64,000 bases of DNA from a virus (Duplodnaviria; Heunggongvirae; Uroviricota; Caudoviricetes). How positions within the stretch are numbered: position 1 is the stretch's first letter; each line of letters opens with the position of its first letter. The DNA lies in IMG/VR virus record IMGVR_UViG_3300025913_000020; one strand, given 5' to 3'. Positions 1 to 64,000 of this stretch are shown one piece after another. Under the pieces are notes generated by a model that saw only the letters and a program-made list of their open reading frames with translations, made no database searches and had not been told where the DNA came from. The translations under genes were made by a program, and so were the position numbers.

Positions 1-332
1 GCGTCCACGAGGATGGTGACGGTTGGGTTGGTCGGTCCGATGAACTCCATGTAGGGGTTACGGCTTCCCGTTTGGTCGAGAGCGCAGGCCGCACAGATCG
101 GTTGGCGAGGTCCCGGCACCAGCGGTTCTGGTCCGATGGGAGCGTACGCGTCCGGGAGAATGACGACTTCTGATTTTCCTTCTTCCTTCGCGCCGTAATG
201 TTCACGCAGCGTGTCGCGGAAAAATTTGTCAACGCCTTTGTAGTTGACCGTAGTTCCGTCTTCGAGACGAAAGATTACCTTTGGTTTTGCTGGTTTTCTT
301 TTCTTCTCCACGACTGTTTCTTGCTCTGGCAT
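1..332 (-). CDS. Partial ORF running off the window; family-4 uracil-DNA-glycosylase-like N-terminus (possibly the UDG-like domain of a phage DNA polymerase)
   Basis: Manual translation from ATG at 332: MPEQETVVEKKRKPAKPK...PICAACALDQTGSRNPYMEFIGPTNPTVTILVDA, open to the window edge. The CxxCxL...G...V.I.V pattern resembles the family-4 UDG N-terminus. Not in the ORF track. Confidence 0.45.
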   Translation of the reverse strand, partial: MPEQETVVEKKRKPAKPKVIFRLEDGTTVNYKGVDKFFRDTLREHYGAKEEGKSEVVILPDAYAPIGPEPLVPGPRQPICAACALDQTGSRNPYMEFIGPTNPTVTILVD

Positions 333-339
333 ACGTCAA

Positions 340-355
340 AGAACGAAATCGTTCT
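340..355. promoter_or_regulatory. Bidirectional AGAAC-N6-GTTCT element between divergent genes
   Basis: AGAACGAAATCGTTCT; each GTTCT lies exactly 7 nt before a start codon (ATG 332 minus, GTG 363 plus). Confidence 0.5.
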
Positions 356-362
356 ATCATGG

Positions 363-1406
363 GTGGAACGACAAGCGATTGAAGCACCGAGAAGATGTTT
401 TGGCCTGGAGCAGAATCCAGAGAATGAGAATTGCCCGGCGTGTCCCCACCGAAAAGATTGTGAGAGTCTGATGGGACATTTGGTGGATCGCATCGAAGTG
501 GACAAAGCGCGGTTTCAACTAATCCCTCCAGGACTTATTAAGCGCCTGAACATTCCCGATGTTTATGATTGGGACCCCGACATGATGAACATCGAAAAGG
601 TTTACGCCTTCTGCCACAAATGGGTTTTCGGAATGGAGCCTTTGAGAAACATCGGTAATCATCGCAAGCTGATTCTCCGGCGCGTGCGCGAGGCTAATAC
701 TTCCATCAAGATGTTTTTCCTGGCGAACATGTTCGGCTGGAGGGAGAGCCGGGCACACCAGATATTCAGCCCAGTGGTCTTGACGAGGGATATGGCGGTT
801 GGTCAGGTAAAGACCTTTGCTTCGGTTTGTCACAACAAATACGGTGCGTTTGATACCAGCGGGCTTGACCTCCTGATGAAGTCCGAAGCTGCCACTCAGG
901 ACTTTGAAAGTCATTTGTTAAACTCCGAGATCGCGACAGGAAGCTGGATCGTCGGCTATAAGCTGTTTCACCAGGGGAATATCATCGAGAACATTTACCG
1001 GGAGATTGAGATCGAGCTGCATCCCTGGTGGCTGGCCACCGAGGAGTCTTACTTCAACCAGATTTTGAAACCGCATCTGGATAACCCGGATGCGTGCGAC
1101 GACCAGGTAATTAAAAAGCATCGCTGGAATGCGCTGCAAGTGCGCGGACGATTGTTGCGTGAACCTCGGCGCGCTTTGCACGTTTTTTCGCGCAGGCAAG
1201 TGGTGGCAAAAAACGCCATACTGAAAGTTTTGGGAATGCGCGGGCTAAGACCCGAGCACTTTTTAATGGAAGACATCCCCGTTGTAAACATGTTCAAGTT
1301 CTGGGCGCGCCTGGGCCAGGCGGTCCAGCACTACGAGTGCTTGAAATATGTTGAAGGTTTTCCGTCCGCGTTCGACGCGAAAATTCGTTCTGCCTTAACA
1401 CTCTGA
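363..1406 (+). CDS. Hypothetical protein with N-terminal 4-Cys motif, possibly replication-associated
   Basis: Long ORF (track start 198 overlaps the divergent gene, so GTG 363 preferred); CFG...CPACPHRKDC; 2 nt upstream of the DnaB-like gene. Confidence 0.6.
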   Translation: MERQAIEAPRRCFGLEQNPENENCPACPHRKDCESLMGHLVDRIEVDKARFQLIPPGLIKRLNIPDVYDWDPDMMNIEKVYAFCHKWVFGMEPLRNIGNHRKLILRRVREANTSIKMFFLANMFGWRESRAHQIFSPVVLTRDMAVGQVKTFASVCHNKYGAFDTSGLDLLMKSEAATQDFESHLLNSEIATGSWIVGYKLFHQGNIIENIYREIEIELHPWWLATEESYFNQILKPHLDNPDACDDQVIKKHRWNALQVRGRLLREPRRALHVFSRRQVVAKNAILKVLGMRGLRPEHFLMEDIPVVNMFKFWARLGQAVQHYECLKYVEGFPSAFDAKIRSALTL

Positions 1407-1408
1407 CG

Positions 1409-2830
1409 ATGTACGATAAATACAGCTTCACGACAGACCTTCAGGACGCAATTCTGGCGTGCATGGTGGCGCATCCCGCCAAATTCATGTCCTACCAGCA
1501 GACGCTCAACACCGCGTACTTCACCGGTGTCCAGAGAATTTCTGCTGCCCGAGCTATCTTCGCTTACTGGCGCAAGCACACCCGGTTTCCAAGTTGGGAC
1601 GTGCTGGCTGACGTGGTTTTCGACGCGATCATGCGGACCTCCGAGGAAAAGGAGTCGCAGTCGATCATGGAGTACGTCAACCGGCTGCGCGGCATGGACA
1701 CCGGCGACGCGGACTACGTGGCCAGCAAGGTCGTCGAATTCGCCAAGGAGCGGGCGCTGTACCTGGCGGTCAGTGAATCGGCCAAGGCTCTGGAAGCTAA
1801 TGAGACTCCGCCGAAAGGTTTCATCTCGCTGTTTGAGGACGCGTTGAAGGTCGGGCAGAACCTCGGCGACATGGGCTATATCATTGGCCCAGAGAAAAAC
1901 GACATCCAGAAGATCGTTAGTGAGTACACTGCTGAGGGCTACTCCATCTCCACAGGTTTTCCAGAGTTGGATAAAATCCTTCCGGCAGGCGGCATGGAGC
2001 CGGGATGGCTCATTTCTATTCTGGCTCCTCCGAAGCGATACAAGACGACTTTCTGCATCAACATGGCGATGCGGATCGCCGGGCGCGCCATCTCCAGGCC
2101 GGTGTTTTACTATCCCTGCGAAATCACGCAGAAGCTGGCCGGTGTGCGCGCTCTTTGTAACCTGACCGGTCTGTCGATGGATTACGTGCGTAAGAATCCC
2201 AAGCATTTCACGGAGTCAGCGCTGGCGGAAGCTGAGGACAAGCTTGGTGCAAGTCTGCTCATTAAAGGTTATCCATCTCGTGGTGCCACGATCAGTGGTG
2301 ACATCCGGCTGCACGCCATGAACTCGCGGCAGCAGCTCGGAATGGAGCCAGGGGCCATCTTCATCGACTTCGCGGAAACCGTGAAACCAAGCTCAGACCC
2401 CAAGCGGACGAGCGAGCACCGCGCCCAGGGTGAAATTTATATCGAGGCCCGCGCCCTGGCGGCAGAGATGAATTGCCCTGTGATCCTGCCGGATCGTTGC
2501 AACAAGGAAACAGTCGGACGCGCCGTGCCGAGCATGAAAAGCTTTCAGGGCAGCTTCGAGAAGGCAGGTATCGTGGATTTGGCGATTGGCCTGTGCTCCT
2601 CAGAGGAGGAGTACATGATGAACGTCATCCGCTACTTTGTGTTCCTCAACCGCCACGGTGAAGCTAATCAGCACTTTCGCGGTACGATCACGGCCAAGAC
2701 CATGACGATGACTATGGACGAGAAGATACCGTGGAATCCAGAGGACGAAGACAATGACGGAGGGAGAGAGGGCGGCGGCCACAGGAGAAGGGGACCACGC
2801 AGACCGCCGCCCGAGAGGATCGACGAATGA
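1409..2830 (+). CDS. dnaB: DnaB-like replicative helicase
   Basis: N-terminal DnaB-like helical region; Walker A-like APPKRYKT, Walker B IFIDF, ARALAAEMNCPV, GSFEKAGIVDLAIGL, NRHGE motifs. Confidence 0.8.
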   Translation: MYDKYSFTTDLQDAILACMVAHPAKFMSYQQTLNTAYFTGVQRISAARAIFAYWRKHTRFPSWDVLADVVFDAIMRTSEEKESQSIMEYVNRLRGMDTGDADYVASKVVEFAKERALYLAVSESAKALEANETPPKGFISLFEDALKVGQNLGDMGYIIGPEKNDIQKIVSEYTAEGYSISTGFPELDKILPAGGMEPGWLISILAPPKRYKTTFCINMAMRIAGRAISRPVFYYPCEITQKLAGVRALCNLTGLSMDYVRKNPKHFTESALAEAEDKLGASLLIKGYPSRGATISGDIRLHAMNSRQQLGMEPGAIFIDFAETVKPSSDPKRTSEHRAQGEIYIEARALAAEMNCPVILPDRCNKETVGRAVPSMKSFQGSFEKAGIVDLAIGLCSSEEEYMMNVIRYFVFLNRHGEANQHFRGTITAKTMTMTMDEKIPWNPEDEDNDGGREGGGHRRRGPRRPPPERIDE

Positions 2831-3082
2831 TCAGGCTTTGGCTTTTTCGGCGCGGATCAGTCTCCAGCGTTTGCGCTGAGCTGCCGCGATCTTGCGACGG
2901 GCGCTGGCCGACATGGTGCGGGTCGGCGCGATGATGTTGGGAGTGACACGAACTAGCTCGTTAAATTCGTGTTGCAGGCCGTCGATCTTTTCGCGCAGGT
3001 CGGCAGCTTGGCGCAGTTTAGCGGACGAGAGCGTCATGAGAATGTTGCCGTGTCCGTTGTGAGTTGTGGTCTTTGTTTTCAT
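2831..3082 (-). CDS. Small basic protein, putative nucleoid-associated/DNA-binding
   Basis: LRQAADLREKIDGLQ coiled coil plus MSASARRKIAAAQRKRW tail, a pattern recalled from Verrucomicrobia/Acidobacteria small basic proteins; own promoter upstream. Confidence 0.6.
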   Translation of the reverse strand: MKTKTTTHNGHGNILMTLSSAKLRQAADLREKIDGLQHEFNELVRVTPNIIAPTRTMSASARRKIAAAQRKRWRLIRAEKAKA

Positions 3083-3113
3083 TTATTTTGATGTGTATAA
3101 ACTACGGAGCAAA

Positions 3114-3142
3114 AAAGTAAACAAATTCGCTTTAACCGTCAA
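3114..3142 (-). promoter_or_regulatory. sigma70-like promoter
   Basis: Minus strand GGGTA-TTGACG-N17-TACTTT with TTGTTTAC overlapping the -10. Confidence 0.65.
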
Positions 3143-3193
3143 TACCCAAGTTGCATATTCGTCTCAGAGTATTTTAGTTCTACAAACCAACGT

Positions 3194-3796
3194 ATGGCAT
3201 ATTCTCAAAACAACGAAGAAGAAGTAATCCTCCAGTTACTCACTGAATCCGGCGTTTCTATTGGTCGTTTTCTGGATATTGGGGCTTACGACGGCAAGGC
3301 TTTCTCCAACACAATGCGTCTCACCGAACTCGGATGGGGCGGCGTTTGCGTCGAACCTTCACCCAGTGTATTTCCGGCTTTGATGAAGCTTCACGGTCAG
3401 AATCCGAACATTGACTTGGTCCAGGCGGCCATCAGCCCTTCCTCAACTCTGGTGGAGTTTTACGACTCAGGCGGGGACGCGATCTCTACTACTTCGGCGA
3501 ACCACCGGGACAAGTGGCAGCGGGGCTGGAACGTGAATTACACGAAGTTTTTTGTCTTCACCCTTCCGTTGTCCGTGTTGTTTGCACGCTTTGGATTCAA
3601 CTTCCAGTTCATCAACATCGACGTTGAGTCAACCAACTGGAGTATTTTCGAAAATCTTCCTTTCGCGCTGCTCACGGCGACACGGGTCATCTGTGTGGAG
3701 CACGACAACCACATTGACCAGATGGCCAGCCTGGCCGCGCCTTACGGTTATCGGATCGCGCACACAAATGGCGAGAACCTTATCCTGGCGCGATGA
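3194..3796 (+). CDS. FkbM-family SAM-dependent methyltransferase
   Basis: YSQNNEE, FLDIGAYDG..FSNT, GVCVEPSP, FINIDVE, VICVEH. Confidence 0.85.
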   Translation: MAYSQNNEEEVILQLLTESGVSIGRFLDIGAYDGKAFSNTMRLTELGWGGVCVEPSPSVFPALMKLHGQNPNIDLVQAAISPSSTLVEFYDSGGDAISTTSANHRDKWQRGWNVNYTKFFVFTLPLSVLFARFGFNFQFINIDVESTNWSIFENLPFALLTATRVICVEHDNHIDQMASLAAPYGYRIAHTNGENLILAR

Positions 3797-4482
3797 AAGT
3801 CATCAGTTTTTCTGCCTGGGGCCGCGATCCTGCCTTTTATCAGGGCGCTTTGGCTAACGTTGAGCTGGCGAAGAAGATTTATCCCGATTGGACGTGTTGG
3901 TTTTTCGTGGATCACGACACGCCGTTGAGCATGGTTACGCCCCTCATCGACAACGGGGCCATGGTCTATTGGCGAAGCATTATGAGTGGACCATGGGAGG
4001 GGCTGTTTTGGAGGTTCGAGCCGATCTCTGATCCGTTCGTCACGCACACGATCGTACGGGACTGTGACAGCCGGGTGAATCCCAGAGAAGCTGCTGCCGT
4101 CGCTCAGTGGCTCGCGTCTGGCAAGATGTTTCACGTCATGCGTGATCATTACGAGCACAACGTTCCCATCATGGGCGGAATGTTCGGATCGCTGCACTGG
4201 CCTCTGATGGAGACCTTCATGAAGGAGTGGAAGGATTTCGGCAGCAAAGGCTGTGACCAGCGTTTTCTGGCTGAGCGCGTGTGGCCTACCGTTAAGCGTT
4301 CTACTATCGGGCACGACCGCTACGCTCAGGGGCTTTCCATGCCAAACCGCGACGGAGTTGGCACATACGAGTATAAGCCGCTGGAACAGTTGGGTGATCA
4401 CGACCTGCGGTTCTTTCCAGACCATGACATCTTTGATCCGGTTGTGTTTGGAGAACACGTCGGCGCACGCGTAGGAATCTGA
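3793..4482 (+). CDS. Glycosyltransferase-like protein
   Basis: KVISFSAWG...GALANVELAKKIYPDW, WRF, IVRDCDSR (DxD), HVMRDH, IMGGMFG, DQRFL; within the glycan cluster. Confidence 0.6.
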   Translation: MKVISFSAWGRDPAFYQGALANVELAKKIYPDWTCWFFVDHDTPLSMVTPLIDNGAMVYWRSIMSGPWEGLFWRFEPISDPFVTHTIVRDCDSRVNPREAAAVAQWLASGKMFHVMRDHYEHNVPIMGGMFGSLHWPLMETFMKEWKDFGSKGCDQRFLAERVWPTVKRSTIGHDRYAQGLSMPNRDGVGTYEYKPLEQLGDHDLRFFPDHDIFDPVVFGEHVGARVGI

Positions 4483-5081
4483 TGAATCACAGGTACAAAT
4501 TTCGTGTTGATGACATCAGCCTGAACACTGACGCTCTCAAACTGGCGGCGATGATCGCCTTCCTTCAGGATTACTTTGGTCCTGAGTGGGTTGAGGTTGA
4601 ACTGGCTGTTTCACCGGCAGTGTTCGACATGTCGAACTACGAGGGCCTGGAGAAGGAGCGCGCTTTCCCGGCCACTTTGAATCGTGAAGCGGACTTTCGG
4701 AAGTTTTACCGGGTGGAGAAAGTTGGCGTTCCTGAGTTTATCTGGGAGTACCGAAGCAAAGGGCCTTTTTTCACCATCTCAGCTCATGGCATGGTCCACG
4801 TCGATCATCGCCTGCTGTCAGGGAAGGCCCAAGAGCTGAGCATCGTGACTTCCTGTGCGCTGACGAAATCAGATTCGTTCGTTCCTCCGTTCCACAAGTG
4901 GAATGAGAAAACCGAAGCCGCGTGCCAAAGGAACCGAATCCATCTGGAGAAGCTGGAGTCCGTGAACACGAGCCACCTGCTGTACCACAAGTTTGATCCT
5001 AACACCTACCACTATTACTTCCACACCCATGACTTCACCTACGAACAATTCGTCCAGCGTTTTTCATCGCCTCCTCATTGA
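4482..5081 (+). CDS. Polysaccharide-deacetylase-like (NodB/DUF2334-type) protein
   Basis: FRVDD N-terminal motif, HGMVH, FVPPFHKWN, FHTHD. Confidence 0.5.
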   Translation: MNHRYKFRVDDISLNTDALKLAAMIAFLQDYFGPEWVEVELAVSPAVFDMSNYEGLEKERAFPATLNREADFRKFYRVEKVGVPEFIWEYRSKGPFFTISAHGMVHVDHRLLSGKAQELSIVTSCALTKSDSFVPPFHKWNEKTEAACQRNRIHLEKLESVNTSHLLYHKFDPNTYHYYFHTHDFTYEQFVQRFSSPPH

Positions 5082-5676
5082 CGAGAATGGCATTGATAAA
5101 GCCACTGGTTTTAGTCAGGAGGGTCAGGACCAGCGCTTTCGCGTCATTCTCAATCGGTGTCTTCGCACGCCCATAACCGGTAAGAAGATTCTGGATTACG
5201 GATGCAACGTAGGCGGTCTCCTGGATTACGTCTGGCCGCACGGAGAGTATCCGGTTCAGTTAGATTATACCGGTGTTGATCTCGTGCCTGAGTTTTTGGT
5301 GAGGCTTAAAGATAAGTTTCCAACAGCCAAAACGTTCGTGGGCACGGTTTCCGATGATGACGATTTTGCTCATCTCAAGAGTCAGGGGCCTTACGATTAC
5401 ACGATTGCTTCAGGGGCTTTTTGCTACGCAGATCAAAAATCTGAGCACAAGCTGATGTTGCAAAGGCTGTGGGAGTTGACCTCGGACACTCTGGTCGTGA
5501 ATTTTCTGAGCAGCTATGTTTCGACTGAACGACGCACGTCGAAGATCGTTCATGTTTTGTATCCGCCGTATTTCGGCATCGTGGTGGCTGAGAGTTTGAG
5601 CTGCAAGTTTTTCACCTTACAGCACGACTACCGGGAAAATGATTTCACATTGACGCTCTATCGAAAATCAGCATGA
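5029..5676 (+). CDS. Class I SAM-dependent methyltransferase
   Basis: GQDQRF, ILDYGCNVG, YTGVDL, YDYTIASGAF, VVNFLS, HDY..NDFTL. Confidence 0.8.
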   Translation: MTSPTNNSSSVFHRLLIDENGIDKATGFSQEGQDQRFRVILNRCLRTPITGKKILDYGCNVGGLLDYVWPHGEYPVQLDYTGVDLVPEFLVRLKDKFPTAKTFVGTVSDDDDFAHLKSQGPYDYTIASGAFCYADQKSEHKLMLQRLWELTSDTLVVNFLSSYVSTERRTSKIVHVLYPPYFGIVVAESLSCKFFTLQHDYRENDFTLTLYRKSA

Positions 5677-6239
5677 GGGTCGCCATCCATCAGCCCAACT
5701 TCATGCCCTGGCTGCCATTTTTTGAGAAGATGGCTGCGGTGGATCGGTTCGTGATTCTTTCCCGTTGCCAGTTTGAGAAGGGAAAGTACCAGAATCGCTT
5801 TCGATTCAATGAGGCGTGGTACACCATGAGTGTTAATCACGGGATGGACCCGATCATTGAAAAAGTTTACACGCGCCCGCAGGAGGACTGGCAGAAGATT
5901 AAAACTCGCCTGCCCCAGTTCGAAAAAGTCTTCGGCCAGTTTGACGAGTGCATCGGTCACCGGCTTTGGCTGACCAATTTCAGGATCATTTTGAAAATGG
6001 CGAAGATGTTGGGGATCACGACCGAGATCATTCTCGATCCCATCACTTCGTTAAAGGGCACCGACCGTCTGGTTGAGATTTGCCGGGCGCTGGAAGCCGA
6101 TACCTATCTGGCCGGGCAGAGCGGGGCGCACTACATGGAACCAGAGAAGTTTGCCGCTGCTGGCATCAAAGTGGAAAATCAGGACCTGTCGAAGGCTGAC
6201 AAACGTCATTCTCTGGAAAAGCTGCATGAACTCATTTGA
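5673..6239 (+). CDS. wbqC: WbqC-family protein
   Basis: VAIHQPNFMPWLPFFEKM..VDRFV, QFEKGKYQNR, TDRLVEIC..L.AD.YL.G..G..Y. Confidence 0.85.
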   Translation: MRVAIHQPNFMPWLPFFEKMAAVDRFVILSRCQFEKGKYQNRFRFNEAWYTMSVNHGMDPIIEKVYTRPQEDWQKIKTRLPQFEKVFGQFDECIGHRLWLTNFRIILKMAKMLGITTEIILDPITSLKGTDRLVEICRALEADTYLAGQSGAHYMEPEKFAAAGIKVENQDLSKADKRHSLEKLHELI

Positions 6240-7011
6240 TCGTGTTATTTTAAGCTGTGATCCAAATCCAAAGTTCTTGGATTTCTGGCCGGTGGTGGCG
6301 CAGGCATGGCAGAAGCTTTTCGGCGTCTCGGTCCGTCTGGCTTTGGTTGCGGACATCAAGGCTTTTCCGGCACCGCAACTTTACGCTTACGGGCCGGTAG
6401 ATTATCTCCCGCCTGTTGAAGGCATCCCCGTAGCCAACCAGGCGAAGGTGGCGCGCTACTGGGTGGCTGCCGCTATGCAGGACGATCACGTCACGATGAT
6501 CAATGACATCGACCTGCTGCCTCTTTCCAAAGACTACGTGAATACGCTTTTGGGGAATCGTCCCAAAGGCACTCTGGTCACTCTGGGAGCAGAGCTGTAT
6601 CGAGGCGTGGAAAAGGGCAAGCACATGGCCGGTTACCTCACGGGGGAGACGAGCGTGTTCAAGCAGATGGTGAATCCAAAGGGTCTCGGCTGGACTGACT
6701 GGGTGCGCAGCTTTTCAGGTCTCCAGCGCTTCGATCACAAGGAAGACATTTCCAATCCAACGAACAGCGAGAACCCGGATTGTTTCTCTGATGAGTCGCT
6801 GCTGCGCTATCTCCAGTGGATAAACCCGGTTCCTTTTGAGAATCGCCGTATGCCGTTCTGGCCGTACACCGAGCAGGCGCTCGACCGAGCTGATTGGAAA
6901 TTCGATGCGCAGAAATTGAAAGATGGTGTTTACAAAGAGGCGCACCTGCCGCGTCCGTATTCGGAAAACGTGGACAAAATCAAGCCTCTTACTGACTACC
7001 TGGGAATATGA
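6226..7011 (+). CDS. Glycosyltransferase-like protein
   Basis: RVILSCDPNPKFLDFWP, QAKVARY, MINDIDLLPL (DxD), SDE motif; start re-placed at ATG 6226. Confidence 0.55.
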   Translation: MNSFDRVILSCDPNPKFLDFWPVVAQAWQKLFGVSVRLALVADIKAFPAPQLYAYGPVDYLPPVEGIPVANQAKVARYWVAAAMQDDHVTMINDIDLLPLSKDYVNTLLGNRPKGTLVTLGAELYRGVEKGKHMAGYLTGETSVFKQMVNPKGLGWTDWVRSFSGLQRFDHKEDISNPTNSENPDCFSDESLLRYLQWINPVPFENRRMPFWPYTEQALDRADWKFDAQKLKDGVYKEAHLPRPYSENVDKIKPLTDYLGI

Positions 7012-7235
7012 CGAAAGATGATAAGTTGACATTGTTTTTAGGACAGCTCGCAGATCGCAGAGATGAGCTGGACCCGAAGCCGTCTGTTAAGGAATATGGT
7101 TTTGCCGATGACTGCCGATTCGCTATGAGCCTGTCTCCGCGAATGCGTGATTATGCCCTGGCGATCTTCGAGAAGTACGGGAAGCAGCTTGGCTGGCGCT
7201 CGCTTGACGAGCCTCCGCGCCCTCAGAGACGATAG
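7008..7235 (+). CDS. Hypothetical protein (TAG-terminated)
   Basis: ATGA overlap with the upstream gene, inside the operon. Confidence 0.6.
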   Translation: MTKDDKLTLFLGQLADRRDELDPKPSVKEYGFADDCRFAMSLSPRMRDYALAIFEKYGKQLGWRSLDEPPRPQRR

Positions 7236-7238
7236 CCC

Positions 7239-7751
7239 ATGTTTTTCAACTACCAGGATTTTTACGCGCAGGTTGCGGCTCGTGCCGACTTCAAGACATT
7301 CGTGGAGCTTGGAGTTTACGCTGGTGATTCGCTGGCCTTCCTGCACAGCGAGCTTGAGAAGCGCGGCACTCCGTACACTCTTTGCGGGATCGACCTGTGG
7401 GAGGAGGGGTACGCAAGGACGGGTTATCATCGTCATCTGCCGCAAGGATTACGGCAAATGGTCGAGAAGCGATTTGAAGATGCGAAGTCAGTGTTCCTCG
7501 TCCAGGATGAGTCAGCAGCGGCTGCTAGTCGTTTCACTGACCAGTCGGTTGATTTCGTATTCATTGATGCGAATCACAGCGAGGAATTCGTTACGCGTGA
7601 CATCGCGGCGTGGCTGCCCAAAGTCAGACCTGGAGGAATGATCTCAGGTCACGACTTTCGTGAACCCTGCGGAGTGGAAGCGGCGGTCGTGAAGGCGTTC
7701 GGCGAAGGCAATTTTTCCGTGATCGGGACGGTCTGGCATAAAACCGTATGA
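7239..7751 (+). CDS. Class I SAM-dependent methyltransferase (Methyltransf_24-like)
   Basis: FVELGVYAGDS, GIDLW, VDFVFIDANHS, DI.AWLPKVRPGGMISGHD. Confidence 0.85.
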   Translation: MFFNYQDFYAQVAARADFKTFVELGVYAGDSLAFLHSELEKRGTPYTLCGIDLWEEGYARTGYHRHLPQGLRQMVEKRFEDAKSVFLVQDESAAAASRFTDQSVDFVFIDANHSEEFVTRDIAAWLPKVRPGGMISGHDFREPCGVEAAVVKAFGEGNFSVIGTVWHKTV

Positions 7752-8617
7752 AGTGGCTGGTTATTCAATCTGACGGCGCACACAAGGGGCAGGACTCCTG
7801 GACGCCGAACTGGTACCTGCGTGAATGCTACAGCCTGGCTGATGCGCTGCGCAGCCAGGGCCATCAGGCCGACATCTGGGGAGCGGGCCACGGTAATTTT
7901 CATGTTCCTCCTGATTTCAACTCTTACGACGGCATCCTGTTGGTTGAGAATTATGATTTCGGTTGGATGCCGGAGTTCAGCGAGATCACCAAGCCGATTA
8001 AGGTTCAATGGATCATCGACCTGCACACGCAACCCTGGTCAAATTATCTGCGCTGGAGCCGAGATATGGACATGGTGATGCACTCCTCCATTCGGATGCT
8101 GGAGGACTACGAGCGGCAGATGCCCAGTGCCAAGCACATCTGGTTTCCGAACGCCATTGACGACCGCTATTTCAATCTCGGAGTTGAGGAATTTCCGCGC
8201 ACCACCGACATCCTGTTCATTGGCGGCAAAGGGTCTCGGGAAAAGACTATCGACCGAATGGTGGCCGAGGCTGGCATGACGTACGGCTACGGCATCACGG
8301 GAGCGTCTTACATCGACGCTCTGCGCCGGACCAAGATCGGATTCAACAAAAATCTCTCCTGGGACATCAACTACCGGACGTTTGAGACTATCGCGTGCGG
8401 AGCTTGCCTCTTGACCGAGCGGGATTGGGACCTGGAAAAGCTCGGTTTCGTTGACGGAAAGAATTGTGTTCTTTACGAGAGCGACAGCGGGGCGGTCGAG
8501 CGGACCAAAGACCTGCTTGGCAGTGGACAATGGCAAGGAATTGCTCGCGGCGGTTTGGAGCTGGCTAAGAGGCACAGCTACACGGAACGAATAAAATTAC
8601 TGATCGGTCATCTATGA
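7748..8617 (+). CDS. CgeB-like (GT-B, Glyco_trans_1_2-type) glycosyltransferase
   Basis: WFPNAID, DILFIG, KIGFNKN...DINYRTFETIACGACLLTE, DGKNCVLY, HSYTERI. Confidence 0.8.
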   Translation: MKWLVIQSDGAHKGQDSWTPNWYLRECYSLADALRSQGHQADIWGAGHGNFHVPPDFNSYDGILLVENYDFGWMPEFSEITKPIKVQWIIDLHTQPWSNYLRWSRDMDMVMHSSIRMLEDYERQMPSAKHIWFPNAIDDRYFNLGVEEFPRTTDILFIGGKGSREKTIDRMVAEAGMTYGYGITGASYIDALRRTKIGFNKNLSWDINYRTFETIACGACLLTERDWDLEKLGFVDGKNCVLYESDSGAVERTKDLLGSGQWQGIARGGLELAKRHSYTERIKLLIGHL

Positions 8618-9330
8618 ATAAAACCTGTGTTATCAATTTTGCAAAGGGCGCGTGGTATCCTCGTGGCCAGGCGCGCCTGGGCCAGTCTCTGAAGGATGTT
8701 GGCTACGACGGAGACTATTACCCCTGGAACGATGAGCGGACGCTTTTGGTGCCTCCGCATGAGATGCAGCCGTATGCCTTCAAGATCGGTGCTTTCCAGG
8801 AGGCCAAGCGCCTCGGTTATCGAAGGATTCTCTGGTGCGACGCCGCCGTCTTTGCCATCAAGTCCATTCAGCCGATCTTCGATCACATCGAGCGCGAGGG
8901 TCACCTTTTTTTCCAGAGCGGATTCAACTGCGCCCAGTGGACGAGCGACGTGTGCCTGAACACCATGGGCGTCAGCCGGGACGAGGCGGAGAAGATGACC
9001 ATGTACATGGCGTGCTGCATGGGTCTCAATCTCGATCATCCACGGTCAGTCGAGTTCCTGGATCGTCTGACGCATTACTCCATGACCGGCGTCTGCCTGC
9101 CGGGCGCTTGGCGCAACGAGAATCACGAAGTCTCGATGGACCCGCGCTGCCAGGGCCACCGTCATGACCAGAGCATCGGCAGCATTGTGGCCGCGCAGCT
9201 TGGCATGGAGGTCATTGTGGCGCATCACAGCTATTTCGCCTATTACACGAAAGGCGTTTATCAATACGGACAACCAAACGATATGACGGACATCAAAGAC
9301 AGTGTCGTCATGCTAACACAAGGAATGTAA
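8614..9330 (+). CDS. Glycosyltransferase-like (nucleotide-diphospho-sugar transferase fold) protein
   Basis: PYAFKIGAF, ILWCDAA, HRHDQS motif. Confidence 0.55.
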   Translation: MNKTCVINFAKGAWYPRGQARLGQSLKDVGYDGDYYPWNDERTLLVPPHEMQPYAFKIGAFQEAKRLGYRRILWCDAAVFAIKSIQPIFDHIEREGHLFFQSGFNCAQWTSDVCLNTMGVSRDEAEKMTMYMACCMGLNLDHPRSVEFLDRLTHYSMTGVCLPGAWRNENHEVSMDPRCQGHRHDQSIGSIVAAQLGMEVIVAHHSYFAYYTKGVYQYGQPNDMTDIKDSVVMLTQGM

Positions 9331-9336
9331 ACAATT

Positions 9337-9948
9337 ATGGGCGTCGTACCTCACAGTCTCAGAATGCTTCAGACCCACATCGGCAGTGTGGGCGGTTTTA
9401 ACGGATGCCGGATGCTCGAACTGGGTGATCAGCAGATGTACTGTCATCACAACATCCCGGAAGCCAGCGCCGCGAAGTCCTACTTCGAGCAGCTTGGAGT
9501 GAAGCACACGTCCGTTGACCTCAACGGGGAACTGGGCGCATTGCCGCTCAATCTTTCCACGCGGATCGACAACATTGACGGTGAAAACCTCTTTGATGTG
9601 GTCACTGATTTCGGCACTAGCGAGCACGTCGGGCCGGAAGTGAAGCACTTGCACGCCTGCCGCGAGAACGTTCACCGGTTCTGCCGACCGGGTGGCCTGA
9701 TGATTTTCATGAACCCGAAGATCGGCAACTGGCCGGGCCATGGGTATCACTATTTCACGCTCCAGCACTATGCCAGCCTGGCCGCCGCCATGGGTTACAC
9801 CATACTGGAGATTTCAGAACACCCGACTCTTGGAAACTCGGTCGATGGGTGGCAGATTCATGCTGCCCTGCTGAAGAACGGCGACGCGCCCTTCGTCAGC
9901 CTGGAACAGTTTGATCAGCTTTGTCAGGGGACGGTGTTTCGGAAATGA
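9337..9948 (+). CDS. SAM-dependent methyltransferase-like protein
   Basis: MLELGDQ, SVDLNG, FDVVTDFGTSEHV, CRPGGLMI. Confidence 0.7.
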   Translation: MGVVPHSLRMLQTHIGSVGGFNGCRMLELGDQQMYCHHNIPEASAAKSYFEQLGVKHTSVDLNGELGALPLNLSTRIDNIDGENLFDVVTDFGTSEHVGPEVKHLHACRENVHRFCRPGGLMIFMNPKIGNWPGHGYHYFTLQHYASLAAAMGYTILEISEHPTLGNSVDGWQIHAALLKNGDAPFVSLEQFDQLCQGTVFRK

Positions 9949-10471
9949 CCGGTGCGTCCACCACGCGGGATTTCACAAAGTAAATCTCCATCCAGCGGAA
10001 GACGTAGTCGATCACTGAGGATGCGTTCCTGATCTCGGGGTTTCCGGTGAAGCCAGAAGGTTCAAAGCGCTGATGAGAGAACTTCTTGGCCAGCGTCTCG
10101 ATGCTGACGCCGTATTGAAGGGACAGGCTGGTGAGTGTGCCGATGGTATCCATCAGTCCGCCGATAGTTGATCCCTCCTTGGCCATGGTGACAAACAGCT
10201 CACCGGGTGAACCGTCTTCGAACATCCCCACGGTCATGTAGCCCTCGTGACCGGCGATGCTGAACTTGTGAGTGACGGCGTGGCGGCTGTCCGGCAGACG
10301 ACGGCGCACTGGCTGACCGATCTTGGCCTTGGCCTGTTCCAGTTCCTCTCCTGCCTTCGCCAGAGCTTCCCCGCCTTTGATCATGCAAAGAGCCAGGGAG
10401 TCTTTAGCTTCTTGAAGTTCTTTCGCGGCCTGCTCGTAGCTGGCCTTCCAATTCATGCGTCGTTTTGCCAT
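9896..10471 (-). CDS. Stand-alone TSCPD-domain protein (NrdJ class II RNR C-terminal-like) with N-terminal coiled coil
   Basis: RRRLPDSRHAVTHKFSIAGHEGYMTVGMFEDGSPGELF..MAKEGST, SLSLQYGV, RFEPSGFT.NPEIR.ASSVIDYVFRW. Confidence 0.8.
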   Translation of the reverse strand: MAKRRMNWKASYEQAAKELQEAKDSLALCMIKGGEALAKAGEELEQAKAKIGQPVRRRLPDSRHAVTHKFSIAGHEGYMTVGMFEDGSPGELFVTMAKEGSTIGGLMDTIGTLTSLSLQYGVSIETLAKKFSHQRFEPSGFTGNPEIRNASSVIDYVFRWMEIYFVKSRVVDAPVISETPSPDKADQTVPG

Positions 10472-10487
10472 GCCGAGAAGAACAAGA

Positions 10488-12830
10488 TTAGTCGATCTCG
10501 TTATTCAGGATCACGTCGCCAATACGAAGGAGTGTTGTCTCGATGGCGTTCACGACCGCAGACGTGTTGCCCGGAGTCTCCAAGGCAACACGATTGACAG
10601 CAGTCACACCGGAGATGGACTGGATCACGGCGGTAATGTTCGAGGCTGAGCCGATGATGCCGGGAATCTTGGTGCCGTAGATCGAGCTGCCCACGGCCAG
10701 GCCGTTCCCCCAGGCTTCGATGGCTGAGCGAATCTCCCTCCGCTTGGATTGGGATGTGTCGCCAGAATAGCCGACATAAATGTTTACGAAATTATCTGAA
10801 GCGTAGCCCACGATGGGGATGAGCTTCATGCTGAGATCGCCGGGCGCGCCGATGATGTAAAGGTTGATCTGGCCGGTCAGCAGGTTCACGGTGGATGGAT
10901 AGTTGTCCACGTCGGCACTGATGTTCGGACCGAGCACCTGCGCGGTGCCAGGCAGAATGCCGGGAACGACCGTGAGCTGGTTGATCCCGAGGAACAGGCT
11001 GAAGGACCACGCCTGGATCGGAAATACTGGCATCTGGGCCGTGTAAAGGCTCACGTTCGCGTTGTCCACGGAGCTGAATGCCGGGTTGCCTGCGCCATTT
11101 TTCGTCAGAGCATAGGAGAAGTTCGAGTCAGGCGGCGTGAACAGTTCCAGTGAATTGGCGGGGAATAAGTCGCCTGTCGGAGTCGCAAGTATAAGGTTAT
11201 CAACACCATTCACGGTGGTTAATGCACTGAATAACTTGGAATAAATCACGGCTTGGCCAGGCAGCAGGAGGTCCACGAAGCTGAGTAGCGCGCTCTGCAT
11301 CTGGATGGTGGTGTCAGCCACGTCGATATTATCGAGCACTTTGAAGCGAAGGCTGATGGGCAACGGGACTGCTGTGCCATCGCCGATCTCGACTTGGTCG
11401 GTGCCCACGGCCTTGGTCTGCATGAAGTCTTGCAGGGCCAGCTTTTGCAGCGGAGTGAGAGTGATGAGCGAGCCGTTGGGACCAGAGACCCACGGATAAA
11501 TGAACACGATGTTTCCTTCGAGGAAGGAGTTCTCGGTCCGCACCACGGCGCGGGCAAAGGCGATTCCAGGGAAGGACATCGCGATGGTCTGGTAGTCTTC
11601 CAGGGTCACGGCTCGGTCGTTGGCACGGCTGGCCGCAGGAATGTTGATGCGCGCCTGTTCCAGGGTTTCTGCATCCTGGCCGCCGCTGCCGACTCCGGTT
11701 TGGTTTGTGACCTGAATGGTGATCGGGCTGGTGGTGGAGGACAACAGCCCCGTGATCGAAGTGTTGATCGAGTTCAGGGAGATGTTGCCAGCGCTGCCGC
11801 CGCCTACTCGATAGGTCACAGTGATGACGGAATTCGTAGGCACTGCCGCGCCGAACGTGCCGTCACCAAAGACCACGAGGGGCTGACCTGACGGTGTCGT
11901 CTTAAAAATGAAGTCGTTCGCGTCGGCTGCCGATTTCGCGAAGCTGTTCACCTGGTTCCAGACATCACCGTTCACGGTGACTTGGACGGACCCTTCGATG
12001 ACCGGGGTTGTGCCAAGCATCACCACATACGACGGCGAGTTGTTCGCAGGCGAAGTGAAGTCATCCGTGACGGTTAATCCCTGCACGCACAGGATGCGCT
12101 GATCGTACACCTGGCCGGTGACAGTCGCGGTCGAAGCGCCAGCGTAAGCTGTCGCGAGCACGAGCCGGTTGTTGCTGACTGCGCCAGGAGATGCCTGAAT
12201 GTCCTGAATGATGTAGGTGGTAGTTTCGCCGGTGACCTGGAAAATTTGACCGGCCTGAACGTATTGTGTGAGGTCGATGGTGGTGTCCAACAGGTCGGCG
12301 TTCGAGGAACCGGGTGTCACCAGGATGAACGTGGACAGAACTTTAGGACCAGAAATCGTTGGCGAAATGGTGACGATCTGGGTGATGGGTGTTGTCTGTC
12401 CTGCCTGGATCACGTAGTCCTGGGCCACTTCGAAGGAGATGGAGGTCGTGTCGCCGGTACCGGTACTGCGGATCACGGTGCCTTTCGAGATGGTGACGGT
12501 CGCACTGGCTTGCGGTTGGCTGATGCTGGCTTCGCAAGAAACGGAGGCCGCCGTTGGGCCACGCAGTTGGTATCCGATCAGGCTGCCGAGGTTGACTGCC
12601 GATTCCCGTAACGTCATCGTGTTGATGAAGTTCTCGCCTGCCGCCCGGTTGACCAGAAAAGCGACCGTGGCAATCGACCAGGCCATGATGTCCACCAGGA
12701 CGATGCCGAAGGAATTATTGAGGAAGTCGTTCCAAACCCGTGGGTAACGCGCACGAATGCGCTGGAGCAGAGCGTCCTTCTGCGCCTGAAAATCAACCTG
12801 GATGTACCGTAACGTATTTGGCGTCGCCAT
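10488..12830 (-). CDS. Baseplate J-like / baseplate wedge protein
   Basis: N-terminal DFQAQKDAL...WNDF, VFGDGTFG, VTYRVGGGSAGN, GGQDAETLEQARINIP, RAVTLEDY. Confidence 0.85.
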   Translation of the reverse strand: MATPNTLRYIQVDFQAQKDALLQRIRARYPRVWNDFLNNSFGIVLVDIMAWSIATVAFLVNRAAGENFINTMTLRESAVNLGSLIGYQLRGPTAASVSCEASISQPQASATVTISKGTVIRSTGTGDTTSISFEVAQDYVIQAGQTTPITQIVTISPTISGPKVLSTFILVTPGSSNADLLDTTIDLTQYVQAGQIFQVTGETTTYIIQDIQASPGAVSNNRLVLATAYAGASTATVTGQVYDQRILCVQGLTVTDDFTSPANNSPSYVVMLGTTPVIEGSVQVTVNGDVWNQVNSFAKSAADANDFIFKTTPSGQPLVVFGDGTFGAAVPTNSVITVTYRVGGGSAGNISLNSINTSITGLLSSTTSPITIQVTNQTGVGSGGQDAETLEQARINIPAASRANDRAVTLEDYQTIAMSFPGIAFARAVVRTENSFLEGNIVFIYPWVSGPNGSLITLTPLQKLALQDFMQTKAVGTDQVEIGDGTAVPLPISLRFKVLDNIDVADTTIQMQSALLSFVDLLLPGQAVIYSKLFSALTTVNGVDNLILATPTGDLFPANSLELFTPPDSNFSYALTKNGAGNPAFSSVDNANVSLYTAQMPVFPIQAWSFSLFLGINQLTVVPGILPGTAQVLGPNISADVDNYPSTVNLLTGQINLYIIGAPGDLSMKLIPIVGYASDNFVNIYVGYSGDTSQSKRREIRSAIEAWGNGLAVGSSIYGTKIPGIIGSASNITAVIQSISGVTAVNRVALETPGNTSAVVNAIETTLLRIGDVILNNEID

Positions 12831-12834
12831 GATC

Positions 12835-12841
12835 TAACTAC
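12835..12841 (-). promoter_or_regulatory. GTAGTTA-N4-start motif (putative phage late promoter)
   Basis: GTAGTTA-gatc-ATG before the baseplate gene. Confidence 0.55.
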
Positions 12842-13035
12842 GGGACGAGGATGCGCTCCAGGTACTCCGAAACCTTCTCGTCATCTCCCTCCAAGAGTGC
12901 CCGTTGTGCCCGACACAGGTTAAGGAGAGTTCGTTGGGCGTCCTGCAAAGCCTCGTTGTTTTTGAGGATACGCATGGCGTTCAAAACTGCTACGCACTGT
13001 TTTTCCAAACTCGTTCTTTGATTGGTGACTGCCAT
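12838..13035 (-). CDS. Hypothetical protein (TAG-terminated)
   Basis: MAVTNQRTS...; GTTCT 7 nt upstream of ATG 13035; track start 13206 overlaps the next gene. Confidence 0.55.
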   Translation of the reverse strand: MAVTNQRTSLEKQCVAVLNAMRILKNNEALQDAQRTLLNLCRAQRALLEGDDEKVSEYLERILVP

Positions 13036-13051
13036 GCAGCTAAGAACCGAT

Positions 13052-13459
13052 TCACAGTTTGAAAATCCCGTTCGGTCCGGTATCCCAGTGAATGACCACG
13101 TCTCCGCCTTGAGGGTTCCAGGGCAAACCGTTGCCGGTGTCGAGGTAGCAGACGAGGGTTGACGTGCTCTCGTTGCCCGTGTCTTTGAAAACGATGAAAG
13201 CGCCAATTAACGGGCCAGTGACTGCGTTGAGAGTGATGTTCGAGGCCAGGGCGACTCCGTTGTTGGCGGTTTTGCCGGTGAGAGCGCCGGAGATCGCGAT
13301 GCGGGCTGATAGCGGCACGTCCGAGAGCGAGTGATGGACATCTTTCAGAAAAGTGTAGTTGGCCGTGTTTACCAGCAAAACCTTAAAGGTGTTGTTGATC
13401 CAATCAATTTGTCCCGAGAGGAACTGCTGATTGGCGAATGTGTAGCGCTCGTTCGACAT
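13052..13459 (-). CDS. Virion structural (minor tail-type) protein
   Basis: QFLSGQIDW..NTFKVLLV, LTGKT..NGV, KDTG, GLPWNPQGGDVVIHWD.G..IFKL, a widespread phage structural family. Confidence 0.7.
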   Translation of the reverse strand: MSNERYTFANQQFLSGQIDWINNTFKVLLVNTANYTFLKDVHHSLSDVPLSARIAISGALTGKTANNGVALASNITLNAVTGPLIGAFIVFKDTGNESTSTLVCYLDTGNGLPWNPQGGDVVIHWDTGPNGIFKL

Positions 13460-13463
13460 GCCA

Positions 13464-13470
13464 TAACTAC
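13464..13470 (-). promoter_or_regulatory. GTAGTTA-N4-start motif
   Basis: GTAGTTA-tggc-ATG. Confidence 0.55.
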
Positions 13471-13515
13471 CGAATTAAACTTGTTTACGAAATTTAGTTC
13501 TGTTGGAATCAAGAT

Positions 13516-15168
13516 ATGATTGCGGAGCAAAACACGGCAGGCATCATGAGGCACTTCGTCCTTAAAGAGCCTCGGATCAAGCAGATTACTGCGGTCCAGT
13601 ACGTTGAGAAGAAGTACCAGGAGGGTTTTCGCGACATCGTGATCGCCGCGCCGACCGGCGTGGGCAAGTCCGCCATTGGGAGTTCGATCTGTTTCTGGTC
13701 TCAGGACCTGGTCGTCGAGGGTTTCGAGCCGGGCGGCTATTACCTGGTGACGCAAAAGCTGCTCCAGGACCAGCTCCAGAACGATTTCAAGAATTACATC
13801 ATCCCCAACCCGCTCTCGACCTGCCAGAATTTGAAGTCAGCGTCAGAATACCCGTGCCGAGCCTTTGGCACCTGCGGTATCGGCGGCAAGCACAATCCCC
13901 GGTGCGCTGCCATCAAGATGAACGCCTGCGGTTACAAGATTCAAAAGAATCGTTGGCAGAATGCGCTTTTGTCGGTGACCAACTACCCTTACATGTTCAC
14001 TGAGCACACCATGGCGGGCAACCTGCCGCCGCGCCGGGTGCTGGTGCTTGATGAGTGCCACACGCTGGAGCGCCAGATACTGGGTTTCATTGAGCTGTCG
14101 GTCACGGAGGAATCGCTGAGAAAATGGGCACCGTCCATCAAGCAGGTCCCCAAGTTTAGCGGCGTCGAGGAATTTGCCGACTTTGTCATTGATGAATACC
14201 TGCCGTTTATCGAACGCCGTCTTCAGACGCTGGCTGCCTGGGAGCCGACCGACGATTCCGCCGAGGACAGAAAGATCGCCCAGGAAAAGATGGAAATTGA
14301 GAACCACTGGGGCAAGGTCTATCGCGGTTCCAACCTCATCAAAGAGGACCCTAAAAACTGGGTGCTGAACCAGGAGAATAACCGGCGCGGAGAGGCCGAA
14401 GCGGTGGCCAAGCCCTTGGATGCCTCCCCTTTCAGTCAAGACCTTCTCCTCGAAATGGGTCACGTTCGCGTTTACATGTCAGCCTTCCCAGGATCGAAAC
14501 GGATATTCTGTCGGAGCTTGGGTCTTGACGAGGAGAAGACGGCATGGCTGAACTTAAACAGCACCTTCCCGGTCGAGAATCGGCGCATCTACATGACCAT
14601 GGTAGGGTCGATGAGCAAGCGCAACCGTGAAGGCACGATGCCCGGCTTTTTCGCTTTCACGAAGAAGATTCTGGAGTCCTACCGTGACACGAAGGGCATC
14701 ATCCACTGCAACAGCTATGAGCTTGGCAAGTCGATCTACGAGGGGTTAAGAGGGACACCGGATCATCGCCGCCTGCTTTTTCCAGAAACCTCGGATGCTC
14801 GTGATGAAATGTTCCTGCGGCACAAGAATTCCAAAGAGCCGACCGTCATTCTCAGCCCGTCCATGACCGAGGGTTTCGATTTTTCCTACGATCTTGCGCG
14901 CTGGCAGATCATAGCGAAGATTCCTTACCCTTATCTCGGCGACCAGCAGGTGGCCGCGAAGAAGGAATTGGATCAGGACTGGTACGACCTTCAGGCTGTC
15001 ATGTCCATTATCCAAGCCTGCGGTCGTATTGTACGATCGGACAGCGATGTCGGCGACACCTACATTCTCGATAGCGATTTCCTGGCGCTGTGGGAGAAAC
15101 AGCAGCACATGTTCCCCCGCTGGTGGACGGAAGCTGTGGTGTGGCCTCCACGTAAGCCCAGGCAGTAA
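13516..15168 (+). CDS. DinG/XPD-like superfamily 2 helicase with putative Fe-S cluster
   Basis: APTGVGKS, four Cys in YPC...C...C...C, DECH, SMTEGFDF, QII.KIPYPYL, QACGRIVRS.SD.G. Confidence 0.85.
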   Translation: MIAEQNTAGIMRHFVLKEPRIKQITAVQYVEKKYQEGFRDIVIAAPTGVGKSAIGSSICFWSQDLVVEGFEPGGYYLVTQKLLQDQLQNDFKNYIIPNPLSTCQNLKSASEYPCRAFGTCGIGGKHNPRCAAIKMNACGYKIQKNRWQNALLSVTNYPYMFTEHTMAGNLPPRRVLVLDECHTLERQILGFIELSVTEESLRKWAPSIKQVPKFSGVEEFADFVIDEYLPFIERRLQTLAAWEPTDDSAEDRKIAQEKMEIENHWGKVYRGSNLIKEDPKNWVLNQENNRRGEAEAVAKPLDASPFSQDLLLEMGHVRVYMSAFPGSKRIFCRSLGLDEEKTAWLNLNSTFPVENRRIYMTMVGSMSKRNREGTMPGFFAFTKKILESYRDTKGIIHCNSYELGKSIYEGLRGTPDHRRLLFPETSDARDEMFLRHKNSKEPTVILSPSMTEGFDFSYDLARWQIIAKIPYPYLGDQQVAAKKELDQDWYDLQAVMSIIQACGRIVRSDSDVGDTYILDSDFLALWEKQQHMFPRWWTEAVVWPPRKPRQ

Positions 15169-15220
15169 TTGTTTACATTTTTGCTGATCACCATGCGACG
15201 TAGTTAGGGCAACCGACTTT

Positions 15221-16474
15221 ATGTCTAAGAAAAAAGATTTGCTGAGCTACCTGTTTTTCGAATCGGCGGAAAGTGATTCGACAGAATCGGAGAAAGGTGA
15301 GCTGGACATCGCTGAAAACCTTGACCAGTTGTTCGAGGCCGCTGCCGAGCTGGAAAAGGGCGAGTTGGAGTCCAAGAAGACCCCGTTGGCCAAGGCGCTC
15401 AGTGAGTTCGGCATCAGCGACGCTGACCTCCAGCTCGATCCCGAGGGCTTCGCCATTGTTACGGACAATCACCAGGCTTACACCGACATGGTCACCGTGC
15501 TGACCTCGGCGGATGCCATGCACAAGCTGGCCGAGATGGGTTGGGTGGTCACCAAGCCGGGCGACGTGGCGATGACCAACGAACCGGCCCAGTATCATCT
15601 CCGTTTCCTGGAGATCGTGACAGTCGATCAGAATGACCGCGAGCCGAAGCCGGGCTATGACGACAAGAATCGCGAGGAGGTCATCAAGAAGGCTCAGGAA
15701 TTCGCGACCGCGCCGATGGAGCGTGACGATGACGATTTGAATCCTGTCGAAAATGGCGATGGGAAGATGAGCAAGAAGAACGTGGGCCTCGGCAAAGCCA
15801 AGGACGGCGAGGAGCCGGAAAAGGCCATTCACGATGCTCTGAAGCAGGGTGACATCGACGCCGTGTTGGAAATGACCACCACCGGCAGCATGGGCACCGC
15901 GACGCCGCAAGGCCAGCCGTTTGTCGGCATGGTGAAAAAGCCCAAGCCCTACGGCAAAGGCACGCCCTTCAAAACACCCGGCCAGTGGACGGTGAAACAG
16001 CCGGTGGTGAAGGAGCAGGTGAAGCGCAAAGTTCGCAGTGAAGCCACTGAAGCTGACGAGCAGGCAGCAGAAGCATTTTTGAAGGAGGCGGGTCCTGGTG
16101 AGGAAGCTCGGGGTGATTTTCGTGAGCGTCACGCCGCAGGCGATCAGGACGCCATTAACCAGGGTGAACAGGATAACCCGATGGGCGACGAAGGCAGTGA
16201 GCAGGAAGCCTATCAGGATATGCAGGCCGATCTCGAAAGCGGCGAGTGCGTCGTCTTCAGTGACCGGCGCGCCAGCGGTCCGACTGAGGTCATGTTCGGA
16301 CGCGAGCAGCTTGGAACCATTCCAGGAACTTTTGACGACATCGAGCAGGCGCTGGCCGCTGTGAATGCCAAAATGGAGGAGGAAGGTTTCTTCCCCAACA
16401 TTTATCACATTAACGACCACGGCAATGTTTCGCTGTGGGACCAGCACGGCAACACGATTCAAGGTTGGGTTTAA
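15221..16474 (+). CDS. Acidic hypothetical protein, probable head-internal protein
   Basis: Very acidic 417-aa ORF, N-terminal LFFE-SAE segment, GTAGTTA 14 nt upstream. Confidence 0.65.
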   Translation: MSKKKDLLSYLFFESAESDSTESEKGELDIAENLDQLFEAAAELEKGELESKKTPLAKALSEFGISDADLQLDPEGFAIVTDNHQAYTDMVTVLTSADAMHKLAEMGWVVTKPGDVAMTNEPAQYHLRFLEIVTVDQNDREPKPGYDDKNREEVIKKAQEFATAPMERDDDDLNPVENGDGKMSKKNVGLGKAKDGEEPEKAIHDALKQGDIDAVLEMTTTGSMGTATPQGQPFVGMVKKPKPYGKGTPFKTPGQWTVKQPVVKEQVKRKVRSEATEADEQAAEAFLKEAGPGEEARGDFRERHAAGDQDAINQGEQDNPMGDEGSEQEAYQDMQADLESGECVVFSDRRASGPTEVMFGREQLGTIPGTFDDIEQALAAVNAKMEEEGFFPNIYHINDHGNVSLWDQHGNTIQGWV

Positions 16475-17073
16475 TGAAGACCTTTCACGATTACGAAAGC
16501 ATGGGAGCGGTGCAGGGCATCGAGAACGTTGAAGTTCCGGTGCTCGAAACGCTTTCCGGCAGCCAGGTTTCTTCCTGGTACACCATGATCGAGGACTTTC
16601 TCCAGCGGAAGCTCGACGATCAGGAAGCGGCGCGCAATCACGAGAACGCTGATCGGCTGCGCGCACTGCTGAACACGTGGCGTGAGAACGAACTGACTGG
16701 CTCTGTCAGCATTGACGATCTCAAGCCTCTCAAGGCGGCTGTCGAACAGGGCGCGGCTATCAAGTCGCCATTGCGCTCGATCTATACTTCTCTCCTGCGC
16801 AGCCTGCGCAAGCTGATCGCTGACGAGGAACAACTCCCGCGTGGCGTTGACACTGACGCTGTCAATCCGATGGCAGGTGGCCTCGGTCGTGGCGCGCCGC
16901 CCATGAGTCCTGACTTCGGCCCCGAGGAAAATCCTCCAGGTGATCTCGAACCTGGAGCGGAAGGTGAGCCAGGCGCTGAAGGCGGTCTCGAAATGCCTGG
17001 AGATGATTTGGGTGCTGAAAAAGCTGTTACCGCTGCCGGGAACGAACCTCTCGGTGGCAAACCCCGTAGATAA
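16474..17073 (+). CDS. Hypothetical protein with T4-like capsid-targeting N-terminus
   Basis: Start overlapping the upstream TAA gives MKTFHDYE-S; acidic Pro/Gly-rich C-terminus. Confidence 0.65.
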   Translation: MKTFHDYESMGAVQGIENVEVPVLETLSGSQVSSWYTMIEDFLQRKLDDQEAARNHENADRLRALLNTWRENELTGSVSIDDLKPLKAAVEQGAAIKSPLRSIYTSLLRSLRKLIADEEQLPRGVDTDAVNPMAGGLGRGAPPMSPDFGPEENPPGDLEPGAEGEPGAEGGLEMPGDDLGAEKAVTAAGNEPLGGKPRR

Positions 17074-17076
17074 GGT

Positions 17077-17703
17077 ATGACGAAAAACGAAATTGCAAAA
17101 GTGATCCTGGAGCGCCGCGCTCGCATGACGCATGTCGTGCTGCCAGGGGAAATCAATGCCGCCATCGGTGCGGACGGTGTTTCCGAAGCTCTGCGTGATC
17201 GCTGGCTGATCCCGGATACGGATTCGGGCTACCTCTGCGTCACCAACGAACCGTCCAAAATCCAGGAGATGGTGGAACTCGCTGGCTCCAAGCCCGAGGA
17301 CGCGTTGAAGCCTGCTGCCATCGTGGTCACAGACAGCCATGATCTTTCGCTGGCGCACACCAAGCGCCGCAACGTCATCCAGGAGATCGCCGCCCCGATG
17401 ACCGGCCAGCCGTCGCCAGGTCTTTCCTCTGTGTCGCAGCCGCAAGCACCCCAGGCCCCGGCGCAGCCTTCCACCGGCGCTCCTGGTCTCTCGGTCGGCT
17501 CCTCCGTCACAGTGGCGCGCCAGGGCGTGGCTGCCAACGGAGTGATCGAAAAGCTTTTGCCTGATGGCCGCTACTCGGTGGGCTACGGCGCTGACGTGAA
17601 GACGAAGCCGCCCGGCGACAATGTTTTCTCCAAGGACGAAATGACCATCGTTCCTGGAAGTCCGCAACGTCCCGCTGCTCCGGCTGCTGCGCCTGTCGCA
17701 TGA
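17077..17703 (+). CDS. Hypothetical protein, probable head-internal; C-terminal SH3-like segment
   Basis: MTKNEIAKVILE; VGSSVTV..QGVAANGVIEKLLPDGRYSV. Confidence 0.65.
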   Translation: MTKNEIAKVILERRARMTHVVLPGEINAAIGADGVSEALRDRWLIPDTDSGYLCVTNEPSKIQEMVELAGSKPEDALKPAAIVVTDSHDLSLAHTKRRNVIQEIAAPMTGQPSPGLSSVSQPQAPQAPAQPSTGAPGLSVGSSVTVARQGVAANGVIEKLLPDGRYSVGYGADVKTKPPGDNVFSKDEMTIVPGSPQRPAAPAAAPVA

Positions 17704-18221
17704 CTCAAGCCGATAAAATTGTAAAGGCCGTCCTGGAGGTCGAAGAAGGTGACGAAGAAAATCTGCAAGACCTCCTTGGGCACGACTACGCGCTCGCTGA
17801 ACCCGTTCCCCAGGGGCTGCCTGCTGAAGTAGATGTTCACGACCGATGGAAGGACGTGAAGATCGGTGATGTTCATTTCTGCATCTCCTACCTGACTCCG
17901 GTCGCTGTTTACCGACCCGGCCTGTCGGTCTTTTTAACCGATAAGCAATGGTCCAGCTCGACCTCGAACCACATCAGAAAGTGGTACAATATGCTTCTGA
18001 GTCCGCCCACCGGCGAATACTCGTACAAGCAAATTCGAAAAGAATCCAGCACCATGCCGCAGAGCGAGCTGACTGAGCTGTTCCGCAAGCAGAGCCGCAA
18101 AGCTCTGTGGACCAAGAAACAGTCCAGGCAGATTGAACGATTGCCGAGCAACATGGAGCGGCCTCTCAAGAGTGGCCACGAAGAACGAGTTAGCGTCCAG
18201 CCGCACGAGCCTGAAGAATAG
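17700..18221 (+). CDS. Hypothetical protein, paralogue of the N-terminal domain of the next gene
   Basis: MTQADKIVKAVLE; ISYLTPVA...TDKQWSSSTSNHI. Confidence 0.7.
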   Translation: MTQADKIVKAVLEVEEGDEENLQDLLGHDYALAEPVPQGLPAEVDVHDRWKDVKIGDVHFCISYLTPVAVYRPGLSVFLTDKQWSSSTSNHIRKWYNMLLSPPTGEYSYKQIRKESSTMPQSELTELFRKQSRKALWTKKQSRQIERLPSNMERPLKSGHEERVSVQPHEPEE

Positions 18222-20083
18222 TGAATGCGCTTGCACAGATCATCAATTTCATTCTTGAAGCCGAAGATGAAGACTTCGACTTAAAGGACGTTGCTGAGCC
18301 AAATCAAGTCGTCGGCGGGCGCGCCACCGTAAAGCGGTACGGCAGGTTTAAGATTGTTGACACGCCCCGCTACACGTTCCTGATTTCCTACCTGACACCG
18401 GTCGCCTACTACGACAAGCAGACCGAGAATTATTACCAGACCAGCAAGCAGTGGTCTCCCACGACCAACACGCATATCGGCGACTGGAAGGGAATGATCT
18501 GGAAAAGCCCTGAGTGGCAGGCCAACCCCGACAATAAAGAGGAATCGGAATGGGGCGGGCAAAAACACATTTCTGTCCGCTATCCTCGTTTTCATCGCAA
18601 GCGCCAGGCATTCATCAGCAAATTGTTCCGGGAGATGATCCCGCAACTTCAGATGAAGCCCCACGAGAAGCGCCGGATGTACCACGTGCATCCGAAAATG
18701 CGTCAAGGCTCTGGTCTCAGCAAGACCTGGCTTTCTGGCCATCTGAAGCATCATGACAGCGGTGACGAAGGATTGCCGCGTCCAGACGATCCAGGCTATG
18801 AGGGATTCTTCACTGACTTCGAGCCACACGAGCCGGAGATATTCGACTGGTCCAGCGGTTTGAAGAACATGGACCCGCACGAGACCGGTGAGGACCCGCT
18901 CGGTGAGGCCATGGAGGACGGGGAGAGCGGCAAAGACCTGCAAGGAATATCACCAGAGCTGTTGCAGAAGCAGCTCGATACGCTGCTGCCGTCCATCATC
19001 CAAGCCAAGGAGCGGGATTACGGCAGGAAACTTAAAAAGACGTACGATCACACGAATCCTCACGGTGAGCGTTTTCTTTTTGGTGAGTTCGGTCGTGATG
19101 GGTTGATGATCACGCTTTTGTTTTTCGATCCTGAGTTCGGGTGGTCGCCGATTCCTTCGGCTGCAAACGAAAGCCTGCTTGATGAGCGTGCCAAGACCGG
19201 CATCTTCATGAAGCAGCTCGACAACGGGCGTCAGGTGTTCTCATCGAAGTGCGATTGCGGTGTGATGCACGGCGGCTATCGCAGCTATGAGGAAGCGAAG
19301 GCCAACAAGAAGTGCCGTCGCTGCTATCGCGGTGAGATCGAGAAGACGCGCAAGGAAATCGAAAAAGTTGACGAACCGAAGAAGCAGAAAGACATTTTCC
19401 AAAACCGCATGAACAAGCCTGCGGTGATTGGTGAGGCGTACGAGGACGATGATCTCAAGGATGTGGCCGAGCCTCTGCCTGACAGACCGATGTACATTCT
19501 CAACACTCCGGGCAGAGAGTTTTATTCGGTGACCCGTGACGGGTTCATCAGCCAGTTCCGTGGTAAGCCGAGCGGCCAGTGGCAGATGGTGGGCATGACC
19601 GTGCAGAAGTATGCGGACACCGTGCCTGTTTATCTTCCGTGGCAAAAGCTCGTCGTGCTGCTGAATCAAGGCGAAGCTCTCAGCGGCAAGGTGCGTGATC
19701 TGGACCACGGCACGACGCGGGAGTGGGGCAACGAAGCCAGGATTTACAAAACAAGTGTAAACGAAAACTTTCCCGACGATGACTTTGGCGGTGACTGGAA
19801 AGAGGTCACCAACCCTGAGAAGGAGATTGGCGCGGTAACTAAAGATGTCTGCGTGAACGCACGCTACGGTCAGGAATTTTGGTTGCGGAACGAAAGAAGC
19901 GCAGACGGAGTTGCACGACGTGTGCGAGTGAGCGGGAAATGCCAGACATGGAAGACGAGACCAGATGAATTCAAACTCCCAGTCAAGTACGGACTCTATC
20001 AGAGCTTTTATATCACCAATGCTAACGCGGGCGAGTTCTCGACCGTCGAGCCACCCCCAGTCAAGTCTCCGCGAAGACGTTGA
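18221..20083 (+). CDS. Multi-module probable head-internal protein
   Basis: Repeated acidic DxKDVAEP linkers, ISYLTPVA domain, CDC...CRRC Zn motif, C-terminal RVSGKCQTWKTRP.EFKLPVKYGLY domain. Confidence 0.75.
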   Translation: MNALAQIINFILEAEDEDFDLKDVAEPNQVVGGRATVKRYGRFKIVDTPRYTFLISYLTPVAYYDKQTENYYQTSKQWSPTTNTHIGDWKGMIWKSPEWQANPDNKEESEWGGQKHISVRYPRFHRKRQAFISKLFREMIPQLQMKPHEKRRMYHVHPKMRQGSGLSKTWLSGHLKHHDSGDEGLPRPDDPGYEGFFTDFEPHEPEIFDWSSGLKNMDPHETGEDPLGEAMEDGESGKDLQGISPELLQKQLDTLLPSIIQAKERDYGRKLKKTYDHTNPHGERFLFGEFGRDGLMITLLFFDPEFGWSPIPSAANESLLDERAKTGIFMKQLDNGRQVFSSKCDCGVMHGGYRSYEEAKANKKCRRCYRGEIEKTRKEIEKVDEPKKQKDIFQNRMNKPAVIGEAYEDDDLKDVAEPLPDRPMYILNTPGREFYSVTRDGFISQFRGKPSGQWQMVGMTVQKYADTVPVYLPWQKLVVLLNQGEALSGKVRDLDHGTTREWGNEARIYKTSVNENFPDDDFGGDWKEVTNPEKEIGAVTKDVCVNARYGQEFWLRNERSADGVARRVRVSGKCQTWKTRPDEFKLPVKYGLYQSFYITNANAGEFSTVEPPPVKSPRRR

Positions 20084-20759
20084 TTATGACGGAGTCATTC
20101 GCGAGGCAACTGCGTTGTTGAAAGATGGTCCTTTGTCAGCCTCGCACGTGCTGCGTACCTGGGAGGGCATTATCTGGTCGAAGACGGATGACCAGCGTGT
20201 AGCAACCGATGCTGAAGTGGCTCGCGACGGCAGCAACCGGATCAACCTTTATCCATCCCTGGTCGGCAAGCCCAGGAAGATGGCTGCCTGCATTCTGATC
20301 CGCGAGTTCGGTCATCTGCTGTACGGCAAAGCCAACGAGACGGCCAAGCGCCGGTGGAACAACAAGCTCGGTCTTCCTTCCAGCGCCCAGATCGACGCGG
20401 TGCAGGCGAAGCTGACTCCCAATTTCAAAAGCTACCGGGACTTGGTTGAATCCTTTACTACGGCCATGGATCGTTACGTGGCGCTGAACATCTGCAACGC
20501 GCTGATCGCGAACGGCGTTCCCTATTCCCAGTCCCAGAACATCCAGCTCAAGCAGTGGGGACCTACGCAGGAGTACTGCAATCGCCGCCGTTATCACGTC
20601 TTAATTCCATTGGTGTCGGCATACTCCTCGAAGGAGGTTTTTGAAGACTTCGGCGCTGCGATGGCGGATTGGGTCTGTGCGATGAACGGCATCACTGAAT
20701 CAACCGTTGCGGAAGCCACCCACGAGATCATCCGTGAAGTGGTGGAAGCGATGCGCTAA
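20019..20759 (+). CDS. Zincin-like protein with degenerate HExGH (REFGH); start uncertain
   Basis: INLYP...ILIREFGHLLY, EDFG.AMA; overlaps the end of the upstream ORF. Confidence 0.55.
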   Translation: MLTRASSRPSSHPQSSLREDVDYDGVIREATALLKDGPLSASHVLRTWEGIIWSKTDDQRVATDAEVARDGSNRINLYPSLVGKPRKMAACILIREFGHLLYGKANETAKRRWNNKLGLPSSAQIDAVQAKLTPNFKSYRDLVESFTTAMDRYVALNICNALIANGVPYSQSQNIQLKQWGPTQEYCNRRRYHVLIPLVSAYSSKEVFEDFGAAMADWVCAMNGITESTVAEATHEIIREVVEAMR

Positions 20760-21346
20760 AGGTTCAGCTTGAGGAATTTCTTTGCCTGGTAGTAGCTCAT
20801 TTTGAATTCCTCTCCGTAATCGCCCCATCCAAAATAGCTGGCCAGCTCGTCCATCTTTGCTTCAATCGGCATTTCCTGCCAGACCTCCTGGTCGATGCCG
20901 GTCGGGCACTCGTTTTCGTAACGACGCCAGTGACTGGGCAACTGGTCCATCGGGATGTGCCCCATCAGATAAAAGGGTCGTTTCATCTGATTGGTCATCA
21001 ACTCAGCTTTGGCGATCTTGTAGTTGTCGATGATGCGGTCACGTTCGACGTTGTCCTGCCAATCTGGCTGTTCAGGTGGAAGCTTTGCCAGCATCTCGGG
21101 CGGAACCTCCACGTCGTGATAGTCAACGTCGCCGCCTTCCTGGTCGATACCACCGAAATGCAAAAGCTGGCGCTTTGCAGGATTAAACCAGGTTCCTCCC
21201 CATATCCAGGGATTGGCATCGCCGCCGATCTGAATCCAATAGCCGTCTGGAGACGGCTCATCGAGCGCTTTTACGTCAATGTCATCATCGTCCATCTCCA
21301 GAAGGTCGCGGACGAGCTGCTGTGCGCCGATAGTGAACTGGCTCAT
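20756..21346 (-). CDS. Hypothetical protein, probable head-internal (TAG-terminated)
   Basis: ATGA-coupled start MSQFTIGAQQLVRDLLE-MDDDDIDVK; IGGDANPW..GGTWF. Confidence 0.7.
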   Translation of the reverse strand: MSQFTIGAQQLVRDLLEMDDDDIDVKALDEPSPDGYWIQIGGDANPWIWGGTWFNPAKRQLLHFGGIDQEGGDVDYHDVEVPPEMLAKLPPEQPDWQDNVERDRIIDNYKIAKAELMTNQMKRPFYLMGHIPMDQLPSHWRRYENECPTGIDQEVWQEMPIEAKMDELASYFGWGDYGEEFKMSYYQAKKFLKLNL

Positions 21347-23076
21347 GACAGGACTTCCTCCACGATCTGCGCGGCGCGCCACTGGATGTTCTCACCGAGA
21401 TGACGCTTCTTCCCTTCGCGATCCCGGTGGTACTGGATATAATCGCCGACGATGAACGAAGGATCGAATTCCTTGCCCCATTCACGAATGGCTTTGATCG
21501 CTTGGGAGATGCTGCGCAGCAGTTTGTAGTAGGTCGGTCCGTCCAGGTTCCTTCGGAAATAATCCACCATCTGAGTGAATTTCATCTCTGATCCATCCGC
21601 CAAGCGCCAGCGGGTGGCCGGATAGGGTGGCTGCAAGTCCACCAGGTCGTCGATGAACGTGATCATCAGAATCTTGGTCAGCTCTTTCAGCATCCCAGGA
21701 AGTTTTACGTGGAAAAAGATCGGGATGGCCTGAGACTCGGCAAACTCCGGGTAGTTGTGATTTTTGGAGGCGTAGCGATTCCAGGTGGACAGGGCCGCGC
21801 TGCTACCGGCGTTGAGCTTATTGATCTGGTCTGGGTCAGAGATGTCCCAGTCAGGGTGGCCTGACTTGATACTGGCTGCCACGGTCAGCGGCACCACCAC
21901 GTCAATGTTCGCGTCGGAGTATAATTTCTCACCGCTGCCCACTCTGTTTTTAGGGCCAGCGTAGCGCACGTCATTCGAGACCTTTTCGCGCATCGGCAGC
22001 TCGTTGAGCTGTTTGCTCATATCGGTCACCGACTCGATGACCGGATACGCGCCTTTGTAAACGAGATTCCCTTCCTTATCGACCAGCACCTTGCCGATGT
22101 CCACGTTGAAAGCCAAAGGCTCGCGTAGCGGAAGTTGCTGGTCAGGCGGAAGGGTTTTATTTTTCTCTTTGACCCGCAGGTTGTAGTTCTCGATCTGGGC
22201 GTTGCGGCGCTCCACCACGGTTCGATTGCTGATGAACTGCTGAGCAGCCGTATAGACGCGCTCGTAGCGGTTTTCCTTCCCCGGCCAGGAACGGCTGAAT
22301 CCAAAGTTGTTCCATTTCAAGGCGTCCTGGTCGCCGTAAAGGTACTCGTGCCGTCGCTTTGGCTCGATCTCAGTCTGCCACTCCTGCTCGGCCTGGTCTT
22401 GGGGCTGGCCGCGAATCAGCCGTCCCAGGATGAAAGTCGCGTGGACGCGGTCTCTGACCTTGGTCGCGAGCTGATCTTTGATCCAGTTTTTGAATTTGTA
22501 GGTGAGCAGATCGGAGGCAACACGATCTTCTTTGCCAGCGGCAACCTGGTTACTCTGGAGGATGCGAACGATGGCCTGGTACTTCTCGTGCCAATCCACT
22601 CCGTGGGTGGCTGCCGTGATGTCCGGTGCGAGCGCCATGAGCTGGTCGCTGTCGATGCCCAGGCCCTTCAACTGAAAGGCCACCTGTCGAACTTCTTCGG
22701 ACCTCACACTGGCGTTCGGAAACTCTTGAAAAAATGTGCTGAAGAAGTTGTCCGGCGTGCGTGGCGTGGAATCATCGCCCCATCGCTTGCGTGAGTTCTC
22801 GAACGCCCTCGCGCCGCCGCCCGCCTGATAGAGCATCCAGTCCAGATACTGCTTGGTGGGAGTGGTATCGAGTTCAGCGAACTTCTGGAAGGTCGTCTCA
22901 TCCATCAGAGGTCCGATGCCCAGGGGTCTGCCGCCAGGACCTTCTGCGTTCAGCTTTACCGTGGCGTCGAGACGGTATTTTTGCTTGATCGCTTTGAGCT
23001 TACGGGCGGAAGGGTCCGCCTTCTTGCGAGGGGCGGCCTTCTTTTCAGGCTCTGGGTTTGGCGCGGCTTCCGGCAT
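21343..23076 (-). CDS. Large hypothetical protein (PcfJ-like region seen in large phages)
   Basis: DTTPTKQYLDWM; KLYSD...VVVPLTVAASIK.G..W; ends RAAQIVEEVLS. Confidence 0.65.
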   Translation of the reverse strand: MPEAAPNPEPEKKAAPRKKADPSARKLKAIKQKYRLDATVKLNAEGPGGRPLGIGPLMDETTFQKFAELDTTPTKQYLDWMLYQAGGGARAFENSRKRWGDDSTPRTPDNFFSTFFQEFPNASVRSEEVRQVAFQLKGLGIDSDQLMALAPDITAATHGVDWHEKYQAIVRILQSNQVAAGKEDRVASDLLTYKFKNWIKDQLATKVRDRVHATFILGRLIRGQPQDQAEQEWQTEIEPKRRHEYLYGDQDALKWNNFGFSRSWPGKENRYERVYTAAQQFISNRTVVERRNAQIENYNLRVKEKNKTLPPDQQLPLREPLAFNVDIGKVLVDKEGNLVYKGAYPVIESVTDMSKQLNELPMREKVSNDVRYAGPKNRVGSGEKLYSDANIDVVVPLTVAASIKSGHPDWDISDPDQINKLNAGSSAALSTWNRYASKNHNYPEFAESQAIPIFFHVKLPGMLKELTKILMITFIDDLVDLQPPYPATRWRLADGSEMKFTQMVDYFRRNLDGPTYYKLLRSISQAIKAIREWGKEFDPSFIVGDYIQYHRDREGKKRHLGENIQWRAAQIVEEVLS

Positions 23077-23129
23077 ATCAACCGTAAATACGTTCTTCTG
23101 AGATATAGAATGCGAAAGAAAATGTAAAC

Positions 23130-23693
23130 ATGGGTCTTGATCCAGCAGACGTTCTAAAAATGCAGGAGCGCCTGGAGCGCAACCGCCGCCCGCGCCCTAT
23201 GGTGACGGCTCCGGCTCCGGCCAGGACGCCTCCGCCGCCCGCGCCGCCACAGGTGGAATCGTCGTCTGCGCGGTCCATCGTTTTTGCCAATCTTGACGAG
23301 TTCGACATGCGCCAGTTCACGTACCGGGGTGCGCCAATGGGCAAGCCGCGCATGACACAGCGGGATAAGTTTGTCAAAAGGCCGAAGGTGCAGCGCTATT
23401 GGGCATTCAAGGATGCCATCCGACTGGCGGCTGGCACGCTTCCGCCATTGCCCGAGCTGGTGCTGGTCTTTGCCCACGTGGCCATGCCGAAGTCTTGGAA
23501 GAAAGCCAAGATGGCTGAGTTGGCAGGCAAGCCCTGCCGTGGACGGCCTGATTGGGACAACATCGGTAAGGCCGTATGCGATTCTCTGTTCGATGAAGAC
23601 TGCTGCATCTGGCTCGGAATGACAATGAAGCACTGGTGCTACGCAGGCGAAGAACGTGTCGATGTGAAAGTTTTTTATGCTAAATCCAAATGA
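23130..23693 (+). CDS. rusA: RusA-family Holliday junction resolvase
   Basis: GAPMGKPRMTQRDK...RP.VQRYWAFKD, RPDWDNIGKAVCDSL..ED..IW. Confidence 0.85.
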   Translation: MGLDPADVLKMQERLERNRRPRPMVTAPAPARTPPPPAPPQVESSSARSIVFANLDEFDMRQFTYRGAPMGKPRMTQRDKFVKRPKVQRYWAFKDAIRLAAGTLPPLPELVLVFAHVAMPKSWKKAKMAELAGKPCRGRPDWDNIGKAVCDSLFDEDCCIWLGMTMKHWCYAGEERVDVKVFYAKSK

Positions 23694-24030
23694 AGTCAGT
23701 CCTCGGCACCTGCCACCGATGCAGGCCGCCATCCTGAAACATCGTTCGACCCTGGATGAGCACCAGGTCGCCAACCTCTATAAGACGGCCAGGGAAATCC
23801 TTTTCACCGGCGCGCCGAAGGTAAACGATCCGAACATCCTGGTATCCAATATCGAGATCAGCAAGGGGGTCCGGGTGGTGACTTGTACGGACGCCAAGAC
23901 GGGTCTATTTGTCCAGCTCTCCGGCGCAGTCAAAGAGGGGCCGGATATGGCGGTTATGGCCTTCGGCCACAAGTATTGCCAGGAGGTCCGGGACGGGATG
24001 CGCCAGAATATCGCCACCAAAATCTGGTAG
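23677..24030 (+). CDS. Hypothetical protein (TAG-terminated)
   Basis: Intact ORF overlapping the rusA end. Confidence 0.6.
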   Translation: MLNPNEVSPRHLPPMQAAILKHRSTLDEHQVANLYKTAREILFTGAPKVNDPNILVSNIEISKGVRVVTCTDAKTGLFVQLSGAVKEGPDMAVMAFGHKYCQEVRDGMRQNIATKIW

Positions 24031-24046
24031 GTCCTGCACAACGGAC

Positions 24047-24074
24047 TTGACTGGAATACAAAATTGTTTACATT
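24047..24074 (+). promoter_or_regulatory. sigma70-like promoter with overlapping TTGTTTACA motif
   Basis: TTGACT-N16-TACATT. Confidence 0.7.
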
Positions 24075-24085
24075 TTCTCATAAAG

Positions 24086-24388
24086 ATGAATACCCGACCG
24101 AGAAAAAAGCTCCAACTGAAACCTCGAAAGATCAGAGAACCCCGCACAGTGGTTGTCGCTTTTCGGTTGCGCAGGACGGAAGCCAAGGCGTTGAGCGCTG
24201 ATCTGAAGCAAACTCCGGCTGCCGGAGTCAAGTCCCTGAAGCAGTTTGCGCGTAAGATCGTCATCGACTTCTCCAAGAGCCGTCTCCGCTATGTGAATCC
24301 AGCGGATCGCACGATTGACTGCGACGCGGGAGAACGCCTGGTGGAGATGCGCGCCAAGATGCGCGAAACGTCCACTGCCATTTCATGA
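24086..24388 (+). CDS. Putative ribbon-helix-helix DNA-binding protein
   Basis: Basic N-terminus, then RTVVVAFRL (beta strand) R.TEAKAL...G.KSLKQFARK (two helices). Confidence 0.5.
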   Translation: MNTRPRKKLQLKPRKIREPRTVVVAFRLRRTEAKALSADLKQTPAAGVKSLKQFARKIVIDFSKSRLRYVNPADRTIDCDAGERLVEMRAKMRETSTAIS

Positions 24389-24594
24389 AAGCCTACAACC
24401 TGGTAAAAGATAACGTCGAGGTTTCGTTTCGAATCTACGAAGATAGCGCTGAGATGACCCGCCGTGTGGACGGCAATGTCAGTACCAGTCGCCCTCAGAT
24501 GACACCGCTGGAAGCCAACCGCGAAGTCAACGCCCTCCTGCGTGCCGGATTCCGCAATGCCGAGGCCGTGCGGAAAGCCGCCAAGAAAAAGTAA
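24385..24594 (+). CDS. Hypothetical protein
   Basis: ATGA overlap with the upstream gene. Confidence 0.6.
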   Translation: MKAYNLVKDNVEVSFRIYEDSAEMTRRVDGNVSTSRPQMTPLEANREVNALLRAGFRNAEAVRKAAKKK

Positions 24595-24615
24595 GCGGTT
24601 TCAGTTCTACTGGGC

Positions 24616-25383
24616 ATGAACGTTAGTTACGTCATGCCTAAGTTTTTATTCTCGCTCACCGTGTTGGCGCTGTTTACCTCCTGCGCTGTCCAACCTGTCG
24701 ATCGTACGCCTGATTTTCTGTACCCAGGGAAACCGGCCAGAAAGCACGTTCGGGCCATGTCGCCCAAGCTGAAGGAGCGTTCGGTCGAGAAAAACAAGTC
24801 CATGCTCAAGGCAGCTCCGTCCTTCGTGGTGCAGCCTCCCGTCGATGTGAGCACGAATCTGTTGTTGTTCACCTGGCAGCACCCTTCGGACTACGTCCCT
24901 GGTTCAACCGTCAGCTCTTACAATCTCTATTTTGGCGTGACTCCCGGCGTTTACGATGCCGCGATCAATTTTCCCAATTCGAACGATCTCACCAATTATA
25001 CTCTCCAGATCGTGGACCAGACGATGAGCACCAATCCGCCCATCGACCTGATGATTTTCCCGAGTGGGGCAGCCTACACGAACACCTTTCGATTTTATTT
25101 CGCGCTCAGCGCTGTGGGATTGCAGGAAGGTGCGTTGTCAAAGGAGATCACCTGGCCTGATCTGCCGTGGAATACGCTTTTCTTGTCGTGGGATTCCGGT
25201 CGCGACGCCATTATCCAGCAGACGCCAAGCTTGCGTAATCCCGTGTGGACCACGGTCACCAATGTCATCGGTACGAATATGATCTCTCTCCCGATCTCGG
25301 GAACGAATCTGTTTTACCGGGCAGTCACCACCAATCCACCACCTGTGCAGTTGCACATCAACGGAGCGTACATAGCACCATGA
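24616..25383 (+). CDS. Putative lipoprotein with FN3-like and Verrucomicrobia-style C-terminal domain (start 24616 or 24634)
   Basis: Signal MPKFLFSLTVLALFTSC; FTWQHP...SYNLYFG...Y; LSW...QQTPSL.NPVWTTVTN...FYRA. Confidence 0.65.
   Translation: MNVSYVMPKFLFSLTVLALFTSCAVQPVDRTPDFLYPGKPARKHVRAMSPKLKERSVEKNKSMLKAAPSFVVQPPVDVSTNLLLFTWQHPSDYVPGSTVSSYNLYFGVTPGVYDAAINFPNSNDLTNYTLQIVDQTMSTNPPIDLMIFPSGAAYTNTFRFYFALSAVGLQEGALSKEITWPDLPWNTLFLSWDSGRDAIIQQTPSLRNPVWTTVTNVIGTNMISLPISGTNLFYRAVTTNPPPVQLHINGAYIAP
24623..24629 (+). promoter_or_regulatory. TTAGTTA-N4-start motif variant
   Basis: TTAGTTA-cgtc-ATG 24634. Confidence 0.4.
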
Positions 25384-25820
25384 GCAAACAACTTGGATTT
25401 TTTGTAGTTAGCAAAAGAACTGGCTACATGCTGGAAGGGAGAGATCATGCAGCGAAGATTTTTGACACGAACGCAGAAGCCCGGAGAGCCTGCAAACCTC
25501 TCCAGGATCAAATCCCAGTCCCTGTTCAGTATGCCGATGTCGCGAAGGCCCTGCTCAAGGGATCGGCATTCTGTTTCGACAATGAGATCGTTTACGACAA
25601 ATTCATCAAGGGCCTTCGTAACGATCTTCCCAACAAACCCTTTATCGCTTTCAGTAAGGACAGGAATTTCGTCCGCTGGCGGCACACACCTGATGCGAAA
25701 ACTAACCCTGCTCCCGACGTGGCTGCTGATGCGCGCCGTGAGACCGTTTCTGCGAGCGCAGCACCCGTTCAAACAACGCAATTTAACCCTGACCTCCTGG
25801 TCCGAGGGAGCAACGGCTAA
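25380..25820 (+). CDS. Hypothetical protein
   Basis: ATGA-coupled start MSKQLGFF. Confidence 0.6.
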   Translation: MSKQLGFFVVSKRTGYMLEGRDHAAKIFDTNAEARRACKPLQDQIPVPVQYADVAKALLKGSAFCFDNEIVYDKFIKGLRNDLPNKPFIAFSKDRNFVRWRHTPDAKTNPAPDVAADARRETVSASAAPVQTTQFNPDLLVRGSNG

Positions 25821-25870
25821 TTGCTTGATGTTTGGCGTCACCTTTTGGGTTGGCTCGTTCAACGCGCTTT

Positions 25871-26320
25871 ATGCCACGTACATTCTCTACACACGTATCT
25901 TTGCCGCCCATTGACTGGCTGAAGGAGGTCCAGGACCGCAAGCTGGAGATCAATGGCGTCAACGTGTGGAAGGCTCTGCACTTTCCATCCTTCGTGCAGG
26001 TCATCAGTCGCAAGAATGACGTGATGACGGAAGTGAAGGTCCTCAAGGACGTGGCTGAATTTCGTCTGACGCGGAGGGGTTCGGACTTTCTGGAGGAGTC
26101 TGAAGCGACCATTTTGATGTTCAAAAAGGCCGATCCACCGCCTAACATTCGGTACTGGCTCAGCGCTTTTCGTCGATTGGCCCGTAATTGCCCTGAAGGG
26201 CTTCAGTTGACGTATGCTGACGGTGAGTTAAGAGTCCTGGCCAAGGATACGAAGGGAAATACCAAAAACGATGACCTGCACCTGGTCGAATCCGTAAAGG
26301 TGCCCTGGCTGAGTATTTAA
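25871..26320 (+). CDS. Hypothetical protein
   Basis: Intact ORF; start at ATG 25871 preferred. Confidence 0.6.
   Translation: MPRTFSTHVSLPPIDWLKEVQDRKLEINGVNVWKALHFPSFVQVISRKNDVMTEVKVLKDVAEFRLTRRGSDFLEESEATILMFKKADPPPNIRYWLSAFRRLARNCPEGLQLTYADGELRVLAKDTKGNTKNDDLHLVESVKVPWLSI
26313..26319 (+). promoter_or_regulatory. GTATTTA-N4-start motif variant
   Basis: GTATTTA-acgt-GTG 26324. Confidence 0.45.
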
Positions 26321-26323
26321 CGT

Positions 26324-27067
26324 GTGAGTGAACTTGTAAGCGATATTGTTGCGATTGTGACTGAAAGCGATGTCCGAACGCGGAGAGAAAGGGCTGCTTT
26401 TGTTGCCAAGCTCCGTGATGAAATGGGGCTGACCTGGGGTCAAATTGGCAGCCAGCTCAACGTGTCGCTTCAGCGCGCCCAACAGCTCTACACGTTGAAC
26501 AAGTTCTTTCAGCGCAGTGCTCGAAGCCCGTTCCGCGATCTCACTACCCGCGCTCGTAATCTTCTCAATAGCATTGCTTCCAGCCAGCGCTGGCCGAGGG
26601 ACTGGGAGGACAAGCCGGAACTGGTAACGCAGATGCTCGCACTGCTGAAGGCCATGCCGGAGCGGGAGCTGAAGAAGTTTCGTCAGGCCGGGAAGCGCAC
26701 GACCGGTGAGGTAAACGATTTCCTGACCCGGCAGGTGTCGGAAGCATTCGGTGGCGAAGTCGATCCAAAGGACTTTACCACGGCGGAAGACCCGCAGGCA
26801 GTGGTGCAGCTTGTGACCAAGTTTCTCAATGAAAATGGCTTCATGGGCGAGTTTACTGCATGGCCGCCCGAGACGGTCAAAGACCTCAATCCCGAATATG
26901 ATTTCATGGTGGTCATGACTCCTTTCATGGCCGACGCCCTGGAGGAGCGCTGGTCTGCATTCACCGAGCTGGACTCGGTGCTGCGTTCCATGGGTTACGA
27001 ATACGACGTGGCCGGAGAGCCGGGCGATCCGCAGCGCTCACTCAACTTCTTCAAAATAAAAGCCTGA
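26324..27067 (+). CDS. sigma70 region-4-like HTH fused to an RNA polymerase alpha-CTD-like domain
   Basis: LRDEMGLTWGQIGSQLNVSLQRAQQL (HTH); DLTTRARNLL...ELKKFRQAGKRTTGEVNDFL (alpha-CTD-like). Confidence 0.65.
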   Translation: MSELVSDIVAIVTESDVRTRRERAAFVAKLRDEMGLTWGQIGSQLNVSLQRAQQLYTLNKFFQRSARSPFRDLTTRARNLLNSIASSQRWPRDWEDKPELVTQMLALLKAMPERELKKFRQAGKRTTGEVNDFLTRQVSEAFGGEVDPKDFTTAEDPQAVVQLVTKFLNENGFMGEFTAWPPETVKDLNPEYDFMVVMTPFMADALEERWSAFTELDSVLRSMGYEYDVAGEPGDPQRSLNFFKIKA

Positions 27068-27083
27068 TCCGGTTCTATCTGGC

Positions 27084-27338
27084 ATGAGCCAGATGACTAC
27101 GGACGAGACCCTGGAACGCTTCCTGAAAATATGGAGAGACCGGGAACCTCTGTTCAGCCTCGACGATCCTAAAGTGAGGGAAAATTTGATGGTGCTCTTG
27201 AGTGCCAGCCTGAGCGTGCTGTCTCAGGCCCCGGAAGAAGTCGCCAATGATTTCATGGAACGCTGTGCAAATATCGCTAAAGAGATCGTGCCGGAGGATG
27301 TGCAGGACAAAATCATCGGGCGACGAACTTCTACTTGA
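27084..27338 (+). CDS. Hypothetical protein
   Basis: GTTCT 7 nt upstream of the ATG. Confidence 0.6.
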   Translation: MSQMTTDETLERFLKIWRDREPLFSLDDPKVRENLMVLLSASLSVLSQAPEEVANDFMERCANIAKEIVPEDVQDKIIGRRTST

Positions 27339-27369
27339 TTTTGTTTACAAAAACTTTCAAAGTGTCCAC

Positions 27370-27606
27370 ATGAGTCTTCCACTTCAAGACTGTCTGTTTT
27401 TTCGTGCGGCCAGGGGCGACGAGAAAGCGTTCGACAGTCTTGTGAAACGGCTGGCTTACAACATCGTTAAGGGTCATTTCACCATGTACCCTTGCAGTCA
27501 CGAACCTCGTTGCGTGGAATGCACTGATGAGGAGCTGGAGGCGCTGACCAAGCGCCTTGAGCCTGCGCTTCAGGTGGAAAAGGAAAAAATCCAAAATCAG
27601 AAATGA
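27370..27606 (+). CDS. Hypothetical protein
   Basis: ATG 27370 follows a TTGTTTACAA motif; coupled to the next gene. Confidence 0.55.
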   Translation: MSLPLQDCLFFRAARGDEKAFDSLVKRLAYNIVKGHFTMYPCSHEPRCVECTDEELEALTKRLEPALQVEKEKIQNQK

Positions 27607-27929
27607 ACATTCGAATCGTAGCGTTGCACGAAGGTCCGGCTGACGGAATGAAGACCATGGCCTCGCACAGCACTGCCGTCCACGACGGCCAGGCTTACGT
27701 GTGGGACGGCGGAGAGGATCGGTCTCGTTTCGTCCATGCCATGACCCTGCTATCGCGGCAGCCTCGCGAGCTGGTTATCCAGGAGCAGGAGAAGATGCGA
27801 GATTTTATCAATCACCCCGAGCGTAATTGGAACGTTGACCCTCGATCAGAAAAAGGACCGCTTCACGGCATACCAGAGTGGCGTCTCAATTTATGGATTG
27901 CCCTGTTTCAGTACGGGGAAGTCGCATAG
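27603..27929 (+). CDS. Hypothetical protein (TAG-terminated)
   Basis: ATGA overlap. Confidence 0.6.
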   Translation: MNIRIVALHEGPADGMKTMASHSTAVHDGQAYVWDGGEDRSRFVHAMTLLSRQPRELVIQEQEKMRDFINHPERNWNVDPRSEKGPLHGIPEWRLNLWIALFQYGEVA

Positions 27930-27970
27930 CGGTGCCTGGCGCGTTTCATGTTCGCGCCAGGCACTGGCTA

Positions 27971-28306
27971 TTAAGCCGGTGTGGATGAAGTCTGGTGGGC
28001 TTTCAGATACTGTTCCTGCGCCCGCAGCTTCGAAGCCTTTCTCAGTTCCAGCATCTCGCGGGCTTCGTTTTGAAAACGCCAGATAGCGCCGTAGTCGAAG
28101 CCATAAGGTCCGGTGAAACGTTTGATGATCTCGGCGATCTTTTCGCGCTGAGACGCCCATTTGTCCCGACCTATCCCGCTGGCCGTGCTCCGGCGCACCA
28201 GCTTTAAGTCGTGGATGTGTTTGCTGATCTCGGCATAGCGGGTGCGCCACTCAGCGCGCCACGTGAGATATTGTTCCTTCGTTTCGAATGTCAGTGTTGT
28301 ATTCAT
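27971..28306 (-). CDS. Hypothetical protein, coupled to the Pth2-like gene
   Basis: ATG overlaps the TGA of the upstream minus-strand gene. Confidence 0.65.
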   Translation of the reverse strand: MNTTLTFETKEQYLTWRAEWRTRYAEISKHIHDLKLVRRSTASGIGRDKWASQREKIAEIIKRFTGPYGFDYGAIWRFQNEAREMLELRKASKLRAQEQYLKAHQTSSTPA

Positions 28307-28752
28307 GGTAGTAACTGGAACCGCCGTGTGATGGTTTGTATTTCGTGCTTCTTCGCTGGACCTATACCCAGGGCGGTAATGATGGGCTGGCCACCGAAGA
28401 AATTTTCACAGCCGGAATCCACGACCAGGAAGTGCGGGATGCCGAGGCGTTTGGCTTCGTCCACGGCCTGCATGATCCGATTGAGGTTGCCCTCAAGACA
28501 GACTTTGGTGCCGGGAGAATTGGGGTGCTCGACGGAATAGGCCGCAGCGAGCGAGGGATTTTGTTGAAGCGCCTGGATGTAAGCTCCCAGGTAAGCGTGA
28601 CCCGCTTGAGAAGCGGATTTGCCTGGAGTCATGCCCAGGTCTTTGCGAACGATAGCGTAGAGACGGAGAGTTTCGTCCTACGTGAATGGAGAGGCACATG
28701 GGGCACTTTCCCCAGTTGCCTTCGAAGTTTCTAAAACCTACAGTTCTGTCAT
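28303..28752 (-). CDS. pth2: Peptidyl-tRNA hydrolase 2 (Pth2)-family protein with two in-frame TAG codons in its N-terminus
   Basis: Frame from ATG 28752: MTEL*VLETSKATGESAPCASPFT*DETLRLYAIVRKDLGMTPGKSASQAGHA...KVCL...V.D.G...T.LGIGP...I..IT.RFQLL. TAGs at 28738-40 and 28678-80. The conserved first strand (YAIVRKDL) lies upstream of the track start 28632. Confidence 0.8.
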
Positions 28753-28761
28753 AGTGGCGAA

Positions 28762-28790
28762 AATGTAAACGCTTCCTTTTTCGCTGTCAA
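28762..28790 (-). promoter_or_regulatory. sigma70-like promoter of the Pth2-like gene
   Basis: TTGACA-N17-TACATT, 9 nt before ATG 28752 (near-leaderless). Confidence 0.7.
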
Positions 28791-28845
28791 ACGAAAAGTT
28801 GCACGGGCTGAGTAGGTAGGGAGAATCACTGTGGTATGAAATGAA

Positions 28846-28920
28846 TGGCGCTTCCGGCAGGGTTCGAACCTGCGACGCACCGATTTAGAGTCGGTCGTTC
28901 TGCCGCTGAACTACGGAAGC
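28846..28920 (-). tRNA. Amber suppressor tRNA (anticodon CUA)
   Basis: GCTTCCG-TA-GTTC-AGCGGCA-GAAC-G-ACCGA-CTCTAAA-TCGGT-GCGTC-GCAGG-TTCGAAC-CCTGC-CGGAAGC-G-CCA: all four stems fully paired, encoded CCA, G73; anticodon at 28886-28888. Confidence 0.95.
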
Positions 28921-28929
28921 ACGGACAAA

Positions 28930-28958
28930 AAACTAAAATGTTTACATTTATGAGTCAA
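28930..28958 (-). promoter_or_regulatory. sigma70-like promoter of the tRNA, with palindrome in the spacer
   Basis: TTGACT-N17-TAGTTT; AAATGTTTACATTT at 28936-28949. Confidence 0.65.
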
Positions 28959-28988
28959 GCCGGGAATAGCGAATTGATCGGGTCGCCG

Positions 28989-29339
28989 ATGAGCAAAGAG
29001 CTGATCGACGAAAAGATCAAGCGGTGCTATCGCCAGCGCCGTGTTGATAAAGTGCTCACCTGCGTCTCTGCCGTGGTGACCACGACGATTTTTATCCTGA
29101 TCTATCGCCACAACTACGTGATGCTGGCTTTCTTTCTCCTGGTGGGATGGCTGGTGAATCTGGCCGTGATGTTTTATTGCCAGAGAGTGTGGTCGCTGAG
29201 GATCAACCGGTGGGAAGCCCTGTGGAAGTGGTGCGACCTTCTGGAGCACGTCACTTTATTAGGTGAGTCAGGACCTTTTCGAGCAGGATCGGAAGGCATA
29301 ACAGCAGAAATCCTCCGACGACTGCCCACTTCGAGCTGA
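28989..29339 (+). CDS. Membrane protein (two TM segments)
   Basis: Hydrophobic VLTCVSAVVTTTIFILIY and VMLAFFLLVGWLVNLAVMFY; the track's N-terminal extension is tRNA antisense. Confidence 0.6.
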   Translation: MSKELIDEKIKRCYRQRRVDKVLTCVSAVVTTTIFILIYRHNYVMLAFFLLVGWLVNLAVMFYCQRVWSLRINRWEALWKWCDLLEHVTLLGESGPFRAGSEGITAEILRRLPTSS

Positions 29340-29577
29340 CCATCGACTGCCAGTCTTGAAGCTCTTGCGTCCGCAGGTCTGTTTCAATCAGACTGCGGTT
29401 CAATTCCAGGACGGAATTGATTAGCCACTCCCTCTCACTTTCCATCTTCGAGAGCGCCATGATGATGTACTTCTGCTCATCAGACAACTTCGTGACTAGA
29501 TGGTCGGGGATAGAGGATTTGAACTCAGGGCGTTTCAACTCCTGATACCTCGGAATGCGTTCTGATTTTTCGGCCAT
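29251..29577 (-). CDS. Coiled-coil protein with C-terminal TM anchor (holin/XhlA-like architecture)
   Basis: MAEKSERIP...coiled coil...WAVVGGFLLLCLPILL. Confidence 0.45.
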   Translation of the reverse strand: MAEKSERIPRYQELKRPEFKSSIPDHLVTKLSDEQKYIIMALSKMESEREWLINSVLELNRSLIETDLRTQELQDWQSMVSSKWAVVGGFLLLCLPILLEKVLTHLIK

Positions 29578-29653
29578 TATGCCAATAAATACGCAGCCTA
29601 ATTTCCAAGTGTGCGCGCCTGAAAAGTTTGACTTGAAACAATACACTACAGAA

Positions 29654-29682
29654 TTGACATCCAAATCGTAAATGTTTACAAG
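29654..29682 (+). promoter_or_regulatory. sigma70-like promoter with TGTTTACA
   Basis: TTGACA-N17-TACAAG, 6 nt before ATG 29689. Confidence 0.65.
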
Positions 29683-29688
29683 ATCGGC

Positions 29689-29985
29689 ATGGACCAAAGA
29701 CGCCGCCAACTGCTCCTCGACACCGCTAACCATTTCTCCGAGGGTACTCCCGCCATCAATCACGAGTGGCTGGTTAAAAATGAAATCAACATTGACGAGA
29801 TGGGCCAACTTTGTGAACAACTTGGCGGCATCATCCGGGGCTTTGCCAACGCGCCGAAAGAATTACGCACGCTGATACTCATTTGCAGTGCCGCAGATGA
29901 CCCAGATCAGGCCCAGATGATGGTGGCGCGACTGACGGAAAGCATGGCCCTGGAGACAGTGATCGAGCGTCTGAAAAAGATGTGA
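29689..29985 (+). CDS. Hypothetical protein
   Basis: Leaderless start after the promoter. Confidence 0.65.
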   Translation: MDQRRRQLLLDTANHFSEGTPAINHEWLVKNEINIDEMGQLCEQLGGIIRGFANAPKELRTLILICSAADDPDQAQMMVARLTESMALETVIERLKKM

Positions 29986-30063
29986 ATATCCTCTGGATAA
30001 GGGTGGAATAGGAAATAATAACATTCCGTTTACATTTAGGAGTTGAGATTTTACGGTAGGGGA

Positions 30064-30312
30064 ATGGGATTTGAATTGAGAGCTTCGCACTCCGGGCTAG
30101 GAAAACAGAAGAATCAGTTGAGCGTGGCCGCCGCCCCGTATCACGTGAAACTGAAAGACGGCAAAGATAAATTTTGCGCGCACTTGAAAGAAGTTTACGG
30201 GGGATTCTCGCAGGCCGCCGTGGACTCGGTGTTCGACCGGCACGAGCGGGCTTTCCTGGACCTGGAAGCCCTGTGGACCAGGCATCGAAGGCGGTTTGTC
30301 ACCCTGGCTTAG
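30064..30312 (+). CDS. Hypothetical protein (TAG-terminated)
   Basis: Short intact ORF between promoters. Confidence 0.45.
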   Translation: MGFELRASHSGLGKQKNQLSVAAAPYHVKLKDGKDKFCAHLKEVYGGFSQAAVDSVFDRHERAFLDLEALWTRHRRRFVTLA

Positions 30313-30329
30313 TATTTGCACTTTGGCTA

Positions 30330-30358
30330 TTGACAGGCGTTAGGTCTTCGTTTACATT
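30330..30358 (+). promoter_or_regulatory. sigma70-like promoter
   Basis: CACTTTGGCTA-TTGACA-N17-TACATT. Confidence 0.7.
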
Positions 30359-30386
30359 TTACATCGAAGATTAAAACTTAACGCTT

Positions 30387-31106
30387 ATGGCAACCAAAAA
30401 GACCACCGAATCCAAGAAGAACATCCTGGCACCGCTCAAGATCAAGGCGCTCGAAAAGCCTTTGAAGACAGGCGATGTCGTCACCATCAACGTCGAGGGT
30501 GACTACCCTTCGAAGTACAATGAAGCCTCCGCCATTGCCAAGGGCGCGGAGAAGATCATGAAGGATTACAAGCCCGCCATGCTCCCGCTGGCCGTGGACG
30601 AAATCTTTACTCAGAACACCACCAACCCGAACGAACCCATTGTCAGCGTTGCCTTTCGCGACGAGAAGGACAACGTGCTGCGCATCAGCATGACCAGCAA
30701 GTACGGCGACGTGACGGCTGAAGCGGTCCAGGAGCTGTTCAAGGGCCTCAAGAAGAAAGACAAAACGGAGGCCAACATCAATGATTACGTGGAGCGCACG
30801 GTGGAAGCACGTTTTGACAGCACGGTGTTTCGCGGTGCGGACGGCAAGTTTGACAGGGAGCGCTACGACAAGATCGTAGCCGCGCTCGATGGCGTGTCCA
30901 AGGAACTGGGCATCGTCAATCCGTTGTCCACGCAGATCGTGGTGAAGCCGTTCGCCAATTTCAGCACCCGGCGCTGGCTGGATTTTGATAAAGCGACCAA
31001 CGTGCAGATCAGCAAAGTCATCACAAATCAGATTACGTTCACTCCGTGCCCCAACGCGGTCACCGGTCTCATGGTCGGCGAGGAGCCGGAAAAGGAAAAA
31101 GAATAA
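30387..31106 (+). CDS. Hypothetical Lys-rich protein
   Basis: 239-aa ORF after the promoter. Confidence 0.7.
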   Translation: MATKKTTESKKNILAPLKIKALEKPLKTGDVVTINVEGDYPSKYNEASAIAKGAEKIMKDYKPAMLPLAVDEIFTQNTTNPNEPIVSVAFRDEKDNVLRISMTSKYGDVTAEAVQELFKGLKKKDKTEANINDYVERTVEARFDSTVFRGADGKFDRERYDKIVAALDGVSKELGIVNPLSTQIVVKPFANFSTRRWLDFDKATNVQISKVITNQITFTPCPNAVTGLMVGEEPEKEKE

Positions 31107-31459
31107 TGAGAACTCGTGTCATTATTAACTGGGACGACAACGATCCGTTTCCGATGGGGAAACGGATCGAGGAAGCGTTTAATCGTGTCATCAGCTTTTG
31201 CCCGGAGCTGATGGCCGAGTCGGATCACCCGTCTCAGCGTCCACCCGAGCAGGTAGCCTGGCGCAAAGTAATAGGCGGTGAGTTTGAGAATACCGATCTC
31301 CACCTTTTGGTGAAATACGCACGCACTATCGTTCAGCGGGTCAACGAAAAATATAAGACACCCGAAAGTCCGGTCGCAGAGAGCGTCATTCAAGCGGTGG
31401 ATAATCTCTATACCGTGCTTTCTGAAACGTGTGAATACGTGTTCAAAAACAAATCATGA
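31106..31459 (+). CDS. Hypothetical protein
   Basis: TAATG overlap start MRTRVIINW. Confidence 0.6.
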   Translation: MRTRVIINWDDNDPFPMGKRIEEAFNRVISFCPELMAESDHPSQRPPEQVAWRKVIGGEFENTDLHLLVKYARTIVQRVNEKYKTPESPVAESVIQAVDNLYTVLSETCEYVFKNKS

Positions 31460-31959
31460 CTCTGATCGTTCATTTCATGCAGTACGGCCAGACGGCTTGC
31501 CAGATGGCAGGCGTTCCCAAGGACTGGGCCGCTGGCCATAGGTGGAGCAGCGCCTGGAAAGATGTGACGTGCCAGGATTGCCTGCGCGGCAAGGATTTTA
31601 TCGACACGTTTACGATCTCAGAGAAACGCGATTCGATTACGTGCAAGCGCTGTAACCGCACCAGTTACAATAGCAATGATGTGCAGTACCACTATTGCGC
31701 TTACTGCGATGTGTTCCATGATGACATCTGGCCGCCCGCTCGTCGTTGGTGGATCGAGAACCCGGAGCGTGACCTAGCCCTGGTCTCGTGTGCCTGCGGG
31801 TACCGCATCGGGTTCCGTTGGAAACAGTTGATCAGCTTGGAGCCTAACCTGGAGGTTGCAGGCGTCTTCCGCTGTCCTCAGTGCAAGGCGAACCTTTTTG
31901 ACCAGATTTCAAAACTCAGTAAGCATTACCATGAAGCGCATCAAGCACATCAGCCCTAA
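31456..31959 (+). CDS. Protein with three Cys-rich Zn-binding modules
   Basis: TAC...VTCQDC; ITCKRC...YCAYC; CACG...CPQC. Confidence 0.6.
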   Translation: MTLIVHFMQYGQTACQMAGVPKDWAAGHRWSSAWKDVTCQDCLRGKDFIDTFTISEKRDSITCKRCNRTSYNSNDVQYHYCAYCDVFHDDIWPPARRWWIENPERDLALVSCACGYRIGFRWKQLISLEPNLEVAGVFRCPQCKANLFDQISKLSKHYHEAHQAHQP

Positions 31960-32557
31960 AGTCCAGGTCCAGGTGGTCGAGGACTACAAAGCCAAGAACC
32001 CGGACGGGACGTACAAGCTCACTCTCAAGCAGATCGCCGAGAAGCACGAGATCAGTCTCAGCACGGTCAACAATCTGGCGCGCATCTCCAAGGTGCAGGG
32101 CAGGCCGAAGATCGGGAAGAAGCTGATCGTGCCGGACGCTCGTACCATGAAGCTGCTGCGCGATGCGACCGAATTGAACATCACCCTGGAGGAAGTGGGC
32201 CGACTCAACAAGCGCTGGACCACGGACCCGGCGACGGGCCGCCGTGTGCTCAAGCCGCTCACCAAACAGCGTGTGTCTCAGATCATCAACTTTTGGAAAA
32301 AGCGCGGCAATCCTGGACTGCGCACGAAAGGATTCAAGCCTGGCGATGTGATCAAGTGGGCCGACCAGCTCTTTACCGTGGTCCGCTACGATTCGGCGCG
32401 CAAGGGCGCTGTGCGTGACGCCGAGGGCGACGTTATTGATCCCTTCCACTGGGTGCATCTAGGTGCCCGCTCCAAGCTGGTGACTCCAGCTCCGGCACCC
32501 CCGGCTGAAGCTGTCCCTTCTGATGCGTCGTCCAATGGCGAAGTATCTAAAGCGTGA
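31931..32557 (+). CDS. Putative DNA-binding protein with HTH motifs
   Basis: LTLKQIAEKHEISLSTVNNL; ITLEEVGRL...LTKQRVSQI. Confidence 0.6.
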   Translation: MKRIKHISPKVQVQVVEDYKAKNPDGTYKLTLKQIAEKHEISLSTVNNLARISKVQGRPKIGKKLIVPDARTMKLLRDATELNITLEEVGRLNKRWTTDPATGRRVLKPLTKQRVSQIINFWKKRGNPGLRTKGFKPGDVIKWADQLFTVVRYDSARKGAVRDAEGDVIDPFHWVHLGARSKLVTPAPAPPAEAVPSDASSNGEVSKA

Positions 32558-32925
32558 CATCGAAACAAATTCTCGACGAGATCATCGAGCGCCAGATCAG
32601 TGATGCGACCATGCTCAAACGCGTGGTGGCACTCTTTCAGCGGGAGTTGGGTGCGATCTTCGGGAATGCCTCGGTGAAGCGACGTAATCATCGCTACGAG
32701 ATCGACGTGGCTGTTTACGAAAAACCTATCGCTGGCGGGGAGTCCTACAGGATGCCCACGCGCCAGGTCCAGGAATGGGTCCGTCAGGCCGCCGCCAAAG
32801 CCCATCCTCGCCTCTATAAACGGCTGCAAGTCAACGTCCAGCCGTGGAAGCACGGTCACGCCTCCAAAAAGTTATTCGCACCCCTGCACATCACTGTGGA
32901 TGCCCGTCAAAGTCCTGCCCAATAG
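32554..32925 (+). CDS. Hypothetical protein (TAG-terminated)
   Basis: GTGA overlap. Confidence 0.6.
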   Translation: MTSKQILDEIIERQISDATMLKRVVALFQRELGAIFGNASVKRRNHRYEIDVAVYEKPIAGGESYRMPTRQVQEWVRQAAAKAHPRLYKRLQVNVQPWKHGHASKKLFAPLHITVDARQSPAQ

Positions 32926-32983
32926 GGATTTGTTCAAACATTGACTTGACGAAGCAAAAATTGTTTACGATTATTCACACGTT

Positions 32984-33295
32984 ATGCGCAGTCTTATTAA
33001 CAAAGGTGAAAGTGGTATCAACCTCGAAGCTCCTGGCCGAATGGACGTTGTCGAGCAAGTCTTACGTGCGGAGCCGTTCTTTAAGCCGAAGATGCGTGGT
33101 CCTGTACGTTGTCGCCGCACCAACCGGCGCGGAATTCGAAAACAGTACAGCGGGCTGACCGTGGAACTGGTCGGAAGGCTGGCTCGCGCTGGACTTGACG
33201 CTGTAACGATGCGCCGCGACGAATTGATTGCGGCAGCGTATCAGCTCTGCCAGCCAGTATCTGACGGCCAGGAAACGTTGTCAGTGAATGCCTGA
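32984..33295 (+). CDS. Hypothetical basic protein
   Basis: Follows a TTGAC...TTGTTTACG motif. Confidence 0.55.
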   Translation: MRSLINKGESGINLEAPGRMDVVEQVLRAEPFFKPKMRGPVRCRRTNRRGIRKQYSGLTVELVGRLARAGLDAVTMRRDELIAAAYQLCQPVSDGQETLSVNA

Positions 33296-33809
33296 GCAGG
33301 ATGCCAAAGACCCAATCCAGGAAGAATTAGAGCGCCAGATTCTTGAGGGCGCGCCGGAAATCTGTATCTGGATGATTGTCTTTGGGTGCCTGACCACCAT
33401 GGCGGAAATCCGCGAGGAATACGCTCTCAGTAGAATTGACCACTCCACTTTCTATCCTGCATTCAACAACGCGTTCGCCGAACTGATCAAGACGGCGGAG
33501 GCCGTGGACCGCTTTGGCGTTATTCTCGCGGTCGTGACCGAGAGCAACTACCGCAGGAGGATCAAGAAAGACCCCTACTACGTCATCGACGCCAAATTTT
33601 CCTCCTTTTTCTGGCGCTGGTACAACTGGTGGGCCGATCATCTTTTCGAACTGGACGATGTAGCTAGGCAAAGGCTCTTTCGGCTTGGCCACGAGAGATC
33701 GTCCACGCTGGCAGAGTATAAGCCTCCGGGCGACTGGATGCACTATCGGCGCACCATGCCAAAAGTGCTCAATTTTTCAGTCCCGCTAGGCGTGGCAAAA
33801 GCCGAATAG
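33288..33809 (+). CDS. Hypothetical protein (TAG-terminated; in frame with the next gene)
   Basis: 173-aa ORF. Confidence 0.65.
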   Translation: MPEQDAKDPIQEELERQILEGAPEICIWMIVFGCLTTMAEIREEYALSRIDHSTFYPAFNNAFAELIKTAEAVDRFGVILAVVTESNYRRRIKKDPYYVIDAKFSSFFWRWYNWWADHLFELDDVARQRLFRLGHERSSTLAEYKPPGDWMHYRRTMPKVLNFSVPLGVAKAE

Positions 33810-33879
33810 TGGGACCCTCACTTCCCTCCTTGGCGCGGCGTTTGTTATCGCTTCAGCGGGACTGTTCTATTATGGGTTG

Positions 33880-33886
33880 GTAGTTA
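33880..33886 (+). promoter_or_regulatory. GTAGTTA-N4-start motif
   Basis: GTAGTTA-tcac-GTG 33891. Confidence 0.55.
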
Positions 33887-33890
33887 TCAC

Positions 33891-36800
33891 GTGAACGAGC
33901 TGATCGAGCAAGAAGTCCTGGATGCCAAAGAGGTTTCCACGAATGAATCAGGACGCGTAGTGGTTGAATCCGACATCGACCTCCGCGACTCTCTCAGCCC
34001 ATCGTTCCATGACGAAGTGGCGCAGCTCCTTTCCAACCTGGGCGTCATCGTTGAATCCCAGTGGCGGCCAGCCGGGCTGGCGACAGAGAAAAGATTTTAC
34101 ACGGGGCCGGTGCTCGTCATCAAAGCTGTTACCGGCAACCAGGATGTCACCGGCCCGAAGCTTGCCGAAGCGGTACGATCGCTGATCCCTGATGCGCTGC
34201 GCGCCCAGACCCGAGTCTGGTGCCCCTTCCTTCACAAGGACGTGTGCAATGAGACACTGGTCTTCGATGTGGCGGTGGCGGGCGCACCGGCAGTCCTCTT
34301 TGAATTTGCGGATGAGGACGAGATGAAAACCATCTCGGAGCCAACCGACCCGAAGGAGCGCATCATGACTGTGCTCAATGGCCATGGTTTGCACATCGAG
34401 AGCTTTGTCACGACTCCATCCGATCCCGGTTGGGGCGATCTCGGTAATCCAGTCTTTGTCATCAAGACCAATCTTCAACCCACTGAAGCTCCCTGGACCT
34501 ACGATCCAGTGGCACAGTCCGGTCTAGTGGAATTCTGTGCGCGGGTAAAGCGCGACCTGGAGGAGATCACACACCAGGATGTGACGTTCGCCTCCAAGTT
34601 CGCCATGGAGAAGGGGGCGTGGAACATTACCTGGCTGACGGATGAGCACGGTAAAATGGAATCGACTGGCGATGCTGATCTCGACGCTGAGTTGGCTAAA
34701 GAGCTGACGAGTGACAAAGTGGATCGCGCTCTGATTGAGGATATTCTTTCCCGTTACGGTGTTCGTCTTTTGCCTGGCGACCGTCAAGGTACTGGCTTCG
34801 ACATACCCAATCAGCCCGACATCATTCCGAACACCTACCACATGTTCCGTGGGCAATGGAAACCCAAGGTCTTGTGGCACGAAGGGTCATCGCAGCTCGG
34901 TACCGATCTTCGTAACGACATCAGCGCGCAGTGTGGGGTGGCACCGAAGGACATTTTCTTCTACATCGACTTCGCGAGCGGTGAAGTCGAAGTGGCTGTG
35001 CCGCGCAAGAATCTCCAGACGGAATCAGAGCTGGACTCCGAAGCCGAAGACGCCAAAGAGGTTGGTGAAATTCCTGCCGACCGCGACGTGATGCCGTCTG
35101 GCGTTGAGGGATGGCAGAGCCGTCTTCAAAATGCTTACGACAGCTTTGAGGAGTTTGCTTCGTACTCGGACATCTACGGGTTGGCCGAACGCCTGGGATT
35201 CGAGACCGCTCAGGAAGCCTGGGAAGCCAATCCGATCATTCGTGGTTCCGTGAATCCTGGTGATTACGGTGTGGTTGAGAGTGCTGGTGATAAGCCACCG
35301 TGGTATGACCCCAACGCCGGTGCGCAGAAAGTCGCCCATGACGTGGAAGGCGCGCCAGTGAAGATCGGCCAAATAGTCCGCGTGACCTCGGTTGATGAAG
35401 CAGAGGAAGGAACTGACTGGGCTAAATTGGTGGGCCAGGAGGGCAAAGTAGTCCACCTGGAGTATTCGTGCGGATGCGGGCAGTCTTATCCAGAGGACCC
35501 GATGATCGGTGTGGAGTTTTCCGATGGCACCGTTCACGAGTTCTGGGCTGAGGAGCTTGGCACCGAGACCAATGAAGCCATCCGGGCCTACCACGCGTCG
35601 CCGAATAAGTTCAAGAAGTTCGATCTCAGTAAAGAGGGCGCGCACTTCGGGTCTCGCGAGCAGGCGTCCAACGTCAGGAAGCATGGGCTGAAAGAGCCGG
35701 TCGCTTACGATCTGGAGGTCAAGAATCCTTTGCGCCTGCATGACATCGGCGTCTGGAATAATTTCAACAACCTGCACTCTGTGCTCAGCGTGGGTGATCA
35801 CATCACGCCCGAGCAGGCTGACGCGGCCTGGGCCGCCTGGTTGCGGTCGGATCAGGAAGGGTGGGAGGCGCTGAAGGCCGCACTCGAACAGAATGGCTAC
35901 GACAGCATCGTCTATCAGAACGAGCAGGAAGGCCCCGGCGACTCCTACCTGGTATTCCGCGACGGCCAGATCAAACGGATCAAGGAGAACGACGAAGGTG
36001 ACTTCAAAGACCTATGGGTGGACTCGCCTAGTTTATCGCACACTTTCACGTTTGTCTTTGATTTCGGTGCCGGAGAAGGCACTCAAGAGTGGGTCTGGAC
36101 CGTTCCCATCGAGATGATGCCGCCTGTCGGCCCGGATGGAGATTTAGAGCCTGTCTTGGATTTTGTTAGAGAGTATGCCCGCAAGCACATGCCAGATACT
36201 CCGCCAGACGACTGGGATTTTCTTGTTGATATTAAACCAGCCAATCCTGAGAACTTGGCCGAGCTGTTGCGTGAGGACCTGAACGATGACGTGGTAGCGG
36301 CTGCGAAAGAGGCATGTAAAGAGCCAAGCGACGAACAGAAGGAAGCTGGCAATTACCAAAAGGGTCACATTGTGATCCATGGTCTTGACATCTCCATCGA
36401 GAATTGCAAAGGGTCCATGCGCCGGGGCAAGGACAAGGGCGGCAAGGAGTGGGAGGTTAAATTACCCGCGCACTACGGCTACATCAAAGGCACCGAAGGC
36501 AAGGATAAGGATCACATCGACGTGTTCATCGGCGAGAAGCCGGAGAGCGAGAAGGTGTTCGTGGTCAATCAGAACAAGCTCGATGGTGGTTTTGATGAGC
36601 ACAAAGTCCTGCTTGGATTTGAGGAGCGCGCCGACGCCATCCAGCATTACGACGACGCCTACACAGGCGGCCTGGGTCCCAAGCTGCGCGACTCGGTCGT
36701 GTCCACCACGATGGAAAAATTCAAAGCGTGGCTCCAGGATGGCGAGCACAAGAAGCCGTTCGAGGAAGTCGAGCTGAAGGAATCCCTCCAGGAGCGGGTC

Positions 36801-38042
36801 AACATCAGCGACGTATTCGCCTACCTGGAATCCATTCGATCCAAACTCGATGAAGCCCGCGACGCGGCGGCTGCTCGTGAACAGGACGAGGACAAGAAGC
36901 GGGACATTCTCAAGGGTCACGGCATCTACAAGGGAAGTTGCGGCCACCGCATCCAGGGCTGCCGGTGCCCGCAGGTCTGCGCCGTGATCGAGGTCCAGGC
37001 TCCGTGCCGCGAGTGTGCAAGTAAAGCCCCCATCCACGAATTCGTAAACAAGTGGCGGTCTCAACGCATTCAGGAGGCAACCGATCCTGAACACATGTTC
37101 CAGTCTCGTGAATATGACTGTGGTCCAACGTGCATCAAAATGGTGGCCAACGCTCTCGGGGTTGGCCGACAGCTCACTCTCGACGACATCATCCAGGTCT
37201 GCGGCAGCGACCCAACGACCGGGACCGACGATAAGAAGATGGAGAAGGGCTTGGCCGCCGCAGGCGTACCGTTCCAGGTAGGCGGGGCGCGCACTGCCGA
37301 AGACCTGGCGACCTCGCTCAATGCGGGCAACCTGATCATCCTGCGAACGCTAACGCGTGGCATCAAGCATTGGATCGTGCTCTACCGTTTCGACGGACAA
37401 CGCTTTCTCGCACAAGACCCTTGGCTTGGTCCACTCAGCTACACGCCCGAGGAAGTCGTCAACATCTGGAAGCCTCGCGACTATTTCTACTTTGAGGTTC
37501 CGCGCACGATGGAGCAGCGCGTGGACAGCTATCAGATTGCGACCTACGCCATGCTGAAAGCCCTGGGCGAGTCCCAGGAGGGCGGCAACCTGCTGTTCGT
37601 GAACGCGACGGGCGAAGTCATGCCTGCCCTGGAGAAAGCCATCGTGGATGTTTTCCCACGCTATGCCGATTGGGTGGTGGGCTACGCGAAGTCCGCGATG
37701 GACCCGCAGCTCTCAGTCGTGGTGCTCGATGGCCACGAGGTCGTCGGATTTTATCTCATCGGTCGGCGTGATGTGATTGACGGCACCGCTGGCATGGAGC
37801 TGATGGAAGACCTGACGCCGTACGCTCAGAAGCGTGGCGTTGAAGGCGTCGCTCTCGGGGTCGTGGGCAGCGCACGTGGACGCGGCATCGGCAACCGGCT
37901 CAAGGATTATCCCAAGCACCTGGGCGTGGAATACGTCTGGGGACTTCAGATGAGGAAGCTCGGCAACTTGAAGGACTGGCTCAAGCGCCGACGCCTGGTT
38001 GCGCAGAGCGCTGAGTGCTTCGCCACGCTCGAAGATTTGTAA
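33891..38042 (+). CDS. Polyvalent multi-domain protein: CarS-like SH3, ART-like, inorganic-pyrophosphatase-like, C39 peptidase, GNAT
   Basis: HDVEGAPVKIG...YPEDPMI...F.AEEL; AYHAS...HFGS...KNP...GYDSIVY.N; EAGNYQKGH...ISIEN.KGS.R.G...HYGYI.GT.G.D.DH.DVF; QSREYDCGPTC...HW...DP; RGRGIG. Confidence 0.8.
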   Translation: MNELIEQEVLDAKEVSTNESGRVVVESDIDLRDSLSPSFHDEVAQLLSNLGVIVESQWRPAGLATEKRFYTGPVLVIKAVTGNQDVTGPKLAEAVRSLIPDALRAQTRVWCPFLHKDVCNETLVFDVAVAGAPAVLFEFADEDEMKTISEPTDPKERIMTVLNGHGLHIESFVTTPSDPGWGDLGNPVFVIKTNLQPTEAPWTYDPVAQSGLVEFCARVKRDLEEITHQDVTFASKFAMEKGAWNITWLTDEHGKMESTGDADLDAELAKELTSDKVDRALIEDILSRYGVRLLPGDRQGTGFDIPNQPDIIPNTYHMFRGQWKPKVLWHEGSSQLGTDLRNDISAQCGVAPKDIFFYIDFASGEVEVAVPRKNLQTESELDSEAEDAKEVGEIPADRDVMPSGVEGWQSRLQNAYDSFEEFASYSDIYGLAERLGFETAQEAWEANPIIRGSVNPGDYGVVESAGDKPPWYDPNAGAQKVAHDVEGAPVKIGQIVRVTSVDEAEEGTDWAKLVGQEGKVVHLEYSCGCGQSYPEDPMIGVEFSDGTVHEFWAEELGTETNEAIRAYHASPNKFKKFDLSKEGAHFGSREQASNVRKHGLKEPVAYDLEVKNPLRLHDIGVWNNFNNLHSVLSVGDHITPEQADAAWAAWLRSDQEGWEALKAALEQNGYDSIVYQNEQEGPGDSYLVFRDGQIKRIKENDEGDFKDLWVDSPSLSHTFTFVFDFGAGEGTQEWVWTVPIEMMPPVGPDGDLEPVLDFVREYARKHMPDTPPDDWDFLVDIKPANPENLAELLREDLNDDVVAAAKEACKEPSDEQKEAGNYQKGHIVIHGLDISIENCKGSMRRGKDKGGKEWEVKLPAHYGYIKGTEGKDKDHIDVFIGEKPESEKVFVVNQNKLDGGFDEHKVLLGFEERADAIQHYDDAYTGGLGPKLRDSVVSTTMEKFKAWLQDGEHKKPFEEVELKESLQERVNISDVFAYLESIRSKLDEARDAAAAREQDEDKKRDILKGHGIYKGSCGHRIQGCRCPQVCAVIEVQAPCRECASKAPIHEFVNKWRSQRIQEATDPEHMFQSREYDCGPTCIKMVANALGVGRQLTLDDIIQVCGSDPTTGTDDKKMEKGLAAAGVPFQVGGARTAEDLATSLNAGNLIILRTLTRGIKHWIVLYRFDGQRFLAQDPWLGPLSYTPEEVVNIWKPRDYFYFEVPRTMEQRVDSYQIATYAMLKALGESQEGGNLLFVNATGEVMPALEKAIVDVFPRYADWVVGYAKSAMDPQLSVVVLDGHEVVGFYLIGRRDVIDGTAGMELMEDLTPYAQKRGVEGVALGVVGSARGRGIGNRLKDYPKHLGVEYVWGLQMRKLGNLKDWLKRRRLVAQSAECFATLEDL

Positions 38043-38044
38043 AC

Positions 38045-38060
38045 AGTTCCACGTGGAACT
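38045..38060. promoter_or_regulatory. Perfect 16-bp palindrome, parS-like
   Basis: AGTTCCACGTGGAACT, intergenic; the core matches the chromosomal parS consensus GTTNCACGTGNAAC. Confidence 0.6.
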
Positions 38061-38077
38061 TTACCGTTCTATCCGTC

Positions 38078-38392
38078 ATGTTGAGAATTAAGGAACTCAT
38101 TCAGGCGCTGCAACAACTTGATCCAAGTGTTCACGATCTGCCGGTGTGCGCTGTCTTCAAAGCCCGTGAAGTCATGTCGGGGCCGATGGAAGGAGCGATC
38201 CTGCTTTTTAACAAGCCAGCCATCGGAGCCGCGATGACACCTGAAGGACTTTATCTTTTCACGGAGGAGGATAGTGAGCTGCGCGAGAACCACATGTTCG
38301 GGATGATGCCGCCTGGTTTCAAAACAGGAAACCCCGACATCGACGTTCGCAACGCTGAAGACGATGCCGGGGAGGGATGGAAAAAAGAGTGA
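38078..38392 (+). CDS. Hypothetical protein
   Basis: GTTCT 7 nt before ATG 38078. Confidence 0.6.
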   Translation: MLRIKELIQALQQLDPSVHDLPVCAVFKAREVMSGPMEGAILLFNKPAIGAAMTPEGLYLFTEEDSELRENHMFGMMPPGFKTGNPDIDVRNAEDDAGEGWKKE

Positions 38393-38408
38393 TTCGGTGA
38401 TTGGGTGT

Positions 38409-39311
38409 TTACTTTCCCTGTTTCCACATCTCGAAGGATTTTTCCAGCCACGCCACTGCTTTGTTTCGCGCCGTGTGTGAGGTTGGTCCCTGTTTGATTT
38501 TCGGTATCTCCGTCCTGAGTAGCCGGGCGTGAATCTCGCGCTTGTCTTCCAAAAATTTCTTCAGCTCCAATGCCGGACGGCGGCAGCCTTGTTCGAGGAG
38601 GTAGGCGCAGAATGCCGAAGAAGGTAGAGAAAAACCATCATTTTCGGCTTCGTTCTCGGTCTGCTCAAGTTTTTCTTCGCCGGTTTTCTTTTTCATCAGC
38701 GCCGAAAAACGCCGCTGTAGCTCGCTGGATTCGGTGACACCTTGGATGGCGAGGATGCGTTTCTGCTGCTCCTTCTCATCGCGGTCCATGTCAAGGATCA
38801 AGCGCTGGATGAGCGTACATTCAGTGATCCCGGTTGTGATCGCCGTATTTGCACGTTCGCGAAATTCGTCGATGTTTTCGTTCAGCACGCGCTTTTGAAA
38901 ATCAGCAAACGACCGCTTTCTTTTTGAGCCAGAGCCTTTTTCCAGATAGCCTTCCTCTTTGTCAAGGATGTAACGGAGCGCGCCGATGATGGAAAAGGAG
39001 TTGATAAACCCTCGGGCTTGGAACCAAGCATAGGCTTCTTTTCCTGTTTTGGCCCACTTTTCTTCGGGTTGAGGTCTGCGCCGTGCCAGGAATGAGGTCG
39101 TCGCGAGAGTTTTAGTTGGTTCGGCTTCCATGGTATCCACCAGCGTAGCTGTGGATTTGTTTGATGTTGTCGGTGGAGTGCCGACTTCCATTGTGTGCAG
39201 GCGTCGCTCGTGACTTTCCTGCTTGGCTTTCATGTTCTTGACCGTCTGTTCGAGTTTTGAGACGGTCAGCGTGAGTTCTTCCAGTGATATTTTAGTAGGT
39301 TGAGCTGACAT
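38409..39311 (-). CDS. Hypothetical protein with coiled coils
   Basis: 301-codon ORF from MSAQPTK. Confidence 0.65.
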   Translation of the reverse strand: MSAQPTKISLEELTLTVSKLEQTVKNMKAKQESHERRLHTMEVGTPPTTSNKSTATLVDTMEAEPTKTLATTSFLARRRPQPEEKWAKTGKEAYAWFQARGFINSFSIIGALRYILDKEEGYLEKGSGSKRKRSFADFQKRVLNENIDEFRERANTAITTGITECTLIQRLILDMDRDEKEQQKRILAIQGVTESSELQRRFSALMKKKTGEEKLEQTENEAENDGFSLPSSAFCAYLLEQGCRRPALELKKFLEDKREIHARLLRTEIPKIKQGPTSHTARNKAVAWLEKSFEMWKQGK

Positions 39312-39320
39312 ACAGGCAGA

Positions 39321-39338
39321 AGAACAAAAATCCGTTCT
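39321..39338. promoter_or_regulatory. Bidirectional AGAAC-N8-GTTCT element
   Basis: GTTCT 7 nt before ATG 39346 (plus) and 9 nt before ATG 39311 (minus). Confidence 0.5.
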
Positions 39339-39345
39339 AAGCATT

Positions 39346-39639
39346 ATGGCAAAGACGATGACTAGCACTCAGCGGCACGCCGCTTACCGGAAAGCCATCA
39401 GGGCCTTTGGCCGCAAAATGTTTTTTGAGCTGAAGCTCAATGACCCAAAGAAGGGAAACTTTCTTGATTGGGAGCCGACCGGGTCTCACGGCATGAACGA
39501 GCTGAACCACCACGTGGCAAAGCTTCGTGACGCCGTCATGGACGGGAACATCACCAAAATCAGTGAGTACTGTGCCGACATCGGCAACATCGTTATGGCC
39601 ATCGAGAAAAGTCCACGCATTATCCAAAGGAACTCCTAA
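39346..39639 (+). CDS. Small MazG-like/all-alpha NTP pyrophosphatase-like protein
   Basis: MFFELKLN..K...W...L..HV.KL..A...EYCADIGNI.M. Confidence 0.4.
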   Translation: MAKTMTSTQRHAAYRKAIRAFGRKMFFELKLNDPKKGNFLDWEPTGSHGMNELNHHVAKLRDAVMDGNITKISEYCADIGNIVMAIEKSPRIIQRNS

Positions 39640-40028
39640 TGTCCACACTTCAATCCCCAGTTAAGTCAATAGGCGAGTTGAGAATCCACCGTCTTCCGGC
39701 TGGCAGAAAAGTCGCCGTCACCCACGCCATTCGTTATGACGGCCAGACGTTTATCGTAGGTCTTGACGGAAAGGTTTATTCCAATCGCGCCATGGACCAC
39801 GCCTTCTACCAGCTCAGTGACTATGGGTGGGCGACCGCCATGGTCCGAGCGCTGGCCAAGATCGGAATGATCAAAGGCAAAGACGCGGAGGCCCATATCG
39901 AGGCTGCCCGGCGCGCAGATAAGGCTCGCGAAAATCGGTCGGTGGCGGCCTCGTTTGAAGTGGACGCCAAGAATCTTGGCGTCAAACTGACGGCGAAACA
40001 GCGGCGCTTAATCAACAAGTGGAAATGA
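39639..40028 (+). CDS. Hypothetical protein
   Basis: TAATG overlap. Confidence 0.6.
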   Translation: MSTLQSPVKSIGELRIHRLPAGRKVAVTHAIRYDGQTFIVGLDGKVYSNRAMDHAFYQLSDYGWATAMVRALAKIGMIKGKDAEAHIEAARRADKARENRSVAASFEVDAKNLGVKLTAKQRRLINKWK

Positions 40029-40363
40029 ACCCGGTGCCAATCTCCTGGGACCCGAAGGTCAATACGCACGAAGGCATGGAGGCTGATGCTCAAGGGATGC
40101 TCTTTCGCAAAGACGTGGCACCCGGTGCCGCCTGGTGGGGCAAAGGCCGTAGCGGAGATACGACGGTAGAAAACGCTGTGCTGCGCTTTGCCTGCCCGTG
40201 CGGATGCGGTACGATCGGAGCCATACCGATAGTCCACTGGGACCCGAAGGGTTGGACCTGGGATGGTAATAAAGAACTTCCAACAACCAAACCGAGTGTG
40301 CTGATGCTTTCAGTTTGCCAGTGGCATGGCTACCTTACTGCGGGCGTCTGGACTCCCTGTTAA
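40025..40363 (+). CDS. DUF6527-like protein
   Basis: FACPCGCG...WTWDG....PT..PSV....C.WHGYL..G.W..C. Confidence 0.65.
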   Translation: MNPVPISWDPKVNTHEGMEADAQGMLFRKDVAPGAAWWGKGRSGDTTVENAVLRFACPCGCGTIGAIPIVHWDPKGWTWDGNKELPTTKPSVLMLSVCQWHGYLTAGVWTPC

Positions 40364-40364
40364 A

Positions 40365-40697
40365 ATGATCGGCACCATACGCCTCGGGAACAAACGAAAG
40401 GTCTCGGACTACAAGCCTGAGCTGGACGAGATCGTGATCCACATTGATCGTCCCAACCTGCTGTGCAATCCCTTTCCAGTGAATGAGCGGACCTGCCGGG
40501 CGACTTCGCTGCTGGCCTTTCACACGGACTTCGGACTGGAGATGGAGCGTCGCAAGGGACCGCGCTACCAGGAAGTATGCCGGATCGTTGGGTTGTTGCT
40601 CGAAGGTAAAGACGTGATCCTGATGTGCTGGTGTCACCCGCTTCCATGCCACGGCCAGACCATCAAGCAGTGGGTGGAGAAATTTCTGAAGCCGTGA
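40365..40697 (+). CDS. DUF4326-like protein
   Basis: IDRP..L.NPF...L.GK...L.CWCHP.PCHG..I. Confidence 0.75.
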   Translation: MIGTIRLGNKRKVSDYKPELDEIVIHIDRPNLLCNPFPVNERTCRATSLLAFHTDFGLEMERRKGPRYQEVCRIVGLLLEGKDVILMCWCHPLPCHGQTIKQWVEKFLKP

Positions 40698-40909
40698 GAA
40701 CCAAGATCATCTTCAACGACCAGGAATGGGAGGACTACAAGGCCACGTTCTCGGTCGGCAGGATGATGCACGTTCCCAAGATCGCGCCGTCGTTCCCTGT
40801 GCTCGTGGTGACGGTGATCACACCGAATCCACACCATCAGTACAGTAACCAGGCGGAGCATTCTTTTGTCGAAGCCGCTGAGCTGAAGCGGATGTTGGGA
40901 ATCAAGTAG
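40694..40909 (+). CDS. Hypothetical protein (TAG-terminated)
   Basis: GTGA overlap. Confidence 0.55.
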   Translation: MRTKIIFNDQEWEDYKATFSVGRMMHVPKIAPSFPVLVVTVITPNPHHQYSNQAEHSFVEAAELKRMLGIK

Positions 40910-40957
40910 AACTTCCGATACTTCCTTCTCGCGCAGGCACAAAGTGAGTATTGGGTG

Positions 40958-40985
40958 TTGACTTTATTACTTCCAAATGTAAACA
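40958..40985 (+). promoter_or_regulatory. sigma70-like promoter with TGTAAACA
   Basis: TTGACT-N16-TAAACA. Confidence 0.6.
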
Positions 40986-41037
40986 TTCTCTCAGAGGCCC
41001 ACCGAGGCCCATAACAATCAAATGAAAGACTACTGTT

Positions 41038-41334
41038 ATGGGCCAAAAGAAAAAGATCACGGAAGCTGACAAGATCGCTTTCCGCACACACCTGGTAAAC
41101 TTCCTGAACATGCAGGAGGACACGCGCCAGGCATCCATCGCGGCGGATACGGCTGAACGTCGAAAGCAAGAGGTGTACACCCTGGAGCGCAAGCAGCACG
41201 AGGCAGTTATCGAGCTGTGGGAGAAACTGCGCGAGCACGAGTGGATGACGTTCGAGCATTTCAAGCTGCCGGATGGTCGTCTGGTTAAGGTAGAAAAAGG
41301 CAACATTCACGTGTGTCCGGCGACGCAGCTTTGA
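41038..41334 (+). CDS. Hypothetical coiled-coil protein
   Basis: Intact ORF after the promoter. Confidence 0.6.
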   Translation: MGQKKKITEADKIAFRTHLVNFLNMQEDTRQASIAADTAERRKQEVYTLERKQHEAVIELWEKLREHEWMTFEHFKLPDGRLVKVEKGNIHVCPATQL

Positions 41335-41386
41335 CGATTGTTTGCAAGTGGTTGAAGGGCAGTAGATAGAATATACACTCTGACTA

Positions 41387-41414
41387 TTGACAAATGGTCA
41401 AATAATTGTAAACT
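41387..41414 (+). promoter_or_regulatory. sigma70-like promoter
   Basis: TTGACA-N16-TAAACT, 9 nt before ATG 41424. Confidence 0.7.
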
Positions 41415-41423
41415 ATTTCCACT

Positions 41424-41711
41424 ATGAGAAATGAATTACCCAAGACCAGCCCGGTCAGCGAATACCTCGCTGAAGTTGAACGCACCATTGCCACCTACGG
41501 TCACCGTGATGTGCAAGGTTTTATGGATGCTGCCCACACGGCCCACCAGGGCTTGAACTACAGCATCGAGCTGCCCGGATATGCAGTCAGGGTGCGTGAT
41601 TTTCTACTGAAAGGCCAATCCGTCTTCGTTCCCGACTACAAGTATTTCGACGCGCATGTCGCCGTGGAATACGCCGCCCTGGTCGCCAAGTTCAACTCGC
41701 TCAACCTCTAA
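41424..41711 (+). CDS. Hypothetical protein
   Basis: First gene of a dense co-directional array. Confidence 0.6.
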   Translation: MRNELPKTSPVSEYLAEVERTIATYGHRDVQGFMDAAHTAHQGLNYSIELPGYAVRVRDFLLKGQSVFVPDYKYFDAHVAVEYAALVAKFNSLNL

Positions 41712-41715
41712 TCCT

Positions 41716-42090
41716 ATGGACAAGAAACAATACACCTACCGCTATCGCGGATTCCTCATCAAACCCAAACGCGATTTCGGCAATGGTTATCTCAGCAATG
41801 GCCGGGTCATCAAGCGCGGCTGGAACGTCGTGAAGGACGGCTGCAACATCATGCCGGGTGCTACCTGGTTCGAGACGCCCAAGAAGGCCAAGCGCGCCAT
41901 CAATGTCCTGCTGCGCGTGAAGGGCGATGCCCAGAAGTTCTGGGAGATCATGCAGCCCTTCGAGTTCAAGCGCGTCGGCCAGAAAACCACTGAGCGCGAC
42001 TGCACCATTCGCAAGGGCCGCTTCTTCGTCAAGATCGAGAATGGCCGCGTGGTGGAGTATCGCGATGACATGAATCCCAACGGCCTATGA
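41716..42090 (+). CDS. Hypothetical protein
   Basis: MDKKQYTYRYRGF; array member. Confidence 0.6.
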   Translation: MDKKQYTYRYRGFLIKPKRDFGNGYLSNGRVIKRGWNVVKDGCNIMPGATWFETPKKAKRAINVLLRVKGDAQKFWEIMQPFEFKRVGQKTTERDCTIRKGRFFVKIENGRVVEYRDDMNPNGL

Positions 42091-42329
42091 TCGCTCCTCC
42101 CATCACCCAGTTGGAGTTCGCGCCGGAGGACTTTGAGATCGCCGAGCAGGTGGCGCGCAGGCTCGGCTACACTCAGACGGCTTACACGTCCACGAGCGCG
42201 CTCTGGGGCCTCTTTTGTCTGCCGGATAATGCCAGCCATCGCTGCGGCTGCATCATCAAGACCAAGGAGTTCGGCCTGATGTTCGTGGCCGACCTGGAGG
42301 ACATGCACATGGAGGATTTGAAGAAGTGA
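42087..42329 (+). CDS. Hypothetical protein
   Basis: ATGA overlap. Confidence 0.6.
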   Translation: MIAPPITQLEFAPEDFEIAEQVARRLGYTQTAYTSTSALWGLFCLPDNASHRCGCIIKTKEFGLMFVADLEDMHMEDLKK

Positions 42330-43120
42330 ATACCAGTGCCGAAAGCGATTCCGTTCTTACCAGTATGACGACCAAAGAAAAGCGGATACTTCTTGCACTC
42401 GCAGAAGGATTTGTTGCCAAGAAATCAGCCTGGGACTACATGGGCGAATCTGGCATCAATACCCATTACACGCTCTGGGACAACAAAGGCAATGTGCTGC
42501 ACAGTGGCCTGCGTGATTACTTTGGCAATCTCAACGATATTCGGGCGGCGCGAAAGAACCTTCTCAAGACCGAAGAACAACAGACCGCGTTCATTAGTCA
42601 TCTGCGCGAGTTCGACTTAGACGCCTATCGCGGCGTGGAGGAATGCGTGTACGAGCTGGTGGACATGGATGCGCGCCGCCAGGCTGAGGCGCTTGGCTGG
42701 ACGCTCGGCTTGTGGGAGATGGATAATTTGAAACTGTACGAGCTGGACTACTCGGTTCGCATCGTGCTGCCCTGTGGGATCATTCAGCTCGTGACCTCAG
42801 ACCAGATCAGGGACTCTTACGCTCGGCGGTGGTGCCGTCTCCATAACGCGAATCCCGAAGGCCGCTTTGCCATGGACATGCAGAATCGAATGCCGTCCAC
42901 GCTGAAGCTCTGGCTCGAATACTACGTGACCGAAGCAATGTTCCCAGGCTCCGTGCTGCTGGTCCAGGAGACTGATCCGCTGGAGTACGAGAAGAACGGT
43001 GGCTGCCCGGTCTGTCGCCGGGAGGACGAACACATGCACCCGATGGCCAAATGCGTCGCCTGCGGTTTCTACGGTGATCCGGCCACTGCCCTGAAACACG
43101 ATTGCAAATGTCAACGATAA
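42326..43120 (+). CDS. Hypothetical multi-module protein with C-terminal Cys motifs
   Basis: GTGA overlap; CPVC...CVAC. Confidence 0.6.
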   Translation: MNTSAESDSVLTSMTTKEKRILLALAEGFVAKKSAWDYMGESGINTHYTLWDNKGNVLHSGLRDYFGNLNDIRAARKNLLKTEEQQTAFISHLREFDLDAYRGVEECVYELVDMDARRQAEALGWTLGLWEMDNLKLYELDYSVRIVLPCGIIQLVTSDQIRDSYARRWCRLHNANPEGRFAMDMQNRMPSTLKLWLEYYVTEAMFPGSVLLVQETDPLEYEKNGGCPVCRREDEHMHPMAKCVACGFYGDPATALKHDCKCQR

Positions 43121-43443
43121 CCAAACGCGGTCTCGTATTCAAAGAGCAGGATGGCTCGATCTCGCTCATTCGCCTGGATGAGGAAATGGTCGTCCACGGC
43201 CTGACCATCGGTGATGAGGATGAGCTTTACGACAACTGGCCGGAGCATCATGCCGACCTGGTGGACGTGGATACCATCGGCGACGACATGAACCTGGTTA
43301 ATCTGACCTCGCTTCAAACCTTGACGTTCAGTCGTGATGGTAAAGAATGTCCTGCGCGAGAAGCAATTAACCATGGCTTAAACACGGAGCCGCAAAAGAT
43401 TTATCAGCTTTTGACCTATGGCGCGAACCAAGCTCAGTCCTGA
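43108..43443 (+). CDS. Hypothetical protein
   Basis: Array member. Confidence 0.55.
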   Translation: MSTITKRGLVFKEQDGSISLIRLDEEMVVHGLTIGDEDELYDNWPEHHADLVDVDTIGDDMNLVNLTSLQTLTFSRDGKECPAREAINHGLNTEPQKIYQLLTYGANQAQS

Positions 43444-43711
43444 ATCGCTGTGGCTGCTGTGCTACCTGAACGAGCAGCACCCGATTGGCGTCGCGTCCAC
43501 GGTGGCACTGCCGGTACCGTCGTATCTGAAGCGCGAAGTAAAGCTGTGCCAGGTTCGAGGCTTGATCCGTCGTGGGTGGGCCGAGGAGAAGCACCGGGGC
43601 ATCTTCTACATCACGCAGCGTGGCAAGGAGGCCATCACCCGCATGTTGACCAGCTACCGTGGAAACGAGATTTGGCGGCAACGGCGCACATTAGGAACTG
43701 TCCATGGCTAA
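43418..43711 (+). CDS. Putative winged-helix protein
   Basis: LWLLCYL...VRGLIRRGWAE...FYITQRGKEA. Confidence 0.5.
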   Translation: MARTKLSPESLWLLCYLNEQHPIGVASTVALPVPSYLKREVKLCQVRGLIRRGWAEEKHRGIFYITQRGKEAITRMLTSYRGNEIWRQRRTLGTVHG

Positions 43712-43973
43712 GGCTGCCAAATCGCTCGCGAAGACGAAGCTTAAGTGGACTGGTGCCTTGGTGAGCTGCTATGTCCGTGACATGAAGAATAGACGGCTCG
43801 GTCCGGTCCTGGGGATCGTCCGAGGCGTGTCCACCAACCAGGCCGCCGTGGAGGATGAGGGCGGGGACGAATACAGCGCCACCGGCCTGCTGGTGGAAAT
43901 TCCCGATCTCGGTCGCAACGTCACGTATGGCGAGTGGCCGGTGAGATTCGAAGATGCAAAGATTGAACGTTGA
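43704..43973 (+). CDS. Hypothetical protein (SH3-like)
   Basis: Array member. Confidence 0.55.
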   Translation: MAKAAKSLAKTKLKWTGALVSCYVRDMKNRRLGPVLGIVRGVSTNQAAVEDEGGDEYSATGLLVEIPDLGRNVTYGEWPVRFEDAKIER

Positions 43974-44323
43974 TTATGCTGCTTAAGCTCTCAGGACCGT
44001 TTGTACGAACACTGCTGCTGATCCCAGTGGGAGGTAATGACGTGATCGAATACTCTCCCACCGCAATACCATGGAATCTGGCAGGTCGCTTTGCTGTTCG
44101 TATGGATACACTCAACGAGCCACCGCAGCACCCTGACCATGCCCGACTGGAGGAGGTCGAGTTGCCCGAAGTCCGCGAACCGGATTGGAATCTTGAGCAG
44201 TGTGTGGAGCAGTGGCGTTCCTGGCGTCGTCAAGTCTGGTTGCATCGTTACCTTACGGCCAGGAATGAAAACAGCCGTAGTGAAGCTAAAGCGATCGTAC
44301 AGGCCATCGACCAAATAAAATGA
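43970..44323 (+). CDS. Hypothetical protein
   Basis: TTGA overlap. Confidence 0.55.
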   Translation: MIMLLKLSGPFVRTLLLIPVGGNDVIEYSPTAIPWNLAGRFAVRMDTLNEPPQHPDHARLEEVELPEVREPDWNLEQCVEQWRSWRRQVWLHRYLTARNENSRSEAKAIVQAIDQIK

Positions 44324-44556
44324 GGCGCGCACCTAACATCGACCCAAGTCCACACTCCCGGCCAGGAATCGGTGACGACCAGGCCATCACCCGGTATCCC
44401 GACGAGCCACACCCAGACAACGAGCACGCCTGGAAAGCCTGGTGGGTGAAGAAATGCTTCGATCTCCAGAAGCCGCTCACTGAAGGTGCCATCGTCTGGA
44501 TTCACCAGTGCTGGACGGAAACAAAAGCGCGCTGGACTGTAAAACAGATTTCATAA
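44320..44556 (+). CDS. Hypothetical protein
   Basis: ATGA overlap. Confidence 0.55.
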   Translation: MRRAPNIDPSPHSRPGIGDDQAITRYPDEPHPDNEHAWKAWWVKKCFDLQKPLTEGAIVWIHQCWTETKARWTVKQIS

Positions 44557-44580
44557 CACTCGAACATTGACTATTGACCT

Positions 44581-45078
44581 ATGCCTAAACTACTCCCCGA
44601 CACCGAATTCCTGGAGATGGTGGACAAGATGCCCCTCGTCTCCATCGACCTTATTATCATCGACTCCAAAGGCCGCATCCTGCTCGGCCTGCGCGCCAAT
44701 GAGCCAGCCAAGGGCACCTGGTATTTCCCAGGCGGGCGCATCTTCAAGGGCGAGATGATCCAGTCAGCAGGCAGCCGGATCGCCTTCGAGGAAGTTGGTC
44801 TGGGTGCGAAGAAGGACGCCAGGTTCGTGGGCGTCAATGAGTGGTTCTTCGACACCAACTTCTACGGCGCGGAGAATATCGGCACGCACTACGTCGCCCT
44901 GGCCTTCATGGTGCGTGCTGAGCCGGAGGAGATCACTATCTCTGTGACCGACAAGCAGCACCGTGCCAGAGCCTGGATGACTATCGAGGAGATCAAGAAG
45001 AATCCCGAGGTCAGCCCGGATGTCGTCCACGCCATCAACGAACTGGAGGCCAAGAAATACCTCCCCCAACCCGTATGA
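44581..45078 (+). CDS. gmm: Nudix hydrolase, GDP-mannose mannosyl hydrolase (Gmm/NudD)-like
   Basis: PLVSIDLII, LLGLR.NEPAKG.W..PGGRI.KGE...RI..EE.GL, THYV.L, QH...W. Confidence 0.8.
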   Translation: MPKLLPDTEFLEMVDKMPLVSIDLIIIDSKGRILLGLRANEPAKGTWYFPGGRIFKGEMIQSAGSRIAFEEVGLGAKKDARFVGVNEWFFDTNFYGAENIGTHYVALAFMVRAEPEEITISVTDKQHRARAWMTIEEIKKNPEVSPDVVHAINELEAKKYLPQPV

Positions 45079-45392
45079 TCGTCATCACTCAACGCCAGAT
45101 GATCGAAAGCGTCGTGCAGCGGTGGAAAGACACGTACGGCGCGGATAGCAATGTCGGCAGACGCCTGGAGACATTCCGGGCGCTCCAAAAGCTCGATCTC
45201 AAGACCGCGACTGCCGAGGAAGTGGACAAGATCATCGGCAATAATCACTGGACCACCTGCCTCTGCCACGAATGCCGTCAACACGTCACGGACTTCATCC
45301 GCGTGGGCACGACCGGGATCGAGTTCGATGATGGCTCAACCTTCAACATCTGCCACGAATGCCTCCACAAGGCGTTCGCCCTCGTCCAATGA
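45075..45392 (+). CDS. Hypothetical Zn-binding protein
   Basis: CHEC...ICHECL. Confidence 0.6.
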   Translation: MIVITQRQMIESVVQRWKDTYGADSNVGRRLETFRALQKLDLKTATAEEVDKIIGNNHWTTCLCHECRQHVTDFIRVGTTGIEFDDGSTFNICHECLHKAFALVQ

Positions 45393-45784
45393 CACGCGAA
45401 GACTGGCTGGCCCGTTTCAATCAGCACAAGGAAGTCCTTACGAGCTTCGTAGCAGGCTGGCACCCACGCTCCATCCTCTATGGCAAGCAGGAGAACGTCG
45501 AGCTGCCCATCACCGCTCCCAACGCGGAAATAGCCTGCGAGGAAGCGCGCAGCCAGATTGGCCCAGTCGATGTGTTCAAGAAGTGGAGCAAGGCCGTCCA
45601 GGAACAAGATGCCGATACTCTCAGCCAGATGCTCAGCTCCGCCTGGTTCGGTGTCCCCGAAAGCACGAGCTGCTGGCAGATCACCGGCTTCAAGGAGGCC
45701 GTGGACCTGTTGGACGACCCGATTGAATACGACGAGCCGCCTGAAGACATGGAGACACCGCCAGCGGGCCAGTTGGAAGGGTGA
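45389..45784 (+). CDS. Hypothetical protein
   Basis: ATGA-coupled MTREDWL. Confidence 0.6.
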   Translation: MTREDWLARFNQHKEVLTSFVAGWHPRSILYGKQENVELPITAPNAEIACEEARSQIGPVDVFKKWSKAVQEQDADTLSQMLSSAWFGVPESTSCWQITGFKEAVDLLDDPIEYDEPPEDMETPPAGQLEG

Positions 45785-45860
45785 GCGCCAGGTGTTTAAT
45801 GAGAGCAAAGAATCTTTAGACTCTGTCCACGGTTCTCCCGTAGCACTATTCCCGACGCCA

Positions 45861-45867
45861 GTAGTTA
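45861..45867 (+). promoter_or_regulatory. GTAGTTA-N4-start motif
   Basis: GTAGTTA-gaac-GTG 45872. Confidence 0.5.
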
Positions 45868-45871
45868 GAAC

Positions 45872-46150
45872 GTGATTCCAACGAAGCTGTGCCAGAACCT
45901 GGATGAAGTCAAAGCCCTCGGCGACTACTTCATTGACCGCCGCAACCCCGCCAGACCCGCCATCTTCATCTTTCTGCCTCACGACACCGTTCCCTCCTAC
46001 TTGAGGCTCTACCAGGTGAATCGTGAAGGCGGAGACAACTCCTGGTGGCAGCTCAGCGGTCCAGACGAAAGACCCACACTGCACCCGAGCATCAACGCGC
46101 CCGGACTGTGGCACGGTTATCTTCGTGATGGACAACTCGTCGAGTGTTAG
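45872..46150 (+). CDS. DUF6527-like protein (second copy; TAG-terminated)
   Basis: W.L.G....PTLHPSI....WHGYL.DG.L.EC. Confidence 0.55.
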   Translation: MIPTKLCQNLDEVKALGDYFIDRRNPARPAIFIFLPHDTVPSYLRLYQVNREGGDNSWWQLSGPDERPTLHPSINAPGLWHGYLRDGQLVEC

Positions 46151-46163
46151 GTTCTATAAAAGC

Positions 46164-46385
46164 ATGTATGCGGTCATGCCAGTGGGAATGGATCGAATAG
46201 GGAACACGTTCTGGCCGGATGGCATTCCCAAAGGCAGCTCCAAGCCCGCTCACTACGACCGCTACGTGGACAGCCACGGAGTCGAATTCTCCATCTGCTA
46301 CACCCAGGCCCAGATTGAAGCCCAGGTGAAACGCCAGTGCTGCTTCGCTCCCTATTTCCCACTCACCATCTGCGGCGACATTTAA
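46164..46385 (+). CDS. Hypothetical protein
   Basis: GTTCT 8 nt before the ATG. Confidence 0.5.
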   Translation: MYAVMPVGMDRIGNTFWPDGIPKGSSKPAHYDRYVDSHGVEFSICYTQAQIEAQVKRQCCFAPYFPLTICGDI

Positions 46386-46397
46386 GTTCTCTCAGTG

Positions 46398-46730
46398 GTG
46401 AGTGAACCCGCACCCAAGCGCAAATGGTACGATCGTGACCCGGCAGAGCTGAAAGCCCTCCAGGGAGATTCCGCCTACGAGACACCCGCCCAGAAGATCA
46501 TCCGTCAGGAGGCCCGCATCAAAGAGCTGGAAGCCCTGGTGCTCGCCATGCAGGAGGACGCCGAGGATTACATCCAGCAGATAAAGACCCTCAAGGAGAA
46601 TCACCGCAGCTACCTGTCACAGAAGCAAATTGCGGACGACCTGAAGGACGAGCTGTTCGAAGTAAAGCTTAAGCTGAAGCGCTTGGAGTGGGCGGAGACA
46701 CTGAGGAACAAGCAGAGCCATCAGGAGTGA
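46398..46730 (+). CDS. Coiled-coil hypothetical protein
   Basis: GTTCT 7 nt before GTG 46398; heptad-rich. Confidence 0.6.
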   Translation: MSEPAPKRKWYDRDPAELKALQGDSAYETPAQKIIRQEARIKELEALVLAMQEDAEDYIQQIKTLKENHRSYLSQKQIADDLKDELFEVKLKLKRLEWAETLRNKQSHQE

Positions 46731-47131
46731 AACCTGTCATCCAGACCATCTTTGGGGACCGGGTGGGAAACTGCTTCACCGCCTGTCTGGCGTCGCTATT
46801 GGAAGTCCCGCTCGAAAGCCTGGCCATCGACCCAGACGAGTTCAAGTGGCTCGATGACACGCAACGAGCACTGAAGCCCCACGGACTGTTCTACCTGGAA
46901 ATCCGGTTAGATGTGGCCGTCAATTATCCTACCTACGCCATGAAGGAGCGGCTGTGCATTATGACCGGTAAAAGCCCACGGGGAGACTTCCTGCACGCGG
47001 TGGTGGGGAAGATCGGCCACAACGATGCGGACAACACCGTCATCTACGAACTGGTGCATGATCCACACCCATCAGGCCGGGGCATTGAGGGCAATCCAAA
47101 GGCCATCGGATTCCTCGTGAAAGATTTGTGA
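46727..47131 (+). CDS. Conserved phage hypothetical protein (papain-like C...H pattern)
   Basis: GNCFTACLASLLE...G.SPRG..LHAVV...HDPHP. Confidence 0.6.
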   Translation: MKPVIQTIFGDRVGNCFTACLASLLEVPLESLAIDPDEFKWLDDTQRALKPHGLFYLEIRLDVAVNYPTYAMKERLCIMTGKSPRGDFLHAVVGKIGHNDADNTVIYELVHDPHPSGRGIEGNPKAIGFLVKDL

Positions 47132-47146
47132 GTATTCGGAGCAGCG

Positions 47147-47167
47147 CTATTGACGGCGAGTCAATAG
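47147..47167. terminator. Inverted repeat, possible terminator or operator
   Basis: CTATTGAC-GGCGA-GTCAATAG after the stop at 47131; no long U-tract. Confidence 0.35.
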
Positions 47168-47174
47168 GAAACGT

Positions 47175-47202
47175 TTGACAAACGAACGGAAAATTGTAAA
47201 CA
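47175..47202 (+). promoter_or_regulatory. sigma70-like promoter with TGTAAACA
   Basis: TTGACA-N16-TAAACA. Confidence 0.65.
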
Positions 47203-47315
47203 TTCTGATGTGCGAGAAAATGATACTGTCGTAAACATTATGTGCGAGAGGATGGTGGCGTCCAAATAACCTTCTTGGTGATCTGCGTCCCCGACCTCGC
47301 ACGCGTAAACAATCT

Positions 47316-47546
47316 ATGAAAAGAGTCTGTGCTCCCCTGTTCGTGACCCTGGTGCTTGGCATCATCATCTACATGATCGGCCTCATCATTCACTCGCTCT
47401 ACACCGGCAGCTTCCCGCGAATTCCTGGTCCACCCATCTACCGCGCAAGCAGCCCAGGCTGGTTCTGGTTTGACATCCTGCTCTCCGCCGCAGTTGCTGT
47501 GTACGGCGTCATGATCCTTTACTTCGACTGGAAGAAACTCAAATGA
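47316..47546 (+). CDS. Small membrane protein (two TM)
   Basis: Two hydrophobic stretches. Confidence 0.6.
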   Translation: MKRVCAPLFVTLVLGIIIYMIGLIIHSLYTGSFPRIPGPPIYRASSPGWFWFDILLSAAVAVYGVMILYFDWKKLK

Positions 47547-47905
47547 TCACTGAAGTCACCACCATCACTCCTCCGCGCATGACGAATAAGTTTCGCATCT
47601 CGCGCTACATCACGGCTGCCGCTGTCCTGCTCACTGACGACATGGAGGAAATCAACGAGGCGGTCCTTTCGCGCACGGCGTACCTCATCGAGCAGATATG
47701 GCGATTTCAATTTATCGAGTTCACGCACAAGTACCAGGTCACCGACTTTTGGAAGCGGGTGGCTGTTCAGGCAGGCAAGAGTCCTGACATCGGCGCGCTG
47801 AAGATTTCGTGGACGGGCGACAACAGCTCTTGCAAAGTGCAAATTCTGGTGAAGACAGAGACCGGAAAAGTCTTTCATCAGATTGACATTGAAGCCCGGC
47901 GCTGA
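47543..47905 (+). CDS. Hypothetical protein
   Basis: ATGA overlap. Confidence 0.55.
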   Translation: MITEVTTITPPRMTNKFRISRYITAAAVLLTDDMEEINEAVLSRTAYLIEQIWRFQFIEFTHKYQVTDFWKRVAVQAGKSPDIGALKISWTGDNSSCKVQILVKTETGKVFHQIDIEARR

Positions 47906-47908
47906 ATT

Positions 47909-48070
47909 ATGGCACTGACGAAGAAACGTAAACAAAAGATGGAGGATCGGGCCGCTATCAGGTACGTAGGCTACCACGAGTGGGTGTGCGGCAATCAGAA
48001 TGGATACGCTTACGGGAAGGGCTACATGGCTGGCTTCCGGGCTGGCCGCCGCGTAGCGAGAAAGAAGTGA
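47909..48070 (+). CDS. Small hypothetical protein (53 aa)
   Basis: Manual ORF MALTKKRKQ...RVARKK filling the gap exactly. Confidence 0.5.
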   Translation: MALTKKRKQKMEDRAAIRYVGYHEWVCGNQNGYAYGKGYMAGFRAGRRVARKK

Positions 48071-48073
48071 TTT

Positions 48074-48463
48074 ATGGCAATGACGAAAAAAGAGAAGGCC
48101 GCGCATGACGCGGAGATTGACAGACTGACCACTCGTTTGGCATTATGCTGGACTCCCGAAATCAAGCCAGACGTGCCTCACCCCACAAGCGACAGCACGT
48201 TTAGGAGTGGCCAGCGGATGACCGTTGGCTGGCAGCCGTTCTTCGACCGTGTTGAGCCAGGCTGCTCCACTTCCTGCAACCATGGCCGCTTTCAGACCAC
48301 GCGAGTTGATAGCCAGCAGCCGGTTGATCTGTACAGCACACGGCTATTGGCGTTGCGCGCTCTCCGTCATCAACTGGAGCTGCGCTTTGCAAACGAACTG
48401 AAGCGGATCGACGAACAGATTCAGCGAGAGACGGATAACCCAACCCCACTGCCCGCGAAATGA
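48074..48463 (+). CDS. Hypothetical protein
   Basis: Array member. Confidence 0.6.
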   Translation: MAMTKKEKAAHDAEIDRLTTRLALCWTPEIKPDVPHPTSDSTFRSGQRMTVGWQPFFDRVEPGCSTSCNHGRFQTTRVDSQQPVDLYSTRLLALRALRHQLELRFANELKRIDEQIQRETDNPTPLPAK

Positions 48464-48729
48464 GCGAAAGAGTTGAGCGTTTCGAGGACATGAGTCCCAG
48501 GGGTCGCCTGGTGCTCCACCGCCAGGACGACGGCGACATCATTGTGTCCGTCATGCCCGATGACAAGCAGTGTGACGGAAAGCGCCTGCTATCACCGTTC
48601 GGTGTGTCGGCAGAGTTCTGCACGGTCGGCAGCGGTGGTGGCCAATCTCCTCATACTCGCAGGGCGCTGACGGCTCTGTGGGAAGCCATCGAGCTGGATA
48701 ACAAAGAGAATCCTCAACACCGTGAATGA
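48460..48729 (+). CDS. Hypothetical protein
   Basis: ATGA overlap. Confidence 0.6.
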   Translation: MSERVERFEDMSPRGRLVLHRQDDGDIIVSVMPDDKQCDGKRLLSPFGVSAEFCTVGSGGGQSPHTRRALTALWEAIELDNKENPQHRE

Positions 48730-48732
48730 GAT

Positions 48733-48993
48733 ATGAGCAATGAAAATGATAAACCCGCCCCACTGCCCCGTGAGATGATGGACCGGTGGGCGGCCAGGCT
48801 TCCTGATCGTACCACCATCCTGGACTTCTGGGACTGGTTGACCAAGAAGCACGCCGGAGTGAAGCTCGGCCTGTACCTCGATGAGATCGACATCGAGAAA
48901 GAGCTGAACGAATATCACGAGATCGACAAAAGGAAACTGGACGATGAGCGCCGAGCTGCCCTCGAACGACAACGCCAATTCTCTGAGTCGTGA
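48733..48993 (+). CDS. Hypothetical protein
   Basis: Array member. Confidence 0.6.
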   Translation: MSNENDKPAPLPREMMDRWAARLPDRTTILDFWDWLTKKHAGVKLGLYLDEIDIEKELNEYHEIDKRKLDDERRAALERQRQFSES

Positions 48994-49177
48994 GGCGTTC
49001 ATCGCCGAGCTGGATCGCTTGATCGCCGTCGCGCCTAACCTCGGTGCCAAAGGCGTGCTGATGACGCTTAGGGCTGCTATACACGAGGAGCGTGAGTGGG
49101 TGCTCCTGGAGCACTGCCAGGAATTTGCGCGCCAGTCCCTCGAACAACTTCAGCAGATGAAGAATACCAAGAATTAG
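48944..49177 (+). CDS. Hypothetical protein (TAG-terminated)
   Basis: Array member; weakly similar to the C-terminus of 58808-59227. Confidence 0.5.
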   Translation: MSAELPSNDNANSLSREAFIAELDRLIAVAPNLGAKGVLMTLRAAIHEEREWVLLEHCQEFARQSLEQLQQMKNTKN

Positions 49178-49178
49178 T

Positions 49179-49331
49179 ATGAAGAAACAAAGAATCCCTC
49201 GTAAACAATCTCTCCGCTGGTGCCAGGCCCGACTGCGCCGATTACGTTCTAAAAAGAAGGACGAGCTGAGTGTGCGCCAGTTCGTTCGCATCCGTGAACT
49301 GGAGCGCGCCATCGCTGCTTGTCGTCAATGA
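49179..49331 (+). CDS. Small basic hypothetical protein (50 aa)
   Basis: Manual ORF MKKQRIPRK...; ATGA-coupled to the next gene. Confidence 0.45.
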   Translation: MKKQRIPRKQSLRWCQARLRRLRSKKKDELSVRQFVRIRELERAIAACRQ

Positions 49332-49690
49332 TGGAAGGATTGCCATGGTGGAAAGTGATGCTGATCGTGCTCGCGATCTGCATTCCGCTTATCATCGTAA
49401 ATGAGATCATCCTGCGTGTGCGAAAGTACCGCGCCAAGGTGACCAAAGGTCTGTTCGATCTCGATAAGCGCGCCCAGGAGTGCCCGGACTCGGAGGTCGA
49501 ACAGTTGTGGTCGGACGTGTGCTGGTTCGAGGTCGAGACCTACAAAAACCATTTCCAGCACCTGAAGATGATCTCCATCATGGCTTACGTCCAGGGCCGC
49601 CGTGCCCACATCAAACGTGACACCGCTGCTGCAAAAATTACTGGAGGCCAAACGCCATCAGCGCCTCCATCTGATCAATCTGCCGATTGA
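49328..49690 (+). CDS. Membrane-anchored hypothetical protein
   Basis: N-terminal TM segment. Confidence 0.55.
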   Translation: MMEGLPWWKVMLIVLAICIPLIIVNEIILRVRKYRAKVTKGLFDLDKRAQECPDSEVEQLWSDVCWFEVETYKNHFQHLKMISIMAYVQGRRAHIKRDTAAAKITGGQTPSAPPSDQSAD

Positions 49691-50108
49691 GGAAAAGCTC
49701 ACCATCATGGAGAGGCTGCGTGACCAGGCCATTCTCCTGCGTAATACCCGCCGACGCATGATCTCTCCCCGCATCCAGGCCCTGGCCGACAAATATAAAG
49801 TTCCGGTCAACCGCTTTCCCACTGACGTTGAGCGCAACCATGGTGCCAGCGCCGGTGACGACATCATGCTCGGAGAGTTTGACGATCCTGACATCGAGCT
49901 GGTCGCCTTCTTCCATGAGCTTGGCCACGTGCTGATGAATCGCCGCGTCCACCGTGGCTGTTCGATGTGTACTCTTTCACGCGAGGGCATGGCCTGGGAG
50001 ATGGGTCTCGACGCCGCCTGGGCTGAGGGCTACACGTGGGAATACCAGAGCAAGGAGATGGCCTGGGCGCGTGCTCAGTTAAAAACTTACGCTGACGCGC
50101 ACAAATAG
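49602..50108 (+). CDS. ImmA/IrrE-like zinc metallopeptidase (TAG-terminated; start uncertain)
   Basis: FFHELGH plus downstream E.MAW. Confidence 0.5.
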   Translation: MPTSNVTPLLQKLLEAKRHQRLHLINLPIEEKLTIMERLRDQAILLRNTRRRMISPRIQALADKYKVPVNRFPTDVERNHGASAGDDIMLGEFDDPDIELVAFFHELGHVLMNRRVHRGCSMCTLSREGMAWEMGLDAAWAEGYTWEYQSKEMAWARAQLKTYADAHK

Positions 50109-50109
50109 C

Positions 50110-50137
50110 TTGCACGGAACTAAAAATTGTTTACAAA
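50110..50137 (+). promoter_or_regulatory. sigma70-like promoter with TTGTTTACAA
   Basis: TTGCAC-N16-TACAAA, 7 nt before ATG 50145. Confidence 0.55.
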
Positions 50138-50144
50138 GTTTGGC

Positions 50145-50609
50145 ATGGCAGAAAAACCTGTGCTTTCGACCGAACACGCTGAACACGTCCGTCACCTGAT
50201 TGGCAATCCGATCTTCGCTATCGAGACTGTCCTTCCAAGTCTCACCCGCTCCATCGAGAAGGGTGAGACTGCCGAGGCGAATCGAATCATCACCGCCATC
50301 CAGCGCTGCATCGAGACTGCCAAGCAGCGGCTGCATGATCTCGACGTGGCACCCGACACCGAGGTCAAGTTCGAGGAGTTCAAACCGGATGAGGAAGGCG
50401 GCATCGGCCTCATGCCCATGGCGGAGTTCATCAACAGCGTGAAAGCTAATGCGATCACGGATGACGATGGCACGGGCTTCTTCGTCACGACCACGCTCGA
50501 TAACAATAGCCGGACCATGGAGAGCAACAAGCGCGTCGTTCCCAGTGAGATCGCACGCGGCACTCCCATTCCACCCTGGGCCACCCACGTTGCCTGGTAC
50601 TCCAAGTGA
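50145..50609 (+). CDS. Hypothetical protein
   Basis: MAEKPVL...; C-terminal DDDG.G...W.TH..W.SK. Confidence 0.6.
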   Translation: MAEKPVLSTEHAEHVRHLIGNPIFAIETVLPSLTRSIEKGETAEANRIITAIQRCIETAKQRLHDLDVAPDTEVKFEEFKPDEEGGIGLMPMAEFINSVKANAITDDDGTGFFVTTTLDNNSRTMESNKRVVPSEIARGTPIPPWATHVAWYSK

Positions 50610-50923
50610 GCGCTCATCAAACACCAGAACATGTAGCGAACTGTCTTGCTTCGAAGGCGGCCCGTGCGGTGCCACCCGACGTGCTCGAACATCCCATGCC
50701 ATTCCCGGTTCGCCTGGACTACGCGGCCAAGCGGATCAGGAGCGCCACTCATCTGCAACTGTACGAGGAAGTGCGCCAGGCGGCAGAAGCGCTCAAGCTC
50801 GGTCTCTGGTCCTGCTGTCAGGATGGCGAGCATAGCCCCATGCGGTCCTACTGCATCCCAGGTCGGCAGCTTCAGCACGCGCTGGACAGACTCGATGCGA
50901 TGCTCAAACTCGATCAAATATGA
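50606..50923 (+). CDS. Hypothetical protein
   Basis: GTGA overlap. Confidence 0.55.
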   Translation: MSAHQTPEHVANCLASKAARAVPPDVLEHPMPFPVRLDYAAKRIRSATHLQLYEEVRQAAEALKLGLWSCCQDGEHSPMRSYCIPGRQLQHALDRLDAMLKLDQI

Positions 50924-51246
50924 CTGACCACAATCGCTTCATGACCGGCTACAAAATCATCGTCACCGAGTATTCCGGCAAGGTGACCGGTGACGACGTG
51001 ATCTACACGAACAAGGAGGCGGCTGATTATCTGTTTGCTCAACAGAATCAGAGCGTTCGCACTGAGACTTCACCAGAGGTCAAACTGGAGAAGGTCACCT
51101 ACACTCCTCGCCCCAATTCCAATGAAGGCGTGATCGGTCGGATGCTGCACACTTTGAACAACTGCACGCGTCGCGACTGTGTGCGCGAGACAGCGCTGAG
51201 TAAACTTACGCAGGAAGAAATCAACGCCATCCAGGACCTACAATGA
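50920..51246 (+). CDS. Hypothetical protein
   Basis: ATGA overlap. Confidence 0.6.
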   Translation: MTDHNRFMTGYKIIVTEYSGKVTGDDVIYTNKEAADYLFAQQNQSVRTETSPEVKLEKVTYTPRPNSNEGVIGRMLHTLNNCTRRDCVRETALSKLTQEEINAIQDLQ

Positions 51247-51500
51247 AAAAGCCCATTACTTTTGAACAGGCCGTCACTCACATGGAGGAAATCCACGCTC
51301 TCGCCCACCAGGTGATGAAGCGCGATTATCCCGTGGACGCCATCATCACGTACAAGATCGGCACCGCACTGCACGTGGTGGCGACCGTCATCGACCACGG
51401 CATCGGACTGCGACTGAAGGTGCGCGGCCAGAACTCCGGGAAGGAATACTGGGTGGATGCGCGCCGGGTGACTTCCGTTCTATCTCAGTCAGTGAGATAG
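51243..51500 (+). CDS. Hypothetical protein (TAG-terminated)
   Basis: ATGA overlap. Confidence 0.6.
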   Translation: MKKPITFEQAVTHMEEIHALAHQVMKRDYPVDAIITYKIGTALHVVATVIDHGIGLRLKVRGQNSGKEYWVDARRVTSVLSQSVR

Positions 51501-51514
51501 CGGAGAACCAAACA

Positions 51515-52144
51515 ATGAAAATCTTATTTTGCGGCAAATGCTATGGGATGCGGTCGTTTGAGATGGACGACACCGGCGATGGCCATCATCCCTGGACGTA
51601 CTGCGATTGTAAACAAATGGCGGCTCGGTGGGAGAATCCTGATCTCGGTACGGTCCAGGTCCTGTCGATGGTGCCCGAGCGCGCCTTCATCATCGGGATG
51701 AACAATAACTTTCTGCGCGATGCCGTCCACCGCAGTCCGATGTCCAACGAGGATTGGCAGAAGTCGCACGCGATGGCCACGTTGGCACCTGACCACGTGT
51801 TCGATGCTCATCGCCGGGCGTGTTGGGCCTGCGTGCTTCAGGTGGGCACCACTACCGACATCAGTTGGCATCCGGCCCAGGAGAAGATCAAGATGGGGAT
51901 GACTATCGAGGAAGCACTGTTCGAACCGTGCTCCGTCAAGGTAAACAGCACCGCTAAGCAGGTGGATAAGCTGTTTCTCAACTATGACGACATTGTCGCG
52001 CTCGCGGGTCACGATCCGATGAAGGGCGTGCTTTACTCGATCACCTATCACGGCAAGACCAGCGAAGGTAGCATCTGGCCTGGCAAAATCCTGAAGGTGG
52101 AAGCGGACATGTACATCTCCTGCGTGTTCACTGGCAACGCGTGA
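51515..52144 (+). CDS. Two-module hypothetical protein (Zn-binding N-terminus, ubiquitin-like beta-grasp-type C-terminus)
   Basis: CGKC...CDC; C-terminal IKVN...LNYDDIV.LAG......ITY. Confidence 0.55.
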   Translation: MKILFCGKCYGMRSFEMDDTGDGHHPWTYCDCKQMAARWENPDLGTVQVLSMVPERAFIIGMNNNFLRDAVHRSPMSNEDWQKSHAMATLAPDHVFDAHRRACWACVLQVGTTTDISWHPAQEKIKMGMTIEEALFEPCSVKVNSTAKQVDKLFLNYDDIVALAGHDPMKGVLYSITYHGKTSEGSIWPGKILKVEADMYISCVFTGNA

Positions 52145-52281
52145 AGACGATCTCGATCAAAGCGCGCTATCCCTGGTGGCACAGCCGGAGGATTCATTTC
52201 CGCCGACGCTGGCCGTTCATCACCATCTGCTGCGGTGGCACGTGCATGTGCGACATCAATGACATTCTCGATCAAATATGA
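52141..52281 (+). CDS. Small hypothetical protein (46 aa)
   Basis: Manual ORF with GTGA/ATGA overlaps on both sides. Confidence 0.45.
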   Translation: MKTISIKARYPWWHSRRIHFRRRWPFITICCGGTCMCDINDILDQI

Positions 52282-52727
52282 ACATTCTCAAAGTAAAACG
52301 CATCCATCCTGAAGCCAAACTCCCCACGGTCGCTCACCCTGGCGAGGACTTGGCCTATGACCTGTATGCACTCGAATCTGCCAAGGCGGCGGCACACACT
52401 GTTTGCAAGCTGCGAACCGGGATCGCGGCCAACGCATTCAAGACTGATAAAGATTTCGGTCTGCCTGTAGTGAGACTCGGCCTCTTGCTTAAGACTCGTT
52501 CTGGCATGGCCAGTTTTGGTTTCACAGTTGAGGGTGGCGTGATCGACCCGAGATACACTGGTGAGATCATTGTTCTTCTCTCTTGCAAGTACGACTTCAC
52601 CATCAACCCAGGGGATAAGATCGCCCAGGCGGTGCCAGTCGAAGTCCTCACCGGCGAGGTCATCGAGGTTGAGGAGCTGGAGGCAGGCGCACGCGGTGAA
52701 AAAGGATTTGGAAGCACAGGACGTTAA
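52278..52727 (+). CDS. dut: Trimeric dUTPase
   Basis: AYDL, RSGMA, GGVIDPRYTGEI, IAQAV, RGEKGFGSTG. Confidence 0.9.
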   Translation: MNILKVKRIHPEAKLPTVAHPGEDLAYDLYALESAKAAAHTVCKLRTGIAANAFKTDKDFGLPVVRLGLLLKTRSGMASFGFTVEGGVIDPRYTGEIIVLLSCKYDFTINPGDKIAQAVPVEVLTGEVIEVEELEAGARGEKGFGSTGR

Positions 52728-52728
52728 T

Positions 52729-53226
52729 ATGAGTGACATTAAGATTCGTAGGATGGAGCCGCGTGATATTTCACCGGTCCTGTCAATGATCAAACAGAAT
52801 TGGGACGAGGAGTCTGAGACCCTGGCTGCGAAGGAAATCATTTCCGCGTTCGCCGGTGCCACTCCACAACCGATTTACTTCGTTGCTGTCCTGGACACGG
52901 CCATCATCGGTGCCATCGGCATCTGTGACTCGCACATGGACACGCGCATCTACGAAATCTTCTGGGTGAACGTTCATCCCACCTGGCAGGATTCAGGCGT
53001 GGGCAGGTTGCTTGTTACCCATGCCTTGGAGTTTGCCGATTGCGAGGATGCGGCACTGGTGATCCTGACCACCAAGCCCAAGACGCTGCCGTTCTACCAG
53101 AAACTGGGATTTCACATATTGGCACCCAGTTACCCTGAGAAGCTGTTGGAATCGGACTTCCTCATGCAGGCCAAGCCCAGGGAAGCAGTTGCTTTTATTG
53201 CCATGAGAGAAAGGACTGTCGAATGA
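52729..53226 (+). CDS. GNAT acetyltransferase
   Basis: IRRMEPRD, IIGAIG, VNVHPTWQDSGVGRLL, FYQKLGF. Confidence 0.8.
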   Translation: MSDIKIRRMEPRDISPVLSMIKQNWDEESETLAAKEIISAFAGATPQPIYFVAVLDTAIIGAIGICDSHMDTRIYEIFWVNVHPTWQDSGVGRLLVTHALEFADCEDAALVILTTKPKTLPFYQKLGFHILAPSYPEKLLESDFLMQAKPREAVAFIAMRERTVE

Positions 53227-53444
53227 CTGTAGGTGAACTCAAAGCCCGGCTGGCCGGTTTCAAAGACGACGTGCCGGTACTGATGGAAGACTTCACCATG
53301 CGTGAGATTCACGAAGTGCAGTCTGTATCTGAGGACCGCATGTGCGAGTGGATCGCACAGCAAATGCGCGAGGTCTGTGTGCTCTCGATTAACAAGAATC
53401 GCAATGCCACCACGGCCAGGAGGGTCCGGGAGGAGAAGCGATGA
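53223..53444 (+). CDS. Hypothetical protein
   Basis: MTVGELKARL..F.DD..V pattern common in phages. Confidence 0.6.
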   Translation: MTVGELKARLAGFKDDVPVLMEDFTMREIHEVQSVSEDRMCEWIAQQMREVCVLSINKNRNATTARRVREEKR

Positions 53445-53818
53445 GCGAGGCCACCGAGGCGCAGAAGTCGTGGACGCCGCTCGATAGCCAGATCGACTAC
53501 GTGTGCGGACTGCTGGAAGCCGTGTGCTGGCTGTGGCGTGATGAGGATGAACAAACGGTCTTGCTTATCATCACAAGAAAGTTTACAAAAACTTGGCCGT
53601 TCATTTGGCGCATGTTCCCGGCACCCCACCAGGAGCTTTGCGCCAAGTTATTTTGGGATACCGTCGTGCAGCGCTATAACCGGCGCTGCATTCGTCTTGT
53701 CGAGGTCGTGTTCGGCGAGCAGGTGAATCCCAAGCGTGACGGCAGTGTGGCGCTGATTCGTGTGCAACCGGCGCACTGTGCTGAGTGGATTGAACTGAAG
53801 ATCAAAGTCGATGAGTGA
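53441..53818 (+). CDS. Hypothetical protein
   Basis: ATGA overlap. Confidence 0.55.
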   Translation: MSEATEAQKSWTPLDSQIDYVCGLLEAVCWLWRDEDEQTVLLIITRKFTKTWPFIWRMFPAPHQELCAKLFWDTVVQRYNRRCIRLVEVVFGEQVNPKRDGSVALIRVQPAHCAEWIELKIKVDE

Positions 53819-54167
53819 GAAGACCTGGAAGCTGAAGCGGACGGTGCAGTGTGCCAAGTGCCCCTGGCGCGTGGATACCAATCCGCATGACATCCCCAAC
53901 GGCTACGATGTCGAGAAGCACAAGAACCTGCGGCGTACGATCGCAACGCCCGGCGATCTTCGCACTATTTTCGCCCGCGAGGCCCGCGTCATGGCCTGCC
54001 ACGAGGATCACGAGGCACACTGTATCGGCTGGCTAATGAACCAGATCGGCCCAGGGAATAATCTCGGCCTGCGCATCAGGCTGACGACGTGTGAGAATGC
54101 CCGCGACATCAAATTGATTGGAGAGCAGCATGAGACTTTCGAAGATACGCTTCCACAGGATGTTTGA
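53811..54167 (+). CDS. DUF6283-like Cys-rich protein
   Basis: CAKCPWR...MACH...HC.GWL. Confidence 0.6.
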   Translation: MSEKTWKLKRTVQCAKCPWRVDTNPHDIPNGYDVEKHKNLRRTIATPGDLRTIFAREARVMACHEDHEAHCIGWLMNQIGPGNNLGLRIRLTTCENARDIKLIGEQHETFEDTLPQDV

Positions 54168-54423
54168 TGTGGACAACGTGGCCAAGCTGATCGCGCTGCT
54201 GGTCATCATCGCGCTCGTGTGCTGGATCATTTTCTGTATTAAATTCTGGAGCGGCTTTCGCCGGGAGCGGGCTGAGCTGAGTCGGTCGATTGCCAGGATG
54301 ACGCCCATCGAGCAGCAGAAGCTTTCCTACGATTTGATGGCGGCCATGTTCAATGCGGCGCAGACCAACTGGACCATGACCGTCACCATCACACCCCGAA
54401 CGAACCTGATTGAAAAGCCATGA
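54160..54423 (+). CDS. Small membrane protein
   Basis: LIALLVIIALVCWIIF. Confidence 0.55.
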   Translation: MFDVDNVAKLIALLVIIALVCWIIFCIKFWSGFRRERAELSRSIARMTPIEQQKLSYDLMAAMFNAAQTNWTMTVTITPRTNLIEKP

Positions 54424-54764
54424 ACATCACCACCGTTGCCAAGCGGGCCGCTCTCCGCATCGCCACTCAGCACTTCCCGCAAGCGCGCATCACTGAGAGC
54501 CTGCTGCTTGAGATCGCGTACGAAATCCAGTATGCCATGGATCAGCGCGAGACCGAGAGCCACTATTTCATCATGCAGGAGGACGTGAAGTTCGAGGAGC
54601 AGTTCTGGGACGGCGAGAAGTGGACGGCAGGCGACAAAAGAAAAGTTTACACTAACTTCGATGAGGCGACGGTCGCCTACCGCAAAGCATTCCTCGCGTG
54701 CAAAGGCAAGGTCACTGTGGCCCACGTGTCACCGGGCGGCATAGTCAAGTATCAGCCGCTATGA
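54420..54764 (+). CDS. Hypothetical protein
   Basis: ATGA overlap. Confidence 0.6.
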   Translation: MNITTVAKRAALRIATQHFPQARITESLLLEIAYEIQYAMDQRETESHYFIMQEDVKFEEQFWDGEKWTAGDKRKVYTNFDEATVAYRKAFLACKGKVTVAHVSPGGIVKYQPL

Positions 54765-55246
54765 CTCGCGATGTTTATTGTCCGCGCTGCGACTGCTGTT
54801 TCCTGGTGGCAAAAGATGAGGGCGATACTGCCGCCTGTCCGCAGTGCTGCTATGAGTTTGACGTAGAGTGGTTCTACGATCAAGACGGTGAGAGCGTGCG
54901 CCCGGTCGCTCAGAACCTCGCATTGTTTCAGACACGGCCCTCAAAAGACAGAGTCGATGCGGTGATTTACGCTGCGCAATGCGCCATGGAAAGTCAGATG
55001 GGCGTGCCACGTGAGTTTTTCGCCGAGGCTTCCACCAATTTCATCAGGCAATCCCAGATCGCGGTCAGGTACACCACAATGCTGGAGAGCGCTAAACGCC
55101 AGCTTTCCATCCGTGCCCAGGCTGAATGGATGGGGATGCGCCTGGAGAATAACCGCAAACGAATGCGCAAGCGCGTGCGCCAACGCCTTCGCCGGTGGAG
55201 CATCCTGGACGAGCATTGGACCAACAACCCGAATGGAGACTGGTGA
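54761..55246 (+). CDS. Zn-ribbon-containing hypothetical protein
   Basis: CPRC...CPQC. Confidence 0.6.
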   Translation: MTRDVYCPRCDCCFLVAKDEGDTAACPQCCYEFDVEWFYDQDGESVRPVAQNLALFQTRPSKDRVDAVIYAAQCAMESQMGVPREFFAEASTNFIRQSQIAVRYTTMLESAKRQLSIRAQAEWMGMRLENNRKRMRKRVRQRLRRWSILDEHWTNNPNGDW

Positions 55247-55247
55247 T

Positions 55248-55430
55248 ATGAAAACTAAACGAGTGGTGCGCTTCAAACGGATCAAGATGCTGAGCGGCGG
55301 ATACGTCAGGTTCGACACGGTACCGACCCAGGGATCACCGGTGAGCAATGGTGTCTATATCAACGCGGCAGCGTGGCCCGGCATCGCCAATGCCAAAGAG
55401 GTAAAAGTCACTTTTGAAGTGGTTAAGTGA
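55248..55430 (+). CDS. Small hypothetical protein
   Basis: MKTKRVVRF...; last gene before the next promoter. Confidence 0.55.
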   Translation: MKTKRVVRFKRIKMLSGGYVRFDTVPTQGSPVSNGVYINAAAWPGIANAKEVKVTFEVVK

Positions 55431-55467
55431 CTTATATTCATGGTGTAAAGAAAATACACTTTGGGTA

Positions 55468-55495
55468 TTGACAAAGGCACAGATTTGTTTACATT
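55468..55495 (+). promoter_or_regulatory. sigma70-like promoter with TTGTTTACA
   Basis: CACTTTGGGTA-TTGACA-N16-TACATT, 7 nt before ATG 55503. Confidence 0.75.
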
Positions 55496-55502
55496 TGTGC
55501 GT

Positions 55503-55934
55503 ATGAATAACGAAGTCTCCTTCATCATGCCAGCCTGGCAACAGAACCAGCATCTCAACTTCGGTGAAATCCGTCAGGTCGCCCAGGCCGCTGCCAACGC
55601 TGCCGGTGACAAAGCCCAGGAGGTCACCAGGGCCAAATTCGCTGCCCTGGCGCGCAAGCCCAAGATCGACTTCAACAACGTCCGCCTTCAGGCCATCACC
55701 TGCGGCGTCATTGATGCTCGCTACGGTGAATGCCTTTACGGCACTCATCACGCGGTGGTCAACGGGCGTACGCTCTGCGGTCAGAGCGCCCGTGAGCGCG
55801 AGGGTCGGACGACGATGTGGTTTAGCCTCGAATCTCTCCACAGCCAGGACCAGGCCGATGAGTTCATCACCTGCAACCGCTGCCGCAAATCCATGGGTTT
55901 CAAACCTGTCCGTGATTCACAAATACTTTTATGA
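55503..55934 (+). CDS. Hypothetical protein with C-terminal Zn motif
   Basis: H...TLCG...ITCNRC. Confidence 0.6.
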   Translation: MNNEVSFIMPAWQQNQHLNFGEIRQVAQAAANAAGDKAQEVTRAKFAALARKPKIDFNNVRLQAITCGVIDARYGECLYGTHHAVVNGRTLCGQSAREREGRTTMWFSLESLHSQDQADEFITCNRCRKSMGFKPVRDSQILL

Positions 55935-56623
55935 GCCAACTCGCACTCAAACCCACGAGCGGGATGAAGTCCATCGCCTACTTCCGCGATGGCACTGGCC
56001 GCTGCTGCGACCGCTGCGGCACCTTCATAAAGAACGTCGCCCTGATCACTTTCAAGGATGGCTCCTATCAGTCGTACGGCTCCGAGTGCATCGAGAAGGT
56101 CCTGGCTGGTGACCTCAGCCTGCTCAAGCTGTGGAAGACCAACTACAAGCTGCTCCAGAAGTGGCAGCGCTATCTCGAAATCCTCAGCCGTCCCGTGGAC
56201 AAGATTCCGTTCGACACGCGTGGCTATTACGACCGTGGTGTGTTCTTCGTGTCTGATGACGAAGGCAAGGGCATCTGCTGCGGAATGCGCTACAATCTCC
56301 CGAGTTCTGGCCGCTTGATCATCCACAGCGGCTGCAACATTTTTCATCCCACTCACGTCACCGAACCCGCGCTGGCAGGCATGACCGGCGCGCAGACCTT
56401 CGACATGCGCGGTGCGGCGGGTGGGAGCGCCTGGGAGCCGTACACTCGTGAGAACTGGGAGAAGAAGTGCCGTGCTGATCTCGAAGCGCACAAGGCGTGG
56501 CTCGCGTTTGAGATCGACCGCATCAGCAAGTTTCTGGCCCGCATCCTGGAGAAGGGCCTCATCACTCAACAGCAGGCACAGGCAGCACAAAATGAACAAG
56601 GAACTCAAGAAGCTCAGGCGTGA
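55931..56623 (+). CDS. Hypothetical protein with N-terminal Zn finger
   Basis: CDRCG..IK...YGSEC..K. Confidence 0.6.
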   Translation: MSQLALKPTSGMKSIAYFRDGTGRCCDRCGTFIKNVALITFKDGSYQSYGSECIEKVLAGDLSLLKLWKTNYKLLQKWQRYLEILSRPVDKIPFDTRGYYDRGVFFVSDDEGKGICCGMRYNLPSSGRLIIHSGCNIFHPTHVTEPALAGMTGAQTFDMRGAAGGSAWEPYTRENWEKKCRADLEAHKAWLAFEIDRISKFLARILEKGLITQQQAQAAQNEQGTQEAQA

Positions 56624-56786
56624 GATCACCACGGCCAAGCGCACGCTAAATCGACCACAGTCGTACGGTGCCCAGGTCATCGGTTACACGCTGAAGATGA
56701 TCGACGAGAAGTTCGGCAAGGCCGAGGCGAACAAAGCCATCGTTGAACTGGGCCTGGAGCGCTGCGGCTGGAAGCAGGAGAAATGA
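56592..56786 (+). CDS. Hypothetical protein
   Basis: MNKELKKL... Confidence 0.55.
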   Translation: MNKELKKLRREITTAKRTLNRPQSYGAQVIGYTLKMIDEKFGKAEANKAIVELGLERCGWKQEK

Positions 56787-56974
56787 AAACTGCTTCTCTA
56801 GTTGCCGACACGGTCTGCGTCCTCTGCCCAGAGTGCAAGGAAGCGATCCCGAACAAGGCGAACGGCTCTCTACTGTGGACGCGTGAAGACTTCACTGACC
56901 AGCCCCAGGAGTGCGAGTGCATATCCTGCGGAGCCAAGGTGCGTGTGGTTCGGCGCGAACGCGTTCCTTTCTGA
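56783..56974 (+). CDS. Small Zn-ribbon protein
   Basis: CPEC...C.SC. Confidence 0.6.
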   Translation: MKTASLVADTVCVLCPECKEAIPNKANGSLLWTREDFTDQPQECECISCGAKVRVVRRERVPF

Positions 56975-56977
56975 TTT

Positions 56978-57160
56978 ATGGCACGAGGCGACATCAAACG
57001 ATTCCGGGAGTATCTGAACTCACTGGATGACGGTGAATCGAAGCACCAGCATGGGCGCTATCACCAGCTCAAGCGCAAGTATGGCGATTACCTTTACTCC
57101 CAGGATCGTGAGAAGTTCATGGTCGATATGGAGGAGTGGTTAAAATCAAATCCCCAATGA
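56978..57160 (+). CDS. Hypothetical protein
   Basis: Array member. Confidence 0.55.
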   Translation: MARGDIKRFREYLNSLDDGESKHQHGRYHQLKRKYGDYLYSQDREKFMVDMEEWLKSNPQ

Positions 57161-57336
57161 GCAAATCCAAACCAGTATTCGAAGCGATCCACCTGGCGGC
57201 TCTGGCCATAGACGAGGTTCAGGCTCGCGGCACCAAGCGGCACGCGAGGGCGCTGAAAGTCCTGGAGGAAGGCCGTAAGCTCTGGCGCGCCAGGTCGGAA
57301 CGGAAGTGCCCCAAGTGCGGCCATAAGCTTCCATGA
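57157..57336 (+). CDS. Hypothetical protein with C-terminal CPKC
   Basis: ATGA overlap. Confidence 0.55.
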   Translation: MSKSKPVFEAIHLAALAIDEVQARGTKRHARALKVLEEGRKLWRARSERKCPKCGHKLP

Positions 57337-57354
57337 CAAACTGCACTTTGGGTA

Positions 57355-57382
57355 TTGACACCAAACCATAATTGTTTACATT
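57355..57382 (+). promoter_or_regulatory. sigma70-like promoter with TTGTTTACA
   Basis: CACTTTGGGTA-TTGACA-N16-TACATT. Confidence 0.75.
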
Positions 57383-57390
57383 CCAATGCA

Positions 57391-57645
57391 ATGAATGACG
57401 AGTTCCCCAAGATGTCTGAGTTCGAGACCAAGGTTTTCACCCGTTTCGCTCGCGCCCACAAGCCTGGCTACGGCGATCACAGCATCCAGCTCGAAGGCGA
57501 TGGCCGCATCGCGATCTGTGCTGCCGCGCACCGGCTGATGAAGAAGGGTGTCCTCATCAAGCACAGTGCGTGCAACTGGTATTTGACCGAGCTTGGCCGG
57601 AAGATGGCCGTCGAGTGGCAGAAGCTTAACCCCAAGAAGGCATGA
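57391..57645 (+). CDS. Putative winged-helix protein
   Basis: AAHRLMKKGVL...WYLTELGR. Confidence 0.55.
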   Translation: MNDEFPKMSEFETKVFTRFARAHKPGYGDHSIQLEGDGRIAICAAAHRLMKKGVLIKHSACNWYLTELGRKMAVEWQKLNPKKA

Positions 57646-57854
57646 AACAAAAGTCCTTTGAAGTCACCGGCACGGCCTTTGTCCCTGTGAAGGTGCGCGT
57701 CACTGTCCAGGCGGAAACCATCGACGAGGCGATGGATAAGGCCAATGCGCAGTTCAAGAAATCGTCCTGCCGTGAGCACGTCGTCACTGGGTCAGAGGAC
57801 TACGGCGCGACCTTCGGCTTTGATGCGCTCGACGCTGCGGAGACCAAGCCATGA
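57642..57854 (+). CDS. Hypothetical protein
   Basis: VRVTVQAETIDEA. Confidence 0.6.
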   Translation: MKQKSFEVTGTAFVPVKVRVTVQAETIDEAMDKANAQFKKSSCREHVVTGSEDYGATFGFDALDAAETKP

Positions 57855-58150
57855 ACCAACCGATTTACATCATCACGGAGGAAGCCATGCAGGCAGCTCT
57901 CGATATGGCGCGCTGTGACTTTCCGCAGCGTGGTGAGCAGCCTGGCGCGGAGTGGGGCTATTTTAACTTCGCCGAAGTGAAGTCTCGGATGCGCGCCGCC
58001 AAGGAGCACTTCCCAGGCAAGTATGACTTGGCCAGCGTCGCCCAGAAGGTGCGCCAGATGGAGACCGATAAGATGGTCGCCACCGCCAACCGTGGACTGA
58101 TCCGTCTGCTGCACCATCTGAAAACAAAACGTGAGGAGCTGAAGGCATGA
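57851..58150 (+). CDS. Hypothetical protein
   Basis: ATGA overlap. Confidence 0.6.
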   Translation: MNQPIYIITEEAMQAALDMARCDFPQRGEQPGAEWGYFNFAEVKSRMRAAKEHFPGKYDLASVAQKVRQMETDKMVATANRGLIRLLHHLKTKREELKA

Positions 58151-58503
58151 AACAACCCTGGACCCAGGAACCCTGGCCGGACACTGGAGATGTCGTCGCA
58201 TACCGAGGCGACAGCAGCGGCACTGCGATCAATGACGACAACGAGGCCGAGGACTATCAGCGCGCCAGGGTGTGCGTCAACGCCTGCGCTGGCATCGCGG
58301 ACCCGGCTGACTTTATCAAGCAGGCCCACCAGGGCGGCATGAAACTGTTCCGCATCAAGGCAGCGGGAAAGATTATTTCGAGCGGCGTGTTCGCGCCCAA
58401 CCAGGCGGCAGCCAAGCGCCTGTTCAAGAAAGAATATCCTCGGTGGAAGTCCGCCAAGCTGACGGTAACCGAGATCACCAAACCCTGTGTTTTCAATTTA
58501 TGA
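58147..58503 (+). CDS. Hypothetical protein
   Basis: ATGA overlap. Confidence 0.55.
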   Translation: MKQPWTQEPWPDTGDVVAYRGDSSGTAINDDNEAEDYQRARVCVNACAGIADPADFIKQAHQGGMKLFRIKAAGKIISSGVFAPNQAAAKRLFKKEYPRWKSAKLTVTEITKPCVFNL

Positions 58504-58811
58504 GTGAGAAGAAACAAGAGACCGGCTGGTACGTGCGTCCCGACCACCCGCACCAGGTGATGGACGTGATCGGCAACCACGTGGCTGACACCTATGGCAA
58601 GTTCGGAGAGGACGCTGCCGAGCGCGCTGTGCTGATCGTCGAGACCGTCAACGAGCGCCCTCTCGTGGAGGACGTTGTCCACGCCGCCCAGATGATTGCG
58701 GAATACGGGGCGAAGCAGCTTCACATGAAGAACCTTCGTGCTGCGGTCCTGGCGCTACAGAAACGTCGGACGGCGGTCAGCGCGCTGAAGGAAATGAGGA
58801 GCAAATTATGA
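58500..58811 (+). CDS. Hypothetical protein
   Basis: ATGA-coupled MSEKKQ. Confidence 0.6.
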   Translation: MSEKKQETGWYVRPDHPHQVMDVIGNHVADTYGKFGEDAAERAVLIVETVNERPLVEDVVHAAQMIAEYGAKQLHMKNLRAAVLALQKRRTAVSALKEMRSKL

Positions 58812-59227
58812 GAACACCGTGGCAGCGCAAGACCGTGACGTTCCCTGGGATTGAGCCTTTCCCGGCGCTTGTGGACCCGTTCCAGGACAACTACGGCAAG
58901 CACCTGGTTGTGACTGAGAAGCACGGTCCAAAGATGTTGATGAAGGCTCACTCCAGCCAGCTTAGTGCGCCAATGGCGAAAGACTACGATGAGTTCACTC
59001 GGATCGAGGACCTTTACGTTGACCAGCTCAGCCGTGCTGAAATGAAAGTTGAGCTTGAGCGTTTGATCGCCAAGACTCGGAAGGATAATCCGGGTGTGGC
59101 GGCCATTCTTCTTACCCTCAGCGCCTGCGTGGATTTAGGAACGGAACTTAAGATGGCGGCCCACGTTCGCCCGTTCAATGAGAAGAATATCGTCGCAATG
59201 GCGGCCATGAGGGCCGCTGAAAATTAA
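58808..59227 (+). CDS. Hypothetical protein
   Basis: ATGA overlap. Confidence 0.6.
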   Translation: MRTPWQRKTVTFPGIEPFPALVDPFQDNYGKHLVVTEKHGPKMLMKAHSSQLSAPMAKDYDEFTRIEDLYVDQLSRAEMKVELERLIAKTRKDNPGVAAILLTLSACVDLGTELKMAAHVRPFNEKNIVAMAAMRAAEN

Positions 59228-59232
59228 AATTT

Positions 59233-59619
59233 ATGCCACCCGAACCTAAAAAGACGTTGCCGCCTCTGCCGCCGAAAGAACCCGATGCCCGGCCTTGGCG
59301 CTGGCTCCACGATAAACCCGAGGGCATGTGGTATCTCGTAAACGGGCCAGAGGGCAAGGAAAACTCAGTGATCCCGGCGCTGCACGCTTTCGAGGATTTT
59401 GGCGAAAGCGTCAATGCTCAGCTCATCCTGCGCGCCGTAAACCAGTATGACATTGTGCGTGAGCTGATCGTCGCGGTGACTCGCTATACACGGGTAGTCG
59501 AAGACCATTATCACACTCTGACTGATGGTCAGTTTGGCCGGTTTAGCGATAATCCAGCCGGTAAAGAGCTGGCGGCTGTCATCGTGAAGCTGTTAGAAAT
59601 TCACGAAAGTAAGGGTTGA
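59233..59619 (+). CDS. Hypothetical protein
   Basis: Array member. Confidence 0.6.
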   Translation: MPPEPKKTLPPLPPKEPDARPWRWLHDKPEGMWYLVNGPEGKENSVIPALHAFEDFGESVNAQLILRAVNQYDIVRELIVAVTRYTRVVEDHYHTLTDGQFGRFSDNPAGKELAAVIVKLLEIHESKG

Positions 59620-59643
59620 CTCTTGACCACAAAATTGTAAACA
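59616..59643 (+). promoter_or_regulatory. sigma70-like promoter with AAATTGTAAACAATTT palindrome
   Basis: TTGACT-N16-TAAACA. Confidence 0.65.
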
Positions 59644-59652
59644 ATTTCCGTT

Positions 59653-60060
59653 ATGGGCGGCACTATTACACCACCATCCGACCGGCAGGTCATCAGCGAT
59701 CTGCGCCAGGAGAACGCAGCGCTTCGCAGACTCCTGGAGAAGCTGGCACGCGCACGCACCGTGAAGGACTTGAAGGCGGCGCAGAAGGAAGCCCAGGAGG
59801 AGATCAACGGCCCTGTCCGCCAGTCCAAGTCCATCTACTGGAATCGTTGGGACACGGGGTACGAACCTCCCCGCCTGCGTGAAGTGCGCGGCAAGATGCG
59901 GGTCGTTCCTCAGTATGGCGGCGACGGCCTTTACTTTTTAATGGAGGGCAGCAAAAAGGTCAACGAGTGCTCGATGACAGCCCAGGACGCCCGGCAGCGT
60001 AATGCCGACCGAACGAAGAATAACATCAAGGCGCTGTGGCACTGGTCAGGCAGGAAATAG
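59653..60060 (+). CDS. Hypothetical protein (TAG-terminated; in frame with the next gene)
   Basis: Follows the promoter. Confidence 0.6.
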   Translation: MGGTITPPSDRQVISDLRQENAALRRLLEKLARARTVKDLKAAQKEAQEEINGPVRQSKSIYWNRWDTGYEPPRLREVRGKMRVVPQYGGDGLYFLMEGSKKVNECSMTAQDARQRNADRTKNNIKALWHWSGRK

Positions 60061-60072
60061 TTCTCTCGGGAT

Positions 60073-60438
60073 ATGGCAAAATCATCTTTCAATATCTCGA
60101 CCGGTGGCCTCATCGTAATCTTTGCAGTCGGCTACATGGGTTACCAGCTTCTCCACAAAGCTATTGGCAGCGACGACAGTGACAGCGAGGAGACCAAGCC
60201 GAAAGTCACCACCCGTGCCGCCGCTCCTGACGATGATGTCACCGTCACGAAGAAAGTGATGAGCGACAGCGAACATGACACGGTCGTTGTGCGCTCGAAG
60301 GGCAACGAGTACGTCCGCATCGGCGAGATGGTTTTCTGCTGGCACAGCAACGTGCTCACCGGTGTCTTCACCAAGAATGGCCTCGTGCCCGGCTGGCAAA
60401 CCATGACCAATCAACCACCACCATCACATGCTCCGTAA
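60073..60438 (+). CDS. Membrane-anchored hypothetical protein
   Basis: N-terminal TM GGLIVIFAVGYMGY. Confidence 0.6.
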   Translation: MAKSSFNISTGGLIVIFAVGYMGYQLLHKAIGSDDSDSEETKPKVTTRAAAPDDDVTVTKKVMSDSEHDTVVVRSKGNEYVRIGEMVFCWHSNVLTGVFTKNGLVPGWQTMTNQPPPSHAP

Positions 60439-60622
60439 ACTTTTTGATTTCATTCGTAAGAACTTCTGGTCTCACCAGTGGCGCTACAGCAACCCCCACA
60501 ACCGGCGTTGCGCAGTCTGTGGCCGACATGAGGTCGAGCACGGTAATGGCGAGATCGGGTTCGCGAGCATGTCGTGGTGGGAAGTGTTCGATGACGGCAA
60601 GGAGGAGAAGCATTATGTCTAA
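60428..60622 (+). CDS. Small Zn-binding protein
   Basis: HQW...R.C.VCG. Confidence 0.55.
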   Translation: MLRKLFDFIRKNFWSHQWRYSNPHNRRCAVCGRHEVEHGNGEIGFASMSWWEVFDDGKEEKHYV

Positions 60623-60932
60623 AGAATCGAAGTTCGAAAAGTTCGAGGTCAAAATGATTCTCTTAAAGCCGCACAAGCCCTGGCGCGGCAAGTCCGTCCT
60701 GATCCACTGGCCAGGCTGGAAGCACCCACTCGCGATCCACATCTATCCGCACACGGAATACGATGTCAGCAATGGCGACGGTTTCGACAAGATTATCCGC
60801 TATGAAGTGAGTTGGTCCGCCCTTGGCTCTGTGCCCGTTCTCCAGGCGCGCCGGTATGCCCACGCGATCAACATGGCCGCGAGCGAGGCCAAGCTGCTGG
60901 AGGACAAATACGTCGGGAAGGATTACAAGTGA
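60615..60932 (+). CDS. Hypothetical protein
   Basis: MSKESKF... Confidence 0.55.
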   Translation: MSKESKFEKFEVKMILLKPHKPWRGKSVLIHWPGWKHPLAIHIYPHTEYDVSNGDGFDKIIRYEVSWSALGSVPVLQARRYAHAINMAASEAKLLEDKYVGKDYK

Positions 60933-61312
60933 GCGTGGAAACCAAAAACGATTTCGAGGGCCTGGTCACCAGGTTGGGAGGCGACGCTCTCTTTGCCATG
61001 ATCAGCGGTAAGAAGACCTGGCACGATCTCGTTCACGGGATCGCGTTCGGCACCGCTCGGTGGGCAGGTGAGACGATCACGGACCCGATTCGAAAGGAGC
61101 GCGACGCGGCACTCAGAGTCCTGGAAGCCGTGAAGACTCATCTGTCGCCAGCTTTCCTTCCGTCGAATGAGGCTGATGTCCACGTCTGCAAATACTGCGG
61201 CAAAGGAAAGCGCTTCACTCGCGGGGGTCTTGTTGAGTCTCTGGGCGAGGCGTGCGCTCCAGACTGTTTGTGGGAGAAAGTAAACAAAGCTCTGGAGGCC
61301 GCTAAAACATGA
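60929..61312 (+). CDS. Hypothetical protein with Cys motifs
   Basis: GTGA overlap; CKYC...H/C.PDC. Confidence 0.55.
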   Translation: MSVETKNDFEGLVTRLGGDALFAMISGKKTWHDLVHGIAFGTARWAGETITDPIRKERDAALRVLEAVKTHLSPAFLPSNEADVHVCKYCGKGKRFTRGGLVESLGEACAPDCLWEKVNKALEAAKT

Positions 61313-61692
61313 GAGCCTATTACGCAGCCAACGTGAAAGAGCGGATGGACAAGCTAACCACCGCTCAGCGCCGGACCGTTATCCGCTACGCCAAGACCGA
61401 GGCCGAGCGCCTGGCCAGCTCGGGTGACATCCAGGCAGAGCTGTTCGCTGTTCTTCCACGCCACCTGGATGTGTGCGGATTCACCACGAAGCAGCGCAAG
61501 CAGTCACCGCGCAAGCAGATGGAGGAAGCGTTCTTCAGCTTTTACCGGGATGGTATCACTGGCGACGCAGGCAAATATCTGTCGAACAAAGTGATTCGCA
61601 AGCTGATGAAGATTCCCGGCAACGACTTTCATTTCGCTTACCGAACATTCGCGGCGGGCTGGTCATTGGGCAGGACGTTTGGGCTGCGCTGA
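61309..61692 (+). CDS. Hypothetical protein
   Basis: ATGA overlap. Confidence 0.6.
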   Translation: MRAYYAANVKERMDKLTTAQRRTVIRYAKTEAERLASSGDIQAELFAVLPRHLDVCGFTTKQRKQSPRKQMEEAFFSFYRDGITGDAGKYLSNKVIRKLMKIPGNDFHFAYRTFAAGWSLGRTFGLR

Positions 61693-62528
61693 TCTGTCAT
61701 TCTCCATTTCAGCAGGTCGATCAGTGACTGACGCACAACGGGTCGGAGCGCTTTCATCTTCTTGCGCCATTTGCGCTTCCACGGGGCTTTCTTTTTGTTC
61801 AGCTCGTCCCGGTGTTCCTCTCGGTATTTTTTAGCGGCAGTCTTGGCTTTGGTTAAGTTGCGCTCGCGCCAGCTCTTGTTCCTGGCGTTGGTGATCTCGG
61901 GGTGCTCGTCCCTGAATTTGTAAACGTGGAAGTATTGAGAGCACTTCGGGCTGCAAAACTTGCGCTTCTTCAGGTCGGCAAACCTCCAGAACAGCCTGCC
62001 ACACCTGGAAAACTGGCACTTCACCAGAATTTTCCGGCGTGCTCGTTTCTTTTCTTTATAGCGCCTGGCGTTCAGCGTCGAGTACATGTGAGCTTCGCAG
62101 CAGAAGTTCACTTTGTTCGACTTGGCAAAGAATGGCTGTCGGCAGTGATCGGCCAGACAGGTGCGCAGGAAATATCCTTTCGGCGGCTTCAGGCGTTTTC
62201 TGGCTTCTCGCACGGTGTGCAGATGAAGCGACGGTTGCAGGTGCTCGCGTATTCGCTGCTTGATCACCAGCCACAGGGCATTGAGTTCTTTGGCCTCCTC
62301 CTGGTCATCGGTCTGCTTCCGTGGATGAACTCGGATCGCGTGGCGTTTGTAAACTTTCTCAGCGTCGTAGAGGACGTATTCGAGCTGACCCTGCCAGTGT
62401 TCCCAGAAGTTTCGTACGCACCAGATGTGCCGGGGCAGACCGAGCTGCTTCAGCAGAATCTTAATCGAAAGACTGCGCAGACCGTAATAGCGTCCACGGT
62501 ATTTTACGAGTGCCCTGTTTCTCCTCAT
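61638..62528 (-). CDS. Very basic protein with two treble-clef-type Zn fingers
   Basis: ATGA-coupled start MRRNRAL; C....C..PF......FCC..H and C....C...F......FCS.KC; Lys/Arg-rich tail. Confidence 0.6.
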   Translation of the reverse strand: MRRNRALVKYRGRYYGLRSLSIKILLKQLGLPRHIWCVRNFWEHWQGQLEYVLYDAEKVYKRHAIRVHPRKQTDDQEEAKELNALWLVIKQRIREHLQPSLHLHTVREARKRLKPPKGYFLRTCLADHCRQPFFAKSNKVNFCCEAHMYSTLNARRYKEKKRARRKILVKCQFSRCGRLFWRFADLKKRKFCSPKCSQYFHVYKFRDEHPEITNARNKSWRERNLTKAKTAAKKYREEHRDELNKKKAPWKRKWRKKMKALRPVVRQSLIDLLKWRMTDQRSPNVLPNDQPAANVR

Positions 62529-62860
62529 CGCATCGAGTAAGAACGGGAGGCGACCGGCAGGTGCAGGACGTTTTTCTTCGGCTCGTTGAGATTCTTCACC
62601 ACGTTGTGATGCAGGGCGTAGTGGATCAGTTCCGGCAGGGTGGTGAGATTCAGCTTCTCGAAGATGCGTTCGCGATACGTGGCAATGGTCTTGACCGACA
62701 GGAACAGCTTCTTCCCGATCTCGGTGGACGGCACGCCCAGGGCCAGGAGTTTCATCACTTCCAATTCCCGCTTTGAAAGGCTGGCGACACCTTCTTTGAC
62801 CGGCACCCATCCCCGGCCATGAGTATAACGACAAAGCCTGACCTCACGCGTCGATTTCAT
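62525..62860 (-). CDS. Stand-alone LuxR-type HTH protein
   Basis: LSKRELEVMKLLALG....EIGKKLFLSVKTI.TYR..IFEKL.L....ELIHYA. Confidence 0.85.
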   Translation of the reverse strand: MKSTREVRLCRYTHGRGWVPVKEGVASLSKRELEVMKLLALGVPSTEIGKKLFLSVKTIATYRERIFEKLNLTTLPELIHYALHHNVVKNLNEPKKNVLHLPVASRSYSMR

Positions 62861-63231
62861 TTGGTTAGGTCGAAGAAGTTGGTGGCGTAGCGCATCTTCC
62901 CTTTGTCGTAGTAGGTCAGAATCTGTTGCTCCATGATCCGGCCCTTTGCGTCTATCGGGTTGATCATGGTTGTAACTTTTGCGGTTACATTGGGAGAAGC
63001 CGCGAACACCTGGGCCTCCCAGGCTTGCTGTTGGAGAGCATTGTTTGTCTGGACGGCGACCTGCTGGAGCCGGAGCGAAGCGTTGAGCTTTTCGCGAAGC
63101 GGTCGGGCTTGGTCTCGGGAAAGAGTCTGCCGCTGAATCAGCTCAGCATTGACGGCTGGCGGTGCGGTCGGGGTCTGCGCGCAACCAGTAATTAAAAGCA
63201 ATAGGCATAGTAATCGGGTTGTCATATCCAT
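62857..63231 (-). CDS. Putative lipoprotein
   Basis: LLCLLLLITGC lipobox. Confidence 0.65.
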   Translation of the reverse strand: MDMTTRLLCLLLLITGCAQTPTAPPAVNAELIQRQTLSRDQARPLREKLNASLRLQQVAVQTNNALQQQAWEAQVFAASPNVTAKVTTMINPIDAKGRIMEQQILTYYDKGKMRYATNFFDLTK

Positions 63232-63253
63232 AAAAGAACGGATGCAGTGTCAC

Positions 63254-63282
63254 TTGCATTTTAAGTCAAATAAGTGTAAACA
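63254..63282 (+). promoter_or_regulatory. sigma70-like promoter with TGTAAACA
   Basis: TTGCAT-N17-TAAACA, 9 nt before ATG 63292. Confidence 0.5.
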
Positions 63283-63291
63283 TTTTTCCGT

Positions 63292-64000
63292 ATGAAAAAT
63301 ATCTACCTAACCATCACCCTCTTATTAACCCTCGTGCGCGCCAACGCGGACACTGTTCAATACATGAAACAGATGGTCACAGGCCGCAATGTTTACGCGC
63401 CTTGCGTTATCTACGACGCCCAGGCGAACAAGTATAAAATGTGGTACGGCGGCTGGCAGAACAGCAACAACGTGCCTAACGACGACATCTGGTACCGCGA
63501 GTCCACGGACGGCACAAACTGGACCACCGCGCCGACCAAGGTCATCGACCACAACACGCTCGGGATGTATCACGTCAATGACCCCACGGTGATCAAAGCC
63601 TGGAATGCCGTGCTCCACACCAACATGTATTGGATTTACTTCACCGCCATTGCCTGCGACCCGAATACCTGCGACATCACCAACCATCACATCTGGGCGG
63701 CCAGTGGTTTCGACGGCAAGACCTTTGGCGCTTACACGAAGGTCATCGACGGCTACAACGGCGCAGGCGTGTTCGCTCCGTCCGTGGTCAGCATCGACCC
63801 GACCAATGGAGATTTCTGGCTTTACTATCAGATCACGGGCGTCGCTGATCGCATCATCCTGACCAAACTTACGGGCGGCACGACCGTCACAACCACGGAG
63901 GAAGTCTTCGTCTCGCCCCAGGATGGCGCGCACAACCCGGACGTGGCGATCCTGCCGGATGGAACCTGGTCGATGTGTTACAACCGCATTACGTCCAGCA
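63292..64000 (+). CDS. Secreted five-bladed beta-propeller glycoside-hydrolase-like protein (partial)
   Basis: Manual translation MKNIYLTITLLLTLVRANA (signal) ... VYAPCVI...YKMWYGG...IWY.ES.DG.NW...VNDPTVI...APSVV...NPDV; open to the window edge. Confidence 0.7.
   Translation, partial: MKNIYLTITLLLTLVRANADTVQYMKQMVTGRNVYAPCVIYDAQANKYKMWYGGWQNSNNVPNDDIWYRESTDGTNWTTAPTKVIDHNTLGMYHVNDPTVIKAWNAVLHTNMYWIYFTAIACDPNTCDITNHHIWAASGFDGKTFGAYTKVIDGYNGAGVFAPSVVSIDPTNGDFWLYYQITGVADRIILTKLTGGTTVTTTEEVFVSPQDGAHNPDVAILPDGTWSMCYNRITSS

What the first reader, a model, noticed from the sequence alone, without database searches (positions are those of the whole stretch)
3114..63282. A regulon of at least 13 sigma70-like promoters with a palindromic TGT-WW-ACA operator over the -10 box
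Seen: TTGAC(A/T/G) or TTGCA-N16/17-TA.... at 3114-42(-), 24047, 28762-90(-), 28930-58(-), 29654, 30330, 40958, 41387, 47175, 50110, 55468, 57355, 59616 and 63254. The -10 region reads TGTTTACA in some and its reverse complement TGTAAACA in others, yet keeps TA at -12/-11. In the tRNA promoter the palindrome (AAATGTTTACATTT) sits in the spacer. Several share CACTTTGGGTA upstream of the -35, and many lie 6-9 nt before an ATG (leaderless). Inference: orientation-independent symmetry points to a dimeric repressor that shuts off early promoters together, including the tRNA and pth2 promoters.
Basis: partly seen in the sequence, partly recalled or inferred. Interest (0 to 1): 0.7.

Follow-up and report, generated by a model that had tools for sequence, protein, structure and literature searches.

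The report
Operator-like box inside jumbo-phage promoters
An uncultured giant phage carries the same near-palindromic 8-base box (TGTTTACA or TGTAAACA) in all of its bacterial-type promoters, and comparison with related phages shows the box is a separate, movable and flippable element, most likely the landing site of one regulatory protein that controls these promoters together.

Summary
All 14 listed sites exist, and I found a 15th promoter at 32946. TGTWWACA occurs 18 times against 1.3 expected, always as TGTTTACA or TGTAAACA.

The box sits 12-13 nt after the -35 in the TT form and 14-15 nt in the AA form, so TA stays 16-17 nt from the -35. Most promoters lie 8-11 nt before an ATG. The window shows no Shine-Dalgarno signal.

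Syntenic loci from eight related jumbo-phage lineages show the box is not simply the -10.
- In the tRNA promoter (three genomes) and one other promoter, it sits unchanged in the spacer while the real -10 hexamer varies.
- In the 32946 promoter (five genomes) it flips from TT to AA without moving.
- Conserved copies also occur without any -35.

This favours a symmetric DNA-binding protein, most likely a repressor, but no binding or transcription start was measured. The best candidate is a highly conserved 111-aa LuxR/GerE-type protein (62525-62860, minus strand) that is modelled as a homodimer.

This is a new member of a known kind: a phage operator regulon. The scan had noted the same box in the adjacent window of this genome and called it an ordinary promoter core.

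The parts
3116..3142 (-). Promoter: -35 TTGACG (3142-3137), 13 nt, box TGTTTACT (3123-3116). Upstream element CAACTTGGGTA at 3153-3143. ATG at 3082 after a 33-nt leader that holds TAGTTTA.
24047..24072 (+). Promoter: TTGACT, 12 nt, TGTTTACA (24065-24072), ATG at 24086. Conserved in L010, L011, L012/13 and L028.
28764..28790 (-). pth2 promoter: TTGACA, 13 nt, CGTTTACA (28771-28764), ATG at 28752 followed by TAG at codon 5. Conserved in L013 and L014.
28930..28958 (-). tRNA(CUA) promoter: TTGACT (28958-28953), 6 nt, box TGTAAACA (28946-28939) in the spacer, 3 nt, -10 TAGTTT (28935-28930). The tRNA is at 28920-28846.
29654..29680 (+). Promoter: TTGACA, 13 nt, TGTTTACA, with the ATG (29689) 8 nt after the box.
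30330..30356 (+). Promoter: CACTTTGGCTA + TTGACA, 13 nt, CGTTTACA, ATG at 30387 (30-nt leader). Box position 1 is C or A in all five genomes.
32946..32974 (+). Orthologues carry TGTAAACG at the same position.
40958..40985 (+). Promoter: TTGACT, 14 nt, TGTAAACA, with a long leader to gene 41038.
41387..41414 (+). Promoter: CACTCTGACTA + TTGACA, 14 nt, TGTAAACT, with the ATG (41424) 9 nt after the box. L013 has CGTAAACT.
47175..47237 (+). Promoter: TTGACA, 14 nt, TGTAAACA (47195-47202), plus a second copy CGTAAACA (47230-47237) 35 bp downstream. Each copy is followed by a mini-ORF.
50110..50135 (+). Promoter: TTGCAC, 12 nt, TGTTTACA, with the ATG (50145) 9 nt after the box.
55457..55493 (+). Promoter: CACTTTGGGTA + TTGACA (55468), 12 nt, TGTTTACA, with the ATG (55503) 9 nt after the box. 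Conserved in L018 and L020.
57344..57380 (+). Promoter: CACTTTGGGTA + TTGACA (57355), 12 nt, TGTTTACA, ATG at 57391. Conserved in L018.
59616..59643 (+). Promoter: TTGACT, 14 nt, AATTGTAAACAATT (a 14-bp near-perfect dyad), with the ATG (59653) 9 nt after the box.
63254..63282 (+). Promoter: TTGCAT, 15 nt, TGTAAACA, with the ATG (63292) 9 nt after the box. It faces away from the operon that holds the LuxR/GerE-type gene.
15170..15177 (.). Box TGTTTACA without any -35, directly after the helicase stop codon and upstream of a TAGTTA-type start. Conserved in L010, L011, L012 and L028; absent in L029.
13482..13489 (.). Box TGTTTACG between two diverging TAGTT-type starts. Conserved in L010, L011, L012 and L028; absent in L029.
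23123..23130 (.). Box TGTAAACA whose last base is the A of the RusA start codon. Conserved in L010, L012 and L028; missing, together with about 24 nt, in L011.
9326..9333 (.). Box TGTAAACA 3 nt before the ATG at 9337. The same arrangement is in L012 and L029.
62525..62860 (-). Candidate regulator: a stand-alone LuxR/GerE-type HTH protein of 111 aa, second gene of the minus-strand operon 63231-61638. The ATG of that operon is preceded by a GTTCT-type motif.
26324..27067 (+). Weaker second candidate: a 247-aa protein with a sub-threshold N-terminal HTH (Sigma70_r4 E 0.0076, HTH_23 E 0.013).

Best explanation
The window belongs to an uncultured jumbo phage of about 245 kb. Its host-type promoters have three modules:
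- an optional upstream element (A/G)CACTTTGGGTA;
- a canonical -35 TTGACA;
- the box (T)GT(TT/AA)AC(A) with A/T-rich flanks, consensus AAATTGT-WW-ACAATTT, lying somewhere between the -35 and +1.

Host sigma70/sigmaA-type RNA polymerase reads the -35 and a TAnnnT-like hexamer 16-17 nt downstream. Transcription probably starts at or within about 2 nt of the ATG, giving leaderless messages in a host that does not use Shine-Dalgarno sites.

The box itself is the binding site of a sequence-specific, twofold-symmetric DNA-binding protein. Wherever it sits (over the -10, or in the spacer), a bound protein lies inside the polymerase footprint, so the most likely effect is coordinated repression of this whole promoter class.

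The best candidate in the window is the 111-aa LuxR/GerE (NarL output-domain-like) protein at 62525-62860 (minus strand).

Shown: the modules, their spacing rules, the separability and orientation independence of the box, and its conservation.

Inferred: protein binding, repression, timing, the identity of the protein, and the start sites.
For: 1. The box is far from chance and always has a TT or AA centre.

2. All 8 strict sigma70-like matches in the window contain it, and core-less matches are depleted: 0 against about 5.9 expected.

3. The box moves. It covers -16..-9 (TT form), -14..-7 (AA form), -19..-12 (promoter 32946) and -23..-16 (tRNA promoter, and L020 at 5770) relative to the TA of the -10 hexamer. 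A fixed polymerase contact cannot slide over 9 bp.

4. In the tRNA promoter of three genomes, TTGACT and AAATGTAAACA are invariant while the -10 hexamer differs: TAGTTT, TACTAT, TATAGT.

5. In the 32946 promoter of five genomes the box keeps its 10-nt distance, but its centre is TT in two genomes and AA in three. That is what a symmetric reader tolerates. Where the box overlaps the -10, orientation is locked to spacing (at least 10 TT groups at 12-13 nt, 5 AA groups at 14-15 nt, no exception).

6. Conserved copies occur without a -35 near other start types. Second copies lie 35-37 bp from the first in four places.

7. The candidate protein.
- Pfam GerE, E 1.4e-17. It is the only clear DNA-binding domain among 67 window proteins scanned.
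- It is 88-90% identical to orthologues in phages whose other shared proteins are 43-73% identical.
- Its nearest solved relatives are NarL/FixJ-type output domains such as EvgA, VraR and FixJ.
- Homodimer model: score 0.51 against a best of 3 controls of 0.03. That mark was reached by 20 of 30 proteins solved as pairs of one chain and by 1 of 23 solved as single chains. The runs agree in at least 96% of contacts, and the partner's pLDDT is at least 78. The interface lies in residues 74-93, the last helix. Like complexes are solved, so the pass may be from memory.

8. Precedent: the isolated NarL output domain binds inverted heptamers 2 bp apart (7-2-7) as a dimer and represses frdA from a site at -4/+6 (PMC4549865). 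The box with its flanks has the same 7-2-7 layout.
Against: - No binding, footprint or expression data exist.
- The centre is never TA or AT in this phage or its closer relatives, so the site is not a true palindrome. A monomer reading GTTTAC in either orientation is not excluded.
- Position 1 of the box is C or A at two promoters and is kept so in up to five genomes.
- The link between the GerE-type protein and the box rests on being the only HTH found, its high conservation, its neighbourhood and a family precedent. Half of the window's proteins and about 180 kb of the genome were not examined.
- The box is conserved across phages down to 39% marker identity. That would also fit a host-encoded reader.
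- Some boxes lie 0-3 nt before start codons or inside genes, where simple promoter occlusion does not explain them.
Confidence: 0.55

Rival explanations
1. There is no separate factor. The box is just the phage's preferred -10 / extended -10 sequence for the host's housekeeping RNA polymerase, and its near-symmetry is incidental. This is the reading an earlier follow-up gave for the adjacent window.
For: - TA is kept 16-17 nt from the -35 in both forms.
- Every sigma70-like promoter has the core.
- The TT form gives TACATTTT, a good TAnnnT hexamer.
- The box is conserved across distant relatives, as expected if the host enzyme dictates it.
- No binding protein has been shown.
Against: - In three independent promoter families the box lies 3-9 bp upstream of a separate, correctly spaced -10 hexamer.
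- In the tRNA promoter the real -10 varies while the box is invariant.
- TT flips to AA at a fixed position between orthologues.
- The conserved G and T of the box fall at -15/-14 in one form and at -13/-12 in the other, so they fit no single polymerase contact.
- Conserved boxes exist without a -35.
- The AA form (TAAACA) lacks the T at -7.
Confidence: 0.2
2. The box is a protein-binding site, but the protein is not a simple shut-off repressor. Three variants: an activator or dual switch (repressing where the box is inside a sigma70-type promoter, activating where it lies upstream of TAGTTA/GTTCTA-type starts), a host global regulator that the phage exploits, or a monomeric reader of GTTTAC.
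For: - Conserved boxes lie 3-35 nt upstream of TAGTT/GTTCT-type starts (13482, 15170, 38038, 63275 on the minus strand).
- GerE of B. subtilis both represses and activates within a temporal cascade (PMC517825).
- The centre is always asymmetric.
- Deep conservation of the box fits a host factor.
Against: - The distance from the box to TAGTT/GTTCT motifs is variable (3, 5, 11-12, 20-23, 35 nt), unlike typical activator sites.
- The orthologous sites in the distant relative L029 keep the TAGTT/GTTCT motifs without the box, so those starts do not need it.
- Over a -10 that must melt, a duplex-binding activator is unlikely.
Confidence: 0.17
3. The box serves something other than control of host-polymerase promoters. 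Examples: the promoter of a phage-encoded RNA polymerase embedded in early promoters, a replication or packaging iteron, or a target of DNA modification.
For: - Jumbo phages often encode their own polymerases (general knowledge; PMC7598289 appeared in the listing but was not read).
- A few boxes lie inside genes (1283, 6927, 51608), and many do so in L029.
Against: - A near-symmetric 8-mer gives no direction to a polymerase.
- The boxes are tied to -35 hexamers and start codons, not clustered as an origin would be.
- Box-to-ATG distances range from 0 to over 30 nt across all contexts.
- The three intragenic copies in the window are close to the chance expectation of 1.3.
Confidence: 0.05

Closest known systems
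Dispersed operator regulons of large temperate phages: P1 C1 repressor operators (from memory) and Cluster A mycobacteriophage repressor/stoperator sites (PMC9283540, PMC6550527)
   Same: One short specific site is repeated at many places across a large phage genome. It overlaps or adjoins promoters of many separate transcription units, so one protein can control them together. The site is strongly conserved among related phages.
   Different: - Stoperators and P1 operators are asymmetric 13-17-bp sites, and the stoperator repressor binds as a monomer. Here the site has TGT/ACA arms and is used in both orientations.
- No integrase or immunity module was seen in this window, so the lifestyle is unknown.
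- Binding has not been shown here.
NarL/FixJ (LuxR/GerE) output domains binding 7-2-7 inverted heptamers, e.g. NarL at frdA (PMC4549865)
   Same: - The candidate protein matches Pfam GerE and solved NarL/FixJ-type output domains.
- It is modelled as a dimer through its last helix, as NarL dimerises along helix alpha10 (PMC4549865).
- AAATTGT-WW-ACAATTT has the 7-2-7 layout.
- The isolated NarL output domain alone represses from a site at the start point.
   Different: - The heptamer sequence differs (NarL: TACCCCT).
- The candidate has no receiver domain. It has a conserved 20-residue N-terminal extension (VRLCRYTHGRGW) of unknown role.
- The link between this protein and the box is inferred only.
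B. subtilis GerE, a stand-alone LuxR-type protein that ends a temporal cascade (PMC517825)
   Same: It is a small stand-alone HTH of the same Pfam family. It represses the preceding gene class and activates the next. That matches the layout seen here, with boxes inside one promoter class and upstream of another.
   Different: GerE works with sigmaK promoters in a bacterium, and its recognition sequence is unrelated. The dual role here is speculation.
Housekeeping sigma70/sigmaA bipartite promoters set against start codons (leaderless mRNAs), e.g. the -10 region adjacent to ORFs in Deinococcus-Thermus (PMC12340547)
   Same: TTGACA, a 16-17 nt spacer and a TA-initiated hexamer ending 6-9 nt before the ATG. 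There is no Shine-Dalgarno signal upstream of genes.
   Different: Ordinary promoters have no invariant near-symmetric 8-mer that can leave the -10 position, flip orientation, or occur alone. Start sites are not mapped here.

Membership tests
sigma70/sigmaA-type bipartite promoter | -35 hexamer close to TTGACA | tested here: met
   13 of 15 promoters have TTGAC(A/T/G) and two have TTGCA(C/T). The same holds in relatives.
sigma70/sigmaA-type bipartite promoter | -10 hexamer TAnnnT placed 16-18 nt after the -35 | tested here: inconclusive
   TA lies at 16-17 nt in 14 promoters. The 15th (32946) has GATTAT at 17 nt. T at the sixth position is present in 7 of the 8 TT-form hexamers (TACATT, TACTTT) and in the spacer-type hexamers (TAGTTT, GATTAT). 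It is absent from 4 of the 5 AA-form hexamers (TAAACA) and from TACAAG and TACAAA.
sigma70/sigmaA-type bipartite promoter | Transcription starts 6-8 nt after the -10 | not testable with these tools
   No RNA data were available.
Leaderless-mRNA promoters (-10 adjacent to the ORF) | -10 hexamer ends about 6-9 nt before the start codon, with no Shine-Dalgarno sequence | tested here: met
   The box ends 8-11 nt before the ATG in 8 of 15 window promoters and in most orthologues. GGAG occurs upstream of only 10 of 118 predicted starts.
Phage repressor-operator regulon | The same specific site recurs inside the core region of many promoters | tested here: met
   15 promoters in the window plus orthologues in 8 related lineages. 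The box always lies between the -35 and +1.
Phage repressor-operator regulon | The site is separable from the polymerase recognition elements | tested here: met
   The box lies in the spacer with an independent -10 hexamer in the tRNA promoter (three genomes), in L020 at 5770 and in the 32946 group (five genomes). There is a TT/AA flip at a fixed position.
Phage repressor-operator regulon | Dyad symmetry matching a dimeric binder | tested here: inconclusive
   The TGT/ACA arms and the AAAT/ATTT flanks are symmetric. The centre is always TT or AA, never TA or AT, and position 1 is C or A at two promoters.
Phage repressor-operator regulon | A cognate DNA-binding protein binds the site and lowers transcription | not testable with these tools
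   There is only a candidate, the GerE-type protein at 62525-62860.
LuxR/GerE (NarL/FixJ-type) HTH family, for the candidate protein | Four-helix GerE-type HTH domain | tested here: met
   Pfam PF00196 at E 1.4e-17, above its cut-off. PDB sequence matches to EvgA, VraR, FixJ, RcsB and SsrB output domains.
LuxR/GerE (NarL/FixJ-type) HTH family, for the candidate protein | Dimerisation through the C-terminal helix | tested here: met
   Homodimer model: score 0.51 against a best of 3 controls of 0.03. The mark was reached by 20 of 30 proteins solved as pairs of one chain and 1 of 23 solved as single chains. Contacts agree in at least 96% and pLDDT is at least 78. The interface is residues 74-93. 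The pass may be from memory of solved family dimers.
MerR-type spacer operators | Dyad in an over-long 19-20 bp spacer between the -35 and -10 | tested here: not met
   Spacers are 16-17 bp, including in the promoters where the box lies in the spacer.
Bacteroidota-type promoters (-33 TTTG / -7 TAnnTTTG; consensus from memory) | -33 TTTG rather than TTGACA, and -7 TAnnTTTG | tested here: not met
   TT-form promoters read TACATTT(T/G), which resembles the -7 motif. The upstream hexamer, however, is a full TTGACA, mostly preceded by A, C or G rather than T, and AA-form promoters do not fit TAnnTTTG.

The most novel reading that the evidence does not exclude
One small GerE-type dimer acts as the temporal switch of a whole family of uncultured jumbo phages. 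Made from a GTTCT/TAGTTA-type (middle) promoter, it binds AAATTGT-WW-ACAATTT boxes. This shuts off all host-polymerase, leaderless early promoters, including those of the suppressor tRNA and pth2. It also assists the TAGTTA/GTTCTA-type starts that have a box a short way upstream. Paired boxes 35-37 bp apart would give cooperative binding.
Probability: 0.15. Interest if true: 0.65.

Novelty: new member of a known kind. Interest (0 to 1): 0.45.

Why it matters
The result gives a concrete, testable regulatory map for a family of uncultured phages of about 200-250 kb in which almost every gene is unannotated. It defines which genes form the host-polymerase (probably early) class, and it shows that they share one control element. 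It also names a 111-aa protein and a 16-bp DNA to test together.

The spacing rule has wider use. The same box is kept over the -10 in either orientation by sliding 2 bp, and it is free to flip when it sits in the spacer. This is a clean natural example of how an operator and a promoter share bases, and it is a practical criterion for telling operators from promoter cores in metagenomic phage genomes.

The parts may also serve as compact repressible promoters for hosts that translate leaderless messages.

Tried and rejected
- No close DNA relative exists among 50,697 phage records. The tblastn search found only domain-level hits to the polyvalent protein.
- No whole genome is held for this window, and the records behind the loci could not be searched.
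- A scan of viral contigs for CACTTTGGGTATTGACA gave 9 hits, about the number expected by chance. None has the box downstream, so the scan is uninformative.
- Protein-based scans of viral contigs found no relatives of the 577-aa protein or of the GerE-type protein. The metagenome scan found only generic LuxR-family genes at 42-59% identity, on contigs without boxes. A co-variation test between the protein and the box was therefore impossible.
- A literature search for the 8-mer returned only eukaryotic forkhead sites and unrelated uses. A search for the EvgA site gave nothing usable.
- PHROGs gave no useful annotation: nine large proteins had no match and one had a weak match to a family of unknown function.
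- Pfam on 67 window proteins found one clear HTH and two weak ones: 26324-27067, and 46395-46730 at E 0.009.
- The generic promoter scanner finds about as many sites as in shuffles (14 against 9.9, and 13 against 8.0). Terminator-like hairpins are not enriched.
- A MerR-type mechanism was rejected because the spacers are too short. A Bacteroidota-type promoter was rejected because the -35 is TTGACA.
- Resemblances to the TyrR box (TGTAAA-N6-TTTACA), to LacI/GalR half-sites (TGTAAACG) and to the EvgA box come from memory only and were not tested.
- An alternative register (TGn plus WWACAT as an extended -10) was rejected. It would give 15-16 nt spacers in one form and 17-18 nt in the other, and no A at -11 in the TT form.

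Full report
**What the window is.** The 64-kb window (53-58% G+C) holds about 118 densely packed genes, mostly ORFans. Recognisable ones include a DnaB-like helicase, a DEAD/ResIII helicase, a Baseplate_J protein, RusA, a polyvalent InPase/ART/C39 protein, Pth2 and one tRNA with a CUA anticodon. It has no DNA relative among 50,697 phage records. One of its proteins is recorded on a contig of 245,196 bp, so this is an uncultured jumbo phage. Upstream of the predicted starts there is no Shine-Dalgarno signal: GGAG occurs before only 10 of 118.

**Checking the observation.** All 14 listed sites are real.
- TGTWWACA occurs 18 times against 1.26 expected (largest shuffle 3). All copies are TGTTTACA or TGTAAACA, never TGTATACA or TGTTAACA.
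- The -35 is TTGAC(A/T/G) in 13 promoters and TTGCA(C/T) in two.
- The box starts 12-13 nt after the -35 when its centre is TT (eight promoters) and 14-15 nt when it is AA (five promoters).
- Counting orthologous groups once across all genomes examined, at least ten TT groups and five AA groups follow this rule without exception.
- The box ends 8-11 nt before the ATG in eight promoters. This fits starts at or next to the ATG.
- I add a 15th promoter at 32946.
- CACTTTGGGTA is exact at two promoters and has 1-3 mismatches at three more.
- In a strict scan (TTG plus at most one mismatch to ACA, 16-18 nt, TAnnnT), all eight matches in the window contain the GT(TT/AA)AC core. Shuffles give 5.9 matches, almost none with the core, and none of 100 shuffles had zero core-less matches. 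The phage thus avoids stray sigma70-like sequences, and every real promoter carries the box.

**Relatives.** Homologues of two window proteins led to syntenic loci from large contigs: L010, L011/L014, L012/L013, L016, L017 and L028, with marker-protein identity of 47-80%, and a distant one, L029, at 39%. Homologues of a third protein gave three short contigs, L018-L020. The promoter architecture is conserved in all of them.

**Is the box just the -10?** Four results say no.
1. *tRNA promoter.* In three genomes TTGACT and AAATGTAAACA are invariant and the box lies 6 nt after the -35. The hexamer at the proper 17-nt distance is different in each genome: TAGTTT, TACTAT, TATAGT. L020 has an unrelated promoter of the same build: TTGACT-6-TGTAAACA-tt-TAATAG-7-ATG.
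2. *Promoter 32946.* It reads TTGACG-10-TGTTTACG with GATTAT as the -10 at 17 nt. Its orthologues in five genomes keep CTTGAC, AA.TTGT..ACGA.TATT.ACA and the ATG. The centre of the box is TT in two genomes and AA in three, at the same position. Where the box does not supply the TA, it is free to flip. Where it does, orientation and spacing are coupled. That is the behaviour expected of a site read symmetrically by something other than sigma.
3. *The box slides.* Relative to the TA of the -10 hexamer it covers -16..-9, -14..-7, -19..-12 or -23..-16. No single polymerase contact can slide over 9 bp. The conserved G and T of the box fall at different positions in the two -10-overlapping forms.
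4. *Copies without a -35.* Conserved copies occur after the helicase stop codon (15170), between two diverging starts (13482), abutting the RusA start codon (23123) and 3 nt before the ATG at 9337. Each is kept in two to four of the relatives. Second copies lie 35-37 bp from the first at window 47195/47230, in L011, in L012 and in L017.

**What it most likely does.** A duplex-binding protein anywhere between the -35 and +1 lies inside the polymerase footprint, and over the -10 it would block melting. Coordinated repression is therefore the most economical reading.

The genes served are small ORFans, the suppressor tRNA, pth2 and the like. Structural and cargo genes (baseplate J, the polyvalent protein) are instead preceded by a second motif class: TAGTTA 4 nt before the start, or (A)GTTCTA 6-7 nt before it. 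These 5-mers are 8-11 times enriched upstream of starts. 'Early' is thus a reasonable but untested label for the box-bearing promoters.

**Candidate protein.** Pfam scans of 67 window proteins found one clear DNA-binding domain. It is a stand-alone LuxR/GerE-type HTH (E 1.4e-17), whose gene is 62525-62860 on the minus strand and encodes 111 aa.
- It sits in an operon that faces away from promoter 63254, and the ATG of that operon is preceded by a GTTCT-type motif.
- It is 88-90% identical to orthologues in phages whose other shared proteins are 43-73% identical.
- It resembles NarL/FixJ-type output domains such as EvgA, VraR and FixJ.
- A homodimer model scored 0.51 against a best of 3 controls of 0.03. 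That mark was reached by 20 of 30 proteins solved as pairs of one chain and by 1 of 23 solved as single chains. Contacts agree in at least 96% and pLDDT is at least 78. The interface is in the last helix (residues 74-93). Family dimers are solved, so this may be recall.
- NarL output domains bind inverted heptamers 2 bp apart as dimers, and the isolated domain represses frdA from a site at -4/+6 (PMC4549865). With its flanks, the box reads AAATTGT-WW-ACAATTT, the same 7-2-7 layout.
- GerE itself represses one gene class and activates the next (PMC517825).
- A second, weak candidate is the 247-aa protein at 26324-27067, which has a sub-threshold HTH.

None of this shows that the protein binds the box.

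**Rivals.**
- *Polymerase-only.* This was the verdict of an earlier follow-up on the adjacent window (e1-1879209). It explains the TA register and the deep conservation. It does not explain the spacer-located boxes, the flip, or the copies without a -35. I give it 0.2.
- *A non-repressor or host-encoded binder, or a monomer reading GTTTAC.* This remains possible (0.17). The centre is always asymmetric, position 1 is C or A at two conserved promoters, and boxes also lie upstream of TAGTT/GTTCT starts.
- *Against an essential activator role.* The distant relative L029 keeps those starts without the box.
- *Other roles* (0.05) fit poorly.

**Comparison with known systems.** The promoters meet the sequence criteria of sigma70-type promoters set against ORFs for leaderless expression (PMC12340547). 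The box adds the logic of dispersed phage operator regulons: P1 C1 (from memory) and the Cluster A mycobacteriophage repressor with its stoperators (PMC9283540, PMC6550527). It differs from those in being near-symmetric and used in both orientations. MerR-type and Bacteroidota-type readings fail defining features.

I class this as a new member of a known kind. Its interest is moderate, raised by the clean natural evidence on how operator and promoter bases are shared and by a directly testable protein-DNA pair.

Noticed in passing
window 10488-12830(-), 13052-13459(-), 33891, 45872 (TAGTTA); 24616, 27084, 38078, 39346, 38409-39311(-), 46395, 63231(-) (GTTCTA/GTTCTT): A second motif class lies next to start codons. 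TAGTTA sits 4 nt before ATG/GTG, and (A)GTTCT(A/T) sits about 6-9 nt before ATG. The 5-mers AGTTA, TAGTT and TTCTA are 8-11 times enriched in the 30 nt upstream of starts. The class is conserved in relatives, including the distant L029. It is probably the middle/late promoter class, again giving near-leaderless messages.
   Followed up: partly
window 47195-47290: There is a tandem duplication of the box plus about 20 nt (GTAAACATT..ATGTGCGAGA). It yields two similar mini-ORFs (MCEKMILS*, MCERMVASK*) directly after promoter 47175, and a third GTAAACA lies 4 nt before the ATG of gene 47316.
   Followed up: no
window 47195/47230; L012 18518/18553; L011 19206/19241; L017 about 12162/12199: Paired boxes in the same orientation lie 35-37 bp apart. 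In L011 and L012 the extra copy lies 7-8 nt upstream of the -35, and in L017 13 nt upstream. This could reflect cooperative binding.
   Followed up: partly
window 28752-28738(-); L013 about 8361; L014 about 5727: The ATG of the pth2 promoter is followed by an in-frame TAG at codon 5 in all three genomes. It lies next to the conserved tRNA(CUA) gene, which has its own box-bearing promoter.
   Followed up: partly
window 55457-55467, 57344-57354, 30319-30329, 3153-3143(-), 41376-41386: An upstream element (A/G)CACTTTGGGTA abuts the -35 in about a third of the promoters, and also in L013, L014, L016, L018 and L020. It is not A/T-rich like a classical UP element and contains a weak dyad, TACAC-N3-GGGTA. 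It could be a second protein site.
   Followed up: partly
L029 19714-19854 and orthologous intergenic regions: The most distant relative uses TGTATACA (an AT centre) in its tRNA promoter. It lacks the box at the helicase-stop, divergent and RusA sites, yet it has 10 exact TT/AA boxes in 20.8 kb, several of them inside genes.
   Followed up: no
window 62525-62860(-): The GerE-type protein has an invariant 20-residue N-terminal extension (VRLCRYTHGRGW.PVKEG) not covered by the HTH domain. Its role is unknown.
   Followed up: no

What the first reader, a model, noticed from the sequence alone, without database searches (positions are those of the whole stretch)
28303..28958. Amber-gated peptidyl-tRNA hydrolase next to its own amber-suppressor tRNA: a candidate readthrough switch
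Seen: on the minus strand the order is promoter, tRNA(CUA), promoter, then ATG ACA GAA CTG TAG, 19 sense codons, TAG, and the complete Pth2 fold (DETLRLYAIVRKDLGMTPGK.ASQAGHA). There is no ATG/GTG/TTG between the second TAG and the conserved first beta-strand. The track start at 28632 deletes YAIVRKDL. Established: Pth2 enzymes release tRNA from peptidyl-tRNA after drop-off, the R.DL.M..GK..AQ..HA motif is their conserved core, and very short minigenes promote drop-off (lambda bar). Inference: full-length enzyme (149 aa) needs two amber readthroughs, otherwise only MTEL is made. Pth2 output would then track the ratio of suppressor tRNA to RF1, giving a translational sensor or feedback loop. 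I know of no description of this arrangement.
Basis: partly seen in the sequence, partly recalled or inferred. Interest (0 to 1): 0.95.

Follow-up and report, generated by a model that had tools for sequence, protein, structure and literature searches.

The report
Stop-codon-gated phage Pth2 with suppressor tRNA
A giant soil phage has a tRNA that reads the UAG stop codon, and next to it a tRNA-recycling enzyme gene that can be fully translated only if that tRNA reads through two UAGs at its start; the same pairing recurs in nearly all of about 90 related phage sequences, so it looks like a natural translational switch.

Summary
On the minus strand lie a canonical tRNA(CUA) (28846-28920), a sigma-70-like promoter ending 9 nt before ATG 28752, then TAG at codons 5 and 25, then a complete PTH2 domain. 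The code-11 start (28632) removes core strand 1.

The core reading, that full-length Pth2 needs readthrough, is strongly supported by comparison:
- **Conservation.** Of 89 distinct related loci (40-75% identity), all but two (one more contig is too short to judge) keep an in-frame stop between a leader ATG and strand 1.
- **Linkage.** 39 of 50 loci with enough upstream DNA have a suppressor tRNA within 700 nt on the same strand.
- **Covariation.** The stop type matches the anticodon: TAG/CUA in many loci and in Sinorhizobium phage Phosso, TAA/UUA in L094, TGA/UCA in Agrobacterium phage Atu_ph07.
- **Context.** Gating TAGs sit in a special context, ACR-TAG-GTW. Terminator TAGs of neighbouring genes lack it.
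- **No general recoding.** Neighbouring long ORFs still end in TAG (42 of 226).

Why the phage gates Pth2 (sensor, timer or protection) is untested. The amino acid inserted at UAG is unknown.

I found no published description. This scan has found the same arrangement before on other DNA (166 notes, at least 136 genomes). I rate it a new variant of phage suppressor-tRNA recoding. Two cultured phages allow a direct test.

The parts
28930..28958 (-). Promoter of the suppressor tRNA: TTGACT (28958-28953), 17 nt, TAGTTT (28935-28930). It ends 9 nt before the tRNA 5' end.
   Evidence: Read. The same TTGAC-N17-TAG..T layout lies upstream of the tRNA in L001. It was below the threshold of the consensus scan.
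28846..28920 (-). Amber-suppressor tRNA: anticodon CUA, loop CUCUAAA, G1-C72, discriminator G73, encoded CCA. It is an elongator type, with no initiator features.
   Evidence: ARAGORN; Rfam RF00005 at 65.9 bits; 58 distinct CUA/UUA relatives next to pth2 homologues.
28762..28790 (-). pth2 promoter: TTGACA, 17 nt, TACATT. Its -10 box ends 9 nt before the ATG, so the mRNA would be leaderless or nearly so.
   Evidence: 10 of 12 consensus matches. 41 of 76 related loci have such a promoter 4-11 nt before the leader ATG.
28678..28752 (-). Gated leader: ATG (28752-28750), TAG1 (28740-28738, codon 5), 19 sense codons, TAG2 (28680-28678, codon 25; context ACG TAG GAC). It encodes a disordered N-terminal extension.
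   Evidence: AF2 pLDDT is 51-55 for residues 1-20. Homologous leaders carry stops in the same places.
28303..28677 (-). PTH2 domain (residues 26-149) and stop TGA 28305-28303. Strand 1 is residues 29-36. The internal Met41 (28632-28630) is the code-11 'start'.
   Evidence: Pfam PF01981, 75.7 bits. AF2 mean pLDDT 85. Foldseek against archaeal Pth2 and Bit1 gives target-normalised TM 0.85-0.90. K45 and D112 align with K18 and D86 of S. solfataricus Pth2.
27971..28306 (-). Conserved 111-aa helical partner gene. Its ATG overlaps the pth2 stop (ATGA), so its translation is probably coupled to that of pth2.
   Evidence: tblastn finds it downstream of pth2 in about 70 loci. N-terminal motif F..K..YL.WR..WK..Y..LS..IR. 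No Pfam or PHROG hit.
27857..27869 (-). Terminator-like hairpin followed by a T run, about 100 nt after the partner gene. It is a possible end of the cassette.
   Evidence: consensus match only.

Best explanation
The 1.1-kb minus-strand cassette is a suppressor-tRNA-gated gene.

Proposed sequence of events:
1. The tRNA(CUA) is transcribed from its own promoter.
2. pth2 is transcribed from a second promoter as a leaderless or nearly leaderless mRNA that begins at AUG 28752.
3. A ribosome meets UAG at codon 5 and again at codon 25.
4. If RF1 wins at the first UAG, only the peptide MTEL is released.
5. If the phage tRNA decodes both UAGs, translation continues into a 149-aa Pth2-type hydrolase: a 25-residue disordered extension plus a complete fold. 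By ATGA coupling it probably continues into the conserved 111-aa partner.

Output should therefore scale roughly with the square of suppression efficiency. It needs both inputs, gated mRNA and active suppressor, which makes it an AND gate.

Shown here: the anatomy, the conservation of the gate, the covariation of stop type with anticodon, the special ACR-UAG-GUW context, and the fact that the phage is otherwise standard-code.

Inferred: that the tRNA is expressed and charged, that readthrough is the main route to Pth2, and the purpose. My preferred purpose is to couple a peptidyl-tRNA-clearing activity to the moment and degree of stop-codon suppression.
For: 1. Domain logic. The PTH2 profile begins 5 codons after TAG2. 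AF2 places core strand 1 at residues 29-36, upstream of Met41. The fold matches solved Pth2 structures.

2. Conservation. Of 89 distinct loci, 70 are strictly gated. About 16 more have only a TTG Leu codon inside strand 1 as a possible 'start'. Only L044 and L081 are ungated.

3. Linkage. 39 of 50 gated loci with at least 700 nt of upstream sequence have a suppressor tRNA within 700 nt on the same strand. A 76%-identical relative has a different tRNA(CUA) sequence in the same place, with the same two TAGs.

4. Covariation.
- L094 has TAA in the leader and a tRNA(UUA) upstream.
- Atu_ph07 has SD-ATG, 5 codons and TGA in frame with Pth2, and its one suppressor is tRNA(UCA) (PMC6102473).
- Phosso has SD-ATG AAG TAT TAG GTT and two tRNA(CUA) genes.

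5. Context. Among 110 gating TAGs, the preceding codon is ACG or ACA in 89, the +4 base is G in 97, and the next codon is GTT or GTA in 84. Among 42 terminator TAGs of long ORFs in the same loci the figures are 0 of 42 for ACG/ACA and 9 of 42 for +4 G.

6. True start. A promoter ends 4-11 nt before the leader ATG in the window and in 41 of 76 loci.

7. Not genome-wide recoding. Code-11 ORFs cover 92% of the window. None of 9 candidate TAG-fused ORFs has a PHROG hit spanning its TAG. TAG ends 42 of 226 long ORFs in the loci.
Against: - Nothing is experimental. Whether the tRNA is expressed, processed and charged is unknown.
- The inserted amino acid is unknown. The only genuine sense replacement seen is CAG (Gln) in L041/L043 where close relatives have TAG. 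The anticodon loop CUCUAAA looks more Trp-, Lys- or Tyr-like than Gln-like.
- TAG still ends about 16-19% of genes, so a strong suppressor would be costly. A weak one acting across two UAGs would yield little Pth2.
- 11 of 50 loci show no tRNA within 700 nt, and L027 shows only a tRNA(UCA) beside a TAG leader. The cognate tRNA may lie elsewhere in those genomes.
- The clade has DSGCxNF where archaeal Pth2 has DAGxTQ, so the substrate may differ from that of classical Pth2.
- Some initiation downstream of TAG2 cannot be excluded.
Confidence: 0.75

Rival explanations
1. The leader is a regulatory upstream mini-ORF (MTEL-stop), and Pth2 is made without the tRNA. It would arise by reinitiation or non-canonical initiation after TAG2, or from Met41. 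The tRNA linkage would reflect only co-inheritance.
For: Very short ORFs are known regulatory devices. A few loci have GTG right after the TAG (L039). Gene callers often start at the Val GTG or at Met41. No readthrough has been measured.
Against: - The codon after the TAG is GTT or GTA in 84 of 110 cases, and these are not start codons.
- There is no conserved start or SD after TAG2.
- Leaderless promoters place the 5' end at the upstream AUG.
- The stop type covaries with the anticodon for TAG, TAA and TGA, which reinitiation does not predict.
- A start at Met41 deletes core strand 1.
Confidence: 0.12
2. The phage uses genome-wide TAG recoding (code 15-like), and pth2 is just one of many genes with in-frame TAG.
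For: It encodes a tRNA(CUA). Recoded phages with suppressor tRNAs are common (10.1101/2021.08.26.457843). A few same-frame TAG junctions exist (59653-60438, 33288-38042). Only 64 kb of a genome of about 245 kb was examined.
Against: - Long genes are intact under code 11, and ORFs cover 92% of the window.
- PHROG domains (helicase, baseplate, methyltransferase) do not cross a TAG.
- TAG ends 16 of 98 ORFs in the window and 42 of 226 in related loci.
- The gating TAGs sit at conserved positions with a unique context, unlike scattered recoding.
- Atu_ph07 and Phosso are annotated normally with code 11.
Confidence: 0.08
3. pth2 is a decaying pseudogene, or the TAGs are assembly errors.
For: Two stops in one small gene would normally suggest decay.
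Against: The stops recur at the same positions in about 87 independent loci, with the domain under clear purifying selection: 24 invariant columns in 28 sequences. There are no stops inside the domain. Contigs from other studies cover the region, and no change at the TAG2 position is among the listed differences, although that list is cut.
Confidence: 0.01

Closest known systems
Stop-codon recoding in phages with their own suppressor tRNAs (code 15 TAG to Gln, code 4 TGA to Trp; Borges et al., bioRxiv 10.1101/2021.08.26.457843; Peters et al., PMC9523058)
   Same: A phage-encoded suppressor tRNA lets in-frame stops be read as sense in a standard-code host. That work proposes this as post-transcriptional control of phage genes.
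   Different: Here the genome is otherwise standard-code and still terminates at TAG. The stops are confined to the first 3-25 codons of one gene family, at conserved positions and in a special context, usually right beside the tRNA gene. The gated gene is a translation-quality enzyme, not a lysis or structural gene. Neither 'hydrolase' nor 'peptidyl' occurs in that preprint.
Synthetic AND gate: supD amber-suppressor tRNA plus T7 RNA polymerase with two amber codons (Anderson, Voigt, Arkin 2007, PMC1964800)
   Same: The logic is the same. Two promoters drive a suppressor tRNA and an mRNA with two in-frame ambers, and output appears only when both are present.
   Different: That device is engineered. 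Here the arrangement is natural and evolutionarily conserved, and its output is a Pth2-type enzyme.
prfB (RF2) autoregulation through an early in-frame UGA
   Same: An early in-frame stop in a translation-factor gene makes expression depend on how efficiently that stop is terminated.
   Different: prfB escapes by a +1 frameshift, and the product itself reads the stop, which closes the feedback loop. Here escape is in-frame, through a dedicated tRNA, and no loop from Pth2 back to suppression has been shown.
Lambda bar minigenes and Pth
   Same: A 2-12-codon ORF ending in a stop is linked to peptidyl-tRNA hydrolase biology. Very short nascent chains are prone to drop-off.
   Different: bar minigenes are free-standing and toxic to Pth-deficient hosts. 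Here the mini-ORF is in frame with, and fused to, a hydrolase gene. The drop-off role is only a resemblance and was not tested.
PTH2 genes of jumbo phages (Iyer et al. 2021, PMC7824862)
   Same: [quoted passage not shown]
   Different: That paper does not use the word 'suppressor' and its PTH2 passages mention no in-frame stops. More distant cultured members (phiCbK, phiM12, XacN1, RsoM2USA, Gurke) have ordinary ungated CDSs.

Membership tests
PTH2 peptidyl-tRNA hydrolase (PF01981) | Profile match above the curated cut-off over the whole domain | tested here: met
   75.7 bits against a cut-off of 23, profile positions 2-115 of 115. This holds only when both TAGs are read through.
PTH2 peptidyl-tRNA hydrolase (PF01981) | Pth2 alpha/beta fold with strand 1 in the core sheet | tested here: met
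   AF2 mean pLDDT 85, strand 1 at residues 29-36. Foldseek against 1wn2, 2zv3, 1q7s and 1xty gives target-normalised TM 0.85-0.90.
PTH2 peptidyl-tRNA hydrolase (PF01981) | Catalytic Lys and Asp (K18 and D86 in S. solfataricus numbering; the residue roles are from my memory of Fromant et al. 2005) | tested here: met
   K45 and D112 align with them and are invariant in 28 homologues.
PTH2 peptidyl-tRNA hydrolase (PF01981) | Canonical D-A-G-x-T motif after the catalytic Asp | tested here: not met
   The clade has an invariant D-S-G-C followed by x-N-F. The substrate or chemistry may be modified.
PTH2 peptidyl-tRNA hydrolase (PF01981) | Hydrolysis of peptidyl-tRNA | not testable with these tools
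   Needs an enzyme assay or complementation of a pth(ts) strain.
Nonsense-suppressor tRNA | Canonical cloverleaf with an anticodon complementary to a stop codon | tested here: met
   anticodon CUA, 7-nt loop, encoded CCA.
Nonsense-suppressor tRNA | Expressed, aminoacylated and active at UAG | not testable with these tools
   No RNA run is listed for this DNA. The support is indirect: stop/anticodon covariation.
Alternatively coded (code 15) phage | Many genes interrupted by in-frame TAG; fragmented genes under code 11; TAG not used as a terminator | tested here: not met
   (window only, 64 kb).
prfB-type autoregulatory stop | Escape by programmed frameshift, and a product that acts on the same stop | tested here: not met
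   The leader and the domain are in the same frame in all loci. No link from Pth2 back to UAG decoding has been shown.

The most novel reading that the evidence does not exclude
The cassette would be a self-contained homeostat for stop-codon suppression. The early UAGs, in their selected ACR-UAG-GUW context, measure suppressor activity against RF1. They set the level of a modified Pth2 and its conserved partner, which in turn act on the suppressor or on its by-products.

In the variant where the tRNA lies in frame inside the leader, a ribosome that reads through the first UAG runs over the tRNA precursor. The same transcript then becomes either mRNA or tRNA, which gives direct feedback on the suppressor level.
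Probability: 0.15. Interest if true: 0.9.

Novelty: new variant of a known kind. Interest (0 to 1): 0.8.

Why it matters
- **A target for orphan suppressor tRNAs.** Suppressor tRNAs in phages that otherwise use the standard code have had no known target. This gives them a conserved one that sits next to the tRNA gene.
- **A natural counterpart of an engineered switch.** The layout matches the engineered design of an amber suppressor plus a two-amber gene.
- **Annotation errors.** Gene callers systematically truncate these genes. About half of the database homologues start at the internal Met or Val, including the Atu_ph07 and Phosso records.
- **A candidate readthrough context.** ACR-UAG-GUW is a candidate high-readthrough context of practical interest for genetic-code expansion.
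- **Testable now.** Two cultured phage-host pairs carry the arrangement.

Tried and rejected
- **No whole genome held**, so I could not make a full census of in-frame TAGs.
- **Exact-protein look-up** of the window's 109-aa form found nothing.
- **First viral-contig scan** with the single protein found nothing. The alignment-based scans worked.
- **P0027 as evidence for Gln: rejected.** Its gene was called with TAG=Q, and the DNA has TAGs.
- **Initiator-tRNA idea** (TAG as a start codon): rejected. The tRNA has G1-C72 and lacks three G-C pairs in the anticodon stem.
- **TAG motif as a -10 box:** rejected. No -35 box lies at the right spacing.
- **Leader RNA structure:** z = -1.98, and the hairpin over TAG2 is not conserved in L084.
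- **Origin of the suppressor:** the Phosso and Atu_ph07 suppressors show no clear derivation from a particular tRNA of the same phage.
- **Codon-usage scan** for coding sequence on both sides of other TAGs was too weak to decide anything.
- **RNA runs:** no RNA holder is listed for this DNA.
- **Laid contigs** add little. The list of differences is cut, so identity at TAG1 in the second study is not proven.
- **Partner protein:** the Atlas search gave only generic helical look-alikes.
- **Literature searches** found no description of a stop-gated pth2.

Full report
**Observation**

The minus strand of 27857-28958 holds a compact cassette, in this order.
- A promoter: TTGACT, 17 nt, TAGTTT.
- A tRNA with anticodon CUA at 28846-28920 (ARAGORN). 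Rfam tRNA scores 65.9 bits. It has G1-C72, G73 and an encoded CCA, and no initiator features.
- A second promoter: TTGACA 28790-28785, 17 nt, TACATT 28767-28762. It ends 9 nt before ATG 28752.
- The leader: ACA GAA CTG, then TAG at 28740-28738, 19 sense codons, then TAG at 28680-28678.
- An open frame to TGA at 28305-28303.

Read with TAG as sense, the 149-aa product matches Pfam PTH2 over the whole profile. Residues 30-148 align to profile positions 2-115 of 115, at 75.7 bits. The code-11 ORF starts at Met41 (28632).

An AlphaFold model (mean pLDDT 85) shows residues 1-28 disordered and core strand 1 at residues 29-36. The Met41 form would therefore lack a core strand. Foldseek places the model with archaeal Pth2 and human Bit1, with target-normalised TM of 0.85-0.90.

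**Is it real and selected?**

The closest database homologues are nearly all called at 105-109 aa from the same internal Met. That is the signature of a shared upstream stop.

A 76%-identical relative (L001-L003) has a different tRNA(CUA) sequence in the same place. It also has ATG ACT GAA ACA TAG, 15 codons, then TAG GAC CAA ACT CTC.

I then fetched 80 metagenome loci, 16 viral-contig loci and 12 genome loci and walked upstream in frame.
- Of 89 distinct loci, 70 have an in-frame stop with no ATG, GTG or TTG between it and strand 1.
- About 16 more have only a TTG Leu codon inside strand 1.
- Only L044 and L081 have ordinary starts.
- The proximal stop lies 15-19 codons before the Met41 equivalent in 60 of the 70.
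- Half of the loci carry one stop and half carry two. The first stop is 2-12 codons after the ATG.

**Link to the tRNA**

Of 50 gated loci with at least 700 nt of upstream sequence, 39 have a suppressor tRNA within 700 nt on the same strand. These amount to 58 distinct tRNA sequences, almost all with an encoded CCA.

The stop type follows the anticodon.
- L094 has TAA in the leader and a tRNA(UUA) upstream.
- Agrobacterium phage Atu_ph07 has SD-ATG ATT GGC GAA CAC TTT TGA in frame with its Pth2. Its single suppressor is tRNA(UCA) (PMC6102473).
- Sinorhizobium phage Phosso has SD-ATG AAG TAT TAG GTT in frame and two tRNA(CUA) genes.

In both cultured phages the deposited CDS starts at the internal Met. 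More distant cultured Pth2 genes (phiCbK, phiM12, XacN1, RsoM2USA, Gurke) are ungated. One exception stands out: L027 has a TAG leader, but only a tRNA(UCA) is visible in its 8.4 kb.

**A dedicated context**

| Feature | Gating TAGs (n = 110 distinct) | Terminator TAGs of ORFs of 200 aa or more, same loci (n = 42) |
|---|---|---|
| Preceding codon ACG or ACA | 89 | 0 |
| +4 base is G | 97 | 9 |
| Next codon GTT or GTA | 84 | not counted |

The restriction to ACG/ACA and GTT/GTA goes beyond conservation of the amino acids. It points to selection on the mRNA context, most simply for efficient suppression. In the window, TAG2 has ACG TAG GAC and TAG1 has CTG TAG GTT. No other ACRTAGGW occurs in the 64 kb.

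**The upstream ATG is the start**

A sigma-70-like promoter ends 4-11 nt before the leader ATG in the window and in 41 of 76 loci. The mRNA would thus begin at or next to the AUG. Internal initiation after the stop is therefore unlikely.

**Not genome-wide recoding**

- Code-11 ORFs cover 92% of the window.
- I tested nine ORFs that lengthen when TAG is read as sense. None has a PHROG hit spanning its TAG, and the helicase and baseplate profiles begin after the ordinary starts.
- TAG ends 16 of 98 ORFs in the window and 42 of 226 long ORFs in the related loci.
- Only 64 kb of a genome of about 245 kb could be examined, because no whole genome is held.

**Mechanism and its limits**

The best-supported reading is this. 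Full-length Pth2 is made only when the phage tRNA decodes both UAGs. Through the ATGA overlap, the conserved 111-aa partner (27971-28306) probably depends on the same readthrough. Otherwise MTEL is released.

Placing the stops in a disordered leader means any inserted residue is tolerated. Placing them early limits wasted synthesis.

Several things remain unshown.
- **Amino acid.** It is unknown. The only genuine sense replacement is CAG in L041/L043, where four close relatives have TAG. The Gln residues of P0027 came from a gene caller that used TAG=Q.
- **Enzyme.** K45 and D112 align with catalytic residues of solved Pth2. But the clade has an invariant DSGC in place of DAGxT, so the substrate may differ.
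- **Expression and purpose.** Expression of the tRNA, its charging, the efficiency of readthrough and the purpose of the gate (feed-forward protection, timer or sensor of RF1) are all inference.

**Comparison and novelty**

The arrangement works like the recoding-as-regulation model for alternatively coded phages (10.1101/2021.08.26.457843). It also works like the synthetic supD/two-amber AND gate (PMC1964800). It differs from both in four ways.
- It is a cis-linked, conserved tRNA-target pair.
- It occurs in otherwise standard-code phages.
- It has a dedicated sequence context.
- Its output is a translation-quality enzyme.

PTH2 in jumbo phages is known (PMC7824862), but that paper says nothing about stops. 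My literature searches found no description. This scan has noted the arrangement before on other DNA: 166 notes in at least 136 genomes. One later check there rated the observation as sound and the 'self-contained switch' reading at about 20 in 100. My independent tests agree with that split.

**Verdict**

- Observation: confirmed.
- Gating by the phage's own suppressor: well supported by comparative evidence, confidence 0.75.
- Purpose: open.
- Novelty: a new variant of phage suppressor-tRNA recoding.
- Interest: 0.8.

Noticed in passing
L010, L015, L020, L023, L025, L030, L055, L057, L084, L086, L087 (e.g. L084:3920-4125): In a subset of loci the tRNA(CUA) gene lies inside the leader ORF. 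The order is: leaderless promoter, ATG, 3-11 codons, ACG TAG GTT, then the tRNA in frame and free of stops, then (usually) a second ACG TAG GTT, then Pth2. L010 and L023 lack the second TAG. One transcript would thus be both tRNA precursor and mRNA, which suggests competition between processing and translation.
   Followed up: partly
window 27971-28306 (-): A 111-aa helical protein of unknown function whose ATG overlaps the pth2 stop (ATGA). It is conserved downstream of pth2 in about 70 loci, with N-terminal motif F..K..YL.WR..WK..Y..LS..IR. It has no Pfam or PHROG family. It looks like a third part of the module.
   Followed up: partly
L100:1427-1875 (Atu_ph07, MF403008.1) and L101:1442-1935 (Phosso, PV764938.1): The deposited Pth2 CDSs of two cultured jumbo phages start at the internal Met and omit strand 1. 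The true frames begin at an SD-ATG with an in-frame TGA (Atu_ph07) or TAG (Phosso) a few codons later, matching each phage's suppressor tRNA.
   Followed up: yes
related loci, all gating TAGs; window 28676-28683 (-): The gating stops share the context ACR-TAG-GTW(-TCN). This context is absent from terminator TAGs of neighbouring genes. It is a candidate natural high-readthrough context.
   Followed up: partly
window 59653-60438 (+) and 33288-38042 (+): Two pairs of ORFs are separated by a TAG in the same frame: 135 aa + 121 aa, and 173 aa + 1383 aa. The first pair scores as coding on both sides. These could be ordinary adjacent genes or further readthrough targets.
   Followed up: no
window 28950-29339 (+): A divergent membrane-protein gene starts at about 28950. 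Its start codon overlaps the -35 box of the tRNA promoter. The long minus-strand ORF 28911-29249 over the same DNA looks non-coding.
   Followed up: no
L147-L149, L153: The gated module also sits on contigs binned as Verrucomicrobiota MAGs and on a 12-kb contig of Loktanella sp. DJP18. Proteobacterial chromosomes and Pseudomonas megaplasmids instead carry ungated Pth2 with an N-terminal extension.
   Followed up: no
L027:5415-5488: This locus has a TAG-gated leader, but the only suppressor-like tRNA in its 8.4 kb has anticodon UCA and lies downstream. It is an apparent exception to the stop/anticodon match.
   Followed up: no

What the first reader, a model, noticed from the sequence alone, without database searches (positions are those of the whole stretch)
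28846..28920. Perfect CUA suppressor tRNA in a genome that still uses TAG as a stop
Seen: flawless cloverleaf with encoded CCA, a dedicated promoter, loop CUCUAAA and G73. About 15 genes in the window end in TAG and all long genes are intact under code 11. Established: CUCCAAA is the usual tRNA-Trp loop, and a Trp-derived CUA suppressor in E. coli (Su7) is charged largely with Gln; code-15 phages carry such tRNAs. Inference: partial or timed suppression, or an evolutionary precursor of TAG recoding; the inserted amino acid is unknown (Gln or Trp most likely).
Basis: partly seen in the sequence, partly recalled or inferred. Interest (0 to 1): 0.75.

Follow-up and report, generated by a model that had tools for sequence, protein, structure and literature searches.

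The report
Amber suppressor tRNA gating phage Pth2
A giant soil phage that uses the normal genetic code carries a real tRNA that reads the stop codon UAG. Its conserved job appears to be reading two built-in UAG stops at the start of the neighbouring peptidyl-tRNA hydrolase (Pth2) gene, a switch kept in more than 90 phage sequences, including lab-grown phages.

Summary
The tRNA is real. It lies at 28846-28920 on the minus strand, has anticodon CUA, loop CUCUAAA, G73 and an encoded CCA, and scores 65.9 bits against Rfam tRNA. The window is part of a 245-kb uncultured rhizosphere jumbo phage that uses the standard code: 14 of 112 called genes end in TAG.

The tRNA is not an orphan. 93 nt downstream on the same strand, a promoter sits 9 nt before an ATG (28752). 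The reading frame then runs M-T-E-L-TAG, 19 codons, TAG, and a complete Pth2 domain. No start codon lies between the second TAG and the first beta-strand.

Of 94 distinct related loci, 91 have the same short leader with one or two in-frame stops. Sixty-four of these have a cognate suppressor tRNA just upstream.

The stop codon varies together with the anticodon:
- TAG with CUA in dozens of loci.
- TAA with UUA in one contig.
- TGA with UCA in the cultured Agrobacterium phage Atu_ph07.

Gate stops are followed by a purine in 41 of 41 cases. The window's real TAG terminators are followed by a purine in 4 of 14.

The inserted amino acid is unknown, and descent from tRNA-Trp is not shown. I found no paper describing this pairing. 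Earlier reports of this scan describe the same pairing on other genomes (52 notes, at least 46 genomes).

The parts
28846..28920 (-). tRNA(CUA), 75 nt with encoded CCA; anticodon at 28888-28886; discriminator G73
   Evidence: ARAGORN; Rfam tRNA 65.9 bits. The cloverleaf is supported by covariation among 20 related suppressor tRNAs: 96% of cells paired and 20 of 21 pairs changed on both sides.
28930..28958 (-). Possible promoter of the tRNA: TTGACT, 17 nt, TAGTTT, ending 9 nt before the tRNA 5' end
   Evidence: Read only. The -10 box is weak and the scan did not report it.
28762..28790 (-). Promoter of the Pth2 message: TTGACA, 17 nt, TACATT; its -10 box ends 9 nt before the ATG, with no Shine-Dalgarno sequence, so the mRNA is leaderless or nearly so
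   Evidence: Promoter scan, 10 of 12 matches. TTGAC starts 34-38 nt before the leader start codon in 15 of 27 related loci, and others have a Shine-Dalgarno-like sequence before the same ATG.
28738..28752 (-). Mini-ORF ATG ACA GAA CTG TAG: start codon 28752-28750 and first gate TAG 28740-28738, followed by G
   Evidence: A stop within the first 10 codons is found in all 27 curated related loci.
28678..28737 (-). 19-codon open linker, then the second gate TAG (28680-28678) in the context ACG TAG GAC, directly before the Pth2 domain
   Evidence: No ATG, GTG or TTG lies between this TAG and the first beta-strand.
28303..28677 (-). Pth2 domain (PF01981, profile 2-115 of 115) to stop TGA 28305-28303. 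The code-11 gene call starts at the internal ATG 28632 and lacks the first beta-strand.
   Evidence: Pfam 76.7 bits. Aligns at residues 5-123 with residues 2-115 of solved Pth2 2zv3_A. 483 homologues.
27971..28306 (-). 111-aa helical protein of unknown function; its ATG overlaps the Pth2 stop (ATGA), so its translation may be coupled to read-through
   Evidence: Homologues sit in the same position in L001, L002, L005, L009 and L010. No Pfam hit and no informative Atlas hit.

Best explanation
The tRNA is a working, phage-encoded amber suppressor. Its conserved target is the gene next to it. The Pth2 message starts, almost without a leader, at ATG 28752. It has UAG at codon 5 and again at codon 25, immediately before the enzyme domain.

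Release factor 1 would end translation after four residues unless the phage tRNA(CUA) inserts an amino acid at both UAGs. Full-length Pth2 is therefore made only when the suppressor tRNA is present, charged and able to outcompete termination. With two gates, output should depend steeply on tRNA activity.

The other TAG codons in the window are genuine terminators and tend to sit in contexts that are poorly suppressed.

Shown here: the anatomy, its conservation, and the co-variation of stop codon and anticodon. Inferred: actual read-through, the amino acid inserted, and the purpose. My best guess at the purpose is a delay or dose limiter for an enzyme that acts on peptidyl-tRNA or N-blocked aminoacyl-tRNA and may be harmful if made early or in excess.
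For: 1. The tRNA is canonical, and its relatives keep the cloverleaf through compensatory changes.

2. The Pth2 domain begins right after the second TAG and aligns from residue 2 of a solved 115-residue Pth2. A start at the internal ATG would remove the first strand. The DNA before that ATG is conserved at the amino-acid level, with mostly synonymous differences between the window and L001.

3. Close relatives (72-88% identical Pth2) have the same order: tRNA, then M-x3-TAG, then an open linker of 14-41 codons, then T-TAG, then the domain.

4. More distant loci show the same design. This holds for all 17 IMG/VR loci and for 64 of 66 distinct metagenome loci. Across all sets, 91 of 94 distinct loci are gated and 64 have a cognate tRNA upstream on the same strand.

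5. Stop codon and anticodon vary together. TAG goes with CUA in dozens of loci. TAA,TAA goes with UUA in L023. TGA goes with UCA in Atu_ph07 (PMC6102473). TAG goes with two CUA tRNAs in phage Phosso.

6. The 27 curated leaders hold 647 sense codons and no non-cognate stop.

7. The base after a gate stop is a purine in 41 of 41 cases, and in 63 of 64 in the metagenome set. For the window's own TAG terminators it is a purine in 4 of 14, Fisher p = 3e-8.

8. Promoters or Shine-Dalgarno-like sequences are placed for the mini-ORF's ATG, not for the internal Met.

9. Pth2 is the only such target in the 64-kb window.
Against: - There is no expression, aminoacylation or proteomic evidence. No RNA run holding this DNA was listed.
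- One close relative (L010/L011) keeps a CUA tRNA 620 nt upstream of an ungated Pth2 that has its own ATG. XacN1 has CUA tRNAs and an ungated, distant Pth2. Suppressor tRNAs may therefore have further roles.
- 27 gated loci show no tRNA in the DNA fetched. Some of these had only 48-700 nt of upstream DNA, and some had the full 2.5 kb.
- Only 64 kb of about 245 kb of this genome could be read, so other TAG-containing genes elsewhere are not excluded.
- Why a Pth2 should be gated is unexplained.
Confidence: 0.8

Rival explanations
1. The tRNA is a general low-level suppressor, or a first step toward genome-wide TAG recoding, with no special target. The TAGs before Pth2 are incidental.
For: Standard-code relatives of recoded phages can carry suppressor tRNAs (bioRxiv 10.1101/2021.08.26.457843). 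L010 and XacN1 keep CUA tRNAs without a gated Pth2.
Against: 91 of 94 distinct Pth2 loci are gated, at Pth2 identities of 37-88%. Stop codon and anticodon co-vary in three forms. The context around the gate is conserved. TAG is not depleted as a terminator, at 14 of 112 genes.
Confidence: 0.07
2. Pth2 is translated from the internal ATG 28632, as code-11 gene callers annotate it. The upstream frame is untranslated, and the tRNA serves something else.
For: About half of the 120 best database homologues are annotated from that Met, at 103-110 aa. So are the Atu_ph07 and Phosso CDS.
Against: That start deletes the first beta-strand of the fold. The 15 codons before it are conserved as protein. 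There is no Shine-Dalgarno sequence before it. Promoters and Shine-Dalgarno-like sequences sit at the mini-ORF's ATG. Frames stay open across 647 leader codons.
Confidence: 0.05
3. The phage is a code-15 type phage whose recoded (late or lysis) genes lie outside this window. Pth2 is just one of many TAG-containing genes.
For: Only about a quarter of the 245-kb contig was visible, and no whole genome is held.
Against: The window holds replication and structural genes (DnaB-like helicase, baseplate wedge, a 1383-aa multidomain protein), and all are intact in code 11. Coding density is 90% in code 11. The cultured phage Atu_ph07 is described with 267 TGA stops and a normal code (PMC6102473).
Confidence: 0.05
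4. It is a pyrrolysine tRNA, as ARAGORN labels it, or a spare or decoy tRNA that counters host anticodon nucleases.
For: ARAGORN's label. Large phages carry tRNAs that replace cleaved host tRNAs (my knowledge).
Against: The label follows from the anticodon alone. As I recall them, tRNA-Pyl has a 3-nt variable loop, a small D loop without GG, and one base between the acceptor and D stems; this tRNA has a 5-nt variable loop, GG in the D loop, and U8-A9. A stop-reading tRNA replaces no host tRNA.
Confidence: 0.02

Closest known systems
Stop-codon recoding in phages with their own suppressor tRNAs (code 15 TAG to Gln, code 4 TGA to Trp: crAss-like, Lak and other gut phages; bioRxiv 10.1101/2021.08.26.457843; PMC9523058)
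   Same: A phage-encoded tRNA with a stop anticodon makes in-frame stops readable in a host that uses the standard code. It has been proposed as a timing device.
   Different: In those phages many genes (structural, lysis) carry the stop, it is no longer used to terminate, and code-11 coding density collapses. Here one small gene carries it, TAG still ends 14 of 112 genes, the gate lies in the first 10 codons, and GC content is 55%.
Orphan suppressor tRNAs of cultured jumbo phages (XacN1, Atu_ph07; PMC5852040, PMC6102473)
   Same: Standard-code jumbo phages with CUA or UCA tRNAs and a Pth gene in the same genome.
   Different: The XacN1 authors read past the 18 amber stop codons of the genome, found no added similarity, and reported that no target could be identified. 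Here the target is a stop at the start of a gene, and in Atu_ph07 the Pth2 leader has the matching TGA.
Autoregulated prfB (RF2) of bacteria: an in-frame UGA at codon 26 bypassed by a +1 frameshift (my knowledge)
   Same: A translation-factor gene whose own synthesis depends on how a stop codon early in its frame is handled.
   Different: prfB uses frameshifting and senses its own product. Here a separate tRNA gene supplies read-through, and no feedback by Pth2 has been shown.
Lambda bar minigenes and early peptidyl-tRNA drop-off handled by Pth (PMC2490762, PMC10192219)
   Same: A 2-9 codon ORF ending in a stop is the kind of template that yields peptidyl-tRNA, the substrate of Pth enzymes.
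   Different: The bar minigenes are toxic stand-alone ORFs. Here the mini-ORF is the entry to the hydrolase's own frame. A link to drop-off is only my speculation.
Classical E. coli and T4 nonsense suppressors (supE, supF, Su7, psu1; my knowledge)
   Same: An elongator tRNA with a stop anticodon, and a preference for a purine after the stop.
   Different: Those are laboratory mutants of normal tRNAs. This one is a conserved wild-type gene with a built-in target.

Membership tests
tRNA (Rfam RF00005) | Cloverleaf scoring above the gathering threshold, with conserved D- and T-loop bases | tested here: met
   65.9 bits against a threshold of 29, full-length match; ARAGORN.
Nonsense suppressor tRNA | Anticodon complementary to a stop codon in an otherwise functional elongator tRNA | tested here: met
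   Anticodon CUA in loop CUCUAAA. Twenty related suppressor tRNAs keep the cloverleaf by compensatory change.
Nonsense suppressor tRNA | Decodes the stop in vivo (charged, and delivered to the ribosome) | not testable with these tools
   Indirect support only: cognate in-frame stops in 91 of 94 neighbouring Pth2 genes, and co-variation of stop and anticodon.
tRNA-Pyl | 3-nt variable loop, short D loop lacking G18-G19, a single base between the acceptor and D stems (my knowledge) | tested here: not met
   5-nt variable loop, D loop AGCGGCA containing GG, and U8-A9 present.
Trp-derived (Su7-like) amber suppressor | Body of bacterial tRNA-Trp: A1-U72 and G73 (my knowledge) | tested here: inconclusive
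   G73 is present, but the acceptor stem has G1-C72 and C2-G71. The best matches among 92 typed phage tRNAs are about 0.7 identical and spread over many isotypes.
Code-15 (TAG-recoded) phage | Many genes with in-frame TAG, TAG not used as a terminator, low coding density in code 11 | tested here: not met
   One gene with supported in-frame TAGs, 14 of 112 genes ending in TAG, and 90% coding density. This covers the window only.
PTH2 (Pfam PF01981) | Full-length match to the family profile above the gathering score | tested here: met
   76.7 bits against a threshold of 23, profile 2-115 of 115. Matches solved Pth2 structures with E values from 4e-11 to 5e-5.
PTH2 (Pfam PF01981) | Peptidyl-tRNA hydrolase activity | not testable with these tools
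   The GK..Q..HA and D-S-G motifs are invariant in 27 homologues, but D-S-G-C replaces the D-A-G of the solved enzymes.

The most novel reading that the evidence does not exclude
The tRNA and the gated Pth2 form a self-contained controller of translation state. The amount of this archaeal/eukaryotic-type hydrolase would be set by the contest between the phage suppressor tRNA and host release factors at a minigene-like leader. The enzyme would then reshape the infected cell's pool of peptidyl-tRNA or N-blocked aminoacyl-tRNA. That pool might include formyl-Met-tRNA, which, as I recall, archaeal Pth2 does not spare, unlike bacterial Pth. It might also include acetylated aminoacyl-tRNAs made by host toxins. 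This would explain why the enzyme must be locked behind a phage-only key, and it would give jumbo-phage suppressor tRNAs a defined function.
Probability: 0.25. Interest if true: 0.9.

Novelty: new variant of a known kind. Interest (0 to 1): 0.8.

Why it matters
Suppressor tRNAs keep turning up in large phages that use the standard code, and published genome papers state that no target could be identified (XacN1, PMC5852040). This locus and more than 90 related ones give a specific, testable answer: the target is a stop codon built into the first codons of a Pth2 gene.

The three matched pairs (TAG/CUA, TAA/UUA, TGA/UCA) make chance an unlikely explanation. The pairing also occurs in phages that grow in the laboratory on Agrobacterium and Sinorhizobium, so experiments are possible.

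There are two practical consequences. Public annotations of these genes start at an internal Met and lack the first strand of the fold. Code-15 gene callers write a 'Q' at the gate that has no evidence behind it. If the switch works as read, it is also a compact natural part: a single gene made dependent on an orthogonal tRNA.

Tried and rejected
- **Own genome.** No whole genome is held for this window. Megablast against cultured phages found nothing. Two neighbouring proteins gave no relatives in IMG/VR. The exact tRNA pattern is not in IMG/VR.
- **TAG-ended genes in frame with the next gene.** There are three: 7008-7235, 33288-33809 and 59653-60060. This is not above the rate for TGA- and TAA-ended genes: 3 of 14 against 7 of 73 and 3 of 25. 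I dropped them as read-through candidates.
- **Back-up stops after TAG terminators.** Half of the TAG terminators have a second stop within 8 codons, against 26% for TGA and 40% for TAA. With n = 14 this is not significant.
- **Gln as the inserted residue.** Homologues P0022, P0026 and P0038 show T-Q-V where this gene has T-TAG-V. The DNA of P0026 and P0038 translates to these proteins only with TAG read as Q, so that evidence is void. P0022's DNA was not checked.
- **Isotype of the tRNA.** Pairwise identity to 92 typed phage tRNAs is uninformative.
- **Initiator-like tRNA starting at UAG.** Rejected by reading: position 1-72 is paired, and the anticodon stem lacks three G-C pairs.
- **Re-initiation after the mini-ORF.** No start codon follows the gates; the next codon is GTT, GAC, ATC or similar.
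- **RNA evidence.** No RNA holder is listed among public runs for this stretch.
- **The 111-aa downstream protein.** No Pfam hit and no informative Atlas hit. It is not homologous to the gene in the same position in Atu_ph07.
- **Literature.** Five searches found no paper linking suppressor tRNAs to a Pth2 leader. The Sulfolobus Pth2 paper I recall was not in the library.

Full report
**Observation**

ARAGORN reports a single tRNA in the window, at 28846-28920 on the minus strand, with anticodon CTA. Rfam's tRNA model matches it end to end at 65.9 bits, against a gathering score of 29. Reading the minus strand shows:
- a regular class-I cloverleaf with a 7-bp acceptor stem beginning G1-C72;
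- U8-A9, a 4-bp D stem, and a D loop containing GG;
- a 5-bp anticodon stem and the loop CUCUAAA;
- a 5-nt variable loop and a TTCGAAC T loop;
- discriminator G and an encoded CCA.

ARAGORN's 'Pyl' label follows from the anticodon only. The shape is not that of tRNA-Pyl.

**The genome**

The window is 55% GC and is packed with small genes. It also has a DnaB-like helicase, a second helicase, a baseplate wedge protein and a 1383-aa multidomain protein. Its Pth2 protein is on record on a 245-kb contig, and DNA runs place it in rhizosphere metagenomes. It is therefore an uncultured jumbo phage. No whole genome is held.

A simple codon-usage gene call gives 112 genes covering 90% of the window: 73 end in TGA, 25 in TAA and 14 in TAG. 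Reading TAG as sense does not merge genes beyond chance. The phage uses the standard code in this window.

**What lies next to the tRNA**

A first-stage note on this same window (e1-5385572) pointed to the gene downstream, and I checked it. On the minus strand the order is as follows.
- A sigma-70-type promoter, TTGACA-17-TACATT at 28790-28762, is the only promoter the scan finds in this stretch.
- Nine bases after it comes an ATG (28752-28750), with no Shine-Dalgarno sequence.
- The frame then reads M-T-E-L, TAG (28740-28738), 19 sense codons, TAG (28680-28678), and then a complete PTH2 domain down to TGA 28305-28303.

Pfam PF01981 matches from profile position 2 to 115 of 115 at 76.7 bits. 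The protein aligns from residue 2 of the solved 115-residue archaeal Pth2 2zv3_A.

No ATG, GTG or TTG lies between the second TAG and the first beta-strand (LRLYAIVR). The code-11 gene model starts at the Met inside the conserved DLGMxxGK motif (28632) and would lack that strand.

**Conservation**

The Pth2 has 483 homologues with E below 1e-5. About half of the best 120 are annotated from that same internal Met, at 103-110 aa and 89-90% coverage.

I fetched the DNA of ten of them. The close relatives L001, L002-4 and L005-6 (72-88% identical Pth2) have the same layout, in this order:
- the tRNA(CUA);
- a promoter;
- M-x3-TAG;
- an open linker of 14, 20 or 41 codons with an unrelated sequence;
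- T-TAG;
- the domain.

The tRNA of L002 differs from the window's at many stem positions through compensatory changes but keeps CUA. More distant relatives (L007-9, L012-13) have one or two TAGs in a short leader.

An IMG/VR scan with a Pth2 alignment returned 17 loci at 37-64% identity. All 17 have one or two in-frame stops in a short leader before the domain, with an ATG or GTG start. Twelve have a suppressor tRNA within 2.5 kb upstream.

A metagenome scan gave 66 further distinct loci:
- 64 are gated (62 TAG, 2 TAA);
- 45 have the cognate tRNA upstream on the same strand, typically about 65 nt from the domain.

Over all sets there are 94 distinct loci. Ninety-one are gated. Sixty-four have the cognate tRNA in the DNA fetched.

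Across 27 curated leaders there are 41 gates and 647 sense codons, with no non-cognate stop.

**Co-variation of stop and anticodon**

This is the strongest argument.
- In L023 the neighbouring tRNA has anticodon UUA, and both leader stops are TAA.
- In the cultured Agrobacterium phage Atu_ph07 the Pth2 homologue (44% identical, annotated from the internal Met) has the leader M-I-G-E-H-F-TGA. The only stop-reading tRNA among the phage's tRNA loci that ARAGORN called has anticodon UCA; one Rfam tRNA hit (L044) was not called. The genome paper also reports a single UCA suppressor (PMC6102473).
- In the cultured Sinorhizobium phage Phosso the leader is M-K-Y-TAG behind an AGGAG Shine-Dalgarno sequence. 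The phage has two CUA tRNAs. One is annotated tRNA-Pyl. The other is annotated 'Undet' and lies 4.6 kb upstream of Pth2.
- No locus has an upstream same-strand suppressor of the wrong type as its only suppressor.

**Context of the gates**

The base after a gate stop is a purine in 41 of 41 curated gates (32 G, 9 A) and in 63 of 64 metagenome loci. The codon before it is Thr (ACN) in 29 of 41 curated gates and ACG or ACA in 56 of 64 metagenome loci. The codon after it is GTT in 20 of 41.

The window's 14 genuine TAG terminators are followed by a purine in only 4 cases. That compares with 41 of 41 for gates (Fisher p = 3e-8) and with 55% for TGA and TAA terminators (p = 0.09). A purine after UAG favours suppression by tRNAs in E. 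coli (my recollection of Bossi and of Miller and Albertini). This fits selective read-through at the gates and normal termination elsewhere.

**Start-site evidence**

TTGAC begins 34-38 nt before the leader's start codon in 15 of 27 loci, with no Shine-Dalgarno sequence there, which fits leaderless messages. Four others, including Phosso, have a Shine-Dalgarno-like sequence in front of the mini-ORF's start codon. This agrees with earlier notes on this genome about promoters placed against start codons (e1-1879209, e1-5385574).

**The tRNAs**

Twenty suppressor tRNAs from these loci form the cloverleaf in 96% of cells, with changes on both sides in 20 of 21 pairs. Among 65 distinct ones:
- all are 71-78 nt long;
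- 55 encode CCA;
- 50 have the loop CUCUAAA;
- the discriminator is A in 35 and G in 20.

They may therefore not share one amino-acid identity. Because the gates lie in a poorly conserved leader, the residue inserted may not matter. I could not determine it for the window's tRNA.

The apparent Gln in homologues P0022, P0026 and P0038 is an artefact. The DNA of P0026 and P0038 gives these proteins only if TAG is read as Q; P0022 was not checked.

**Other targets**

In the window, the only ATG-led mini-ORF ending in TAG plus purine that runs into a long frame without a nearby start codon is this one. Extending every called gene upstream through TAG gives no other convincing case.

**Limits and exceptions**

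- L010/L011 have a CUA tRNA 620 nt upstream of a Pth2 that has its own ATG exactly where the gate would be.
- XacN1 and RsoM2USA have distant, ungated Pth2 genes.
- The suppressor may therefore have further uses, and the gate can be lost.
- Nothing here shows expression, charging or read-through.

**Mechanism**

I commit to a tRNA-dependent translational gate. Pth2 is made only when the phage's own suppressor outcompetes the release factor, twice in this phage.

Why a Pth2 should be gated is inference. Possible reasons are:
- a delay until the tRNA has accumulated;
- a strict cap on the dose of an enzyme that could attack useful N-blocked aminoacyl-tRNAs;
- a read-out of the state of translation at a minigene-like leader. 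Early peptidyl-tRNA drop-off and minigenes are the classical source of Pth substrates (PMC2490762, PMC10192219).

**Novelty**

Five literature searches found no description of this pairing. The XacN1 paper states that targets of its CUA tRNAs could not be identified. The recoding literature I read does not mention peptidyl-tRNA hydrolase.

Within this scan the same pairing has been reported before on other genomes: 52 notes in at least 46 genomes. This window is a further instance.
- the TAA/UUA and TGA/UCA matched pairs;
- the purine rule after the gate stop;
- the placement of promoters and Shine-Dalgarno sequences at the mini-ORF;
- the warning about the code-15 'Q' artefact.

Noticed in passing
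L015:2375-2485, L017:2366-2485, L018:2363-2485 and ten metagenome loci (L060, L068, L071, L072, L080, L082, L090, L091, L094, L100): In 13 loci the suppressor tRNA gene lies inside the open leader frame. An ATG-led mini-ORF and its gate lie upstream of the tRNA, and no ATG lies between the tRNA and the last gate. Ribosomes would have to read through the unprocessed tRNA sequence, so tRNA processing and Pth2 translation might compete.
   Followed up: partly
window 27971-28306 (-): A 111-aa helical protein whose ATG overlaps the Pth2 stop codon (ATGA). It is conserved in the same position in L001, L002, L005, L009 and L010 but not in Atu_ph07 or Phosso. There is no family or fold hint. It may be co-gated by translational coupling.
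   Followed up: partly
P0022, P0026, P0038 (loci L045, L046): Public protein collections hold versions of this gene translated with TAG read as Q by code-15 gene callers, on contigs too short to justify that code. The 'Q' at the gates is not evidence for glutamine.
   Followed up: yes
window 7008-7751, 33288-38042, 59653-60438 (+): Three TAG-ended genes are in frame with the next gene: a 75-aa ORF before a Methyltransf_24 gene, a 173-aa ORF before the 1383-aa protein, and a 135-aa ORF before a 121-aa one. The rate is not above that for TGA or TAA, but programmed read-through fusions were not tested in relatives.
   Followed up: partly
window 27930-28300 compared with L005:3508-4140, L002:3535-4119, L001:4011-4625: Relatives carry a CTP_transf_like (PF01467) gene on the opposite strand just beyond the Pth2 operon. 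The window, about 75% identical in DNA to L005 over this region, lacks it.
   Followed up: partly
L036:984-1059 (Phosso, record 171983-172058): A second CUA tRNA of phage Phosso is annotated 'tRNA-Undet'. It sits between phage-encoded cysteinyl- and seryl-tRNA synthetase genes, 4.6 kb upstream of the gated Pth2.
   Followed up: no
L098:3846-3919, L125:803-874: Two loci with a TAG-gated Pth2 also carry a class-I tRNA with anticodon UCA nearby, so some of these phages have suppressors for two different stops.
   Followed up: no
window 28845-29339 (+): The 164-aa ORF listed here overlaps the tRNA on the other strand and is probably mis-started. An in-frame ATG at 28989 would give a small hydrophobic protein transcribed away from the tRNA.
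   Followed up: no
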